IMG/VR virus record: IMGVR_UViG_2897137741_000002
Span: 1-64,000 of that record
Strand: one strand, 5' to 3'
Length of the DNA stretch: 64,000 nt
Origin: an uncultured virus (IMG/VR IMGVR_UViG_2897137741_000002)
Lineage: Duplodnaviria > Heunggongvirae > Uroviricota > Caudoviricetes
The first letter of the stretch is position 1. Each line of letters begins with the position of its first letter. The notes below the pieces were generated by a model that made no database searches, was not told the DNA's origin, and was given only the letters and a program-made list of their open reading frames with translations. A program made the position numbers and the translations under genes. Shown piece by piece: positions 1-64,000 of this stretch.

Positions 1-273
1 TTGTTTGAAAGTGAAGCAGAACTGAGACGAATCAGGATTGCACTTGTATGGATAGCTGTCTTTTTACTGTTCGGGGCGTGCGGGAATCAAGATACCATTA
101 TTGAAACAGACAGCGGCAATTCAGACTATGAAACGCCTCAGCCCACCTCGTTTCCACTTGAACATAACCATTTTGGCGTTATGGAGGACGGCTATATCAA
201 AATTTATGAGTATAATGAGTCCCGCAATGAGGTAAAGCTGAAGAAAGAATACGCGGATGATGAGCTTGAATAA
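1..273 (+). CDS. ymzC: YmzC family lipoprotein-like protein
   Basis: 90-aa ORF with hydrophobic N-terminus and lipobox-like FGAC; syntenic upstream of ymzA-nrdI. Confidence 0.75.
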   Translation: MFESEAELRRIRIALVWIAVFLLFGACGNQDTIIETDSGNSDYETPQPTSFPLEHNHFGVMEDGYIKIYEYNESRNEVKLKKEYADDELE

Positions 274-354
274 AATTCACAAGCATTCGAATTTACAAAG
301 CGGATGCCAGCCGCTAAACTAAATACAGACACAGATCAAACAGAGGGTGAAAAC

Positions 355-585
355 ATGAAGCATAAAGTGATCGTGAATCATTGGGAAGAAATTTGCGAAG
401 ATGATTCTTGCTATGAATACGGAACAAGTATCATTGTGAACGGAAAAGAATTAATCAGAGAAGCGTCAATTATCACTGCTTTGAAGGCGGTTTTAGAAGA
501 GATCGGCGCGGATGTTGAAATAGAAGAAACAGTAGAGAGCGAAAAATGCTGTGATAGCTTAAGAAAAAAAAATCTAGACTACTAA
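355..585 (+). CDS. ymzA: small hypothetical protein YmzA (76 aa)
   Basis: ATG at 355 after GAGGGTG RBS; synteny with nrdI. Confidence 0.75.
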   Translation: MKHKVIVNHWEEICEDDSCYEYGTSIIVNGKELIREASIITALKAVLEEIGADVEIEETVESEKCCDSLRKKNLDY

Positions 586-735
586 GCAGTTTTTTTTCAT
601 GTTATGATATACATCGGCTAAAAACGACACCCCGAGTAGGACGAGAGATGATTCTCGTTCTGCTCTCTTTTTTGGGCCCTAATGAGTCTGCCCATTTGCC
701 TGATTTGATCAAAATATGAATTTTTCATAAAAACG

Positions 736-784
736 AATCTATATATTGTGTTTTTGCTAGAGGGTAGTATACTATATATAGTGT
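736..784. promoter_or_regulatory. tandem NrdR boxes
   Basis: AATCTATATATTGTGT (736-751) and ATACTATATATAGTGT (769-784) match the NrdR consensus acaCwAtATaTwGtgt, just upstream of nrdI. Confidence 0.8.
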
Positions 785-824
785 TAGTGATGAGAGATTC
801 ATATTTTTTGATAGGTCGTGATAA

Positions 825-3282
<2,458 letters not shown>

Positions 3283-3299
3283 TTAAAGGAGAGTTTATA

Positions 3300-4289
3300 G
3301 TGACAAAAATTTATGACGCAGCAAACTGGTCAAAGCATGAAGACGATTTTACCCAAATGTTCTATAACCAAAACGTGAAACAGTTCTGGCTTCCGGAAGA
3401 GATTGCTTTAAACGGCGATCTCCTCACATGGAAGTACCTCGGAAAAAATGAGCAGGACACTTATATGAAGGTACTGGCCGGACTTACGCTTCTTGATACA
3501 GAGCAGGGGAATACGGGGATGCCGATTGTGGCTGAACACGTAGATGGCCACCAGCGGAAAGCGGTGCTGAACTTTATGGCGATGATGGAGAACGCTGTCC
3601 ATGCGAAGTCGTACTCTAATATTTTCATGACCCTTGCACCGACTGAAACGATTAATGAAGTATTTGAATGGGTTAAACAAAATAAATATTTGCAGAAAAA
3701 AGCGCAAATGATTGTCGGGCTTTACAAAGCCATTCAAAAAGATGATGAAATTTCACTGTTCAAAGCGATGGTTGCTTCCGTCTATCTGGAAAGCTTCCTT
3801 TTCTACAGCGGTTTCTATTATCCGTTATATTTCTACGGACAAGGAAAACTGATGCAAAGCGGTGAGATCATTAACCTGATCCTTCGTGACGAAGCGATTC
3901 ACGGCGTGTATGTCGGTCTCCTTGCTCAGGAAATTTATAATAAACAGACAGAAGAGAAAAAAGCAGAGCTTCGTGAATTTGCGATCGACCTTCTGAATCA
4001 GTTATATGAAAATGAGCTTGAGTATACAGAGGACTTGTACGATCAAGTCGGACTCTCACACGATGTAAAGAAATTCATCCGCTATAATGCGAATAAAGCG
4101 CTGATGAATCTTGGATTTGATCCATACTTCGAAGAGGAAGATATTAATCCGATCGTATTAAACGGATTAAACACAAAAACAAAATCGCATGACTTCTTCT
4201 CTATGAAGGGGAATGGCTATAAAAAAGCGACAGTTGAGCCGCTCAAAGATGATGACTTTTATTTTGAAGATGAAAAAGAGCAGATATAA
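3300..4289 (+). CDS. nrdF: class Ib ribonucleotide reductase beta subunit
   Basis: GTG start after [31 protein letters not shown] metal-ligand motifs. Confidence 0.98.
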
Positions 4290-4338
4290 TATCTGCTCTT
4301 TTCGGCTTGAAGGTTCAAATGAGGAGGACGCAGTACCC

Positions 4339-4959
4339 ATGGGAAAAATGGACGAAATGATTTTAGTTGCCCCGCGCGATGATGTGTTTAAGAAAGAAAG
4401 CTTAACCTTCCAGGGCGTGTACAGTGAAGATAGCAGAGTAGCCGAAATCATGGCTCAGATTGAAGCAGCCTATCGTGAAATGAGAAGAGGGGACGCAGAA
4501 GAAGATCCGCGTTTCAAGCAGCCGATACCTTATGTCGTCATTAAGCGTGAAGATGAAGTTTTTCTTTACGAGCGGCTGGCTGGCGGCGGTGAATCACGAC
4601 TGCACAACAAGCTTTCTCTCGGCTTTGGCGGCCATATGAACGCCATCGAAGGGGCAGCTTCATTTGCTGAAGTCTTAAAGCTGAACACAGACCGTGAGCT
4701 TGAGGAAGAACTGCAAATAAATGAAGAAGATAAACAGGCGATTGTCACACTGGGATTGATCAATGATGATGAAAACAGTGTTGGCAAAGTGCATATCGGT
4801 ATTCTTTCTGCGCTTCAATTAAAGCCTGGCGCACAAGTGGAAGTGAAGGAGAAAGAACAAATTGCTGGTAAATGGATGAAAGTTTCTGAATTAAAACAGG
4901 ATGACATCTACAACCGTCTGGAAACATGGTCACAGTTTGTTGTCGATATCCTTGAATAA
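4339..4959 (+). CDS. ymaB: YmaB NUDIX-like protein
   Basis: ATG after GAGGAGG; RELEEEL Nudix-like box; last gene of nrd operon. Confidence 0.9.
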   Translation: MGKMDEMILVAPRDDVFKKESLTFQGVYSEDSRVAEIMAQIEAAYREMRRGDAEEDPRFKQPIPYVVIKREDEVFLYERLAGGGESRLHNKLSLGFGGHMNAIEGAASFAEVLKLNTDRELEEELQINEEDKQAIVTLGLINDDENSVGKVHIGILSALQLKPGAQVEVKEKEQIAGKWMKVSELKQDDIYNRLETWSQFVVDILE

Positions 4960-4998
4960 AAAAACCCGGTTTCTCGTGATGAGGAGCCGGGTTTTTTT
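4958..4998. terminator. bidirectional intrinsic terminator
   Basis: A7-CCCGGTTTCTC...GAGGAGCCGGG-T7 between convergent ymaB and cwlC. Confidence 0.85.
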
Positions 4999-5022
4999 AT
5001 GAGACGCTCGTCCCGGTCTCGG

Positions 5023-5790
5023 CTATGATTCTAGGATCACAATAGCGTCAAAGCCGGCATTTTTCGCTCTGGCAGCCAGGGTGTCTGCATTGTCTTTGGA
5101 TGAAAATGCGCCAATCTGCACTTTGTATAATCCGTCCTTTAAAAGGACAATCGAGTCAAAACCTTTGGCTTCGGCTTTACTTGCGAGCGAGTCGGCATTC
5201 GCTTTGACTTTAAATGCGCCGATTTGAACCTTATATAACCCTAAGCTGGAAGTCTTTTTAAGGTTAAAGGCTTGCTCCAGCCCGTTTGCATGTCCTCTCG
5301 CTAAGCTTTGAATAAAACTGCTCGTTTTCAGCTTATTTGCATCGGCAACGGTATCAATGAAGCCGTTCTCGGTCAAGAGGGCAGGCATTGCCGACTCCCT
5401 TAGGACGTGGAAGTTCGCCGTTTTTTTGCCGCGATCGGCAAAGTCGACAGCTTGTATCACTTCAGAGTGAATTGCCGATTGATAAGTCGTCGTCGGGGCT
5501 CCTACACCTGGATAAATATAGCTTTCAAAACCTGTGCCTCCCCCGGAATTAACGTGAATGGACAAAAAGAAATCTGCTCCCCAGTTATTTGCGGCATTTG
5601 TCCGGTCGTTTAAGCTGACATATTGGTCGCTTGTCCGGCTCAGCAGCAAAGAAACGCCTTCATATTCATTAGTTAATATCGTACGTAAGGCTAAAGCGAT
5701 TTGCAGGGTTAACGTTTTTTCCTGAAGGCCATTACCTGTTGCGCCTGGATCAGACCCGCCATGGCCAGGATCAATAAAAATTTTAACCAT
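5023..5790 (-). CDS. cwlC: mother-cell N-acetylmuramoyl-L-alanine amidase CwlC (Amidase_3 + SPOR repeats)
   Basis: IDPGHGG, SIHVN and TENGF motifs; two YKVQIGAF repeats; 255 aa. Confidence 0.95.
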   Translation of the reverse strand: MVKIFIDPGHGGSDPGATGNGLQEKTLTLQIALALRTILTNEYEGVSLLLSRTSDQYVSLNDRTNAANNWGADFFLSIHVNSGGGTGFESYIYPGVGAPTTTYQSAIHSEVIQAVDFADRGKKTANFHVLRESAMPALLTENGFIDTVADANKLKTSSFIQSLARGHANGLEQAFNLKKTSSLGLYKVQIGAFKVKANADSLASKAEAKGFDSIVLLKDGLYKVQIGAFSSKDNADTLAARAKNAGFDAIVILES

Positions 5791-6422
5791 TTTTCATCAC
5801 CTCATTACAGGATATGAAAAAACACGGCTTCTGCTTGTACGATTATCATTCAACTGAAAAATGAGGAAATAACCCTTTCACATCCGGAAATTATTTCTCG
5901 GGAAAGCGCACAATTCAACATGAAGCGACAACAGATACGGCCCGACATGAAATATGTGCATACGCCATATGTTTGTATGTACTATGGGTTCGGTTAACCT
6001 GCACTGATTCCTGCTGATTTAAGCTTTACGTTCATAAGCATTTGAAACGTAAATTGATGAGAAAGCTCCTTTCATTAAAGACACCACTTTATAAATCGAA
6101 AAAAAGAAAAACACTTCAGGTATCTTACGGCGGGTAATACGCTTCGTACAAAAAACAGCCCGTTACATGAAAAAAGGATTGGCGAATGGGGATAATAATG
6201 AGAAAAAGAAGCTCACTATAATACTCTGACAAAATGATTAAAAACAAAATCTCATGGTTTGTCCACCCCATGTCCGTGAATACAATAAGAAATAAAGTAT
6301 TTCTCGGGAAAGCGCAGGATTCCTTATTGTTCCCGAAAAAAGCAATTGTTTCGACACATGATAGGCGTTTGTCACAATCGGCATCCGCTTGAATATCATA
6401 TAGAGAGAACAGAGAGGTGAAG

Positions 6423-6977
6423 ATGTTGGAGCGCGCTGTGACTTATAAAAACAACGGACAGATCAACATTATTCTGAACGGGCAAAAGCAGGTGCTGACG
6501 AATGCTGAGGCAGAGGCGGAATATCAGGCTGCATTGCAAAAAAACGAAGCAAAGCACGGCATTTTGAAGGAAATCGAAAAAGAGATGAGCGCATTAGTTG
6601 GGATGGAGGAAATGAAACGCAACATCAAGGAAATATACGCCTGGATTTTTGTGAACCAAAAACGCGCGGAGCAAGGCTTGAAGGTTGGAAAGCAAGCGCT
6701 GCACATGATGTTTAAAGGAAATCCGGGAACGGGAAAAACGACGGTTGCACGGCTCATCGGCAAGCTGTTCTTTGAAATGAATGTCCTGTCAAAAGGCCAC
6801 TTAATAGAAGCGGAGCGGGCTGACCTGGTCGGGGAGTATATCGGACACACCGCCCAAAAGACGAGAGACTTAATCAAAAAGTCATTAGGTGGCATTTTGT
6901 TTATAGACGAAGCCTACTCGCTGGCAAGAGGCGGCGAAAAGGACTTTGGGAAAGAAGCGATCGACACACTTGTCAAG
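6423..6977 (+). pseudogene. spoVK: 5' portion of spoVK (AAA+ ATPase), interrupted by prophage
   Basis: Walker A GNPGTGKT and Walker B LFIDEAY; SpoVK-like sequence ends at ...AIDTLVK, then reads into a 28-aa foreign tail to a stop at 7064. Confidence 0.92.
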
Positions 6978-7000
6978 AACAAGGTTTTAACTTTTATGTC
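6965..7000. other. prophage attachment junction (hybrid att site) in spoVK
   Basis: abrupt loss of spoVK sequence after GTCAAG (6972-6977) and shift to AT-rich DNA; exact crossover not determinable without the other end. Confidence 0.75.
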
Positions 7001-7087
7001 ACTTCTCAACTCGATATCCCTCAGCCTCAACGTCAATATAAATACGTATGGCAACAATATTTAGAGCGATTTAATGAGATCAAAAAA

Positions 7088-7381
7088 ATGCACTTTGAAG
7101 AGCTTAAAACTGTAGGAGAGATTTCTAAGGAACTAAATATCTCAGATTGGATTATTTTAGATTTATTTAAATCACAAAATGTGGACAAGCTTTCATTTCA
7201 GGAATTGTCTAAGCGTAGACGAACTAAGGACTTTGCTTTTCTTTATGATCTACATTTCAATAAGAAAATGAGCCTGAAGGAAATTAGTCGAGCTTTCGAT
7301 TATTCTCCACCTTATATCCGTCAAGTTTTTAAGGATCAGGGAATTAAACACTTAACCTTTAAAAATCAGTATAAAAATTGA
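7088..7381 (+). CDS. tandem HTH-like protein, probably the 3' part of a phage gene split at att
   Basis: two internal repeats; no RBS before the ATG; frame open upstream through the junction. Confidence 0.55.
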   Translation: MHFEELKTVGEISKELNISDWIILDLFKSQNVDKLSFQELSKRRRTKDFAFLYDLHFNKKMSLKEISRAFDYSPPYIRQVFKDQGIKHLTFKNQYKN

Positions 7382-7544
7382 ATTTGATTCTACATCTAGT
7401 TTTGGCTTTATCGGATATGTCTGTATATAATATTTAATTCTAAATTAAATGGGTATTTTATTTAAAACCGAAAGCTGCTTGAATACATCGCAAATATAAA
7501 GTATCCTGTATATGTATCATAGGGGTTTAACAGCCACTATAACG

Positions 7545-7580
7545 CCAGAGAGCTCCCTCACATAGCTCTCTGGTTCTTTT
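7545..7580 (+). terminator. intrinsic terminator
   Basis: CCAGAGAGCT...AGCTCTCTGG followed by TTCTTTT. Confidence 0.7.
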
Positions 7581-7843
7581 AATTTATAGGCTGTTTTTGC
7601 ATAAAGACCATCGTGAAGATAAAAATTTTAAAGATGAACTCAAATAATCTAAGGGAATAAAATAGTGAAGTTGATCCCAAATACGCAAATTTCATATAAT
7701 AAGTACATACTAATCTGTTTATTAAACTTACGTGTAGAGCTGGGTAAGTAAATGTTATTAATGGTTTCGGTCATTAAGGGAGTGCAATTTATAGGATGAA
7801 GAAAAATCTTATGGTAATTAATTAAAAGAACAGGAGGCTATGA

Positions 7844-8377
7844 ATGGAATTCTTAATTAGACAAGAACTCACACATGAATATAATACGACTGAAGAAATT
7901 GTTAAAAGAGCTTTTTTAAATGAAGAATATAGTGACAAGAAAGAGCATTTACTTGTAAATAGGATTAGAAAATCAGATGCATTCATTCCTGAACTTTCAT
8001 TGGTCGCATTAAATCAAGATAAAGATATCGTAGGCCATGTCCTTTTATCTAAAATAAAAATCATTGATGGCGATAACACTGTCGATTCTTTAGCACTTGC
8101 TCCAGTTTCTGTTGCGCCTGATTATCAGAAAAAAGGAATTGGGAGTAAATTAATTCGTACTGCGTTAAAAAACGCAATAGAGCTTGGTTATCGTTCAGTA
8201 ATTGTTTTAGGACATAAAGATTATTATCCAAGGTTTGGTTTTAAGCCAGCTAGCTTATGGAATATAAAAGCCCCATTTGAGGTGCCTGATGAAGTGTTTA
8301 TGGCTCTAGAATTAGCAGATAATTCTCTTGAAGATGTGCAAGGTATCGTTAATTATTCAAAAGCTTTTTTTGAGTAA
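7844..8377 (+). CDS. GNAT N-acetyltransferase (YhbS-like)
   Basis: acetyl-CoA motif VAPDYQKKGIG and LGHKDYYPRFGF; RBS AGGAGG. Confidence 0.88.
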   Translation: MEFLIRQELTHEYNTTEEIVKRAFLNEEYSDKKEHLLVNRIRKSDAFIPELSLVALNQDKDIVGHVLLSKIKIIDGDNTVDSLALAPVSVAPDYQKKGIGSKLIRTALKNAIELGYRSVIVLGHKDYYPRFGFKPASLWNIKAPFEVPDEVFMALELADNSLEDVQGIVNYSKAFFE

Positions 8378-8501
8378 AAATTAGATGATTGATTAGATAT
8401 TGTTAAAAAGAGGTTGTCCCGAAAATTTTTAATCTGTGGATAGCCTCTTTTTGTGTAAAGAGCCCAAAAAAATAAAAAAGAAAGCCACAAAGGGCTTTCA
8501 A

Positions 8502-9392
8502 TTAACGTTCACATGCATAGTTGTCATGATCCCTGTCCATTTTAGATTGGTAAGCAGGGTGGGAGCTAGGCACTCCATTCGGATATTTCTTTCTTAACTC
8601 TGTGCAATTTTTAAATGTTTCTCCAGTTGTCTCTGAAGAAGCTTCTTTTTCAGTTGTAGTCGAAGTTTCACTTGATGCCTTTGGAGTAGTAGGCTGTTTA
8701 GCTGCCGGTTTAGTTGTTGTTGCTTTTTTAACTGCAGTGGTTTTTTCTTTCACACAGCCATTAAATCCTCGGTCGGTCACATATCCATTCTTGCTCCAGA
8801 TTGAAAGCTTCTCTGATTTTGCTTCCTGCTCGTCTTTCTTAAATTGGTCTATGTATTTGGTGTTTGGCTCATATACATATGCTACTCTGGCCAATCCTTC
8901 TTTTAGCAATGTTTCCTGAACAGATTTGCCATCCACATAAACATAAGCTAATAGTCTTCCGTATTTATCTCTGCGGTCACCTTTATCGAACTCCAGTTGC
9001 AGCTTACCACTGTTGACCAATTCCTTGTTTCGCTTAGACGCATCTTCACCATATGGTTGAACACAAGAATTTGGTTTCTTAGTTTCAGGTGTATCAACGA
9101 GCAAGTAGCGAACTGTGTCTACATTTCCATTGTAGCTTACTTTAATTGTGTCACCATCAATTGCTCTATCTAGAGTAACATCGACCAATTCCTTTTTGTC
9201 TTTTTCCTTAGACTTGTCAGCAGTTTTTTCTTTAGTAGATTCCTTTAGTTCTGTTTTCTTTTCTACATCTGTAGAAGCTTGTGGTGTTTCTTTTTCTGTG
9301 CTTACTTTTTCAGAATCATTTGAGCTGCAGGCTGCCAATGATAAGCTCAAAGTGAATGCTGCAAAACCTAATAATACTTTCTTCAACTTCAT
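8502..9392 (-). CDS. yokF: thermonuclease-family lipoprotein with C-terminal Excalibur domain
   Basis: lipobox LAAC; DGDT, DTPE, DKYGRLLAYVY; DRDHDNYACE; 296 aa. Confidence 0.92.
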   Translation of the reverse strand: MKLKKVLLGFAAFTLSLSLAACSSNDSEKVSTEKETPQASTDVEKKTELKESTKEKTADKSKEKDKKELVDVTLDRAIDGDTIKVSYNGNVDTVRYLLVDTPETKKPNSCVQPYGEDASKRNKELVNSGKLQLEFDKGDRRDKYGRLLAYVYVDGKSVQETLLKEGLARVAYVYEPNTKYIDQFKKDEQEAKSEKLSIWSKNGYVTDRGFNGCVKEKTTAVKKATTTKPAAKQPTTPKASSETSTTTEKEASSETTGETFKNCTELRKKYPNGVPSSHPAYQSKMDRDHDNYACER

Positions 9393-9565
9393 TTCCCCTT
9401 TTAGAATGTTTGTTCTCTATTTATATCGGTAAACCATCAATAATTATAATCCTATATCCAATTATTGTGAATTTAATTTTTCCTTAATATCATCTCATTT
9501 CTCTTTAAAACTTCTAGGCGCATGTTAAAATTTCACTGAATTCATAGTCAAAAGGGGAATGTTTT

Positions 9566-9812
9566 ATGCTTGGAATAAAAAAATAAATGAAAACTTAATT
9601 ATCAATTGGCAGCTATCAAAAATTGAAATTCCAATCAAAGAAATCAACGATGTATTCCTTGATCCAAACTATATGGAGGAGAGGAGAAAAGCGCAGTAAG
9701 GATTGGGTTTCCTTATGGCTCAACAGATAGGGTAGTAATTAAAACAGCATATAACACTTACATTTTGTTCACCACTAATCCTGCATCTATTATGAATAAA
9801 ATTGTTTCCTAG
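9566..9812 (+). pseudogene. SunI/YnzG-family pseudogene with two frameshifts
   Basis: RBS AAGGGG; repairing a 1-bp deletion in an A-run and a 2-bp insertion gives an 81-aa protein with LSKIEIPI and [15 protein letters not shown], which align to SunI in this window. Confidence 0.75.
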
Positions 9813-9899
9813 TAACCAATTAATGTCCTATTAGTTATGCTTTCCTTATAGTTACATGACATGGTGAAATCTAGATAATTGTTGATAGGGGGATGGGAT

Positions 9900-10433
9900 A
9901 TGGAAGAAGGCAAACTTATTCATTTGACACTTGCTGGTATTAAAGAAGCTGTTTCTAAGTATGGCACTTTTCCAATGATTCAACCAGGTGGTTTCGTATT
10001 AGAAGATGCCACATTTGAATTTAATGAACCTGCAACAGAAGACGAAATTAGAAAATTAGAATCACATTTCAATGTAAGTTTACCCAAAGATTATAAGGAG
10101 TTCCTAGCTCTACATAATGGATTGGAGTTTCTTGATGGAATCGAAATACTCAGTATGGAAGATGTTATGAAATACAATGAAACAGAAGACCTACCAGAAA
10201 AGTGTTTTTTGATTGGATATCATTTTGATGGAAGGTATGTTATAGATTCAAATAGATATGAAAAAGGGGACTTAGATTACCTATTTTATTTGGATTCGAC
10301 TGATCATTTTGATGAAGCAGTGGATTTAAAAGCGAATTTTGAAATTTGGTTTGATCGACTTTTAAGTTCGAACGGAAATAAGTACTGGGAAGTTGAAAGA
10401 GATGCTAAAGCTTACTATAAGAACATAAATTAA
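9900..10433 (+). CDS. yokH: SMI1/KNR4 (SUKH) immunity protein, YokH-like
   Basis: PATEDEIRKLE...LPKDYKEFL...NG SUKH signature; upstream of the LXG toxin. Confidence 0.7.
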   Translation: MEEGKLIHLTLAGIKEAVSKYGTFPMIQPGGFVLEDATFEFNEPATEDEIRKLESHFNVSLPKDYKEFLALHNGLEFLDGIEILSMEDVMKYNETEDLPEKCFLIGYHFDGRYVIDSNRYEKGDLDYLFYLDSTDHFDEAVDLKANFEIWFDRLLSSNGNKYWEVERDAKAYYKNIN

Positions 10434-10558
10434 AGATGCACCCAATGATTTTTTAGTTTCACATGTTAATCATATCATTAAAGGGCAGTCATATTTGGCT
10501 GTCTTTTTCTGTTATTGAAATAGTTGATTGTGGTAAAATTTACATAGAGTAAGCATGA

Positions 10559-12457
<1,899 letters not shown>

Positions 12458-12469
12458 GGGGGCAGTATT

Positions 12470-12928
12470 ATGTGGGTAAATTTATTAGAGGAAATTCGAA
12501 AAATTGAAGCAAAGTATGGAGATGAATTAAATTCTCCTGTTACAGACCAAGAAATAAGAAACTTTGAAGAAGCAGTATTAGGTAAGTTCCCTGTAAATGA
12601 GATTCCTTTAGAATATAAAAAATTCCTTCAAACTGTAAACGGATTAGATTTTAATGGCTTGGTAATCTATGGATTGGATCAAGAATTACTGAGAGAAGAA
12701 AATGATGAAGAAGTTTATGGTTTTATTGAAACAAATGAACAGTGGCACGAAAATGATGAGCAGAAAAAATATCTGTTTTTTGGTGACTCAGATACAGCTT
12801 GGTATTGTTTAGATGTAATTGAGAATGAATACTTAGAGCTTGATAAACCCTCTGGAACGCTGATGAACAAATTTAATGATTTTAACTCCATGTTAGCTGA
12901 TGCATTGAAAGTTAGTTTAGACAATTAA
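12470..12928 (+). CDS. SUKH-family cognate immunity protein
   Basis: immediately downstream of the toxin; IPLEYKKFL..VNGLDFNG motif. Confidence 0.8.
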   Translation: MWVNLLEEIRKIEAKYGDELNSPVTDQEIRNFEEAVLGKFPVNEIPLEYKKFLQTVNGLDFNGLVIYGLDQELLREENDEEVYGFIETNEQWHENDEQKKYLFFGDSDTAWYCLDVIENEYLELDKPSGTLMNKFNDFNSMLADALKVSLDN

Positions 12929-12983
12929 ACAAAAGTATTGCAATTGTTCATTGCTAAAGATGTGCAATGCGGAGGGGATTAAT

Positions 12984-13565
12984 ATGAGCTTCAATACTAT
13001 CAAACAAAAGTTGAAAGAGTTTTCAATTGATGCAAAAACAGATCCCAGAATCAATAAAAATGAACAACTCAAAGAAATTGAAATGAACATAGGAAAACAA
13101 TTACCTTCTGATTATAAGGACTTTTTGAAGGAATATGGCGGCTGTTATCTAGAAAGTACAAAAACAACAGATGAAATTGAGTATGACGTTTGCTATAAAC
13201 CTATAGAGAAAGACCCTTGGATGGGTAAGGACGATGATACGCAATTGTTAGAGGATTTTTATGGTTTAGCGAACGATCATAGCAATCTTCAGAAAGCGAT
13301 CGATACATATTCTGATCGTTTTCCTAAAAATATAATTCCTATTGCAAGCTCTTCAGGCGGGAATGAAATATGTATGGATATCGATAATGAAAAGATATTG
13401 TTTTGGGATCATGAATTAAGTCATCCAGATAAAGACTTTTTTCTGATTGCCAATTCGTTTGAGGAGTTTATCTTAAGTTTAGTTGATGAACCAATTGAAG
13501 CTGATGAAGAAGATGATGATGGAATACTGTATATTGAATTAGATGATGATTTACTAAACAGGTAA
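12984..13565 (+). CDS. yokK: SMI1/KNR4 immunity protein, YokK-like
   Basis: LPSDYKDFLKEYGG and IPIA...GGNEIC...WDHE; acidic tail. Confidence 0.75.
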   Translation: MSFNTIKQKLKEFSIDAKTDPRINKNEQLKEIEMNIGKQLPSDYKDFLKEYGGCYLESTKTTDEIEYDVCYKPIEKDPWMGKDDDTQLLEDFYGLANDHSNLQKAIDTYSDRFPKNIIPIASSSGGNEICMDIDNEKILFWDHELSHPDKDFFLIANSFEEFILSLVDEPIEADEEDDDGILYIELDDDLLNR

Positions 13566-13616
13566 ACAAAAGTCTGCAATTGCTCAATAGATACACTTGA
13601 GTTGCACATCCTCAAT

Positions 13617-13642
13617 CTAAATAAAATAATGGTTTTATCCAT
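13617..13642. repeat. 26-bp junction palindrome, copy 1
   Basis: CTAAATAAAA TAATGG TTTTATCCAT. Confidence 0.7.
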
Positions 13643-13690
13643 AAAGCAATAGTATTGCAAATACCATTTTTATATGGTTATAATTAGGTT

Positions 13691-13882
13691 AATGATACAA
13701 TTATATGATTATTTTTTGCATTATGTTTAATGAAATGCATAAAATAAAGAAGACCTGGGGTGCGCTTACACCCACAGGCCGCTATTTGCACAAAAAGCTG
13801 CCCGTCAAAGGGCTTGCTCGGTGTTGTTCTAGATAGACCTTACCCTTCAGGATTCCAGTCTCAAGGGAGGTCTATTTTTTCT
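13691..13882 (+). ncRNA. SR4-like antisense antitoxin RNA
   Basis: TTGCAA-18-TATAAT promoter (13655-13684); ends in TAGACC...GGTCTA-T6 terminator overlapping the bsrG 3' end; ends approximate. Confidence 0.7.
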
Positions 13883-13988
13883 TTTGGTTTGACGTTACAA
13901 GCATCATTATATTGAAGATCAACAAGACGGTATTTAATATCAACCCGCCAAAATTGATCATTATCATTAATGATTCGTAAACAGTCAT
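13872..13988 (-). CDS. bsrG: type I toxin BsrG (38 aa)
   Basis: MTVYESLMIMINFGGLILNTVLLIFNIMMLVTSNQKKK; RBS GGGGGTGGG; missed by the ORF track. Confidence 0.92.
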   Translation of the reverse strand: MTVYESLMIMINFGGLILNTVLLIFNIMMLVTSNQKKK

Positions 13989-14415
13989 TTTCCCACCCCC
14001 TTTCATAGGGGATGAGCAAGACTCCCTTGAGTGAGCAAACTTAATGTACAGGAAATATTATACTATACATAAATGCCCTTGTCGTTAAATATTCTAATAA
14101 ATTAACAATATGAAAAGAACATGCTTATATTGCAGGTTCTTTTTTTTATTTCAAATTCTAAACAATTTATTTTGCCAATATTTCTAGAGTGGGTACTCCA
14201 TTTTCGGAGCCCGCTTTTATTTATTTCAAGCGAATAATGCAATCAGTAGGCCGACTGATTAAAAGAAATAGGGACTTTTTTAGCATGCCTTCCCCAAAAG
14301 GTTATTGCGGTATGACGAAAACTTACCGAAAACCACTTTTAAATTATTCCAAATATTGCAAATGTCTGTTATATTGTTTAATAATTCGAAACATTTTAGA
14401 AAAGAGGGGTTATAA

Positions 14416-15528
14416 ATGGGTACGATCGCACACGAGGTAGTAGCTAATACTCTGAATGAACTTCATGTTGCTATTAAGAAATGTGAGATAGATTTGGCAG
14501 AGCAACTTCTTAAAAAAGCTAAGGAATCCTTGAAGCATATGGAGGAAGACGATAAGGTTATCATTTATTATCAGCTTTTAGAGTCTAGGTACAAAATGAT
14601 GCTCTTCAAAAACAAAGGTAAGGGACTGCCTCCAAACGACTGGAAAGTGAAGAAGAAAGAGCTAGAGGGTTACGATATTGATAACTTGATTGACTACTAT
14701 TTTTACCTCTACGAAGCTGAGTACATGTCCTATACAAAGAATTATGAGCGAGCTATCAGTTTGCTAAAAATTGCGGAGAAGAAGCTCTCTAAAATTGAAA
14801 ACGATATTGAAGCAGCAGAGTTTTATATGAAAACGGCTTCTCTCTATGTGACACTACATCAAAGTGCAGTATCGTTAGGCTATATTAATGAGGCAATCAA
14901 TATATACAGTCAACATGAGGAGTATAAAAGACACCTTACAATCTGTTATGTTATTAAGGCAACGAATTATATGCATTTAGGGAAGTTTGAAGAATCAGAG
15001 GAATACTTTCTTACTGCAATCAAGACTGCGAAGGAACTTAAAGATGAGTTTTATGAGGCAATGCAATATCATAACATTAGTATTCTTTATTCGAATTTTG
15101 ATAAATCTCAAGAATGTATAAATGCAATTAAGAAGGCTGTTAGATGCAATGAATGGCGTGAATCTGTTTACTACATTAACTCCATTTATATGATTGTCCG
15201 AGAAAGATTTAAAATAGGCGACAGGGATAACGCCATGTATTATCTCAAGAAAGGGCAAGATGAGCTTAAGTTTAGAACGAATAAAATTTATGAAACCAAA
15301 ATAAATATTATTCATGACCTATATTGTAAAAGGGTAGATGAAAGCATTGACAAATGCAGGGAAAACGTACAATACTTAGAAGAGAAAGGTGACTTAGATG
15401 GAGTAAGTGACCTTTCCTTAGTTATCTCAAGGTATTATGAGAAGGGTGAGTATTACAAAGAGGCTTTGGAATTTGCTAATAAAGCAATCGAAGTCAAAGA
15501 GAATATGAGGAAACTGGAGGGAATTTGA
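14416..15528 (+). CDS. Rap-family TPR regulator (RapK-like)
   Basis: 370 aa; IAHEVVANTLNE N-terminus, DIEAAEFY, YHNISI TPR motifs. Confidence 0.92.
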   Translation: MGTIAHEVVANTLNELHVAIKKCEIDLAEQLLKKAKESLKHMEEDDKVIIYYQLLESRYKMMLFKNKGKGLPPNDWKVKKKELEGYDIDNLIDYYFYLYEAEYMSYTKNYERAISLLKIAEKKLSKIENDIEAAEFYMKTASLYVTLHQSAVSLGYINEAINIYSQHEEYKRHLTICYVIKATNYMHLGKFEESEEYFLTAIKTAKELKDEFYEAMQYHNISILYSNFDKSQECINAIKKAVRCNEWRESVYYINSIYMIVRERFKIGDRDNAMYYLKKGQDELKFRTNKIYETKINIIHDLYCKRVDESIDKCRENVQYLEEKGDLDGVSDLSLVISRYYEKGEYYKEALEFANKAIEVKENMRKLEGI

Positions 15529-15662
15529 TGAAGAAGTTTATCCTTGGCTCAGTCTTAGCGGTAACATTTTTTGGATTGTCTTTGGGATTTGGGCATCATG
15601 CTGAGAGCACCACAACAAATTCTGGCGGCATAAAGGTTGCAGAGCTTCCTGTTGGTATCTAA
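15528..15662 (+). CDS. Phr signalling pre-peptide (44 aa; mature ELPVG or ELPVGI)
   Basis: TGATG overlap with rap; MKKFILGSVLAVTFFGLSLGFGHHAESTTTNSGGIKVA|ELPVGI. Confidence 0.85.
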   Translation: MKKFILGSVLAVTFFGLSLGFGHHAESTTTNSGGIKVAELPVGI

Positions 15663-15905
15663 ATATAAAGAGGAGCGGTTTTACCGGTTCTTGCTGTCGA
15701 AATTTTTCGGCAGCCTTTATTTTTTGAAAAAACAATTTTATCAAGTGATCGTTTGGCTAACTCTAAAAGGGTAGTCTTTTTTTTTGAATTAGCTATATGG
15801 TGATTATGCAGAAAATAAATTCAATTTATTCTGGAAAGGGGAGAAATCAGGACTTTAGCCGATGTTTATAGATAGCTTCTTATTACATGGTTATGGCGAA
15901 TAATC

Positions 15906-15931
15906 AGCATCAAAAGAAGCTTTTTATCCAA
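15906..15931. repeat. 26-bp junction palindrome, degenerate copy 2
   Basis: AGCATCAAAA GAAGCT TTTTATCCAA. Confidence 0.5.
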
Positions 15932-16282
15932 AAAACATGACGTTAGGTCAATTTTCAAAAGACAGAAGGTTCCGTAAATCATTGCGGATTTTCTGTTTTT
16001 TTTCAATTTAGTCATAAACTATCATTTGGAAGTTAAGTTATTTAATGAAAGATAAGAGTGTGGTAGGGTTGCTTTAGGAGGTGATATGGTATTGAGGGTC
16101 TTCTGACTCATAACCTTGCAATAGCTTTTGGTCTAATCATTAGAGGGAGGAGGAGCACACTTAATTATTTTTTGGAACCGGATAAAACTAATCACTAGGT
16201 TGTTCTGCTATTTGAGAAGAAATTCGAAAAATGAAAAGGGTTTTTCAATAAAAAACAGAAGATATATAAGGAGTGTGTCTAT

Positions 16283-17014
16283 ATGAAAAAGCTTATTCTA
16301 TCATTAGTGTTAGCGATTGTATCTCTTGCAGGTTTTAATATGACAACTGCGCATGCAGCATCGTTAAATTCAGCTAAAGAGCTCACTAAGCAATTCGTTG
16401 CTCAACCTGATTCATGGGATAAATTTAACGATGACGAGAAACAAAAGATAATAGAGTTTACTAAAGAACCATCAAAGAAAATCGAACAAAACATCCAGAA
16501 TAAACTTAAAACAAAGAAAATCAAAATGGAATCAAAAGAAGCAAGCAGTCTTGTTGAAAGTTATGTTAAGACACTAAATGAAGATGATCAGTTAGCATAC
16601 GTTTCTTCCTTGATTCCTGTTACATTTGAGGAAAATAAAAACGATAAAGTTTTTCAACCTCAAAAAACTGGCAGTAATTGGTTTAGATATGCGATGGTGG
16701 GGAAAAATGTTTATGGAAAAAAGCAATTTGAATTTTGGACATACAACGAGTGGACTTACAATTGGGTTAAAATTTTATCAATAGCACCTAAAGAGGGACA
16801 TAAGATTTACTCAAGCGGGTGGTCTTATGTGAACAAAAATGTAGAATCACATTACGAAACCAATAAGTATGATTATTTTAGAAATATTGAAGGCCACTTC
16901 GAATTGAGACTGGTAAACAGGTGGCAAAAAGCAACTGTATTCTTAGATACAAAGATTCGTGCAAATGGAACTAAAAAGCATAGTGGAGACATTCAATGGA
17001 GCTGGACAAACTAA
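16283..17014 (+). CDS. secreted protein (signal peptide, helical region, aromatic beta-rich C-domain)
   Basis: Sec signal ending AHA-A; RBS AAGGAG; terminator at ~17031-17068. Confidence 0.85.
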   Translation: MKKLILSLVLAIVSLAGFNMTTAHAASLNSAKELTKQFVAQPDSWDKFNDDEKQKIIEFTKEPSKKIEQNIQNKLKTKKIKMESKEASSLVESYVKTLNEDDQLAYVSSLIPVTFEENKNDKVFQPQKTGSNWFRYAMVGKNVYGKKQFEFWTYNEWTYNWVKILSIAPKEGHKIYSSGWSYVNKNVESHYETNKYDYFRNIEGHFELRLVNRWQKATVFLDTKIRANGTKKHSGDIQWSWTN

Positions 17015-17092
17015 CTTTAAGGAATAATTTAAAAAGATGTTCATAAAGTTTTATGGACATCTTTTTTTGAAAAAGGGAGGTTGCAGAATATC

Positions 17093-17257
17093 ATGTTAAG
17101 CGTTTTAATTCCTAATTTGTTCATATTGGCTGTTATAGTTCTACTTCTATATTATATGTTTGCTTTGACAAAAGAGCATAAAATTAATCGTAAACAAAAC
17201 GAAGAAACCCAACATTTGCTTAAAGAAATATTGAAAGAAATCAAAAATAAAGATTGA
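17093..17257 (+). CDS. small single-TM membrane protein (54 aa)
   Basis: RBS AAGGGAGG; MLSVLIPNLFILAVIVLLLYYMFALTKEHKINRKQNEETQHLLKEILKEIKNKD. Confidence 0.7.
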   Translation: MLSVLIPNLFILAVIVLLLYYMFALTKEHKINRKQNEETQHLLKEILKEIKNKD

Positions 17258-17450
17258 AAAAATGATGCGAATTCAATTTCAATTATCATTCAGATTATCA
17301 ACTTTCTTTTTGAAAATAGGTCATTTTCTGAAGTTATTATCATAAGAAGAACTTGAATAAATATAGGTTCTAACTTTTGATAATAACTTTCGCACACTTC
17401 CATATACCTCATCAACTTAACCTTCATTTCTCACCTTCCAACATTTACAT

Positions 17451-17494
17451 CGAACCTTTGTTCTCTTTTATATTGAATATAGAACTTTTGTTCT
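17451..17494. promoter_or_regulatory. two LexA (DinR) SOS boxes
   Basis: CGAACCTTTGTTCT (17451-17464) and AGAACTTTTGTTCT (17481-17494) upstream of yolD-uvrX. Confidence 0.8.
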
Positions 17495-17527
17495 GTTAAT
17501 ATTAGATCAGTAAAGGAGCGGATCTAA

Positions 17528-17860
17528 TTGCTTAGGGATCGGGGAACAATCAAATGGACATCAATGATGCTTCCAGAACATTTGACACAGCTTAAACAAG
17601 ATTTGGTTGATGTATCAAAAATTGAAAAGCCATCCTTGGATGATCAACAAATTGAAGAGATGGATCTTCTCGTCTCTGAGGCACTTGAATTTAATAAAGA
17701 GTTGAAATTTAAGCTTTTTCACAATGGATTCGTTGAAAATGTCACCGGCAGAGTTCATTACATTAATTTTGAACAACAAAAGCTTCACGTAAAAGACCAG
17801 AACGACAATACAGTTTATATCAACATGAATAACATCATAGGAGTTACATACAATGATTGA
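17528..17860 (+). CDS. yolD: YolD-like protein
   Basis: RDRGTIKWTSMMLPEH signature; 110 aa; overlaps uvrX. Confidence 0.92.
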   Translation: MLRDRGTIKWTSMMLPEHLTQLKQDLVDVSKIEKPSLDDQQIEEMDLLVSEALEFNKELKFKLFHNGFVENVTGRVHYINFEQQKLHVKDQNDNTVYINMNNIIGVTYND

Positions 17861-19103
17861 TTACTCACAATTTCCACGTAAGAATATACTTTGTGTCGAT
17901 ATGAAATCCTTTTATGCTTCTGTATCGGCTGTAGCAATGGGGCTTAATCCTTTAACATGCTATCTTGCTGTTGTAGGAAATACGGAGAGACAGGGAAGTG
18001 TAGTATTAGCTGCATCTCCTGCACTTAAAAAAGATTTTAGAATCAAAACAGGATCGAGACTTTTTGAGATACCTGAAGATCCAAGAATACACATTGTAAA
18101 TCCACAAATGAAGCTTTTCATCAGAGTTTCAACTGAGATTACAAAACTGTTTTACAGATTTGTTCCTGAAAAGTGTGTCCATACGTATTCAATTGATGAA
18201 TCTTTTTTAGATGCAGGAAAAGAAGATCCTGAAGAAATGGCCAAGGTAATCCAAAGCAGCATGTGGAGAGAATTTGGTCTGATGTGCACAGTGGGCATTG
18301 GAGATAATATGTTGCTCAGTAAGCTTGCACTTGACCTAGAGAGTAAGAAAACAAAAAGTGGGATTGCACGTTGGAGATATGAAGATGTGCCAAATAAACT
18401 CTGGAATGTTCATCCGTTGTCTAAAATGTGGGGAATAGGAGGGAGGATGGAAAGAAATCTAAATCGAATGGGGATATCAACTGTAGGTCAGTTAGCTAAT
18501 TTTCCTTTAGATCTGCTTGAAAAGAAGTTCGGAATAATGGGAAACCAGTTGTATTATCATGCACATGGAATTGATTTATCTGAAATAGGTGCTCCGTTGA
18601 TGCAGGGGCAGATTAGTTTCGGTAAGAGTCAGATTTTACTGAGGGATTATACAAGGAGAGAAGAGATTAAGGCTGTTCTTCTGGAAATTTGTGAAGAAGT
18701 CGCAAGAAGGGCACGTACACATAACAAAGCTGGTCGAACAATAAGCCTGGGAATTGGCTACAGTAAAGATGAGCTTGGCGGTGGGTTTCATCGATCCAAA
18801 ACAATTGATCTTCCCACAAATATCACGATGGATATTTATAAATGCTGCTTGATGCTCTTTAATAAGTTTTACTCGGGGAAAACAGTGAGAAGTATCTCAG
18901 TTACGTTATCAAATATAGAGGATGATGTTAATCAGCAGCTGAGTTTATTTGAAGTGGATAATGAAAAGAGAAGGAAACTCGGTTTTGTAATGGATGGGAT
19001 TAGAAGTAAATACGGCTCTAAAGCGATTCTGAGAGCAGTTTCTTATACACCAGCAGGAACTGCACTTCAACGAGCTGGATTAACAGGTGGGCATAAGAGT
19101 TAA
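17853..19103 (+). CDS. uvrX: Y-family DNA polymerase UvrX
   Basis: VDMKSFYAS and YSIDE motifs; 416 aa. Confidence 0.95.
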   Translation: MIDYSQFPRKNILCVDMKSFYASVSAVAMGLNPLTCYLAVVGNTERQGSVVLAASPALKKDFRIKTGSRLFEIPEDPRIHIVNPQMKLFIRVSTEITKLFYRFVPEKCVHTYSIDESFLDAGKEDPEEMAKVIQSSMWREFGLMCTVGIGDNMLLSKLALDLESKKTKSGIARWRYEDVPNKLWNVHPLSKMWGIGGRMERNLNRMGISTVGQLANFPLDLLEKKFGIMGNQLYYHAHGIDLSEIGAPLMQGQISFGKSQILLRDYTRREEIKAVLLEICEEVARRARTHNKAGRTISLGIGYSKDELGGGFHRSKTIDLPTNITMDIYKCCLMLFNKFYSGKTVRSISVTLSNIEDDVNQQLSLFEVDNEKRRKLGFVMDGIRSKYGSKAILRAVSYTPAGTALQRAGLTGGHKS

Positions 19104-19204
19104 GATAAATTTAAACTTATATAACACATCGCTTTAAGTTTTTTTGTTTTAAAAACTTAAAAAACATGGTAAAATTATATAAAAACATAAGAGAGAGTGA
19201 TTAT

Positions 19205-19522
19205 ATGGAATATGTAGTTATGATAATCATTTTATTAGCACTTTTCTTTATTTTTACTGTTTTCCTAAATACACGTTATAGTTTTGATGAAAAATGCTTA
19301 GTCTTAAAATTTGGTTTATCTAAAACAGAAATTCCAATTAATCAAATAGTTAGTATTAAAGAGTCAGACAAGTATGGAGTTGCAGATAATATCGATTATA
19401 AAATTGGTATGCCATATGCTCAACCAGATAGAATTGTTATTGAAACTACAAATAAGCGTTTTCTAGTTTTTTTAAATGGAGCTCAACAATTTATTCAAAA
19501 GTATAAAAGGGTTAGTGTTTGA
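19205..19522 (+). CDS. sunI: sublancin immunity protein
   Basis: 105 aa, N-terminal TM segment; upstream of sunA. Confidence 0.92.
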
Positions 19523-19526
19523 ACAT

Positions 19527-19563
19527 AAAAAAAGTACCTTCTTACAATAGAAGGTACTTTTTT
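19527..19563. terminator. intrinsic terminator after sunI
   Basis: A-tract GTACCTTCT...AGAAGGTAC T-tract. Confidence 0.8.
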
Positions 19564-19817
19564 GTATCTATAATTATTAAAAATTTACCTAAATTTTTAA
19601 CATTATTAATTCAAAATAAATCCATAATAGTCAATTTTGTTTAGTGCATTACAACCAATTCTGTTTATTGATAGGTAATAAAGGTTTTTTTCTATGATTT
19701 ATGAACAAGTTTCCTTATAATTTTCAAAAAAAATAAAAAATATGGTTGAATTTAGATTTATCTTCCTTTATATTAAAAATGTAATCCGGATTGCAAACAA
19801 ATGGGGAGGTTTTACAA

Positions 19818-19988
19818 GTGGAAAAGCTATTTAAAGAAGTTAAACTAGAGGAACTCGAAAACCAAAAAGGTAGTGGATTAGGAAAAGCTCAGTGTGCTGC
19901 GTTGTGGCTACAATGTGCTAGTGGCGGTACAATTGGTTGTGGTGGCGGAGCTGTTGCTTGTCAAAACTATCGTCAATTCTGCAGATAA
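19818..19988 (+). CDS. sunA: sublancin (S-linked glycocin) precursor, GTG start
   Basis: leader ending GS, core [37 protein letters not shown]. Confidence 0.97.
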
Positions 19989-20045
19989 AACATTTGTAGA
20001 GGGAATATTTTAAATATTCCCTCATATTTAAAGCGGGGATTGAAA

Positions 20046-22163
20046 TTGAATAAGAAAAAGAAATATGTTCATACTAAACAGTTTAATAGTCATGATTGTG
20101 GACTAGCTTGTATCTCGTCAGTTTTAAAGTTTCATAACCTTAACTATGGAATTGATTTCTTACTAGACCTAATTGGGGATAAGGAAGGCTATAGTTTAAG
20201 AGACTTAATTGTTATTTTTAAGAAGATGGGGATAAAAACTAGGCCACTTGAATTGCAAGAAAATAAGACATTCGAAGCCCTAAAACAAATAAAGCTCCCT
20301 TGTATAGCTTTGTTAGAAGGGGAGGAATATGGACATTACATAACAATATACGAAATTAGAAATAACTATTTACTTGTTAGTGATCCTGATAAAGACAAAA
20401 TAACTAAAATAAAAAAAGAGGATTTTGAGAGTGAATTCACAAACTTTATATTAGAAATTGACAAAGAGTCAATTCCTGAAAAAGAAAAAGATCAAAAAAA
20501 ACATTCTTACTTTTTTAAGGACATACTTTTTAGAAATAAATTAATCGTTTTTGTGATTTTATTGACTTCCTTGTTCGTTGTAGCTCTTGCTGTAGCTGGG
20601 TCGTTTTATATAAAGTTTCTAGTTGACCTAATTATCCCAAGAAGCTTAAGAGAATCTTTAATCACAATCACTTTAATATTCATAAGTATGGTCTTAATAA
20701 GGTGCATCTTCGATTTTGTAAGATCATATTTGATAATAAAATTGTCTTACAAAGTTGATAAAGAGATGTCAAATGTTTATTTTAATAAAGTAACAAAATT
20801 ACCTATTAATTTTTTTGAAAACAGAGAAGATGGAGAGGTAATTTCTCGATTCAATGATGGTATATATATTAAAGACTTTTTTAGTGCTAACTTTGTTACT
20901 GCAATAATTGATATAATTTTAATACTGGGATTAGGAGTTATTTTATATAGAACAAATAACATTCTTTTCTTAACAATTATTCTCCCGATTTTGCTACTTT
21001 CATGTCTAGCGATTTTGTTTTTTGATCATCTTAAAAAGAAAAATCAAAAACTGATGGAGGATAAGGCTAAATCTACCTCTCTTTTAATTAATTTTCTAAA
21101 GAATATGACAACTGTTTATTCTTTAAATAAAACCTCGTTTTTTTTAGAAAAATTTCATCTTACATATGATAAACAATTAAATTCAACCTTTAGTGTAGCA
21201 AAGGCAGTTATTAGCAATGAAATACTAAAAGGATTAATTCAAAACTCTTTTTCAATAATTATCCTATGGGTTGGGACAAGACAAGTTCTAAATGATTCAA
21301 TGAGTTTGGGTACACTGCTATTTATAAACACATTAGCAGCCTTTTTGCTAAGTTCACTAGATCGTATATTGAGTATGCAATCAGATCTTCAGCAGGCACA
21401 TGTTGCTTCCATAAGATTTTTTGACGTAGTAAACTATCCAGTTCAGCAAGATAGCTATGAGAATTTAACTGAACTTGATTTTATTCAGAATATCAAAACA
21501 GTTAATCTTAATATTGGGGCAGACCCAATGCGTTATATAGTTGAAGATATTAATTTAATATTAGACAGAAAGGATAAAGTCCTTATTATTGGAGAAAGTG
21601 GTACTGGAAAAAGTACGTTTGCAAAAAGTTTGTCTAAATTGTATAAAGTACCCGATAAGTCAATTTATTTAAATGGATTAGATATTAATCGATACGATCA
21701 TTTATCAATAAGAAAAAGGATTGTATATATTGACGAAAATCCTTTTCTTTTTAAGGGAACTATTAAAGAGAATCTTTGCATGGGAGAGAATTTTGATCAG
21801 AACGAAATTGAAAACGCGTGTATAATGTCCCAATGTCATGAATTCATTTGTAACTTGGACAAGCAGTACAGTTATAAATTGTCTGAAAACGGTTCCAATC
21901 TATCTACAGGACAAAAACAACGGTTAGCATTAGCAAGAGCAATTTTACATCAACCACAAGTATTAATTTTAGATGAGTCATTATCTAACATTGATCCGGA
22001 TAACACAAAATTGATTTATGAAACCTTACACAGGATGGATTGTTTAATTATTCTTATAACTCATAATGACCCAAGTAACTTCAAATACAATAAAAAATTA
22101 GTATTCAGAAACAATAGGATTATAGAGTCGAGCTACTCGGAAAATAAGGAGTATTCTATATGA
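20046..22163 (+). CDS. sunT: peptidase C39/ABC exporter
   Basis: HDCGLAC, GESGTGKS, LSTGQKQR motifs. Confidence 0.96.
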   Translation: MNKKKKYVHTKQFNSHDCGLACISSVLKFHNLNYGIDFLLDLIGDKEGYSLRDLIVIFKKMGIKTRPLELQENKTFEALKQIKLPCIALLEGEEYGHYITIYEIRNNYLLVSDPDKDKITKIKKEDFESEFTNFILEIDKESIPEKEKDQKKHSYFFKDILFRNKLIVFVILLTSLFVVALAVAGSFYIKFLVDLIIPRSLRESLITITLIFISMVLIRCIFDFVRSYLIIKLSYKVDKEMSNVYFNKVTKLPINFFENREDGEVISRFNDGIYIKDFFSANFVTAIIDIILILGLGVILYRTNNILFLTIILPILLLSCLAILFFDHLKKKNQKLMEDKAKSTSLLINFLKNMTTVYSLNKTSFFLEKFHLTYDKQLNSTFSVAKAVISNEILKGLIQNSFSIIILWVGTRQVLNDSMSLGTLLFINTLAAFLLSSLDRILSMQSDLQQAHVASIRFFDVVNYPVQQDSYENLTELDFIQNIKTVNLNIGADPMRYIVEDINLILDRKDKVLIIGESGTGKSTFAKSLSKLYKVPDKSIYLNGLDINRYDHLSIRKRIVYIDENPFLFKGTIKENLCMGENFDQNEIENACIMSQCHEFICNLDKQYSYKLSENGSNLSTGQKQRLALARAILHQPQVLILDESLSNIDPDNTKLIYETLHRMDCLIILITHNDPSNFKYNKKLVFRNNRIIESSYSENKEYSI

Positions 22164-22573
22164 AAAAGTGGATTGTTTTATTTCTTGTTTTAATAGCAGC
22201 AGCCATTAGTATTTTCGTTTATGTTTCTACAGGTAGCGAAAAACCTTTTTATAATGATATAAATTTAACTCAATATCAAAAAGAAGTAGACTCTAAAAAA
22301 CCTAAATTTATTTATGTTTATGAGACAAGTTGTCCTCCTTGTCAAGAAATAAAACCTGAGTTAAATGAAGTAATTAAAAAAGAAAAGTTAAAAGTACAGG
22401 CTTTAAATATCGAAGAAAAGGAAAATTATAACACTGAATTTTTAGATAAATATAATTTGAATAAAACTCCAACGATTCTCTATTACAAAGATGGCAAAGA
22501 AAAAGATCGGTTAGAGGGCTATAGAAGTGCAAGTCAAATAGAAAAGTTCTTTGATAAAAATGGTGATAGATAA
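22160..22573 (+). CDS. bdbA: thiol-disulfide oxidoreductase
   Basis: CPPC thioredoxin motif; 137 aa. Confidence 0.93.
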   Translation: MKKWIVLFLVLIAAAISIFVYVSTGSEKPFYNDINLTQYQKEVDSKKPKFIYVYETSCPPCQEIKPELNEVIKKEKLKVQALNIEEKENYNTEFLDKYNLNKTPTILYYKDGKEKDRLEGYRSASQIEKFFDKNGDR

Positions 22574-23841
22574 TGAAACTGAGTGATATTTATTTGGAAT
22601 TAAAGAAAGGCTATGCCGATTCTTTATTGTATTCAGATTTGTCATTGTTGGTTAATATAATGGAATATGAAAAAGATATTGATGTGATGTCAATTCAATC
22701 TTTGGTTGCAGGTTATGAAAAATCAGATACTCCTACAATAACATGCGGTATTATAGTTTATAACGAAAGCAAGAGAATTAAAAAGTGTTTAAATAGTGTT
22801 AAAGATGATTTTAACGAGATTATTGTTCTAGATTCATACTCCACTGATGATACCGTTGATATTATTAAATGTGATTTTCCTGATGTTGAAATTAAATATG
22901 AAAAGTGGAAGAATGATTTTTCCTATGCTAGAAATAAAATTATAGAGTATGCTACTTCCGAATGGATTTATTTTATTGATGCAGATAATTTATACTCTAA
23001 AGAAAACAAAGGGAAAATAGCTAAAGTAGCTAGAGTTTTAGAGTTTTTTTCTATTGATTGTGTAGTTAGTCCATATATAGAAGAATATACTGGACATCTA
23101 TATTCTGATACACGAAGAATGTTTCGGCTCAATGGTAAAGTTAAATTTCATGGGAAAGTGCATGAAGAACCTATGAATTATAATCATAGTCTACCTTTTA
23201 ATTTCATTGTGAACCTTAAGGTTTACCATAATGGATATAATCCTTCAGAGAATAATATAAAATCAAAAACACGAAGGAATATAAATCTCACAGAAGAAAT
23301 GTTAAGATTGGAACCAGAAAACCCAAAATGGTTATTCTTTTTCGGCAGAGAACTACATTTACTTGATAACGATGAAGAAGCAATTGATTATCTGAAAAAA
23401 TCAATAAACAACTATAAAAAATTTAATGATCAAAGACATTTTATAGATGCTTTAGTGCTATTATGTACTTTATTATTGCAGAGAAATAATTATGTTGACT
23501 TAACTTTATATTTGGATATATTGGAAACTGAATATCCAAGATGTGTTGATGTTGATTACTTTAGATCTGCAATTTTGTTAGTAGATATGCAAAATAAACT
23601 TACTTCTTTAAGCAATATGATTGATGAAGCTCTTACAGACGAGAGATACAGTGCTATAAATACAACAAAAGATCACTTTAAAAGAATTTTAATAAGCCTT
23701 AATATTCAACTCGAAAATTGGGAAAGAGTAAAAGAAATATCAGAGGAAATTAAAAATGATAATATGAAAAAAGAAATTAAACAATATCTTGCCAACTCAC
23801 TCCACAATATTGAACACGTCCTGAAAGGAATTGAAGTATGA
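22573..23841 (+). CDS. sunS: sublancin S-glycosyltransferase (GT2)
   Basis: DSYSTD, FIDAD, VHE motifs; 422 aa. Confidence 0.95.
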
Positions 23842-24284
23842 ATACAAGATATGTAAAATCATTTTTTTTATTACTGTTTTTTCTCTCTTTCTTTGGCACA
23901 ATGGCTAGTTTATTCTACAGTGAGATCATGCATTTCAAACCATGTGTTCTATGTTGGTATCAAAGAATATTTCTATATCCTATACCTATTATCTTACTAA
24001 TAGGCTTATTAAAAAAAGATCTTAATTCGATATTTTATGTTGTTTTCCTTTCATCAATTGGATTGATTATTGCGTTTTATCATTATATTATCCAACTTAC
24101 ACAAAGCAAAAGTGTCGTATGTGAAATTGGAACCAACAGCTGCGCAAAAATTGAAGTAGAGTATCTAGGCTTTATTACATTACCCTTAATGAGTTCAGTA
24201 TGTTTTGCATTGATATTTGGTATAGGACTGAAATTAATTATCAAAAGCAAGAAATTAAAACAAAATCAACATGTATATAATTGA
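23838..24284 (+). CDS. bdbB: DsbB-like disulfide oxidoreductase
   Basis: PCVLCWYQR motif; 148 aa. Confidence 0.93.
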
Positions 24285-24341
24285 AAAAGAAGTAACCCGC
24301 CTTGTAAGAGGGAGGGTTACACAGGTAATCCGAAAAAAAAG

Positions 24342-24608
24342 CTATTTAAACAAGTTCTCTTTTTTTAGAACTTGTTTTTGTTTTTTTCCTTTTGCAGTTA
24401 TGTAATTGTTTTTGAACCATGCTGCGGTAGTAGTACTGGTTGTGAAGACGATAGTGAAAATTGTATATAAACAATCATATAAATGATTTATGTCCTCTTC
24501 GTTAATGATGAATGCTGCTTTACCCAGCATCACCATTATTTGATTGAGTAAAGCTATTGCGAGCAAAAGAGTCCTAACAATTGTGCCTTTATCAATATTC
24601 TCAAACAT
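24342..24608 (-). CDS. bhlB: SPP1-type holin
   Basis: 88 aa; DKGTIVRT...WFKNNYIT. Confidence 0.9.
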   Translation of the reverse strand: MFENIDKGTIVRTLLLAIALLNQIMVMLGKAAFIINEEDINHLYDCLYTIFTIVFTTSTTTAAWFKNNYITAKGKKQKQVLKKENLFK

Positions 24609-24618
24609 TGAATTCCTC

Positions 24619-24831
24619 CTACTTAAAATTTTGTTCGATTTTATCCAGCTTTTCAATTACAACATCGTACTTTTCACTGAATTTACCCAGTACTTCGTTT
24701 TGAGAATCGATTTGATTATAAAGTTTCGACTCTCTTTCCTTACTAGTTTTCATTACGTAGAAAAGTAGCCAACAAAATAAAACAGCAAATGGCCCCTGGG
24801 TACTTAAATATTGTGTTATATCCATTTCCAT
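24619..24831 (-). CDS. bhlA: BhlA/UviB holin-like protein
   Basis: 70 aa; QGPFAVLFCWLL...KERE. Confidence 0.92.
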   Translation of the reverse strand: MEMDITQYLSTQGPFAVLFCWLLFYVMKTSKERESKLYNQIDSQNEVLGKFSEKYDVVIEKLDKIEQNFK

Positions 24832-24916
24832 AAAATGTTCACCACCTTAGTACCATAGAAAAGGATATTTACTGAAACATATTGAAATAAACATCCTCCG
24901 AGAAAATTGAATATAA

Positions 24917-25963
24917 TTAGATTGTTGATCCAAACTGTCCCGAGATATATCCACGTTTACCTTTATAAATAACTTCCCAGTAGCCATTGGAATTGTTTTT
25001 ACCTTTAACTGAACCAGAAATGCTGAGCGTATCACCCAGAGTTACTGTGCCAAGGTTCTTCGCTTTATTTTTATCCGGTCTGTCCATTACGATTGCAGCG
25101 CTCTTTACACCGACAATCTTAATTTCGCCTACAGATTTGATTCCGCTGCTATTAGGCTTAGAAGTGGGTTTGGCCTTTGGGGTTGATTGCCCAAGTTCAC
25201 CATCACTTTTAATGTATTTCACATTGACGTAACCACTGTATGTAGCACCTTTAGAGTTTGTATATTTGATATATCCCCAACCGTTTTGAGTTGATCCTTT
25301 TTGATATTGGACAGTGGAGCCTTTAGGGAGGGTAAGTACAATAGAGGAGTTTGCATTGCGCTGGGTTCTCACATTAAGACTGTCTGCGATAACTGTATTC
25401 TTAACATAAGACCCATTTGTTTTAACGACTTTTGTTGGCTTTGAAGATGAGGAAGAAGTATTTCCACCGAGTGCTTTCAATTCAGCAGCAATAGCAGATT
25501 TAACAGCATTCCAACGTCCTTCATCAAGAACTCGATGCGGACAGTATTTGCCAGACCAGTCTTGATGCTTTTTAACTCGATCCACGCCCCAGCCACGTTC
25601 TTTAAGGAGTTGTGCAATAAATTTAATAGCCAACGCTTCAGCTTTTCTATAGCGCTCTCCACCAGATTTAGAGTAGCAAACTTCAACACCGATAGAAGTC
25701 CGGTTTCCTGAATTCACACCTGATCCATCACCTGTATGCCATGCATTACGATTTGTAGGAATCCCTTGAACAACCTCTTTATCATCTACAGCAAAGTGAA
25801 AAGAAACTTCATTATTGTTGCCGATCATATAACTAACTTCATTTTGCGCTGGTGCGTCGTTGTATGTATTGTGAAAAGTGATGAATGAAGCAGATAATGC
25901 ATATGGACATTTGATTGAATATTTCTCTGGGGATACTAACATTTGTCTCGCTTTAATAGCCAT
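24917..25963 (-). CDS. endolysin: Amidase_2 (CwlA/XlyA-type) plus SH3-like binding domains, at the blyA position
   Basis: FHNT, HFAVDD, SIGVEVC, KHQDWSGKYCPH; LNVR..GW SH3b-like domain; BlyA-like last domain. Confidence 0.9.
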   Translation of the reverse strand: MAIKARQMLVSPEKYSIKCPYALSASFITFHNTYNDAPAQNEVSYMIGNNNEVSFHFAVDDKEVVQGIPTNRNAWHTGDGSGVNSGNRTSIGVEVCYSKSGGERYRKAEALAIKFIAQLLKERGWGVDRVKKHQDWSGKYCPHRVLDEGRWNAVKSAIAAELKALGGNTSSSSSKPTKVVKTNGSYVKNTVIADSLNVRTQRNANSSIVLTLPKGSTVQYQKGSTQNGWGYIKYTNSKGATYSGYVNVKYIKSDGELGQSTPKAKPTSKPNSSGIKSVGEIKIVGVKSAAIVMDRPDKNKAKNLGTVTLGDTLSISGSVKGKNNSNGYWEVIYKGKRGYISGQFGSTI

Positions 25964-26077
25964 ATTAAACATCTCTCCTAAATTAAATTTGAGCACAAAA
26001 AAGAGAGAAGGGGACTAAACCCAATCTCTCTTTATCTCACGTATGCTCTTTTTATCTCTGTCTTTCAAGTATGTATT

Positions 26078-26103
26078 TTAAATAAAATCTATATTTTATC
26101 TAG
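26078..26103. repeat. 26-bp junction palindrome, copy 3
   Basis: TTAAATAAAA TCTATA TTTTATCTAG. Confidence 0.75.
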
Positions 26104-26136
26104 AACGTAACCACCACCTTTATTGTTCCTTTATTC

Positions 26137-28071
26137 TTAATCCAAGTTCAAGCTAGGTATATTACCTACGTTACCCGACACTCGTCTTCTGTCTATATCT
26201 GATGGAGTTCTAATGAAAGCTGTTCCTTCAACATCACTATAAACTGAGTTTCCAGTTACAATTAAATCGTTTGTTCCAGTGTCTTCTTGAATAAAGTAAA
26301 GGTGATAATCAGAGTGGCATTGCTTGAAAACATTATCAGAGAAAACAGCTTCTCTTACAGATCCCCAAATTGCGCGATCAATATTATTAGTGATAATGTT
26401 TCCTGAACAAATTGCATTTTGAGAGTTTTTGTACCGGACGAAGGTTTTTAAGGATTTTGCGAGGTTATTCTTAGTGAAGATATTTGCAGCATTACCCACC
26501 CAAAGGGCAGTACCGCTAAATGTGATCTCAGAGTCAATTAGTTTAATAATTTCTCCTTCAGCAACGTTAATGCACTCGTTGGCTATATTGGAAATATACA
26601 TTCCTTCAATCGTTATAGACTTGCCGATCCCGTGAATACTCACTCCTCGATCTGTAGCATTAACCAAGCTGCAGTCTTTCATTTTAAATGATTTTATATT
26701 TCCGCCTGCGATCAATCGGCAGCTACTCTTATTTACACTGCTATTGCCATCAATTTCAATGCCTTCTATATAATTGTGATCTGTGATTCGCAACAATTCA
26801 TCAAGTGAGTGATTTGGATTTCGAAGGAGTTTAGTGTAGGATCGTCTTTCACCAACAATTGAGACATTTGAAGGGAGTTCAATTTTTTCACTAGCGCTAG
26901 TTGTATTCTGTTTACCGATTAAATATGTACCTTTCGGAAAATGTAGTTTCCCTCCACCTTTTTCAGATAAATCACTAAGGGCTTTTTTAAACTTAGCTGT
27001 ATTATCGATTAAGCCATCTGGTGAGAAGCCTAAATCTAATACATTCCAAGTAGGCTTGGATTCAATAAACTCTACACGTCTGTTTAGACTTGTTGCCAAA
27101 CCTCTTCCTTCTTGAACTTCAAAAAATCTGCTATCTGTATCGTCATCAGGATATGAAATTGTTAAGGTATCGACCACTGCACGTTCAATGCCATCACTAA
27201 TGTTATTAATATATTTTCCTTCAACAACAGTTTGAGAGCTTCCACCACCATCTAAAAGAAATGCATTAACACAGCCTTCAGATAAAAATAAAGATGGCAT
27301 ATCATAAGCTGTAATACCACTGGATCGAAGTGAGCGGCCATCTACAGTAATGATAACTAGTGTACCATCAGATCTTTGTCCAATGGCTTGTCGAGGATGC
27401 TTAACATTTAAATCTGCCCATGTAGTCATTTGAGCGGTTCTTGGCTTAGAATCTTTAACTAACCAAATGCCAAAAGCAAAAGAGTTTCGTGCGCCTTTGG
27501 AAATTAGGATGTCGGCATCAACTTCTCTGTTTCCGTAAACCTTCATAGTTCCATCGTCAAAAAATACACAAGCCTCAGCGCCTGTATATCCAGCAGCGTC
27601 ATAATCTTTGTAGAGAACTCCGTCTTTAATTTGAAGCCCCATGACTTCACCATTTGACCGCCAACCACTAGCGTTTATTGCAACAACAGATCTTTTTCGT
27701 TTGGCCATACTTAAAACTGTTTCACGATTTGTTGTACCAAAATAAGATGATGTGGGATCAATGGATTTTTCAAAGTCGTATGCAAACGTTTTTTGAATCA
27801 TACTTTTTTTAGCTTCGGTTGTTTTAGGAGTAACCTTTGTAACATAGTACTCAATACCAAGAGTGACATCCTGTTTAAAAGAACTTGTTACTGTAAAATA
27901 TCTGTCATCAGTTAATACCTTGTTTAAAATTTCTGTTGTTTTCGTTTCTACTTCATTAAACTTCTGAGTAATTTTAGGAGCGGTGTATTCTTCTCCTTCT
28001 GAAGCTAGTAGTTCAACAGGCATCGGAACATATTTATCTAAATTTTGATCATATCTATAAAAACCAGCCAT
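26137..28071 (-). CDS. yomE: tail-associated phosphodiester glycosidase + beta-helix protein
   Basis: HPRQAIG, VDGR, LDGGGSS (NAGPA-like); DNT..F / FPKGTY pectin-lyase fold; 644 aa. Confidence 0.85.
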   Translation of the reverse strand: MAGFYRYDQNLDKYVPMPVELLASEGEEYTAPKITQKFNEVETKTTEILNKVLTDDRYFTVTSSFKQDVTLGIEYYVTKVTPKTTEAKKSMIQKTFAYDFEKSIDPTSSYFGTTNRETVLSMAKRKRSVVAINASGWRSNGEVMGLQIKDGVLYKDYDAAGYTGAEACVFFDDGTMKVYGNREVDADILISKGARNSFAFGIWLVKDSKPRTAQMTTWADLNVKHPRQAIGQRSDGTLVIITVDGRSLRSSGITAYDMPSLFLSEGCVNAFLLDGGGSSQTVVEGKYINNISDGIERAVVDTLTISYPDDDTDSRFFEVQEGRGLATSLNRRVEFIESKPTWNVLDLGFSPDGLIDNTAKFKKALSDLSEKGGGKLHFPKGTYLIGKQNTTSASEKIELPSNVSIVGERRSYTKLLRNPNHSLDELLRITDHNYIEGIEIDGNSSVNKSSCRLIAGGNIKSFKMKDCSLVNATDRGVSIHGIGKSITIEGMYISNIANECINVAEGEIIKLIDSEITFSGTALWVGNAANIFTKNNLAKSLKTFVRYKNSQNAICSGNIITNNIDRAIWGSVREAVFSDNVFKQCHSDYHLYFIQEDTGTNDLIVTGNSVYSDVEGTAFIRTPSDIDRRRVSGNVGNIPSLNLD

Positions 28072-28107
28072 AACTTTCCTCCAATAAAAAAGATCCCAAA
28101 GGGGATC

Positions 28108-28929
28108 TTAGTCAGTTTTGTACCATACTTGTCCTGAATCTGGTGCTGTATCTGAAACAACAACTCGTTTTTTCTCAGGTGAAAAAGAGGCATCCTTATA
28201 CCAGATATAATTTGCATTAAATGGCTCTGTTGCGCTTAGCAGTATATTGAAACCTTCATATACTTCGGAAGTTCCAATATCTACCCACTCAAATCCATCC
28301 CACCGATAAACGATTTTTGTTTCTTTAACAGTCACCGTCCAACCAATCTGTGGGGTTGGGTAATAGGTGAAAATATCTGAATAGGTATAGACAGATGGTT
28401 TATAAATTTTTCTTGTATTTTCTACAACTTCTTCATAATTTGATGTAGCCTGTCTACACCAAGCTGTCACTTCTTGGCACCGTTTTGTAACTCGTTCACA
28501 TTCAGCTATACGTTCATTCATTCGAATTATTGTATCTTCAGCTTCATCGATAAGTCCTTGAAGAGTTTCAATAACCATATTCCCTTGTCGTTTTATCCAA
28601 ATTCGAGAGGCAGGGAAGAAGGAGGCACCTTCACCACTGTAATTAAAGGTAAGTGATTTTCCTTCATTTGAAACATTAAAAAAGACAACACCCATAAGGT
28701 AATCAACCTTAAAATAATTGTCTTCAAGCTCACCATCTTCAATTTCTCGCCATTCCTTGTTACTTCCTATAACTTCGACACGAAACTCTCTGTTTGGAAT
28801 CTCAGTCAGAAGTACTCTGCCGTTATAGACAGTTAATGTCTCATTATAAGTCAGATAGGGATCATCAACTGAACCTTTTCTTTTTTTACTTAAAATTGGA
28901 TCGTTATACAATTCAGCAAAGTCGGTCAG
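28108..28929 (-). CDS. yomF: tail/baseplate protein YomF (likely CTG start)
   Basis: RBS GGAGGTG 6 nt before CTG; 273 aa; synteny. Confidence 0.75.
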   Translation of the reverse strand: MTDFAELYNDPILSKKRKGSVDDPYLTYNETLTVYNGRVLLTEIPNREFRVEVIGSNKEWREIEDGELEDNYFKVDYLMGVVFFNVSNEGKSLTFNYSGEGASFFPASRIWIKRQGNMVIETLQGLIDEAEDTIIRMNERIAECERVTKRCQEVTAWCRQATSNYEEVVENTRKIYKPSVYTYSDIFTYYPTPQIGWTVTVKETKIVYRWDGFEWVDIGTSEVYEGFNILLSATEPFNANYIWYKDASFSPEKKRVVVSDTAPDSGQVWYKTD

Positions 28930-28944
28930 ATTAATCACCTCCGT

Positions 28945-31587
28945 TTAATTTTGCTGGTAAGCTTCCCATATATATTTGACATTTAATTTGTTTCCTCTAA
29001 AATTTTCATCTGAGCCAGTTAAAAAGATTTTATCGCCTAAAGCTCCGTAGCTTAAATCTCCGCCAATTAGAGAAAGACCAGACGCTGTACATTGATAGGC
29101 ATAACCACCTGTAGGACTTTCAATAACCAGCATACTGTCTTCATTTGAAATTGGAGTTATTTTGACTAGATCTGGAGTAAAGGAGAGGGGGATTTGTTTA
29201 CTTGGAGTACCGTCTCCTATATAAACACCCTTTGCGAACTTAGGAGGTAGGGGGATATTTTCAGCTAATACATAATCTGATGCTGGTCGTCCACCTAACA
29301 ACTCTGCATTACCGTCTATTGAACCACTAATAATTCCTAATTCATTGCGCACTGGTATTGAATTTGGCGAGGTGGTTGTAGAAGCTGTAAAACCATTTAA
29401 GGAGTCTGCTGAACCTGCAGATGAGACAATCCATTCTTCTCCGTTAAACAGTTCTTGTTTATTGTTCTGAGGATTGATCCAAATTGTCCCTGTCTCTGGA
29501 TCTTCTGGTTTAGTTTCTGTGGAGATTGTATAGAGACCATTAACTTTTCCACTAAGGCTTCCTTTTACTTCAATAGAAGGAGAAGGGAGATAGGGGTTTT
29601 CAGAAGGATGACTTGATTTAACTATATCCGAAAGAAGAATTTGATTAATATCAATATCTGCATCTACTCTTCGATATGCTTGAATACCAATCGTATAGTA
29701 CATATTTGAAGGCAAGCCGGTAAAAGTAGCTGTGCGCCTGTCATATTTAACATTTTGTAAATTTTCACTGGCTTGCACAGAGCCAAATGTGTATTCTTCA
29801 TTGTCATCACTACCGTGTAAGTAAACCTCAAATCCATCAATGTTGTATTTGTCCTCATCGGAATCAACATAGTTCCACTGAATGGTTATATCAACTGACC
29901 CGTTATCATTTACTTTATGGGTAATTGCAGTGCCATCAGAAGCAATGGTAGGAGGAGCAGGCTGCACTGAGATTCTGTCATTTCGGATATTGAAGTTTTC
30001 AGTTACTTTGTCCCATTCAATCTTTCTTTTGTTTAATTCAGTACTTATTTTGTTGGTTCTGTAAACGGTCTTTATAATTTTCTCAAAATCAGATTGAACT
30101 CTTTTTCCATTTGTAACGGTGACACTAATATTTGATTGTTCAAAATCAATTGTTATTGCTGAAAGTATGGCTTTAATATCGGTATTTAAATCACTTTGTT
30201 GAACTCGTACTATGTCTCCTAAACTGAACCTATCCCAGTTATGTTTTTCACTAAGACAGTTAAAAAAGTTTACTATATCGAGTGTTACATTTACTGGTGG
30301 TGTATTGCGACTTTCGAGTTCTTCGTTGGCATCATCATAAAGTTCATTCTCATCATAGATGCTGTCATTTGACCACTCAGTTGTCGAAATGAAACGTGAG
30401 AGCAGTTTTTGCTGATTTTCACTAAAATTGTTCTCAAAAGAAAGCTTTTCTTTAAGCTTAGAAATTGAAGCGGATATTTGAGAAATTGTTGATTCAATCG
30501 TAGCAATTTGGTTTTTCTTTTCTGCAACTGCTTTCTGTTTTACGACAAGTTGAGCTTTCAGTTTACTTGTGTCATCACCAGCTTTCTTCGCAACTTCAAT
30601 TCGATCTAATAGCTTTTGGACTTCAAGATCGAGGGTGTAAAGCTCATTATTCAATTCGGTTAAACTAGTCTCAGCTTCGTTCTTTTGGGTGAGAAGTTTA
30701 TTAAACGCATTTCCTTCGTTATTAACAAGGTCATTGTAATCAAGAATTGCATGACAAAGTTCATCGGGCATATAAGCACTGTGGGAAATTACATTTCGTT
30801 GTTCATCACGTTGAAAGGGGAAGAGGAAATAAGAAAAGTCATCAATGTAGGATTGTCCAGTTGGGTTCACTGAATTAATACCGATACCATCTTTTCCAGT
30901 AGCATATAGTCTTGTTATTAATTCATCTGCATCATCCGAATCGTCCATGCTAATCATATATTGTCGGGGGTTAAGTTTAAGGCCTTTGTATTTGGAAATG
31001 TCAGATTCTTTATAGAAGCTTACAGTTTCTTTTACTGTATCAAAGACTGGAACTGCATCGAATTTCTCACAGATTGTATATAAAAAATCAAGCTTGTTAG
31101 TTGATGATACATCAAACTGTCTTCGTTTTATGTTAAAGAGAGTATCTATGTATCCAACCGTCCAACTAGTATTCTTCAAACAGTCTGCAACTACTTCTTG
31201 GAGGTTTTTAGAGATCTCCTCATATTTAAGAACGCTTATTCTGCTCAATTCATGTTGAAGAGATCTGCACTCAACTTGTACAGTATCCATTTCACTGCTA
31301 AAAGACTTGGTTCTTTTAGTGATAATAAACCAAATCGTAAGCCCATAGAACGCTGTTTTAATTAGGTACCAGGGTTTTAGTAAATCTACAACATGGTTTC
31401 TTTTAATTATGCCATCATAGGTTGCTTTAAGCGGAATAGAGAAGGAGAGTTCGTGAACGCTGCTTCCATGATTTAAAGTTACAGTTGGATTCAGAACTTC
31501 ATCAATGTTGGCTATTTTAGTCTTGTCTGGCTTAGCAAGGGATAAGCGTATGTTTTTTATTTCTGTGTCCTTGCGAATAGTTATCAA
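28945..31587 (-). CDS. yomG: tail-associated (Tal/hub-like) protein with coiled coil and Fn3-like region
   Basis: 880 aa; [11 protein letters not shown] prophage-tail motif; follows Dit-like gene. Confidence 0.8.
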
Positions 31588-31599
31588 TTTTTCACCTTC

Positions 31600-32361
31600 T
31601 TATCGATACTTAAATCTGAAAGTGAATCTCAGTTTGCATTTTCCGGTCACTTTTAATCGGTTTTTTCCGTAATCCAATTTAATATAATTGTCATTAAAAT
31701 CATCATATCTTTCATTCCCATATAAAGACGATTCAATTGTTTCTTTGACGCCATTCACTTTAACAATTTCTCTGTCTTTTAGATTGCTGAAAATAAAGGG
31801 GGCAGTATAATCACTTAGGTTCTCGATTTTCACATCGCCATCGCCAATTTTAAGAATTTCAACAGTGGGGTAAATCGCAACATCGCCTTTATTATGGAGT
31901 TCAATGATTTTCATTTCTGATGATATATCAAAGGAATGGGTACTTGTGTTTCGACTGTATGCATAAGGGGAGTTGCATTTCATTGTTAAACGAACATATC
32001 CATGTCTAGCCGCATTATGGACTAAATCACTGGTGTCCACGGGCATTGCATAATACACAATGTCTAAATTTTCACTGAACGCTAAAGGCTTGTAATCATC
32101 AACATCTAGCCAGCGCTTAATTGCTCTTATTTTTTTCTCATCATAATTTTCACCAACATAAAAGTTTAAAGGAAATTGTTTTGCTTCTCTTTTGACACCT
32201 TCAGTGTACGGTTCTGATCTTCCTTTTACATAAGTTTCATTAACTGATCGTGAACCCAAAAAAGATTCCTCAACTAACCCAGACTCTGTATTAACGTTTT
32301 CTACACCGTAGTCGATCGACTTTACGTTATCAAACATGAAATATTGGCTCTGCCTAATCAA
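31600..32361 (-). CDS. yomH: distal tail protein (Dit-like)
   Basis: CNSPYAY, NKGD, LDYGKNRL motifs; follows the tape measure gene. Confidence 0.8.
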   Translation of the reverse strand: MIRQSQYFMFDNVKSIDYGVENVNTESGLVEESFLGSRSVNETYVKGRSEPYTEGVKREAKQFPLNFYVGENYDEKKIRAIKRWLDVDDYKPLAFSENLDIVYYAMPVDTSDLVHNAARHGYVRLTMKCNSPYAYSRNTSTHSFDISSEMKIIELHNKGDVAIYPTVEILKIGDGDVKIENLSDYTAPFIFSNLKDREIVKVNGVKETIESSLYGNERYDDFNDNYIKLDYGKNRLKVTGKCKLRFTFRFKYR

Positions 32362-32404
32362 TTTTTCACCCCCAATATAAATAGAGCCGGCAATCTTAGC
32401 CGGC

Positions 32405-35400
32405 TCATGTGATGTTGAAATTTAGTCCAGTATTTTTAAGCCCATTTGCTAATTGTTTGTATACTAAGCTTGCAGTCTCTTTAGCATTACTAGCTTCTGT
32501 TACATTAATTGTGATTGAGTTCTGATTGTTTGATGTATTCCCTTGAGGTGTAGAAGGGGGTACAGTAGGTGTCGAGAAGTTTTTAAGAGTTGGAAAGCCT
32601 TTAGTTAGATTTGTTTGACTAGAAACCGCGGCGTTCATAGCAGGTGTGACAAGAGCAATACTCTTACTTAAAACATCTGAAGGTTGACCCCATTTAGAGG
32701 TAGTCTTTGTTGAACTATCGGTGGACGTTTGACGAACTTGTTTCACAGCTTCCAGCATGTTTTCAGTATCTGTCTTGTTTAAAATAAGTTCCTTGTCATG
32801 TAAGAATGCGAGCTTTCCTGCTCCAAGTCCCGTGCCTGTATATCCACCAGAAGCAAATGATGACACCTTTTTACCTGTTGTATTACCAGTTGTAACGGTA
32901 TTTAATGCACTGGCAGCGTCCTTAAGCTTATCAATCAAGTTATTGGAAATACTTTTCCCAATCGACTTCATATTCTCGTTTATGAACTTGGTGAATTCAT
33001 TAAGCTGTTTAGCGATATCAGTGATTTTACCATCCATAAGCTTATCTTCAAGCTTTTTGAATGCTCGTTCATCATTTACCAGGTCATCGTACTTGTTGTT
33101 AATTGATTCCTCATCTTTATCAAGCTGATCCTGGAGGGCTTCTTTCCGTTTTGTGTTGCTGCGATCTTTTATATACTCATCCAAAGCTTCCTGTTGTTCT
33201 TGAAGTTGTTTCTCTAGGTCTTTGACTTGCGATTTAGCCTCAGAGGAGTCGTCCATGGAAAGTTTACTGATCTTATCTTTTGTTTCCTGTATTGCTTGGT
33301 TTTTCTCCTTCAATTCCTTTTGATATTTAGCTTCTTCGTCTTCTTTGTCGATCTCATCAATCTTATCTTGTGTCGCTTTCTGATGGGCTTCTAACTCAAT
33401 ATCCCGCATTTTTTCGTACATCTCTTTGTAGATGGATACAACTTCATCAGCCAATGATTTATAGATGTCCTTGATCGACTTCTTGGTGTTATAAAGCTCA
33501 AGGTTAAAATCTTTCTGTTTATCTTTCCAGTTTTCGATTTCATCAGTGATCTGTTCCTGGATGTCAGGGAAACCTTTCGCAGCTTTCTTTTGCTCTTCAA
33601 GCAGTTTGATATATTTTTTGGCTTCCTTTTGTTGTTGCTGAATGAGCTTTATCTGCTTGCTATAGTACTTAACCTTGTCCTCATCTTCTTCAGTCATTGA
33701 AATTTTATTATCAACATCTTTAATTTTCCCTTGGGTTTTAGAAGATGACTTTTCAATTGACTTAAGGGTCTCATCAACTTTAGATTGGACAAGTTGCTTC
33801 TGTAGCTCACGAACCTGATCTTGAACAGAAATTAAATCTAGCTTGGCTTGTTTAAGCTCTTCTTGAAGCTGGGCACGTTGAGCGGAGTTTAATGCTTTAT
33901 TTGTTTTTATTTCTTTTTGAATCCAATTAACTTTTTGTTGTTGGATTTTAGCTTGTTCTGCAACAGCTTTTTTCTGATCAGAGGTGTATTTGCGGAATTC
34001 CTTGCTGTCAGAAGTGTATCGGTTAGCCATTGATTCATCTTTAGCTATCCGAACATCAAAATCCCCAATTCTTTTATCAAACTCATCGAGTTTGGATTGA
34101 ACTAGTTCATACTGAAGTTCTTGAATCTGATCATTGACTGAATTTATATCTCCTTGAAGGGAGAGAAGATCAGATTTAGCCTGGGCTATCCCTTGTTGCC
34201 GTTCTGCCTCAGCTTGTGACGCATCTGAAATAGAAGTTCCAATACCTTGCATGTACTTTTCAGGATCGATTGTTTTTCCATTTTGTTCGATCTGTAAATG
34301 AAGGTGGTTTCCAGTTGAGTTCCCTGTGCTACCAACTTTACCAATAGTTTGACCGGCTTTAACTGATTGACCTGTTTTAACAGAAGGAGTGTTAAGCATG
34401 TGCATGTACTTGGCAACTGTTCCATCATCTTGTTTAATAACAACCCAGTTACCTGCAGTTTTACTGTAGCCAGCAATTTGGACTTTACCACTTTGAAGAG
34501 ATTTAATTGCTGTACCTGCTTTTGCAGCAAAATCAGTTCCTTTGTGTGGGGAGGAGCGGAGACCAGATTCCTGTTGTCCATATTTGGAGCTTACTCTAAA
34601 AGCGCTATTATTTGTATAATAGCTGGCGATTGAAGAAGTGGCAGATGAGAGCGATTTGCTATAGTTGGACATGATCTTCTTGACGTAATTCTGTGTTTCT
34701 TTAAAAGGAGGGATACCGCCATATTTAATTACGTTACCAGGCCCAGCATTATATGCAGCCAATGCTTTTTCAACATTACCGCCAAACTTTTCAAGTTGTT
34801 GGGCGAGGTACTTTGTTCCACCCATAACATTTTGATAAGGATCGTAAGCGTTATTTACTCCTAAGCTTTTTGCTGTTGCTGGCATCAGTTGCATTAATCC
34901 CATGGCACCTACACCAGACCGTGCTTTAGCATTAAAACCTGATTCTTGCTGAATTACAGCTGCAATAAGGGCAGGGTCAACATTGTACTTGCTAGCTGCT
35001 GAATTTATGTAGCTTGAATACTTGCCTGAATATGATCCACCAGTTGAGGAGGGGGTTCCACCAGAAGAAGTTGTAGAGGTTACAATACCGTATTGAGTAA
35101 TGTTACCGGATTTAATTTGATCTTTAAGTAGCTTAGCTTGTTCCTGCATAAGCTTTTTCTTTTGCTGAAGTGCTTTAATTTCTTTCTTGATTGCATCTCG
35201 ATATTTCTGAGAGTATTTAGGATAATCATTGACCTGCTTGTTGTACTTGTCAATCTCAGCATTAACTTTTTCTAATGCTTCCTTGTATTTATCAACAACA
35301 TACATGGAAGTCTTGGTTTCTTCATTGGCTTTTTCTTGTTGATCTGTCCAATTCTCCAATGATGTTCCAGCTTCAATAAGTGCCTGTTTATTCATTTCTT

Positions 35401-38400
35401 GTGTACTGGTGGCTTCTTCAGATGCAGAAATATAAGATTCTAAAGCTGATTTAACGCTTTGCATTGCTTCAATTTGACTATTGGAGTATCCACCAGGTTG
35501 AAGCATTTTCTCTTCAAGCTTTTTAAGTTCTTTTTTTGCATCTGCAACATTATTAATTGACTTAACTTCTAGGTCTGACAGTTCGGCCTCAGACATATCA
35601 AGCTTTCGTTCTTTTCGTAGCTTTTTCAGGCTGTCAATCCGTAAGGTATCAGCGTTTAAAGTTTTGATAGCGTTGTTAACTTCTGTTTTCATCAATTTAT
35701 TGCTGTAGCTAACCATGTCGTTATAAGCATCAAGTTTAACTTTTCTTTGTTTGATAACTTCATCACGGTTAATTTTCACAACGCCATTTTCGATGCTAAT
35801 AGCCTTGGCAAGTTCCTTATCTTTTTGAATAAGGGTATTAGCTTCATTTGCAGAAATACTTTTACCTTCAGCCATTTTTTCCAGAAGATCATTGAGAGGA
35901 GCTACTTGATCTTTGGTGTTATTAAAAATATCCCCATTTAAGGCATCTTGAACGGAATCGAACTGCATAGCATCTGACATTTCTTTAATAGCTGCCTTAA
36001 TATCATCAACACTATTTGCATCCAGAGCTTCTTTTAGCTTCTTACCAAAATCTTCTGCCTCGTTACCTGCTTCTGCCAGCGTCTCACCTAAATCACCAAC
36101 TTCAGATTTGACGGAAGATAAGCTCTTATCTCCATCTTTTATGTTCTTCTGTGCTTTGTCGAAGCTCATTTTAAAAACATCAATAGAAGAATCGGATTTG
36201 GAGTATGTTTCTAAGAGACTTTGAAGATCTTTTTTTGCGTTATCGAAAGCTTTTTCATCGCCTGAATCTAAAGCTTTTTGCATTTTTTCTTGAAGCTTTC
36301 CTAAAGAAGAGGAGAATTTTTCTAATTCTTCAGGATCTAAATCATCTTTTAAGTTAAGTTTGTTGACAACATCACTAATACTCGTCTTTAAAGTATTACT
36401 GATATCAATTGAACTATAAGCATTTGCAATTGAAAGGACGCTATCTTTAACTTTAGCATTTCCACTCTCAATGTCAGATTGAGCTTTGAGCATACTTTGT
36501 TTAGCTTTATCAGCAGCAATCTTATAGTCATCGTCATCGGCAATGAGATCCCATTTAGGTCTACCTTTATCATTGTAGTCAGCTATTTGCTTGTACTGCT
36601 TTAATTCATCCTTAGACTTTTTAATTTCCTTAGAAGCGTCTTCGAATGTTTTCTTTGCGCTGTCTCTTGTTTCTTGTTTCTTTAAAGCCAAATACTCTTT
36701 AGTATTCTCAATCGCTTTTTCAAGCTCTTTATTTGTCTTAAGAATTGCATTTCCTTGAGAATCATAGCCTTTAACTAATGCAGGGAATGTTTGTGCTAAT
36801 TGCTGAGTGACTTGAAGGTATTCTTGCTCTTCATCTGAAGTTAAAGATCTCGACTCTTTAACTTTTTGAAGCTCTTTATATTGCTGTATTAGTTTATCAG
36901 TGGAGTCTTTATTGGTCGTAATTGCTTCGACATTGGTTTGCTGGCTCTGCTCAAAATCATCTTTAGCTTTTTTAGCTTCTGCAAAAGAAGAAATTAATGA
37001 TTCTAGCGCCCATCCTAAAGCAGCAAACGCACCGCCAACTAATGTTGAAACAAGCAACCCTCGAAGAGCAGTTTTTAGAACTCTTGAGGCAACTGCTGCA
37101 CGAGTCATACCAGCTTCTAGCCCAGCAGTTGCTAAAGTTTCTTGCCCCATTGCACGTGTGCCCAAAATTAGGGTGGTGGCTAATGTGCGGGTATTCTTAC
37201 TGAGCAAAAGGGTTGTAGTGCTTACTGCAGCTAAAAGGGGAGGTAGGAACCCAACTGATTTGATTACTCCTGTTGAAGCGTTAAGTAAAGAACCTGCTGC
37301 TTGAGTGAACTCAATTAATCCATCGCTAATAAAAGCATCTGAAGCAGCAATAGCAAATTCAGTAAAGTTATTTTGAAGCTTATTTATCCTAGCTTGTAGA
37401 CTATCAGCATATTTTTGTTGCTCGCTCCATGCACTTCCCGTAGAGTTAGCTGCAGTTTTTGCCGCATTCTGAGCAATAGAGAAGTTGTTCATCATTGCAT
37501 TAAAACGGGATAACTGATAAATACCAGCTACTCCAATTGAAGTATTTTGCTTTTGAGCATCAGTAAGAGTATCCCACTTACCAGCAACTTCACTAATTAA
37601 ATCACTTGCTGATTTAGCTTCTCCACTAGCTGTTTTGACAGAAATACCAATTTCATCTAACGCTTTAATTGAGCTTTGATTATTCCCAATTCGAGCGAAA
37701 ATTGTCTTTAGAGAGTTACCGACGATATTCCCTGATTCACGTGTTGTACTAGCAATTGCGGTTGTGTAACCAATAAGATCATTTAACTCGACCCCGAATG
37801 TAGAAGCAGTTGAACCTGCTTTACGGATAGAATTCGCTAGATCGAGTGTTGTAACAGCATAGTTATTATCAACCTCATTTAATTTATCTGCAATTGATAT
37901 TGAATCATTGGCTGCAATATTAAAGTTGAGCATTGCTGCCGTAAGAGTATTAACTGTATCATCGGGAGTTAAATCGGAGACATTTTGAAGAACTTGAGCA
38001 GTTTTCGTTAACGTGGAGAGTTCACTTTCATCGAAGCCCATTCTCCCAAAATCGCCTGTCATTTGGAGAATATCTGTGATTTTATTTGAAAGTGTATCAC
38101 CTAAGTCAATAGATTCTTGGAGAAGTTCATTATATTTATAGTCCGGCTCGTTCATAACACGGCGGATATTTGTCATGAGCGTATCAATTTCAACTGCCTG
38201 GGATACCATTTCTTTAAGTCCAGAGATAGCCCCATAGAATAAAGAACCGGAGATTAAATAGGTGGACATGCTTTTGAAGGTTTGGGTTAGTTCTGCTCCA
38301 AAAGAAGAGGCTTGATTAGCAGCTGCTTGAGCGCTGGAGGCTAATTCTCTAAATTGCATATTCAAGCTTTGAATTTGTGATCTGATATTATTGCTTCCAG

Positions 38401-39283
38401 TGCTTACATTAAGACTATTTACTGCATTCAAATAATCTTGAACAGCTTGTCTATTACTAGAGCCCATTGAACTGCCGTACCGTGTATTTAGGTTTTGGAC
38501 ATTCACTTGTGCCTGTCGCTGATACAATTCAATAGTTTTCTTTAATTCGTTGTTCTTAGCAACTGCCGCAGATTTATCATCTAACATCCTTATCCTATTT
38601 TGCAGTGCTTCAATTTGTTGAGCGGATTGAGCTGTGTTTATTTTTCGGCCAAGAGATGAGATGGTCGTATCAGTAACAATACCTTGCTGTCTAAGCTTCT
38701 CTAGATCTTGCTTAAGCTGCTCAATTGCTCTCCTTTGTTGATCATAATTAGTTGTAGTTTTTGAAGAGGTCGAATTAGTTTTAGGATCGGTTGTATAAAC
38801 AATATCATCGAACCCTTGACGATTTTTCTGCACAACCTTTGTTGACTGTCCTTGCAGATTTCTCTGCACAGTCTTTTTTTGAACCTGTCCTAGTTTCTCA
38901 GTGGCCTGTGTAAGCTTGTTAACCTCTTGAGTTTCTTGCTTTAGAGCAGTATTGCGATTATTGATTACTTTCGTTTCGCGTTGAAGTATTTCACCATTCT
39001 TCTTATATTGCTGGGTGAGTTTTTCAACCGATCCGTCAGCATTCTTAATTACTGTTGAGGTTTCTCTAACTGTTTGATTATAGGATTTTAGGTTTTTCTG
39101 ATATGCATCGACAGCAGAGGAGAATTCTTGCAGAGCTTTTAAGGTTGTAGAATCAATATTCGTATTGAGCTTGAGGGAGTTGAGTTTCTTTTCCAGAGAT
39201 TTAATTTGCTGATTTAACTGTTCGACAGTTTTAGATGAGGTATCAGCTTGTGGGGTTAGTATAATTTTGAGGTTTTGACTCAA
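32405..39283 (-). CDS. cwlP: tape measure protein with lytic transglycosylase and M23 peptidase domains
   Basis: ~2290 aa; QESGFN..GLMQLM..AYNAG (SLT) and HKGTD..HLH (M23). Confidence 0.95.
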
Positions 39284-39336
39284 GTAAGAATCACTTCCTT
39301 TCAGTAGGGGAGAGGACAAAGAAAAAAGCCACTCAG

Positions 39337-40020
39337 TTATTGAGCGACTTTGTTTGCTTTCTTAATAATTACATCCATAACACCATGCCAATATTCTGCA
39401 TTCTTAAGTGCTTGTTGAATGATATTGCTATCTTTCTTATACCCCTGAGTATTATACCCTTCAACTTCTTGTGTGGGGAGAAAATCGATGTAATGGATAG
39501 GTTTACTTAGGTCTTCAACAGTAATCTTTAGCGTGACGGATTTGACCATTTCATTTTGTATTGAAGAGGCAGACAACCCTCCAAGTGCAGCTCCAATGCC
39601 TCCAGCTAACAGGCCACCAGCTACAATTCCCGATTTTGATACTTTAGAAATTATTTGATTGTCCAAAGTAATTTCGGATTCAATAATATTAGAAAAAGGG
39701 ATTGTGTATTCTTCAATGTGTTCATTTCTATTAAGCTGATATATTTTCACAAGAGAATCAGATTCTTTAAAAGCAATTTTAGTTTTGTAAGTATTAAAGA
39801 AATTGTCTGGATTAAAACCACTGTCGTAGTGCTTAAGTATTTCCGCATTTTCTTTTAGTTTATCTATATTTTTTTGGGCTTTAATTTTAAAGGGCTCAAG
39901 TGCTAATAGAGCTAATCCTGCAATTATTAAGCAAATTCCCATGCCTCTCCAGCCATCCATTAACAAAAAGAAAAGACAGAATAAAAAATAGCCACCATAA
40001 GCCATTAACTTATATCCCAT
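39337..40020 (-). CDS. yomJ: membrane protein YomJ
   Basis: 227 aa; two N-terminal TM segments, Gly-rich hydrophobic stretch; synteny. Confidence 0.7.
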
Positions 40021-40380
40021 TCAACCACCGCCGGTATCATTTTCCTACATTATACCACTGTTGCCAAAAGTTTAGAACAGAGTGGGATGAATAGAACGTG
40101 CCTTTACCTGCTATCTATTGTTATAAAAATGGCTCTCTAATATATCAATATTAAATTCCCTTCACTAGAAAGGGAATAGTTTATATGTCCTATTGTGATT
40201 TTTGGATGCCATTCACTTATGTGTAAATAATATTACCTTAAAATTGCTAAAATGTATGGAATTGGACATGGATTATATGTTATGGTTCTAATTGAAAGGA
40301 GGGACGTATTATAAAATGCCTACAACAGGTTGAATCAACATAGAAGGCTCTATTATCAATCAAAAAAGGAGCTGTTAACT

Positions 40381-41214
40381 ATGGGGAAATTTAAAAAAAC
40401 ACTTTTTTCTATTTTGGGTTTCGTGTTAATTCTCTCATCTTTCACATTTGCCACTGGAAGTAAAACAGCAAGTGCAAGCGAAAAGAATGAGATCAATTCA
40501 ATTCAAGAATATCAAGATTTGCTTTTAGTTACACTAAAAATCTCTAATCCTCAAGATGAAGAACAATTAGAAAATGCAGTAGATCAGTTCAATTCTAAAA
40601 ACGAATTCACCGAAAAGGCTTTGACAAAATATTATGTTGAAACTAACAGCAAAACAATATTACCGAATGTTGACAACCCAAAAAAAGAACTTGATATTGA
40701 TAAGTACATCCAATCAAACGTTGATATAGGTCAATTCACCACACACAAACTTAACGAAAACATCTCCGTTACATTCACAAATACTCCAGTTTACTTCATT
40801 GAGTCTACCATCGAAGAAGAAACACCGCCAACTTCATCTGATGTTGAAATAGCAGCAGCAAAATACAAAAACACAAAAACATACACACATAGCTATACGG
40901 CCAAAAACTTTTTAAATATGAAGCTTTTCACAGTTAAGACAAAGGGGTATTTCCAATATAATGGTAACGATGTTAAACCGAAGTTAAATGATGCCTGGTA
41001 TACAAGAGGCTTCTTATCCATCTGGCAAGTTTCCAACTGGCAAAAGAGCACATATAAAAAAGGATCTAATTACGCTGAGGTTTACGGAAGAGGAAATTTC
41101 CACTTTGGTCTCGAAATTAATGGTTATGGCTTGGTGGTCCAAGATCAATATATCAAAGTTTATTTAACAGGCAATAAAAAAGGAACAGTTTATAAGAAAA
41201 CAAGCGTAAAATAA
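40381..41214 (+). CDS. secreted protein (signal peptide, acidic pro-region, basic beta-rich C-domain)
   Basis: RBS AAGGAG before ATG 40381; signal ending ASA-S; antisense to the late operon. Confidence 0.85.
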   Translation: MGKFKKTLFSILGFVLILSSFTFATGSKTASASEKNEINSIQEYQDLLLVTLKISNPQDEEQLENAVDQFNSKNEFTEKALTKYYVETNSKTILPNVDNPKKELDIDKYIQSNVDIGQFTTHKLNENISVTFTNTPVYFIESTIEEETPPTSSDVEIAAAKYKNTKTYTHSYTAKNFLNMKLFTVKTKGYFQYNGNDVKPKLNDAWYTRGFLSIWQVSNWQKSTYKKGSNYAEVYGRGNFHFGLEINGYGLVVQDQYIKVYLTGNKKGTVYKKTSVK

Positions 41215-41233
41215 ACAAAGGAGGTGATATTTT

Positions 41234-41428
41234 ATGAAACAGTTTTTTCTATCTAAATCCTTCACATTGTCTTTTCTGTTTTTCGCTTTGTTTTTCGGGT
41301 TCCAATTAAACACTGATGGATTACAAGCCATTTCAATTTTAAATTTGTTGTTAGTTAGCTTGATTTGTTCATCGGCGTTCACCTTTATCATACGATTATT
41401 CAAAAGTAAAAGGCCCGTAGCGAATTAG
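41234..41428 (+). CDS. small two-TM membrane protein (64 aa)
   Basis: RBS AAGGAGGTG; hydrophobic; terminator at ~41449-41481. Confidence 0.75.
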   Translation: MKQFFLSKSFTLSFLFFALFFGFQLNTDGLQAISILNLLLVSLICSSAFTFIIRLFKSKRPVAN

Positions 41429-41583
41429 CAGCAGAATTCTTTAAACAAAGAAAGAGGAATGCATTAAGCGTTCCTCTTTCTTATTTTATGTAATAGTTCT
41501 GTGTTTCTCTTTATACGGATTGATGTCTTAGGGAATTTCCCATATAAAAGCTAATAAAAAGAATTGATAAAGATCATTTAGTA

Positions 41584-41994
41584 TTATCCTTTTTCTTTCT
41601 TTATCCTTCCAAGCAAATCACTCAGATAGTTTACTGCCAATAACTTTTTTCTGTCTTTATAGTATGCCCACCAAAATGCAAGTGTTGCACCAGCAACCAG
41701 TAAAGTATTTAAAAGAGGATAAGACTTAAATAACGTCTGGTATAGCCCGATAGCTATATTCCAAATTGCCAAAATCCATGGTAAATGTTTAGTGTGATCA
41801 AATTGTTTTTGAAGATTCTCAACTCTTGCTTCTATAAAAATTAATGAGTCACTATCAATACCTCTCAATGAATCCAGAATCTCTTTTCGACTGTCAACAG
41901 TTTTATTCCGGTATCCTAAGTCTATTTCAATATATTGGATCATCTGGTCAGTATCAAGCGACAGAAGTTTTTCAATTATTGTTTCACTATTCAT
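41584..41994 (-). CDS. hypothetical two-TM membrane protein
   Basis: 136 aa; RBS GAGGTG; two hydrophobic segments. Confidence 0.75.
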   Translation of the reverse strand: MNSETIIEKLLSLDTDQMIQYIEIDLGYRNKTVDSRKEILDSLRGIDSDSLIFIEARVENLQKQFDHTKHLPWILAIWNIAIGLYQTLFKSYPLLNTLLVAGATLAFWWAYYKDRKKLLAVNYLSDLLGRIKKEKG

Positions 41995-42103
41995 TTCAAA
42001 ATCACCTCAAAGTGATTATCGGGTATAAATGGGAAAATTAAAGTAGGAATCTTTACAAAGCTTTCATACATAAGCAAAATCCCTCAAAAGAGGAATCTTG
42101 ATT

Positions 42104-42129
42104 CTGAATAAAAGAGGGATTTTAACTAA
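42104..42129. repeat. 26-bp junction palindrome, copy 4 (contains the yomM stop codon)
   Basis: CTGAATAAAA GAGGGA TTTTAACTAA. Confidence 0.7.
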
Positions 42130-43127
42130 ACAAATATTTGATTCTTTTCTTCTTCAAAATCCCGTAAATCATAGTGCTTGATTGTTGTTGAGACATCTTC
42201 ATGATGAGCTACATATTTGCTTATCAATTCAATTTTGATTTTCTTAACTTCTAGGAGATAAGTGATGCACGAAGCTTTAAAGAGGTGGGGGTTTATACGT
42301 CGACCAAGGATGTCTGATAACACATCAGAGCAAAAATAATCAGCCCAAGACTCTGACATCTGTTTAGGCTCTCCGCCATACTGAGTAGTGAAGAGGTATT
42401 CATGATCATAGCCACGTTTTTCATGCCATAAACGAAGATACCCCAGTGCTTCTGTGTTAATCATGTACTCAAGAGGTTTTCCTTCACCTTTACCTTTTCC
42501 AAATACCTTATGACTCATCACGTATGACTGACCCTCTGGAACAGGGTAATCTAATATTTCTGTTTTTAACTGTATGAGTTCTGCTCTTCGCCCGCCAACA
42601 TTAAAGGCAGTAGCAAGCCATGCCATCCCCAAATAATTTTCGTCCTCTTTTAGGGCGTCCATCATCAGTTTATAATCATCATATGTAACTTTAACTTTTT
42701 CATAGGTAGTGGTTTTAGGAATAGCTGGCAGCCCACGGGTGAAGTTTCTAAATTTCTCATAATTATGATCATCTTCTGCAACAACATTTTCGATATAATT
42801 ATTTAACGAGGATACACCGGCTTTTTTTAAAGCAATCCCACTTGAAGACATCCCACGATTCTTTAAGAAACTTTGATACCTAATGAAATCACGCTTTGAG
42901 ATCTTATAAAGTTTTTTCCCGTTAAGAGAGGTATGTACCCACCAAAAGAATTGGCGAAGGGAGGAGTAATACTGCTTTCGTGTTTTATCTCTAAATGAAT
43001 GAGCATCTAAAAACTCTTGAACCAAGCTTCTGTGCTCTTCATCTACTTGCTCCCACATTGATTCCGTGACCTCGGGGAGTTTTATTGCTCGAGATCTGAT
43101 CATATTCTTTTCAATTGATTTGGCCAT
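42126..43127 (-). CDS. yomM: tyrosine recombinase/integrase family protein
   Basis: GGRRAEL (R), NPHLFKA (HxxK), AHHED (H), KHY (Y); 333 aa. Confidence 0.88.
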   Translation of the reverse strand: MAKSIEKNMIRSRAIKLPEVTESMWEQVDEEHRSLVQEFLDAHSFRDKTRKQYYSSLRQFFWWVHTSLNGKKLYKISKRDFIRYQSFLKNRGMSSSGIALKKAGVSSLNNYIENVVAEDDHNYEKFRNFTRGLPAIPKTTTYEKVKVTYDDYKLMMDALKEDENYLGMAWLATAFNVGGRRAELIQLKTEILDYPVPEGQSYVMSHKVFGKGKGEGKPLEYMINTEALGYLRLWHEKRGYDHEYLFTTQYGGEPKQMSESWADYFCSDVLSDILGRRINPHLFKASCITYLLEVKKIKIELISKYVAHHEDVSTTIKHYDLRDFEEEKNQIFV

Positions 43128-43140
43128 TAATTCACCACCA

Positions 43141-43560
43141 TTAGTACGTTTTAATTCCATCTGCTTTTAAATCACTTTTTAATGCCTCTGTTAATCGTCC
43201 ATCTTTTAGAGTCTCGGCAGTATTCTTCATAAAAGGACGAGGTTTCCCGTAGCCATAACCGTATGAATCTGGATATGTATAGCCCTGTCCAGTTTCAATT
43301 ACAGTTGCAACATCTTTTCCTTCGTCTTCTCTGGTATTGTCTAATGAGATCCCGTTACTTTCATTAATAGTTGTAAAAGCGCCTTTTAGGTTTCCTGTGC
43401 GTTCATAGAGTAGGGGGCTATAGGCGCCATAAACATCCTCTTCAACATGATCTTGGCCAGTTTTCATCATGACTTGCTTAACATTGGAGGAAGACTTATG
43501 TATAGACTGAATTGCAGCTTTCTCAATCATTACTTTAATTTCTTTTATATTTTTCGCCAT
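43141..43560 (-). CDS. yomN: HK97 gp10-like tail-associated protein
   Basis: RTGNL and PRPFM motifs. Confidence 0.72.
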   Translation of the reverse strand: MAKNIKEIKVMIEKAAIQSIHKSSSNVKQVMMKTGQDHVEEDVYGAYSPLLYERTGNLKGAFTTINESNGISLDNTREDEGKDVATVIETGQGYTYPDSYGYGYGKPRPFMKNTAETLKDGRLTEALKSDLKADGIKTY

Positions 43561-44048
43561 CATTGTGAGACAGCGCTGCCTTCAATTTCTTCGACCTTCT
43601 GAAGGATAAGATTATTCGCTTCTTCCTGAGATTTTTTTGATAACTCATCTATGTTTTGTTGCAGCATTACAGTGGCTTTACCCAGCTTTTCTAAGCTCTC
43701 TTTAGGAAAGCTATTGATAATTAAAGGGAAGTACTCTGAGTCTACAAGTTTAAGATACCACTTAACTTTATTTTTTATGTCATTTGGAATACCCAAATCT
43801 GTAAATTCCTTGATTAGTGAGAAGAATGCCCAGTGAACTTGATTTATATCCTTGAAGGATTTGATACCTGATTCTTTTGCTTCTTGTGGATCTGAAATCA
43901 ATCCTGTTAACATTTTTGTTAATCGAGAAGGGGAGAAGTATGGATAAATGAATACATGAACGTCATCAGTTAATGTGACTTTTTCTTTCTTGTCATATTT
44001 ACTGACGCTTTCCTCAATTAAACCTAAATTCAACTTTTTTGATGCCAT
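43560..44048 (-). CDS. yomO: phage protein, possible tail chaperone
   Basis: 162 aa; synteny. Confidence 0.65.
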   Translation of the reverse strand: MASKKLNLGLIEESVSKYDKKEKVTLTDDVHVFIYPYFSPSRLTKMLTGLISDPQEAKESGIKSFKDINQVHWAFFSLIKEFTDLGIPNDIKNKVKWYLKLVDSEYFPLIINSFPKESLEKLGKATVMLQQNIDELSKKSQEEANNLILQKVEEIEGSAVSQ

Positions 44049-44099
44049 TTAATATCCTCCTTTAATATCCTCATTTTGAGCAAAACCATGCTTATCTGT

Positions 44100-44291
44100 T
44101 TATTCAGTAGATAAGGTAACAGCAGTATAGACTTCCCCAACAATTTCTTGATATTGTTCAGGAGTAATTAAGTTATTGTCTACTCCTTCTTTAAGTTCTT
44201 CCTTAGTTACATCATCGTAATAATAAGCTTCTTTAACCTGATCAAGAGTTGCCCAGTTTTTGTTTAGGGCTATAACCCAAAAATTGCTCAT
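44100..44291 (-). CDS. yomP: XkdX-family protein
   Basis: ITPEQYQEIVGE motif; 63 aa. Confidence 0.8.
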   Translation of the reverse strand: MSNFWVIALNKNWATLDQVKEAYYYDDVTKEELKEGVDNNLITPEQYQEIVGEVYTAVTLSTE

Positions 44292-44638
44292 GCTGTTGTC
44301 CCATCTTTCAAGTTTTTAACTTCATTTTGTAAATTTAAGATTATGCGATTTTGTTTTAAAATTAAAATTCTGGCTTCAGCTAGTGATTGTCCAAGTAATT
44401 CCACATCAGAAGGTTCTTCAGGGGGCGGTGAGAGGCTGTCTATATATTCTTGAGAGGCTGTTTCTATCCAAACTTGTTTTGATAAATCAAATCGTGGAAG
44501 GTAATAGGAGGGAGAGTCAGGTAATGGAACAGAAGTGCAATTATCGGGAAAAATATAATCTCCCTTTTCATCGATTTCAGTTACAACTAGGGGTTCAACG
44601 AACATAAAATTTTCGTCATATTTATAGACTTGTATCAC
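44288..44638 (-). CDS. yomQ: tail fibre assembly-like protein
   Basis: 116 aa; VYKYDENF..PDNCT..P..W motif. Confidence 0.7.
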   Translation of the reverse strand: MIQVYKYDENFMFVEPLVVTEIDEKGDYIFPDNCTSVPLPDSPSYYLPRFDLSKQVWIETASQEYIDSLSPPPEEPSDVELLGQSLAEARILILKQNRIILNLQNEVKNLKDGTTA

Positions 44639-44648
44639 GACTTACCTC

Positions 44649-45866
44649 CTAATTCAACGGAACAACTACATCTATGTAGTAACCCGTTATTGCAGCACTG
44701 TTGTCAGCTGATACCCCACTTAGCTGAAGGTCACCATTAGAGTTTACAAATAATTTACTTCTGCCGAAAGTTCCACTCACTTCAACAGACTTAACAGCAC
44801 CTTGTGTTGGAGAAAATTCAGTTGGAATAGAAGCAAATACTACATCTCGGTTTGTTACAACGTGCCCACTAAGCTGCAAAGTACCAGCTACTTTACGATA
44901 TTGAAGTGGCCTTGAGCCTGTCTTTGCGCCATTTTTATATGTAACGCTTAACCAAGGCACATTATCAATTTCACTGCTACTTATCAATCGTTCCCAGCTT
45001 GACCATGCTCCGTTTATCAATGATTTTCTGTAAGTCTTATTATCATTAGTCAGAACAATGGCTTGACCATAAAGTTTATCAGCACTACATGTCCAAAATC
45101 CTCGCCCATTACTTGGAGGTGCCTCTAGGGCAGCCTTATCATATCCAAAATATGTTAAAGTAGGGGAATTCAAAAGTTCAGAATGAAAGTCGCTCGTTAT
45201 AGAAACTAGTGGTTGCCCATCGTCACCTGATATTTTTGTTAATTGAGCCGAATTCCATTTGTTTCTTTCGGTATTGGTGATATGGCGCTCATTATCTTTT
45301 GTGTGTGCATCAAATTCTAATTTTGTCGCTTGTTTATCATTCGTAAGGTTTCCTAACCCGACCTGAATTGCAGTTACTTTATGAGGATTGTTTGTGTTCT
45401 GAGAATGTGCGTCAGTATACTTTTTGGAATTACTTTCAGCTGCATTCCAAGTGGTTCTTTCGGCTGCAGTTATATGAATAATTGTATCTTGAGCATGTTG
45501 ATCAAATTCAGTTTTAGTTGCTTGTTTTTCATTCAGGACATTTGCTAAACCAACTTGGCTTTTAGTTACAGAATGGGGGTTGAGAGTATCGTTTAGGTGC
45601 TCGTCAAATTCCTCTTTAGTTGCTTGGACATTATTTAAAACATTGCCCAAACCAACCTGCTCTTTGGTAACTAAATGAGGATTAGACTTATCATCAGTAT
45701 GTTTCTTAAGCTCATTCTGTTGATACTCCATAAATAAATTTGTTTTTTCTGTTAAAGTTTGTTCGTGCTCAAGCATATGTTTTTCAGCTCTGTCATTAGA
45801 TTCCCTTAATGAGTTGATCTGAATATTGTTTTGTTTGAGTTGTCCAACGTATCTACTACTACTCAT
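44649..45866 (-). CDS. yomR: tail fibre/receptor-binding protein with NPHxVTxxQVGL repeats
   Basis: three NPHxVTxxQVGLxN repeats and two HITxxERxxWN repeats; WSSW; 405 aa. Confidence 0.8.
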   Translation of the reverse strand: MSSSRYVGQLKQNNIQINSLRESNDRAEKHMLEHEQTLTEKTNLFMEYQQNELKKHTDDKSNPHLVTKEQVGLGNVLNNVQATKEEFDEHLNDTLNPHSVTKSQVGLANVLNEKQATKTEFDQHAQDTIIHITAAERTTWNAAESNSKKYTDAHSQNTNNPHKVTAIQVGLGNLTNDKQATKLEFDAHTKDNERHITNTERNKWNSAQLTKISGDDGQPLVSITSDFHSELLNSPTLTYFGYDKAALEAPPSNGRGFWTCSADKLYGQAIVLTNDNKTYRKSLINGAWSSWERLISSSEIDNVPWLSVTYKNGAKTGSRPLQYRKVAGTLQLSGHVVTNRDVVFASIPTEFSPTQGAVKSVEVSGTFGRSKLFVNSNGDLQLSGVSADNSAAITGYYIDVVVPLN

Positions 45867-45867
45867 C

Positions 45868-46224
45868 TTAACTCACCGCAATCCCTTTAACAGTCACATC
45901 ACCTGTAACAGAAACAACTTCGAACATAACTTTAAACAATCCAACAATGTCAAAGTCCCAATACTCATTAGTATTTAAAGTACTGCTTCCAAGTTGGAAA
46001 TCTGTTTTATTGGTGCCACTAAGTGCAGTTTTTTCGCCATTTTCATCAACTGCATAAAACTTTATTTCTCGTGAAGTTGAGGAACCAGAGATCTTAACAG
46101 TAAGTTCCCGAAAATGACCCACTACAAATTCTTCACCTTCAGATGGGGAAGTTGCGGCTTCGTGAAATGTAAATGAAGTTTTGTCTGGAATCGTGATTAC
46201 GACATTTTCAGTCGTTTCTGTCAA
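45868..46224 (-). CDS. yomS: XepA C-terminal-domain-like protein YomS
   Basis: 118 aa; ends GDVTVKGIAVS like the XepA C-terminus. Confidence 0.8.
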   Translation of the reverse strand: MTETTENVVITIPDKTSFTFHEAATSPSEGEEFVVGHFRELTVKISGSSTSREIKFYAVDENGEKTALSGTNKTDFQLGSSTLNTNEYWDFDIVGLFKVMFEVVSVTGDVTVKGIAVS

Positions 46225-46242
46225 CAACTCCACCTCCTTAAT

Positions 46243-46268
46243 TTGAATAAAAACTGTCTTTTATCTAA
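46243..46268. repeat. 26-bp junction palindrome, copy 5
   Basis: TTGAATAAAA ACTGTC TTTTATCTAA. Confidence 0.75.
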
Positions 46269-46287
46269 AAAAACAAGAGGGGAGGAC

Positions 46288-46515
46288 TTATTCAAAAAGC
46301 CCATCCTCTTGTAGCTTATTCCATATAACTTCCCAAGCTGGAGTAGAAGAAGGGGATGACTGAAGCGAACTTAAAGGTTCGTATTCATTGAAGTCGCCTT
46401 CAAACCGTTGCTTGAAATCATCAACACTGATATAGGAACCATCTGATAGCAATAGGAATTTTTGTTCCAAACCATCAAATTGTTTGAACAGACCACATAC
46501 TTCATCAAATGTCAT
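46288..46515 (-). CDS. yomT: small acidic phage protein
   Basis: 75 aa; start overlaps the upstream stop. Confidence 0.7.
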   Translation of the reverse strand: MTFDEVCGLFKQFDGLEQKFLLLSDGSYISVDDFKQRFEGDFNEYEPLSSLQSSPSSTPAWEVIWNKLQEDGLFE

Positions 46516-47126
46516 TATTCCATCCCCCAAACAACGATTTTTAACCCAGTTAGATCAACTGTACCGGCTGCTTTAACTGTCAGATGTATTTTTGGAGCAG
46601 TGAAAGTTAATTGTTTTTGTAAGGGGTAATTCTGAACAAAAGCAATACTGTTGAATAGAACAGAATTATCATTACCTGATGTAGTTGCAGAATAAAATGG
46701 GATGTTTTTCGGTACGGAATAAATACTTGCTAAAACTTTGCTGTTTGAGCTGTCTGTTTGAGTTGTGTACATAGCAACACCGTAAGTTCTGAAAACACCA
46801 AGTGAATCGATTAGATCAACTGTATAAGACTTAGTTGCACCTGTAGCTACGGTATCAGCATCAGTAACAACAAATTCAGAATAGGATTTTTGAACTTGAG
46901 TTTTAATTGCTGCAGTGTTTTTAACCAAAACAGGGACAGAAGCCGTATTAGTTATATTTACATCAAGTGCAGTGTTGGCCACATTAACATTAAGAGGCTG
47001 GTCATTATTGAGACCAACCTCCAAGGGGACAGTGGAACGTTCAATTGATACAGCTGTTATGGGATTACCTGTCCCATCATCTTTTGCAGAGGTGTATTTA
47101 TCACCGTCCTGGTTTAAAAAAGCAAT
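46515..47126 (-). CDS. youA: phage structural protein, probable ATT start (203 aa)
   Basis: AAGGAGG 8 nt before ATT; frame open 34 codons upstream of the first TTG. Confidence 0.6.
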   Translation of the reverse strand: MAFLNQDGDKYTSAKDDGTGNPITAVSIERSTVPLEVGLNNDQPLNVNVANTALDVNITNTASVPVLVKNTAAIKTQVQKSYSEFVVTDADTVATGATKSYTVDLIDSLGVFRTYGVAMYTTQTDSSNSKVLASIYSVPKNIPFYSATTSGNDNSVLFNSIAFVQNYPLQKQLTFTAPKIHLTVKAAGTVDLTGLKIVVWGME

Positions 47127-47143
47127 AATAAACGCCTCCTTAA

Positions 47144-47941
47144 TTATTCAGTTGTTCCGCCAAGATCTGAACTTTGAGATGAGCCAGTTCCTTCATCACT
47201 AGTGACAACGCCCTTTGTCCCATCAGCTTTACGTTTCACACGAGCAAAGTTACCGATTTTTCCGTTATTATCAGCAAGGGCTCGATAGCCGATTTCCGGA
47301 GTGTATGCATTTCCTGCTTCAAACGACATATCTGCTTCACCAGAGAAGTTTACTTTAGGGAGCTGAATATAAAGGTCACTGTAGATTTTTGAAGTCTTAG
47401 GATCGTATTCAATTGTGTGAATTTCAAAGTAGTAATTCTCAGAGAATTTTTCACCGTTAATTTCAACAGTCTCGGCTTCAACTTCAATTTGATAATGAAC
47501 TGCTAAAGCTTCACCCTTGGTTGCAAAGGTATCAGGCACAGTAACTGTTTTAGATGCAGCGTCAACTTCAATTTGATCTCCATCTTCGTTAGTTAATGAA
47601 ACTTTAGACAATGGGAGATATGAAAGGGTAACTGTACCAGTATCACTAACATTTAGGCTTTCATCTTCCCACACAGAAATTGTTTCGTTTTCAATTTTTA
47701 CGCCTTGCTGCATTGCCATGAAATCAAGATCAAAGAAAGCATTTCGGACATTACCCGATACTTCTTTACTTGAATTAATAACATACAGGTCTCGGTTACC
47801 CCATCCGCCTTTTAAAAAGTCTTGTTGAACTTGTTGGGAAAACTGAGTCATTTGTGTAACACCTGAAGCAATAACCTTATTATCGCTCAGACGTTTAGCT
47901 GTAATTTTTCCAACTTCATGGATTACTGTTTGTTTTGCCAA
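47144..47941 (-). CDS. yomU: probable major tail (tube) protein
   Basis: 265 aa, beta-rich, strong RBS; position after head-tail genes. Confidence 0.75.
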   Translation of the reverse strand: MAKQTVIHEVGKITAKRLSDNKVIASGVTQMTQFSQQVQQDFLKGGWGNRDLYVINSSKEVSGNVRNAFFDLDFMAMQQGVKIENETISVWEDESLNVSDTGTVTLSYLPLSKVSLTNEDGDQIEVDAASKTVTVPDTFATKGEALAVHYQIEVEAETVEINGEKFSENYYFEIHTIEYDPKTSKIYSDLYIQLPKVNFSGEADMSFEAGNAYTPEIGYRALADNNGKIGNFARVKRKADGTKGVVTSDEGTGSSQSSDLGGTTE

Positions 47942-47983
47942 ATTGTTTCCTCCTAAATAAAAATAAAAAGAGACTAAAGTTAA

Positions 47984-48694
47984 TTAGCCTCCAAATAATT
48001 GCTCGATATTTTTAGCATCTTTAGTGCTCAGGTGATAAGATTCTTCCTTGTAAAGATTAATGTGACTGCTCCAATCACTTACTTTGACATCAGGAGAGAC
48101 GGTAGCAAAAAGTGTGGTTGTGTTATAATTCATAACTTCAGCCATCCTGTAGAACGACAAATATAGTTGATACATCGTCATTTCAGATATTTCTTCATAC
48201 GTGTATCCGTTAAATGCAGCAACACAGCTTACTATATCCTTTAAATCACTTTGAGAATCTTGTTGCTTGAGTGATTTACTTATATCATGGAACTCCTGAA
48301 GTTCATCATTGTCAACGACCTTGTCTTCAGTGATACAATGCATGTCTAGTATTAGTTTTCGGAGACGGGGAAAATTATGTTTTCCAATCAACGATAGGGA
48401 ATCCTTGTTTATCAATACTTTTGAAAAAACTTTGAAATAAGCCTCGTGAAAATCAGGGAGTACCGAATGTACAATTTCATAAAGATCTCTCTTTTTCATT
48501 TCAATAATAAATGGGTCAAGCGAGCCATCCTCATTAAACCTTGAATATTCTTTAATAAGACTTTTCTTATTCATCCTCAACATGCTTAGTTCTTTGGTGT
48601 AGAGAGGATAATCTTTTAAGCGGATGAAATCAATCTCTCCTATTTCAGTCTGGATCGGTTTTCCTAAGAAAAAGAAATCCTTTAACTCATTCAT
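47984..48694 (-). CDS. yomV: phage protein YomV
   Basis: 236 aa; synteny. Confidence 0.75.
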   Translation of the reverse strand: MNELKDFFFLGKPIQTEIGEIDFIRLKDYPLYTKELSMLRMNKKSLIKEYSRFNEDGSLDPFIIEMKKRDLYEIVHSVLPDFHEAYFKVFSKVLINKDSLSLIGKHNFPRLRKLILDMHCITEDKVVDNDELQEFHDISKSLKQQDSQSDLKDIVSCVAAFNGYTYEEISEMTMYQLYLSFYRMAEVMNYNTTTLFATVSPDVKVSDWSSHINLYKEESYHLSTKDAKNIEQLFGG

Positions 48695-49197
48695 TTACTT
48701 GCTCCAAAAGTAAAGATCATCTTGTAGCCCAAATATCCGTCAGGGGGATTACTAATAAGCAAACGTTTATAATCTACTGTTACACCAAAACCAGCAATAT
48801 TTTTATTGAAAAATAATTTTGAAACCCTGTCGATGATTTTCAAACTTCGGTACTCAGATATCTCAAATGTATTAATGTGTGTGTATACATCGATCATCAA
48901 TTCTTGATTTAACAACATAAAGCTTTGGTTTGTCGGCTTAGGCAATGCATTCCCTAAATAAATACACATCCTACATAATGGTGAATCCGATAGATCATCT
49001 GTTTTAGGTGCTCGCTTGAATATGGTATTGATTATAGCGGGAGAGTCATTTGTGGAGTCATAATAATTTTCGAGTGATTGAACATCTGGATGAGAAGGGG
49101 AGAGAGGATCAGTTTTGTAATACAAGAGCCGATTCAGTTCAACATCATCCATAACTAATCTGAAGACTTTTGTCATCTGTTCAACAGTCATGCTCAT
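48691..49197 (-). CDS. yomW: phage protein YomW, possible tail terminator
   Basis: 168 aa; synteny. Confidence 0.72.
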   Translation of the reverse strand: MSMTVEQMTKVFRLVMDDVELNRLLYYKTDPLSPSHPDVQSLENYYDSTNDSPAIINTIFKRAPKTDDLSDSPLCRMCIYLGNALPKPTNQSFMLLNQELMIDVYTHINTFEISEYRSLKIIDRVSKLFFNKNIAGFGVTVDYKRLLISNPPDGYLGYKMIFTFGASK

Positions 49198-49844
49198 GTC
49201 TTTTCACCAACTTTCTTTTTGGCAACCAATTTTATTGTTCCGTGGTCTCCATAAACTTTAGAATAGTCTATATCATCGACTTGATAATCTTCGCCAAAGA
49301 AGGTGAGGGTAAGTCCGATTTTCAATTTTTCATGAACAAGATAAGGAATTGTAATGTTTGCTTGACCATCAGGAAGATTTACCGCCAATTCAGTGCCATT
49401 TATTGAAGTTGTCCTTTCGAATATGCAGGGGACTTCAGTTTTTTCGCCAGGTACTTTTTCATAAATTGGCTTACCAGTGATTTCGTTAATTTTGCCAGTA
49501 TCGATTAGCTTGTCTTCTGAAGTAAGAAAAAATGATGTTCCACATATTTTTATCTCAGCCTTTTTGTAAATCTTATTACTGAGAGGGTGGGAGGTGATGA
49601 GCCATGTTTCATCATTAAACTTAACAACTCCGCCACGATAAATGTCAGCAATTTCACCTAATATATATCTTGCAGAACCATCGCCACTAGAGTACTTAGA
49701 AGTGATCATTACTGTTTTTTCGATTCCATCAATTGTGACTTTTTCAGATTCAAACCCCTTAAGGCCTTGTTGGAAAATAAGCTTACCATCATGAAGAAGT
49801 TTATTATTAATGTTAACCTTGTGGTAATTACTGTAGTCCTTCAT
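49194..49844 (-). CDS. yomX: phage protein YomX, possible head closure protein
   Basis: 216 aa; synteny. Confidence 0.72.
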   Translation of the reverse strand: MKDYSNYHKVNINNKLLHDGKLIFQQGLKGFESEKVTIDGIEKTVMITSKYSSGDGSARYILGEIADIYRGGVVKFNDETWLITSHPLSNKIYKKAEIKICGTSFFLTSEDKLIDTGKINEITGKPIYEKVPGEKTEVPCIFERTTSINGTELAVNLPDGQANITIPYLVHEKLKIGLTLTFFGEDYQVDDIDYSKVYGDHGTIKLVAKKKVGEKT

Positions 49845-50082
49845 TCGAATCACCGTCTGTTACTAAGTTATCCCTAAGTCTGCTTAATTCACCACTTACT
49901 GTTAAAATAGAGTCCCTGATTTCTGTGAGTTCAGGATCACTTAGCAGCTTTTTATTAAGGTATTTCTCCAATTTGAAGAGGACTGAATTGTTTCTTTTAC
50001 ACAGTTTATTGCAAACAACATCTAAGTCCTCAAGCTTTATTTGTCCATCTTTATGTGCCGATTTAACTTTAATTGTACTCAT
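49828..50082 (-). CDS. yomY: phage protein YomY
   Basis: 84 aa; overlaps neighbours. Confidence 0.72.
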   Translation of the reverse strand: MSTIKVKSAHKDGQIKLEDLDVVCNKLCKRNNSVLFKLEKYLNKKLLSDPELTEIRDSILTVSGELSRLRDNLVTDGDSNEGLQ

Positions 50083-50474
50083 AGATAATCCACCGCAGCG
50101 TTCAATATCAAGCGCTCAATTTCGTCTTTCTGATCCATTACACTTTGTTTAAGTGAATTGAGTTGCGTACCAAAGTTCTTGATCCCCACATCATTAGTGA
50201 AGGGCTGCCACGTATTCTCAAACAAGGTCTTTTTATTTAACAAAAAGATGTATCTCAAGAAGTGTGCAAGAATAAGAAGATCATCCTCAGATAATTCTCG
50301 ATTAACAGTTTCAGTTGAATTATCAGCTTTTAAATTGTCTCTAAGCCGGTTATTGAAATGAAGGATTGCATTTCGAATTGATTTATAAATGTCCTCTTCT
50401 TGTTGAGGAACATCAAAATCGGACGTCTCGCAGTTGTTTAGAAAGGTTTCCCATATTTGATCATAAGATGTCAT
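50079..50474 (-). CDS. yomZ: phage protein YomZ, possible head-tail adaptor
   Basis: 131 aa; synteny. Confidence 0.72.
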   Translation of the reverse strand: MTSYDQIWETFLNNCETSDFDVPQQEEDIYKSIRNAILHFNNRLRDNLKADNSTETVNRELSEDDLLILAHFLRYIFLLNKKTLFENTWQPFTNDVGIKNFGTQLNSLKQSVMDQKDEIERLILNAAVDYL

Positions 50475-50488
50475 AAAAATCCCTCCTC

Positions 50489-50959
50489 TTAGTCAAAGAG
50501 AAGGGAAGGATCAGCGACTCCCATCCAATCAGCCAAAACTTTTAATTTGCCTGCAGCAATGTCATCGCTAAATTCTGAAGCAACGTCAATAATAAATTGC
50601 TTCTCAGAATCCACTGTGATTTTATCGAGCTTATTTTTTAGTTGAGCAATATTTCCCGATTTAATCATCTTTTCAATTTCTTCTTTGGTATGGATGTTAT
50701 TTTCATAAGCCTCCGACTCAACAATAGAATCTTTAATTTCTTTGGTTGTCTCATTATCTTCAACAATAACTAATTCACCTTTATCGAAACAAACACTGTT
50801 CATTGTGAGCCATTCAACAACTTCTTTTGGAACTTCTTTAATATCAGCCTTCCCATTTTTACTTCCAGCCCAAGTGTATTGTTTATGTCCGCCATCTCCG
50901 GTATACCCTACAAAATAAGATGTACTTCTGTATCGTGCTAACTTAATTTTTTCAGTCAA
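50489..50959 (-). CDS. yonA: phage protein YonA
   Basis: 156 aa; synteny. Confidence 0.75.
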
Positions 50960-50994
50960 ATTTATATCCTCCTAAAAAATCCTCATATTTTGAT

Positions 50995-52011
50995 TTAGAT
51001 AGATACCGCAGCTTGTTCTTCAATAATTCCGATTGCTTCCCCAAAAAGAAGGTTAACAGAAGCATCTTGAACAATTTTCATTTTAATTCTTTCATCTTCG
51101 ATATCTTGTTCTGTCAATTGACGCAGTCCGCCATACTCGACAACAGAAAACGGTTTTTGAGAAACACCGCCGGCAAACATATAACCTTTGTTGACAGGAA
51201 GTTCGACTTTACTATTTGTATCATCTGTAAATGGGTTAGTGAGGTTAACAGCAGTTGTTCTGCCGATTGTAGTAGGATTTAGGGCAGTGAGGAGTTCTCC
51301 TTTTACTTCTTCTGTTAAGAAGTTCTTAAACGTGGAGTCTGTTCCTTGTTGGAATGCAAAGTAGTCGATAAGAAGGGTGTCAGCTACAAAGATAGGTTTT
51401 CCGCCATAACGTTGAAGAACAGAAGCTACTTTGTTGTATTGTTGAAGAGTAAGGTTTGAGCCTGTTTGAACATTTTTTGCAGGGATTTTACCAGCTGTAA
51501 TTGCGCTTGCAGTTAATTGATGAATTTTATCGAGGTACAAACGGACTTTAGCATCTGCGATATCATTCACCAATTTATTGAAGTAAACAATTGAATCTGT
51601 TACGAGATCTAGGGGTTCATAATAGAAACCTGTTGACATAGTTTTCGGAACAGCAGGAACTGTTTCTTGTCCTTCAACACGAACCAAATCAACACCAGAG
51701 CCTGTAGCAGACCAAATTACTTTTGCCTTATTCTTTTTTGGAATTTTAATTTCTTTAATATTGCCTCGTTTTTCTTGTTGGACATTGGCCAGAAGGGAGA
51801 GGAGCTGTGTTACTTTTGGTTTCGCAATTTCATCAGCTTGTTCAACGACAAGGTTATTAAATTGATGGAGCATGGAAGGGTCAGGTGTAGTACCGCCATC
51901 ACCAAACACTTTCTTAATGTAAGTTTGGATATCAGCTTGGTCTGTACCGTCCATTTTGTTATTTAATACACGGCTAAACAAGCCTTTGATTTTCACAGTA
52001 TCTAATTTCAT
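50995..52011 (-). CDS. yonB: probable major capsid protein
   Basis: 338 aa; strong RBS; follows protease/scaffold and decoration-like genes. Confidence 0.78.
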   Translation of the reverse strand: MKLDTVKIKGLFSRVLNNKMDGTDQADIQTYIKKVFGDGGTTPDPSMLHQFNNLVVEQADEIAKPKVTQLLSLLANVQQEKRGNIKEIKIPKKNKAKVIWSATGSGVDLVRVEGQETVPAVPKTMSTGFYYEPLDLVTDSIVYFNKLVNDIADAKVRLYLDKIHQLTASAITAGKIPAKNVQTGSNLTLQQYNKVASVLQRYGGKPIFVADTLLIDYFAFQQGTDSTFKNFLTEEVKGELLTALNPTTIGRTTAVNLTNPFTDDTNSKVELPVNKGYMFAGGVSQKPFSVVEYGGLRQLTEQDIEDERIKMKIVQDASVNLLFGEAIGIIEEQAAVSI

Positions 52012-52049
52012 TTAAAATACTCCTTTTATTGAAATTTATTTGTTATGTA

Positions 52050-52586
52050 TTAGGCCTCGATTACTTCAAGGCGAACAAGCTTTTGTCCCATTGTGTAAAC
52101 AAGATCATCTTCATTATTTACAACTAGGAACTTAGCAGAAGAATCAGCATAATCCTCATGAGGTGAAGCAGGATCACTAAGAATATACTTTTGAGATGCG
52201 ATATCAAAGTGAGCTACTTGACCTTGTTTAACCTCAGTCACTCCTGTATTAAATGAAAATGCAGAAACATCAAAACGGGTATAAGCTGGCTCAAGGATAA
52301 CAATTCGAGCATGCTCTCCTACACCGTTATAAAAATCTCTCATTGATTCACCAAGGTAGCGTGCTTCAGGAGATGCAATTAAATATGATTTTTTTGTTTT
52401 ATCTGATAACTTCGAAGCTGTACGGTTTCCCTCAGCATCAAATCCAAGTTCAACAAGCATAAAGTTATCAATATCTGATCCAGTTACTTTTGCACCGTGA
52501 GCAACTGTTTTAATTTTTAAAGAATTCAAGTTTCCAGTAGTATGATTCCCTACTTCAGTAAGGGCTTTTTGTAATCTTGTAGCCAT
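52050..52586 (-). CDS. yonC: probable head decoration protein
   Basis: 178 aa; between scaffold and capsid genes. Confidence 0.7.
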   Translation of the reverse strand: MATRLQKALTEVGNHTTGNLNSLKIKTVAHGAKVTGSDIDNFMLVELGFDAEGNRTASKLSDKTKKSYLIASPEARYLGESMRDFYNGVGEHARIVILEPAYTRFDVSAFSFNTGVTEVKQGQVAHFDIASQKYILSDPASPHEDYADSSAKFLVVNNEDDLVYTMGQKLVRLEVIEA

Positions 52587-52610
52587 ATTTTATTCCTCCG
52601 ATTTTAAAAT

Positions 52611-54047
52611 TTATTGTGAAAAGCGGGATTCAAAAGAGTCATCATTAGGGATTAAATTTTCCCGTTTGCTAGAAAATTCTCTAATGGTTGTATTAGTTTT
52701 AGCAGTAACACTAACTAAATCAACTAACATTGTGTTAAGTTGTAATACAGCTTTTTCTCCTTCTACACCTTGTTTAATGGAAGCATGGATAAGGTTTTGT
52801 ACTTCTTCTGTACTGAATTTTTCCTCAGCATTTAAAGCTTCAAATTTCGCTTTATAGAATTCATTTTTCTCACTTAGTTTTTGCTCTAATAAAGTTTTCT
52901 CGTGTTTTTCTTTATAAGGCTTCAATTGTTCCACTTCAGAATTTAATTGCACAAGCTTTTCACTGGCAGTGTTGAATTGCTGTTCAATTCCTACCTTATC
53001 CTTATTGATTTGATTTACTTGTTTCGTTAAATCTTTAATTTGTTCATCTTTCTGGTTAAGTTGTGATTGAATAGGTTCAGGAACAACTTCCTCCCAGTTG
53101 CGCGTCATGAATACCTCAGTTTTACTGTCAAAATCAATTGAAACAGTATCGCCTGTTCTTGTGTAATTGAACTTAAAGTATTTGTCATAGCTATTTTCAT
53201 CTGACCAGCTATACACGTTTACGATGAAATACGTATCATATACATCTGCAATAAATGAATCTGATTCTTTATCAAGGGTGGGATCTAATTGGCTATATAG
53301 AAGCGTCCGAACGTCAGAGTGAGACAATTCAAACACTTTTCTAAACTTATTCATTTTTTCACCTTCCTCATTATTTTGTCTTGTAGCTGCTTGAGCCACT
53401 AATCTTTCAAATCGTTGAAGTTCATTAAAGCTTAGAAGTTTGGAAGAATCATAGGCGGGGAGGACAATGTCATGCTCTCCACGTTTCTCTGAATTTAAAA
53501 TTGCATGACCTTCGAAATAGATGGGGGACTGTAGGTGTTCGATACCATCTTGCACAGTGTAATTTGAATAAAGGATCTCACAACTTGTATTAATGTTGAT
53601 GCCTCTACCATACCATTCAAGTAAAAGTTCACATGCATCTTTAAATCGAGAGCTCCAAAGTATTGCATCTGCTGCCAATACTTCTTTTTTACCATCTAGG
53701 GTTTCAATTTCAGTTATGTATCCCTCGGATGTAAAGACACCGATTGGGGCAGTATCTCTTTTTACTTCAAGTTCTCCGTGCTTGTCTGTGTCTAGATAAG
53801 CTTCATGAGTTCCCAATGCATCTGTAGAAGTATTTAATTCATCAACCTCGTAATATTTTGCAACAATCGGTTTATTAATAATTGTTGAAGCAGCTTCAAG
53901 AGCAACATCCTTAGAAATTACTGCATTATTGTGAGAGACATCGAAATCAAAAATGACAAAGCTACATGACAACTTTGTTGGGTCATCTGATGTTTTAATC
54001 TCATTCAATTGAAGTTGGCATAGTTTTTTCTTTTGCTTCTTTGTCAA
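52611..54047 (-). CDS. yonD: probable prohead protease/scaffold
   Basis: 478 aa; N-terminal globular domain, C-terminal coiled coil. Confidence 0.75.
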   Translation of the reverse strand: MTKKQKKKLCQLQLNEIKTSDDPTKLSCSFVIFDFDVSHNNAVISKDVALEAASTIINKPIVAKYYEVDELNTSTDALGTHEAYLDTDKHGELEVKRDTAPIGVFTSEGYITEIETLDGKKEVLAADAILWSSRFKDACELLLEWYGRGININTSCEILYSNYTVQDGIEHLQSPIYFEGHAILNSEKRGEHDIVLPAYDSSKLLSFNELQRFERLVAQAATRQNNEEGEKMNKFRKVFELSHSDVRTLLYSQLDPTLDKESDSFIADVYDTYFIVNVYSWSDENSYDKYFKFNYTRTGDTVSIDFDSKTEVFMTRNWEEVVPEPIQSQLNQKDEQIKDLTKQVNQINKDKVGIEQQFNTASEKLVQLNSEVEQLKPYKEKHEKTLLEQKLSEKNEFYKAKFEALNAEEKFSTEEVQNLIHASIKQGVEGEKAVLQLNTMLVDLVSVTAKTNTTIREFSSKRENLIPNDDSFESRFSQ

Positions 54048-54059
54048 ATAATTTCACCT

Positions 54060-54085
54060 CCCTTCAAAAGTGAAGTTTTAAATAG
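54060..54085. repeat. 26-bp junction palindrome, degenerate copy 6 (contains the yonE stop)
   Basis: CCCTTCAAAA GTGAAG TTTTAAATAG. Confidence 0.4.
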
Positions 54086-55598
54086 GATTGTCATTACCGT
54101 TGGATGTAGCTGACTTCACTGTGTTGTCGTTGTCTTTATTTCCTTCATTTGGACGGCCTGCTTCATTCCCAGTGAAGGTATATGAAGTTTGATAAGGTCT
54201 AATTTTTTCTTGGAGTTTCAGCTCTTCAGTTTCATATAGAGTTTGTTCAAGGTAACTTTCCCAAGACACTCCTGCCAAATTATCAACTACGTGCTTAATA
54301 GACCAACCTTTATCGTTTAGCTTAATTAAGATGTCCATTTTTTCTTTAAGAGTGAGCGGCTTGTCTTTATCGTAATTCATATAGTAATTGTCTTTTTGGG
54401 CAGCAGGCAAAACAAGGTTGAATAACTTTTGATAAACCTCTTGTTCAATATCCTCCATTAAAACGCCAATACGCTTATAAAATGTATCCAAGTTTAACGA
54501 CGAAGTTGCGTAGTTACCCCCATCACCATTTAAAAGGGAGCCGGATAAGCCGTAAGCAGATTGAATGTCGCTATTGATATGGTCAAACTTTGCTCCATCT
54601 AATCCATCTGCTTTAACATCTGGAAAGTTGATGTCAGCAAAGTCAGGGATTGATACTACAGTTACTCCATCTTTTTGGTTCTTCTCTAAAGCTGCTTTAA
54701 CTCCACCATGAATTTTTTGTTTAACTGCTTTAGGCAGCTTCATGTTTGTGTATTCGCCATTACCTTTATCTGTTCCAATCGTTAGAACTGCAACAGCGTT
54801 AATAATTTTATTTGCAATCGATCTTTCAACATCTTTAAGTTTCTTTTTATGGAGAACGTCATATAGACCTGGGGTAACCCAAGATGTTCCCAATCCTTGA
54901 TTTCTTTTTAGCGTCCCTGTGCGTAGTGGAAAAGTTCTTTCTTGTGGCAGTTCCTTATATCGATATTTCTCTCGATCTTTCATGAAGTTTTCATAATCGC
55001 TTTGTTTAATATAAGGGGAGAGGCTTTTTAACAATTCATTTCTGTGATCATCTTTATACTTAGTGAACAGCTCCATGTCAACTACACATACCCAGTCTCC
55101 ATTTCTTCTAAAGGAGGGGAATACATATTTAATTTCATCAAAAATAAACGGATAGGGACTCTTAGCATCCCCAAGCCATATACCAACAAGAGTACCAGCT
55201 GTAGCTACCTGTTTTAACAGATCTCTAGTAAGTCTTTTGTGTTTAACCTTATGTAAGGATTTATTCAAAAGGGAAATATGCTTATCTGAAGACTTAACTT
55301 TATTAAAGGAGTCAATTTTATAGTTGAGGGTAGGGAGGGCTTCAATCAATTCAAACAATTGGTGAATCTCTGCAGTCGAAATGTAAAAATACTCAGCAAG
55401 ATCTTCAATTTCTTCTTGAAATTCATCGGGGTTAGAAAAATAATTCTTTAATTGTTCGGCCTCAATTTCCGTAACAATGCCATTGGAAAACATATTTGAG
55501 ATAAAGCCGGAAGCAAATGTAGAAGTATAAGTTGAATAGTCATTCAGCATTTGCTTATACTCTTCAGACTCAATGTCAACTTTATTTAAGGTTACCAT
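54078..55598 (-). CDS. yonE: probable portal protein
   Basis: 506 aa; directly downstream of the terminase. Confidence 0.8.
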   Translation of the reverse strand: MVTLNKVDIESEEYKQMLNDYSTYTSTFASGFISNMFSNGIVTEIEAEQLKNYFSNPDEFQEEIEDLAEYFYISTAEIHQLFELIEALPTLNYKIDSFNKVKSSDKHISLLNKSLHKVKHKRLTRDLLKQVATAGTLVGIWLGDAKSPYPFIFDEIKYVFPSFRRNGDWVCVVDMELFTKYKDDHRNELLKSLSPYIKQSDYENFMKDREKYRYKELPQERTFPLRTGTLKRNQGLGTSWVTPGLYDVLHKKKLKDVERSIANKIINAVAVLTIGTDKGNGEYTNMKLPKAVKQKIHGGVKAALEKNQKDGVTVVSIPDFADINFPDVKADGLDGAKFDHINSDIQSAYGLSGSLLNGDGGNYATSSLNLDTFYKRIGVLMEDIEQEVYQKLFNLVLPAAQKDNYYMNYDKDKPLTLKEKMDILIKLNDKGWSIKHVVDNLAGVSWESYLEQTLYETEELKLQEKIRPYQTSYTFTGNEAGRPNEGNKDNDNTVKSATSNGNDNPI

Positions 55599-55615
55599 GT
55601 TTCACCTCATTTCTT

Positions 55616-57385
55616 TTAAAAATAGACTAGTTCATCTTCAACGTCATATTCAGTTTGTTTGTTTAACTGTCTTTCTAATACAGTCGCAATATAGTTGCCA
55701 TAAGCCACTGAGCTATATCTGTCTTTTCGTTTACTCTTTGGCTCTTTAAGCTTAACTTGTCCGTTATCGCTATATTCAGCTTCTAAGTTGATCATTTCAT
55801 TTATTAGAAGGGTAATCTGAGCATAGCTTGAAAGGAATTTTCCTTTAACTTCAGGAGATAGCCCTTCATAGCCTTTAAATCTTTTCAGGTATTCTTTTCC
55901 TTCATTTTCGTTGATAGGAATTTTGATTTTTCCTCGTTTGAATCCATCTTTTAGTAATACCGCAATTTCGCTGTTCAATTGTGCATTACCTTTAATGCTA
56001 TAAATTACTTTTTCGGCATTTTGATAAGTACAACGCTCAGCCATTCTTTCATCGTTAATACATGAAAATGGCTCATATTCTTTTGCACGTTCTTTATCAT
56101 ATAAAGGCTGGCATAATGCATCATACACACCAAGTCCGATACTTTGAGTATCTAATACAATATAATCGCAATCATAATCTTCGTATATTTGTCTAATTCT
56201 TGTTGCTTGAGTTCCTGTGTGACCGCCTACGATGCTCTCCATGTATACAATATGACGATCATATCCATTGGAGTTTGGAATCAGTCTGAATACAGTGTAA
56301 ACACTGGCATCATTATCCTTACCGGCCATTCCAGCGATATCATTGCTTACCAGTCTAATTTCTCCTGGTTTCTTGCCTTCATATTTGAAGTTGGAATCCT
56401 TGATTAGACTGTAATAGTCAGGAGGGAAGAGGGGAGAAGCAAGCTTGCGGTTCTTTTCAATGTCTTCGAATTTAAAATAGGCTTTTTCAGATTCACCAAA
56501 CCAGAGAGCTTCCATTTCCATAGACCAACCGATAGGATCAAAGTCTTCTTCGGCCATTTCATCTCTAACCTGATCTTTATCCAAAAGACCTTCTTTAATT
56601 GCGATCTGATAAGGGAGACCACACACAAAATATTTTGATCCTTTCATCATGGCATTGTAGTAAGTTATGAATCTGTTAAATGACCAATGAACCTTGTACC
56701 AGCAGGAAGACAAGTAAATTTCTTTGTTTCGTTCTTTTAAGTGAGCGTATTCTTCTTTTTCGAGATATTTAGGAGAACGGGGAGCTGTCAGGAATTTTCG
56801 AAGTACTTTACTGATGATTTCAAAATCAACCATTCTGAATTCATCTACAATAAGGAGGTTTGCACGCTTGGAGCGGGCGCCATCATTTGAGGCTACGATT
56901 TTAATCCAGCTGCCATTATGAAACTCCACTTTAGCATCATTTGTTGAGGTTTTTAAATCTTCAATTTCTCGCCTTAAATTAGGTGATTCTTTGCGTAAGT
57001 CATCAATTTTCTCTATGACTTCACGAGCTTGTCCCTTTGTGCCCGATGCGATAACTATTTTAGTACCTGGGAAGAGTATGGCTTGCACACAGCAGTATAC
57101 AGAGGTTAGCCAAGTTTTACCCTGCCCACGACTGGCCAGGTACATAAAATAATGGTTATGTACCATCATGTAAATTAAAATACATTGAAACAATTTAAGT
57201 GTAATACCCAAGTATTCTTTTACAAAACGATGTGGGTTTGCTCTATAGAAAGAAGTCCATGCGCCGATACCATCCATTAATCGTTCAGATTTTGATTTCT
57301 TTTTAAAGTTGTTTCCCTTTTTAAAAATATTGATTCCTCGACTGTGCTTGTTGCGATCTGTTGTAAAATTTTTATGTAAGGTCAT
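55616..57385 (-). CDS. yonF: terminase large subunit
   Basis: ASRGQGKT Walker A, LIVDE Walker B, SNDIA...KDRYS nuclease motifs; 589 aa. Confidence 0.93.
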
Positions 57386-58292
57386 TTTCTCGATCCTCTT
57401 CTTCTGCAACAGGTTCTTCAACAGTATGCTTATTCATTTCTTCCCAATATTCCTCTGAATATTGATTTTTCAAACCAAGCATTCGAGACAGATGCCCAAG
57501 GAAAAATACCTTAATGTATTTCCCGATTTTATCAGGATCTTTCCATCTAGGCTCTGGCTCAGGAATAGGTCTCTCATTCTCATATTTTTTGATCAGAGTG
57601 CCAAAAGACTCTTGTTCAACTCCACTTGCTCCAGTTTCTTGAACGGGTTTTAAATTACTTGACCCAAGTAAATCTTGAAGAGTTTTTTGCTGCTGATCGA
57701 CTTTTTCACCATTTTCACGCCGTTTGCGTATATCTAGCCGAGTCAAACATATTTCATTTATAAGAAGTTCCATTCCCTTAGAGTCGCATTCATACCTATT
57801 CGTGAAGTCAATGTACTCATTCTGAAGCCAAATGTAATCTTCAACATCAAGACCACGACCCCAGAATTGCATTAATTCATCTATGTCTTCCTTAGATATA
57901 TCTTCTGTACTTTTAGCTAGTAATAGCTGTGTTGTATATTCTTGTTCTTCTTCAAAGTCAAACTCACTGTCTGCCCAAGTTTTTGACTTGTAATCTTTCA
58001 TTCCGATATTTTTCATATACGTACCTAACACATTTCCAGCTGATTTTTTCTTGGACTCTGATTCATTGACAGCGGAAACCCATAAGTCGTAAACAAATGG
58101 ACGATCAATCATTCTCAAGATGTTTTGCACATTCTTTAAGTTATCTTTGTCTTTTTGGAATTCATTTTGGAGACAGCTTTTACATACTGACAGCTTGCCG
58201 GTTGCAGAATTGAAAGGAGATTCCGAGATATAATATTGATTGGCATTTTGTTCTTTGCCGCAGCATGAACATTTTATTTTTTCTGCAGACAT
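57372..58292 (-). CDS. yonG: phage protein with N-terminal CxxC zinc motifs, possible terminase small subunit
   Basis: 306 aa; CSCC...CKSC; overlaps the terminase start. Confidence 0.72.
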
Positions 58293-58394
58293 ATTTCACC
58301 TCCATAAATTTGATGTAAACACATTTTATAAAACGCCCAGCAATAGAGCGGAAGGGGAGTACCACAATCATCGCTGGGCGTTCTAAAAAGGTGC

Positions 58395-58931
58395 TTAAAC
58401 TAAAGAAGAGAGGATTTCATCGTGATGAAACCCTCCTTTGATCTCAATTCCTAATTTTTTAATTGTTTTGAGTTGCTCTTTATTAACAGTACAGTCAATA
58501 TAGACGCCATTCGGAAAATGATTACCTTCTAAATAATTGGCTGAGAAAATAGTACAACTAATTCCTTTTTCTTTAGCCAAGTCTTTATAAATCTCTTTAT
58601 GTCCACCTACAAGTAAAGGGATATTATTCTCTTGTGATAACCTAAGAAGAAGAGTTGTTTTGCCTTTACCTCTCTGAGAATCATTTACCAGAAGAACCTT
58701 AGGTGCATTTTTATGGAATTTTTCTTGTAGTGATTTATCAACGTCATTAAAAACAACTTTCATTCGCTTGAATGGCGGTTCGATTTTATCACCAAAAATA
58801 GTTAAATGAATAGCTTCTAATACTCGTTTAATCTCAGCATCACATCTGTATCCAGATTTTTTTAACTCTGAGAGAGTTTCTAAATGTTTATTTAAGTATT
58901 TAAAATCTTCATTTGTCATTTTCGTCTTCAT
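58395..58931 (-). CDS. hypothetical protein with P-loop-like motif
   Basis: SQRGKGKTT; at the yonH position. Confidence 0.7.
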
Positions 58932-58951
58932 CCTCAATCGTTTTTTTTGTA

Positions 58952-59287
58952 TTACTTTAATAAACCTTCAATAGCTCCTAGGCTCACAACTATCTCATAA
59001 GGTGAATAGTGTTTTGCTGCCACACTCATGTTTCTTAAATCATCTAGGGCAATTCTTTTATTTATAAATGCTTCTCTATGAGACTCAATAACATATTCAG
59101 GATCAACAAATGGCTTACTTACAGTATTACAAGTCACTTCTTCATAAACAGCAGGAATAGAATCCAATAGATACTTATAATCACATAGCTCTTTCATTAG
59201 TTGATCTTTGTTAATGTTTCCTGTTTCATCTTCAATGATTTGCTTCCAGAAAGACTCGTAAACCTCTTTGTAATCAGCCACTTGCAC
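58952..59287 (-). CDS. hypothetical phage protein (111 aa)
   Basis: GTG start after GGGG; compact operon placement. Confidence 0.7.
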
Positions 59288-59296
59288 TACCCCAAT

Positions 59297-59322
59297 CTGA
59301 ATAAAATTAAAGTTTTATCAAT
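59297..59322. repeat. 26-bp junction palindrome, copy 7 (contains the upstream gene's stop)
   Basis: CTGAATAAAA TTAAAG TTTTATCAAT. Confidence 0.75.
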
Positions 59323-59773
59323 AGTGAATTTTAAAAAATTCTTTATCAACTGGGTTCACTTTAAAAATCAAGTCTAAACCCGATACTTCTCCGTTAACAC
59401 CTTTTAATTCAGCCCTAGAAATAATTTCTACATTGTTAAATTCTAAGGTAACTCTATGGGCCTCTGATGACTCAGGGCGAGAACCGACAGTTTCAGCCAA
59501 TAGTTTGAATTCATGCTTAGGCGTCTCAGTTAAAACAGAAATATATTGTTTCTTTCCCAACTTTGATTCAAAGGAGGTAGGAGCTTTATAATCACCTAAA
59601 AATTTAAGTGCCTCAAAATTTAGCAGAGCATTCTTTGCAAAAATCAAATACGTTTCATGTTCATCACTATAAAAAATTTCAACATCTTGAAGTGTTGTTA
59701 AATCAACTAAAGATTCCTCAGTTTTTCTATCATACAAGTGAAGGTTATACACTTCATGCATTGCTAAATCCAA
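59318..59773 (-). CDS. hypothetical phage protein (~151 aa)
   Basis: TTG after AAAGGAGG. Confidence 0.7.
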   Translation of the reverse strand: MDLAMHEVYNLHLYDRKTEESLVDLTTLQDVEIFYSDEHETYLIFAKNALLNFEALKFLGDYKAPTSFESKLGKKQYISVLTETPKHEFKLLAETVGSRPESSEAHRVTLEFNNVEIISRAELKGVNGEVSGLDLIFKVNPVDKEFFKIHY

Positions 59774-59786
59774 GCAGATTCCTCCT

Positions 59787-60986
59787 TTAGTTTTCATTTT
59801 TAAAACGAATAATGTATGTAGCTTCAACACCGTCATCATCAAAGACCATGAACTTTTGAGACGGTTTCGTTCCAAAGCGACCCTGCATCGCATAATCATC
59901 AGCGCCAACTAGCGCTCCGTTTACAACAACTGTTGTGCTGCCATATTCCTTTTCAAAGTTGTGATGAATATGACCACTGAATATGTAAGAAGGGATATAG
60001 CCAAGTAATTGAGGTAGGCGGGTTACGCATTGATCAACACGATCATAGTGACCGTGGACAAATACGACTTCATGATTGTTGATTTTAGCGGGGATAAAAC
60101 CATCTTGTTCCGGTTCAATGGAAATGTTTTTAATATCTCTTAATCTAGCTTCGAGGTACCAATTAATGAGGTATTCAAAGTTTTCTTTTATTCCCACATC
60201 ATTCTTAGAAGGGGAGAGACGACCGTGATTACCAGCTACATTGTAAAACTTAATTTCTTGAAACTCGCTGGCCAACATAGCTAGCACCTCAGCAAGCGTT
60301 TCTGACACATATTTAATTTGCTCTACAGCATCTTCATTAGCCTGAACTCTTGTTGAAACATGTATAAGACCTCCAATTAAATCACCAAGATTTGCAACGT
60401 GTAATGTGGAGACATGATTCTTCTTTCCATACTCAATTACTTTGTTTGTGAGATGCTCAACTCGTTCATCGAATATTTCTTTATTGAACTTATTGATGCG
60501 GTTATCGATTTCCATTCCGAAGTGCCAGTCACTGAATAAAGCAAGCCCATGCTTTTCAGCAGCAGTAGGGAGGGGGAAAGTGAAACGTAGAGGTCTTTTT
60601 GATTCTAAATTAACAATAGCTTGGACTACATCATCCTTGATTTTTTCAAAGCGAGCTTGATTCGCTATACTTTTTCTGTATTCTCTTTTTTGATCACGAG
60701 TTCTAATCTTTTCCTTTTCAGATTGAAGTCGCACTTCTTCGTATTTCCTTAGGATTTCTTCATCCAAATTCTTGGACATTATGTAATCATTCCATCGTTC
60801 ATATTGCTTATAATCCTTGCGCCATTTACTCTCATCATAATTTGTACCTTGATCTTTGTTTAAGAGAGTGGCAATGGTTTTAGTATCAATGTGATAAGTA
60901 TCTTTATTTTTAAAAAGTCGGATGTGGTAGTCAGTAAAGGATTCTTCCTTTTCACGGTGCAACACAGGGTTTAAAATAGCTGTCAT
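59787..60986 (-). CDS. yonJ: calcineurin-like metallophosphoesterase
   Basis: SDWH, LGD, GNHG, HGH, GHIHH motifs. Confidence 0.82.
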   Translation of the reverse strand: MTAILNPVLHREKEESFTDYHIRLFKNKDTYHIDTKTIATLLNKDQGTNYDESKWRKDYKQYERWNDYIMSKNLDEEILRKYEEVRLQSEKEKIRTRDQKREYRKSIANQARFEKIKDDVVQAIVNLESKRPLRFTFPLPTAAEKHGLALFSDWHFGMEIDNRINKFNKEIFDERVEHLTNKVIEYGKKNHVSTLHVANLGDLIGGLIHVSTRVQANEDAVEQIKYVSETLAEVLAMLASEFQEIKFYNVAGNHGRLSPSKNDVGIKENFEYLINWYLEARLRDIKNISIEPEQDGFIPAKINNHEVVFVHGHYDRVDQCVTRLPQLLGYIPSYIFSGHIHHNFEKEYGSTTVVVNGALVGADDYAMQGRFGTKPSQKFMVFDDDGVEATYIIRFKNEN

Positions 60987-60997
60987 TCAGTCACCAC

Positions 60998-61207
60998 CTA
61001 CTCAGAGAGTCCTTCAGTTTCTTGAGGTACAACTTCACTGTCGCTTTTTAAAGTGAAATCAATCGGTTCTGTTTTGCTTTCAATTTCTCTTAAGTACTTA
61101 GATAATGAGTGAATGTGTATGCCATCATTTTTATACTCAATAATTTGATCTTCATCAACGTTTACAGTGCACTTTTTAAAAGAGTATTCTTTTTTACCTT
61201 TAGCCAA
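60998..61207 (-). CDS. yonK: YonK-family small protein (69 aa)
   Basis: TTG after GGAGG; first gene of the late operon. Confidence 0.72.
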   Translation of the reverse strand: MAKGKKEYSFKKCTVNVDEDQIIEYKNDGIHIHSLSKYLREIESKTEPIDFTLKSDSEVVPQETEGLSE

Positions 61208-61240
61208 ATTAAATTCCTCCAATATTTGTTTTTTACGTAC

Positions 61241-61358
61241 AATAAGCTCCTTCGGAAGCCCGATGATCCGAAGCATCGGTAACGTCCGAAAAGGGGATAT
61301 AAAGGAGATGAAAAGATAAGTCGGATAGGCGTTGGGGAAACGCCCGAAGGAGATTATT
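61241..61358 (-). ncRNA. structured four-way-junction RNA (yonK leader or sRNA)
   Basis: outer stem CTCCTTCGG/CCGAAGGAG encloses three hairpins; strand inferred. Confidence 0.5.
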
Positions 61359-61481
61359 GATAACTTGGGTACATATGAATTACAGACCTATTCCAGTTAT
61401 CAAAAACACTGTTCTGCGTGGTAAAATAATCCACAATAGGTATAATGAAGTGTAGATGAATTTGAAAAAGGGGTGTTTTTT

Positions 61482-61658
61482 TTGATAGACAAAGTTTTGA
61501 ATGCCTTTATTATAATAGGTGTTTTGTTGGTAGTTGGAGCGGTTACTGTTTTTAAAGATTTTGAATATCACCAATATCTTCGTTTTGGTGGAGCAATAAT
61601 GATAGCTTTTGGCTTTTTGTTTGGTTATGACAAAGTAAAAGCTAAAAAAAAAGAGTGA
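61482..61658 (+). CDS. small two-TM membrane protein (58 aa)
   Basis: TATAAT at 61441, RBS AAGGGGTG, TTG start; basic C-terminal tail. Confidence 0.65.
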   Translation: MIDKVLNAFIIIGVLLVVGAVTVFKDFEYHQYLRFGGAIMIAFGFLFGYDKVKAKKKE

Positions 61659-62591
61659 ATGACTTTTAAATTCTATTGTTCTAGTTATTTTCTTACCCAT
61701 CTCACCTACACCAATGAATGAGAAGGAAAGACTCATTATAAGCCTTCTCAATGGCATTTCAGTCTCTCTTGTTAGGTTACACGCCTTATTGAGAAACAAA
61801 GCGTCTCAAACGCTCGCCAATTATTTTACACAGTTTTCTCTGACTCGTGTAAGGAGGTATGTGCATGGAAGGTAAGTCTCCATTCAGAACATTGAAGGAG
61901 ACATAGCGAATAAAATAGTGAATGTGTTTTCTAGTGAAATTGAAAAGACAAGACCGAAAATAATCCTTTTCTGTGAAATAGGAGCGGTGATCAATCGCTC
62001 AAACACTATTCCACTTATTTTACGAGTATAGAAGACTCGCTAACCCGGAAAAATTTTGATGACCGCATAATAAGCCCCAAAGCTTACAAGGGCTTTATTT
62101 AAAGGGAAGGAAGACGCATCTGCCTTACCTAAGTGTAAGCCGAAGCAGTACACCGTAATTAATATTCAGGCTACATGTCACCCATAGTAAGACTGTGATG
62201 GGATTCACCCTACAAAACAGCAATTTTTCAGCTTGAGTAGCATAGGTCTTACCGACATGTTTAGCCCGATAATAGCCATTTACCTGTCTCCTTAAGATAC
62301 AGACATCCGAGTTAACCTCGCACCCTCATAAATGACTACTATCCGACTAACTGCAATGACCAACCGCAATTTTGTGTCAGAATGATACAGAAAATAGGGG
62401 AGTAGATATTGTTTAATCAATAAAAGCTAGTCCACACAGAAGAGGAATCTCCACTAATGTTCATTCAAATTAGTCTGTATCTTCATAATGAACATTAGTC
62501 GAGAACTGATATCCCATATATTAGTAATCAACGGTTGATTGACAACACCCCAATGTTGGCAATCAAATAATCTCTCTTAACACCTGAAGTG

Positions 62592-62670
62592 AATGCAGAC
62601 GAGGATTTGCACCTCGCATAAGTTTACGGCCCTTCGGCTTGTATGTGTCTACCTATTCCACCACCGCATT
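62592..62670 (-). ncRNA. tRNA-like element lacking a canonical anticodon arm
   Basis: acceptor-like AATGCGG/CTGCATT; D-arm GTG-GAATAGGTAGA-CAC; T-arm CGAGG-TGCAAAT-CCTCG; no CCA. Confidence 0.55.
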
Positions 62671-62716
62671 TACAGGTGAAGAGAGGGGAGAGATGCTAAT
62701 CCCTCATTATAGATTG

Positions 62717-62992
62717 TTAAGCTTTCACTGCATCTTTGAGAGCTTTTGCAGCCTTGAAGGCAGGTGCTTTTGTTGCCGGAATATCAATTTCCTCGCCTGA
62801 TTGCGGATTTCTCCCTTTACGTGCTGCACGTTCGCGGACTTCAAATGTACCAACTCCAGGAATCTTGATTGATTCACCTTTTGCTAGTGTTTCAACAATA
62901 ACATCAAATACTGCTTCTACTTTAGGAGTAGCTTCTTTCTTAGGAACACCTAATTTTTCTGCAACTGCTCCAACAAATTCTGTTTTGTTCAT
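62717..62992 (-). CDS. yonN: phage HU DNA-binding protein
   Basis: MNKTE..., GTFEVRERAARKGRNPQSGE. Confidence 0.93.
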   Translation of the reverse strand: MNKTEFVGAVAEKLGVPKKEATPKVEAVFDVIVETLAKGESIKIPGVGTFEVRERAARKGRNPQSGEEIDIPATKAPAFKAAKALKDAVKA

Positions 62993-63252
62993 GTTTTAAT
63001 TCCTCCTAGTGATTTTGGTTATTTTTTGTTAAAGTATAATTACGGTAACGTTTGTGCTTCTATTGAAAAATGGGAGACGTACTCACCCTTATATGTGGAA
63101 ATTAGCTTTCTTTCTCCCTTATGGCGATTATCTATTTTCTGACTAAAAATCGCTCAATCCCTTGTCCCGCAAGGATTTAAAGTCCCTTGGTTTTTGCTGG
63201 TTTTTACATATAGAGCCAGAAACCCTTATGTACCAAGGGTTCAAGGCACTTT

Positions 63253-64000
63253 CTAAACCGTTACACTTCTAAATCTTCTTACTCGTTCCTTTGTTTTTTC
63301 TTTTTCTCTCTTACTTCCACACCCTTCACAAAGCCTTTGTCTATTAGAGGATGGAGAGAATAAAAGATCGCAATCATCACACCTCTTCATGTCCTTTAAA
63401 TTAACTTTTAAATTATTAAGCATAATATCACCAAAACATTCCCATAGGGTGGCTTTGAACTTGCTTTTCTTCTTGTAAAGGTGTTTAACTAAAACATCAA
63501 CTATGTATTGTTCCTTATTATGTACTTCCAGTAATCGATCCTTAATTATCTTATAAACATAAAGCTTTTGACCTGGTTTCGTTTCTTCGTCCCTATTCAT
63601 TAACCACTTTTTGTTGCGATCAAGTCTGGTATACATTTTAATTATCGATTCATCTAATCTAGTATTCTTATTTTTCAACAATAACTGATAATCAAAGTGA
63701 CCAGCGACAGACCTAAAATTAATTCTATCAGAAGGAATAATTTGTTCTAACCTGTTTACTGTACTGTTATTAAGTTTTTCAACATTATTTTCTTCTTTAT
63801 CCTTTGCATTGATGAAGAAGTAGGGGACTTTATTTTTTATGTAATCTTTGATTTGCTCATCAACATGATCAGGGCGGGTGGGCATGAAAAGCGTCTTTGC
63901 AAAATCGATAGTAAAGTTATTCTCCATGCATAACCATTTGATCACGTCCAGGTTTATATTGGCACTGTTCCATATCTTAGTGATATTGTTACTGTACTCC
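63253..64000 (-). CDS. yonO: single-subunit phage RNA polymerase YonO, 3' part (truncated by the window edge)
   Basis: frame open to the window edge; NN..IDFAKT motif, C-terminal CxxC..CxxC; position upstream of HU as in SPbeta. Confidence 0.8.

Follow-up and report, generated by a model that had tools for sequence, protein, structure and literature searches.

Gene junctions in an SPbeta-like phage are marked by a dispersed palindrome, two inverted arms of about 11 bp held 6 bp apart, and we propose that its copies may serve as in-register crossover sites for the exchange of genes between phages of this group, with a YomM-type tyrosine recombinase as the likeliest catalyst. We give this reading, which is drawn from sequence comparison, about an even chance of being right. 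It builds on the motif and its placement, the colinearity of its spacers, homology breaks at the edges of the core, the replacement of slots between copies, and the conservation of YomM and the core across genera. In the proposed mechanism, the palindrome would be a protein-recognition site with a TAAAA/TTTTA inner core. Each junction owns a 6-bp spacer, and SPbeta-like phages carry these spacers in one fixed order. Two co-resident phage genomes could then swap the DNA lying between matching sites, and unrelated accessory genes would replace each other within a slot while gene order is preserved.

The palindrome and its place between genes

The window analysed here is a stretch of 64,000 nucleotides (64 kb) from a phage contig of 137.6 kb. 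The consensus over the whole contig is TYTRRATAAAA-N6-TTTTAYYARA, with TAAAA-N6-TTTTA as its invariant core, and the oriented logo of 143 distinct sites reads TYTRRATAAAA-N6-TTTTAWNNARA. A position weight matrix (PWM) scan, as proposed in the earlier note, places the sites far above shuffled background: at a threshold of at least 14 bits the contig holds 39 sites and SPBc2 34, compared with an average of 0.5 over 50 Markov shuffles, and scores are bimodal. Within the window, a scan allowing up to three mismatches gave 11 strand-matches at 6 loci (expected 0.97; none of 100 shuffles reached 11). The exact core occurs seven times there, versus two, one, one and zero times with N4, N5, N7 and N8 spacers and once for a reversed control; five further phages have 24-30 forward core matches each, with 0-1 for the reversed control. 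The 6-bp spacer length is strict across copies, and inverted arms of about 11 bp at this fixed distance reproduce the 11-6-11 geometry of dif, as the earlier note had recognised, within the range for dif/lox-type core sites of tyrosine recombinases (arms of about 11-13 bp, fixed spacer of 6-8 bp). Literature searches found no description of the junction palindrome in print.

Seven strong copies lie in the window. The site at 7440..7465 (spacer TGGGTA, 2 mismatches, one of them in the core, TTAAA; 22.8 bits) is found in the accessory region just inside the left prophage end, between ORFs 7088-7381 and 7844-8377, and its spacer is syntenic in SPR and BUCT083. At 13617..13642 (TAATGG, 1 mismatch, 25.1 bits) the spacer is common to SPBc2, SPR, Goe11, BUCT083 and SPbetaL5; the BLAST block with SPBc2 begins at 13620, a place where SPBc2 alone has yokL. 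Four copies have spacers found in all seven phages compared: 26078..26103 (TCTATA, no mismatch, 28.9 bits), which separates the endolysin gene (24917-25996, minus strand) from yomE (26137-28071, minus strand); 42104..42129 (GAGGGA, 28.2 bits), which overlaps the yomM stop codon (42126) and lies where an SPBc2 homology block begins (42124); 46243..46268 (ACTGTC, no mismatch, 25.9 bits), between yomS-like (45868-46233) and yomT-like (46288-46530) genes; and 59297..59322 (TTAAAG, 2 mismatches, 21.3 bits), which overlaps the stop codon of ORF 59318-59908 (minus strand). The remaining site, at 52008..52033 (TACTCC, or GGAGTA on the coding strand; 22.4 bits), is placed between yonC-like and yonB-like genes in such a way that the spacer is the Shine-Dalgarno sequence of the downstream gene, whose ATG abuts the arm.

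Five of these copies (13617, 26078, 42104, 46243 and 59297) had been reported before, with spacers all different and all of 6 bp, and every one was recovered at its position; those at 7440 and 52008 had been missed. The single orientation formerly ascribed to them has no meaning, because the motif is a near-perfect palindrome, and at 5 of the 6 loci both strands match. Three further copies described as degenerate are weak or unsupported: those at 15906 (2.7 bits) and about 44076 (-1.7 bits), and the one at the yonD/yonE junction, 54060..54085 (CAAAA-GTGAAG-TTTTA), with 7.7 bits; the latter is a weak, possibly decayed site, its 17-mer forming an isolated identity island in SPBc2 (52232-52248). 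The host part had been said to be free of sites, and positions 1-6000 indeed reach at most 3.9 bits. A stop codon of the upstream gene had been placed inside three copies, which stands for yomM and the 59318 ORF, the third case, yonE, depending on the weak 54060 copy.

The placement of sites at gene boundaries, also claimed earlier, extends to 37 of 39 sites in the whole contig and 34 of 35 in annotated SPBc2. The usual location is after a stop codon (often with the TAA within the arm) and before the next ribosome-binding site: among 143 oriented sites, 99 have a Shine-Dalgarno-like tetramer within 22 nt and 79 have a start codon 7-31 nt past the 30-mer, and arm positions 5-7 versus 24-26 show a strand-linked asymmetry. 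Sites are dispersed across the 130-kb phage and on both gene strands, about 35 of them inside co-directional gene arrays. Their density is very uneven, the early region having 32 over 64 kb and the late region 5 over 40 kb, and tracks accessory-gene junctions. NC_001884 lists two copies, 2622-2651 and 116406-116431, as stem_loop features.

A location between stop codon and ribosome-binding site, with start codons so close behind and two stem_loop annotations on record, would suit an RNA- or transcription-level element, such as a phage-specific promoter, a hairpin for termination or processing, or an element acting in translation ahead of each cistron. We consider such a role very improbable. 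Changes at the variable arm positions do not compensate one another, Watson-Crick fractions there being equal to the column-frequency expectation (73 distinct sites), and since the arms do not covary the palindrome is not a selected hairpin. RNA folds of seven sites are weak (-0.3 to -5.0 kcal/mol; z from -3.0 to +0.7; four of seven no better than shuffles), the spacer is fixed at 6, and the sites themselves were not called in a terminator scan. On the lack of covariation and the weak folding energies, we rejected a selected hairpin, an intrinsic terminator and a structured RNA. On the coding strand of 41000-60500, none of the four sites scanned falls on a sigma-A-like hexamer pair. According to the available text of PMC5467207, which does not give the promoter sequence, YonO transcribes the entire late operon from a single start, located upstream of yonK, yet five sites lie inside this operon.

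Spacers, homology breaks and slots

Across seven SPbeta-like phages, 58 distinct spacers are colinear, with zero duplicates within any genome. Spacer pairs alike in at least 5 of 6 letters are rarer than in column shuffles in every genome (4-10 vs 10-16; P 0.01-0.05 per genome). Site pairs with identical spacers in different genomes have both flanks homologous in 114 cases, the left only in 122, the right only in 79 and neither in 246; read from the gene side, the same spacer is retained by 122 of the 131 pairs homologous on the left only and by 79 of the 93 homologous on the right only. As flanks keep their spacers and a single clean site-to-site deletion was found, exchange appears to take place in register rather than by shuffling, and the integron- or pdif-like cassette mobilisation favoured in the earlier note was not seen in this comparison. 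In the proposed mechanism the spacer would be the overlap region that must match between partners, like that of heterospecific lox sites; such matching would allow allelic exchange and disfavour deletion between different sites of one genome.

Between 6 and 12 of the 38-84 breakpoints per genome pair fall within 20 bp of a site centre, compared with 0.4-1.0 at random, in counts that are not independent events, because the seven phages are related, and in which BLAST extension into the common motif may draw block ends toward sites. Overall, breakpoints match 24 of 34 junctions with a site and 56 of 149 others in SPBc2 (p=5.5e-4), and 25 of 37 versus 59 of 167 in this contig (p=4e-4), a modest enrichment of 1.5-3 fold; within single genome pairs, junctions with a site show no significant excess over others (p 0.064-1.0). 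Identity spans core and spacer (-9..+8) and, on the side that lacks homology, is down to baseline within the outer arm (n=92, 79 and 208). The expectation that breakpoints fall at sites holds in part: homology does break at the edges of core and spacer, but most breakpoints lie elsewhere (59 of 70 between this contig and SPBc2).

Among 398 slot pairs bounded by the same spacers, content is unrelated in 78, partially related in 206 and the same in 114, and identity jumps by more than 0.10 over the junction in 29% of 100 site comparisons versus 9% of 822 controls (Mann-Whitney p=0.0016). In other strains, within the assembled contigs of public runs, the L066 stretch from 3394 to 5041 is replaced by 1832 other letters with both ends at site edges, and further joints end at 9270 and 7777, adjoining sites; the crossover point within the identical 16-18 bp is below the resolution of this comparison. 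Copies keep their order while unrelated genes swap between them, and so look like fixed joints for exchange. We infer that crossing-over would here be enzymatic rather than short-homology recombination.

Sites also make up 418 of 1726 isolated identity islands of at least 16 bp while covering about 1% of unaligned DNA, and these islands bear on a rival reading. Each palindrome could be an operator or architectural site of a dimeric phage protein acting outside recombination (shut-off or roadblock of early transcription, lysogen silencing by YopP/SroD, or genome organisation), and its copies, because each is conserved, would serve passively as short homology through which ordinary or annealase-driven recombination links phage genomes that have diverged. 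We regard this as rather unlikely. Motif islands recur in a median of 3-4 of six partner genomes, more than other intergenic islands, 15 of 23 of which occur in one partner only; on the other hand, these 23 non-motif islands of SPBc2, SPBRE copies included, show that other conserved non-coding elements form identity islands too. A dimeric binder would suit the strict 5-6-5 core and its lack of arm covariation; a position directly before ribosome-binding sites and a transcription-linked arm asymmetry would suit a role in expression, and the predominance of breakpoints away from sites also counts for this reading. The phage also encodes an annealing protein, YorG, annotated as Sak4-like, and an identical island of 16-24 bp could serve an annealase with no need for a site-specific enzyme. 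For an operator, however, spacers more dissimilar than chance would be needless, and no promoter is evident at the sites.

YomM and other candidate proteins

The candidate enzyme is encoded by yomM (42126..43160, minus strand), which alignment and fold search identify as a tyrosine-recombinase-fold gene. YomM belongs to a highly conserved Xer/Cre-fold family, whose members in other genera are again found with the palindrome core. There are 702 homologues at E<=1e-5, the best 120 of them 59-97% identical and from several Bacillales genera. Fold searches place YomM closest to XerA, Cre, Tn1549 Int, IntI (2a3v) and XerH, and Cre is among its weak sequence matches. In Pfam, the window's YomM has no catalytic-domain match at E<=0.01, and an N-terminal SAM-like domain scores 25.7 bits, below the cut-off of 27. 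Textbook tyrosine recombinases all have an arginine at Arg II, within the catalytic set R-K-H-R-H/W-Y. Alignment to XerA puts YomM K295 at the Arg-II position; none of the 20 homologues aligned departs from R191, K222, H292, K295, H320 or Y330, giving the family pattern R-K-H-x-x-K-H-Y with the nucleophile tyrosine kept.

In 22 homologue loci spanning 412 kb, the exact core was counted 35 times and the controls 7, 1 (N5) and 4 (N7) times. For a Virgibacillus prophage with a YomM 63% identical, the count over 140 kb is 28 exact cores, of which 22 are intergenic, and 2-3 for controls. This co-occurrence is confounded, since YomM and the core both come with the SPbeta-like lineage as a whole. Immediately past the 3' end of the yomM-like gene, about 12 of 21 loci, the window included, carry the site or a version of it that differs by one letter, an adjacency that is not unique, as other late-region site positions are conserved too. 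In five genomes compared, YomM homologues are 53-66% identical and YopP/SroD only 24-36%, and the core is unchanged, which speaks against YopP/SroD as its reader in an operator role. The sites are probably substrates of YomM; a protein would bind the palindrome, and YomM would be that protein.

YopP/SroD, the other integrase-like protein of the phage, also shows an R...HxxK...Y pattern, read by eye from its translation, and may be counted for the operator reading. So may the integrase-fold phage proteins MrpR/SroF, which are proven repressors according to the available parts of PMC10516654 and bioRxiv 2025.11.27.690993. The same parts set limits to the analogy: 10 MrpR peaks are described (PMC10516654), compared with some 35 palindromes in co-directional arrays, and SroF boxes differ already between phi3T and SPbeta (bioRxiv 2025.11.27.690993).

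The Xer/Cre-like fold of YomM, the site directly beside yomM in many lineages, and the in-register pairing that same-spacer copies would permit are also consistent with sites for dimer or concatemer resolution, or for genome cyclisation, used by YomM during replication or after injection, with module exchange as a side effect. Such a role is served by Cre/loxP in P1 and by Xer/dif in chromosomes. Here it seems improbable: a single site would suffice, and density is very uneven (32 early, 5 late) and follows accessory-gene junctions. The yomM gene itself sits in the tail-gene region.

Comparison with known systems

On Acinetobacter plasmids, dif/pdif modules are gene modules bounded by XerC/XerD sites. 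The palindromes resemble these in their 11-6-11 inverted arms, A/T-rich inner positions, varying spacers and position around accessory modules. They differ in their phage location, in a candidate enzyme that is phage-encoded with Lys at Arg II, and in spacers that are locus-specific and colinear among relatives, with genes staying in their slot; the arms are also symmetric, instead of one XerC and one XerD arm, which suggests one protein.

Heterospecific loxP variants are used for engineered recombinase-mediated cassette exchange. The likeness to Cre/loxP lies in palindromic arms around an asymmetric spacer that would need a match between partners, in the in-register replacement without deletion that two different-spacer sites around a cassette give, and in the sequence and fold matches of YomM to Cre; arms and spacer are 11-6-11 here versus 13-8-13, and the activity here is putative. 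More tentatively, at less than even chance, the phage may carry a natural cassette-exchange scaffold of about 35 heterospecific sites, each with a unique 6-bp address in an order common to the lineage. A dedicated and unusually conserved recombinase, YomM with its Lys at Arg II, would join each site solely to its same-address counterpart in a co-resident phage or prophage. Accessory genes, among them those for defence, counter-defence and toxin immunity, would then be traded one slot at a time, and the genome would never be scrambled. We know of no natural phage with dozens of heterospecific sites.

Phage mosaics are usually viewed as the outcome of random illegitimate or relaxed homologous recombination followed by selection, which leaves breakpoints at gene boundaries. 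If the scaffold is real, addressed sites with their own recombinase would provide a programmed route to mosaicism, explain the clean exchange of accessory genes among SPbeta-like phages, which serve as models in work on arbitrium signalling and on genes of defence and counter-defence, and give a function to the conserved, unstudied YomM family; dozens of natural orthogonal sites for one recombinase could also be useful for multiplex cassette exchange in Bacillus. If the sites are operators instead, a Bacillus phage that is among the best studied would turn out to hold a regulon of about 35 sites not described before, still worth knowing. Regulatory sequences used as homology are known from the PeSL promoter-stem-loop cassettes of T4-type phages and the linker or boundary sequences of lambdoid phages. 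These, too, are short conserved intergenic elements at mosaic boundaries proposed for modular exchange; the present sites differ in their strict 5-6-5 palindrome, locus-specific centre and candidate dedicated recombinase.

Integrons have an IntI-type integrase, with attI and Pc at the array head, and attC sites that are long imperfect palindromes (R''-L''/L'-R', with extrahelical bases) that recombine in folded, single-stranded form. Arrays of small promoterless genes, a site after the stop codon and before the next gene, and IntI (2a3v) among the fold matches of YomM recall this arrangement, whereas no attI/Pc platform is present, cassettes keep their slot and one site-to-site deletion was seen. 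We rejected an integron: each site is a plain 28-bp palindrome that lacks longer covarying stems, the sites are dispersed, and YomM is not at an array head.

A dispersed repeated element recognised by an integrase-fold protein is already described in the same phages, namely the SPBRE/Phi3TRE boxes bound by MrpR (YopR, SroF), in the available parts of PMC10516654 and bioRxiv 2025.11.27.690993. As described there, the SPBRE box is non-palindromic, 24-26 bp long and monomer-bound, and occupies 10 promoter sites versus about 35 junctions here. We rejected SPBRE as the identity of the palindrome: a AATATGTATA-type 9-mer, AATATGTAT/ATATGTATA, is shared by 9 of 10 MrpR-bound upstream regions and is unlike the palindrome, and the window's sites lie at genes other than the MrpR-bound ones. 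The palindrome core stays the same from genus to genus, whereas the box already varies from phi3T to SPbeta.

A fixed-gap palindrome at gene junctions

The window covers the first 64 kb of one viral contig, 137,586 bp long, whose relatives in megablast searches are SPbeta-like Bacillus phages, the closest records, SPbetaL2 and SPR, showing ~97% identity over 90% of a 20-kb query. The dispersed palindrome that an earlier note had read from this DNA is real: with up to three mismatches, the pattern gives 11 strand-matches at 6 loci where 0.97 are expected, and 11 was reached in 0 of 100 shuffles. A symmetrised weight matrix of 30 columns, iteratively trained on the contig and on phage SPBc2 (NC_001884) and here scoring its own training data, returned 39 sites of at least 14 bits in the contig and 34 in SPBc2, against a mean of 0.5 in 50 first-order Markov shuffles of SPBc2. 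Few scores lie between 8 and 14 bits, and the sites are sharply set off from the background. An untrained control agrees with the matrix: counting forward matches to the bare core ATAAAA-N6-TTTTAW gives 24-30 in every one of five other phages, and 0-1 for the backwards pattern. The seven phages compared, namely that of the contig, SPBc2, phi3T, SPR, Goe11, BUCT083 and SPbetaL5, carry 31-39 sites each. Two copies bear a bare stem_loop annotation in NC_001884; word searches of the literature, whose coverage did not extend to Lazarevic et al. 1999 and Brady et al. 2023 (Cell Host Microbe), found no description of the palindrome.

Seven strong palindromic sites are scored by the matrix in the window, at 7440, 13617, 26078, 42104, 46243, 52008 and 59297. 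The earlier note had recognised five of them and overlooked 7440 and 52008; the copies that it called degenerate score lower (54060 at 7.7 bits, 15906 at 2.7 and ~44076 at -1.7). Spacing is strict, the exact form TAAAA-N6-TTTTA occurring seven times in the window against 2, 1, 1 and 0 times with N4, N5, N7 and N8. As the same note had remarked, the host part is devoid of copies (top score 3.9 bits). This flank, the first ~6 kb, is richer in GC (0.40-0.44) than the remainder, and its nrdE/nrdF-like genes (1-6000) are only 68-83% identical to bnrdE/F of the phage itself, found (at 94%) at 120.5-124 kb of the contig; positions 1 to ~6000 are thus probably host DNA beside the attachment site and the remainder prophage, so that the contig holds two ribonucleotide-reductase sets.

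When 143 distinct co-directional sites from the seven phages are aligned to transcription, with identical contexts counted once and divergent, convergent and in-ORF calls excluded, the logo is TYTRRATAAAA-N6-TTTTAWNNARA, an 11-6-11 arrangement in which T8 A9-12 and T19-22 A23 are near-invariant. Placement at gene boundaries, also claimed from the sequence beforehand, holds for 34 of 35 sites in the annotated SPBc2 and, by crude ORF calls, for 37 of 39 in the contig. The upstream stop codon lies within the 30-mer at 60 of the 143 sites (the core TAA in 37, an outer-arm TRA in 14), a start codon follows 7-31 nt past the 30-mer at 79, and a Shine-Dalgarno-like tetramer is found at most 22 nt away at 99. 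At 52008-52033 the spacer, which reads GGAGTA on the coding strand, itself serves as Shine-Dalgarno for a yonB-like gene whose start codon abuts the right arm; any 'address' held by this spacer is also under translational constraint. The sites are unevenly spread: the ~64-kb early region has 32, the ~40-kb late region 5 and the left accessory arm 2.

For a palindrome annotated twice as a stem_loop and lodged between stop codons and ribosome-binding sites, a role at the RNA level or as a promoter comes to mind; we regard it as very improbable. Among 73 distinct sites, Watson-Crick pairing at the variable arm positions is as frequent as column composition alone predicts, and the seven window sites fold at only -0.3 to -5.0 kcal/mol, four of them no better than shuffles. 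A hairpin or terminator is rejected on this pairing test, the RNA folds and a terminator scan. A promoter for YonO is an unlikely reading too: PMC5467207 reports a single late-operon start, upstream of yonK. Two half-sites that match independently of each other, always 6 bp apart, are what a protein dimer would read.

Known phage operators were also compared. The 9-mers common to 9 of 10 MrpR-bound upstream regions are AATATGTAT/ATATGTATA, so SPBRE, the MrpR/YopR operator, is another element; the genes recovered by MrpR ChAP-seq differ from those at palindromes. The 2025 preprint bioRxiv 2025.11.27.690993 shows SroF binding, as a monomer, to a non-palindromic box of 24-26 bp; it calls the part played by SroE, the second repressor, still unclear. 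An A-rich box (AGARTAAAAATAAAAT...) directly follows several palindromes, ahead of the ribosome-binding site, as seen among the shared islands of SPBc2 at 113687-113702 and 132770-132791. It matches the reverse complement of the 26-bp Phi3T SroF box quoted in the same preprint, and Phi3TRE-like boxes therefore adjoin junction sites even in SPbeta.

Homology breaks and spacer order

Between two genomes, we took as a breakpoint any place where BLAST homology ends for at least 60 bp. Of the 38-84 breakpoints per genome pair, 6-12 come within 20 bp of the centre of a site, where random placement predicts 0.4-1.0; since gene junctions already take 58-76% of breakpoints, the fair control is the other gene junctions. 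Against these, no single genome pair shows a significant excess (p 0.064-1.0), but pooling over partners gives 24/34 sites versus 56/149 junctions in SPBc2 (p=5.5e-4) and 25/37 versus 59/167 in the contig (p=4e-4), a modest excess at sites. A measure independent of BLAST ends, an identity jump above 0.10 across a junction with both flanks alignable, was found in 29% of 100 site comparisons and 9% of 822 controls (Mann-Whitney p=0.0016).

The position of the breaks was traced with pairs of sites that share a spacer between genomes. Scoring 40-bp flanks as homologous at an ungapped identity of at least 70%, both flanks are homologous in 114 pairs, the left only in 122, the right only in 79 and neither in 246. 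Once pairs at flank identity 0.5-0.7 are removed (n=92, 79 and 208), homology runs through core and spacer (-9 to +8) whichever flank is shared, and the opposite outer arm drops to the between-site baseline. Pairs with both flanks homologous are uninformative on spacer conservation, everything there being ~97% identical. A scan of 42 ordered genome pairs for exact matches of at least 16 bp outside all HSPs of at least 80 bp places 418 of 1726 such islands at sites, which make up ~1% of unaligned DNA. The 16 motif islands of SPBc2 are shared with 3-4 of 6 partners in the median, while its 23 other intergenic islands, including SPBRE copies and a ribosome-binding site, recur mostly in one.

Slots between the same two sites can hold different DNA. 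Of 398 pairs of slots (30 bp to 40 kb) that share both of their adjacent bounding spacers, content is the same in 114, similar in part in 206 and unrelated in 78, the unrelated slots being small (120-2200 bp). Assembled contigs of other strains (21 public runs listed) give further cases: in L066, a piece of the contig, positions 3394-5041 are swapped for 1832 other letters, with both ends at site edges (sites 3374 and 5042), and beside sites 9265 and 7778 there are more joints, ending at 9270 and 7777. Of the 17 strain joints (15 listed), most lie away from sites. The link of the sites to mosaicism, foreseen in the earlier note, is upheld. We consider it likely that crossovers during the evolution of SPbeta-like phages have favoured these sites. 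In two of the strains, the contigs also skip 837 bp within the phage nrd genes, with 29 other letters between (L066 14463-15301, or 122463-123301 of the whole contig); the difference resembles that left by an intron, intein or homing-endonuclease insert which some strains have and others lack, and it is unrelated to the palindromes.

The 58 distinct spacers of the seven phages follow a single colinear order, up to circular permutation of the records and apart from gains and losses. No spacer occurs twice in a genome, and pairs alike in at least 5 of 6 letters are rarer than in column shuffles in every genome (4-10 observed, 10-16 under the null, P 0.01-0.05; the genomes are related and so are not seven independent tests). 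Such a pattern is expected if likeness between spacers does harm inside one genome while identity is what pairs two genomes, the logic of heterospecific lox sites. It also fits, less specifically, avoidance of long direct repeats. The main rival is a binding site with another primary role, serving as short homology for ordinary or annealase-driven recombination; the dimer-like geometry suits it, but we hold it to be less likely.

The spacer stays with a gene flank in 122 of 131 pairs that share the left flank only, and in 79 of 93 that share the right one only. Site-to-site deletion or insertion appears, across all ordered genome pairs, in a single clean configuration, one hybrid site in one genome facing two sites and a 2836-bp cassette in another, which leaves integron-like excision unsupported. 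Of the integron/pdif-like picture first put forward, the geometry, the mosaicism and a candidate enzyme survive, whereas shuffling gives way to in-register exchange.

YomM and the core in other genera

The gene yomM (42126-43160, minus strand), whose stop codon is overlapped by site 42104, encodes the candidate enzyme; a literature search on the word 'YomM' gave nothing relevant. In Pfam, YomM has only a sub-threshold match to an N-terminal SAM-like domain (25.7 bits, cut-off 27), and phmmer gives weak Cre matches (E=0.009). At E<=1e-5 there are 702 homologues. Identity is 59-97% for the 120 listed, whose sources include Bacillus, Priestia, Paenibacillus and Brevibacillus, and many carry precomputed PF00589 matches. 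The AlphaFold model (pLDDT 76, pTM 0.53) matches the folds of XerA, Cre, Tn1549 Int, IntI, XerH, XerD and lambda Int (probability 1.0, TM 0.3-0.5). R191, K222, H292, K295, H320 and Y330 are invariant in 20 aligned members, and a profile search aligns HLFK of YomM with HQLR of archaeal XerA, placing Lys295 at the Arg-II position. YomM, a putative tyrosine recombinase, thus keeps its nucleophile and four of the other five catalytic residues; the remaining one carries a conservative change that runs through the family.

By eye, the YopP/SroD homologue (78675-79796 of the contig, beyond the window) displays an Arg...H-x-x-K...H...Y pattern (FRVSAIL, LHSFK, TTERY); like YomM it has a Lys at the Arg-II place and keeps the tyrosine, yet it is described as an auxiliary repressor. 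The YopQ/SroE homologue (79891-81285) contains a DGYHR motif, which we take to resemble DGQHR/DndB-ParB-like domains.

The core accompanies YomM beyond these phages. A count over 22 loci (412 kb) around YomM homologues of other species gives 35 exact cores, compared with 7 for reversed arms, 1 for N5 and 4 for N7. Directly past the yomM-like stop codon, a site or a one-letter variant (TGAAA or TTTCA) is present in ~12 of 21 loci, the window included, and other late-region sites are likewise conserved in position. A Virgibacillus genome whose YomM is 63% identical has 28 exact cores clustered in 140 kb around the gene, against 2-3 for controls; 22 of the 28 are intergenic at a coding fraction of 0.89, with GGAG directly after many, and outside the cluster its 1.19-Mb contig shows about one core per 40-60 kb. 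Counted genome-wide, cores are near control in four of five host genomes (105 vs 111, 76 vs 67, 160 vs 140, 223 vs 192), the only excess being in the genome G001 (72 vs 40); local clustering was examined in one, G003. Across these five genomes YopP/SroD is 24-36% identical and YomM 53-66%, and an unchanged DNA core would fit the slowly evolving YomM better. The co-occurrence of core and YomM, as read from sequence, is still a correlation within one phage lineage. Whether the sites serve as substrates for a site-specific recombinase, of which YomM is the likeliest, and the spacer as a locus address, is in our judgement an even call. A Cre/lox-like role in resolution or cyclisation appears very improbable.

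The yomM-adjacent spacer stays similar (xxCxTC) across several distant genera. Right after this site, at 42075-42100 (minus strand) of the window, lies a terminator-like hairpin that pairs partly with the spacer (AAAATCCCTC...GAGGGATTTT); either this hairpin or an address function could explain the similarity. Near Paenibacillus-type homologues, variant cores T[AG]AAA-N6-TTT[CT]A number 7+21 against 2+5 for controls (20 loci, too few for covariation with YomM). At four Paenibacillus loci (L056, L059, L060 and L063), TGAAA-N6-TTTCA and mixed forms are found in the absence of the exact core, one of them directly 3' of the yomM-like gene, which may represent a lineage-specific change of the core.
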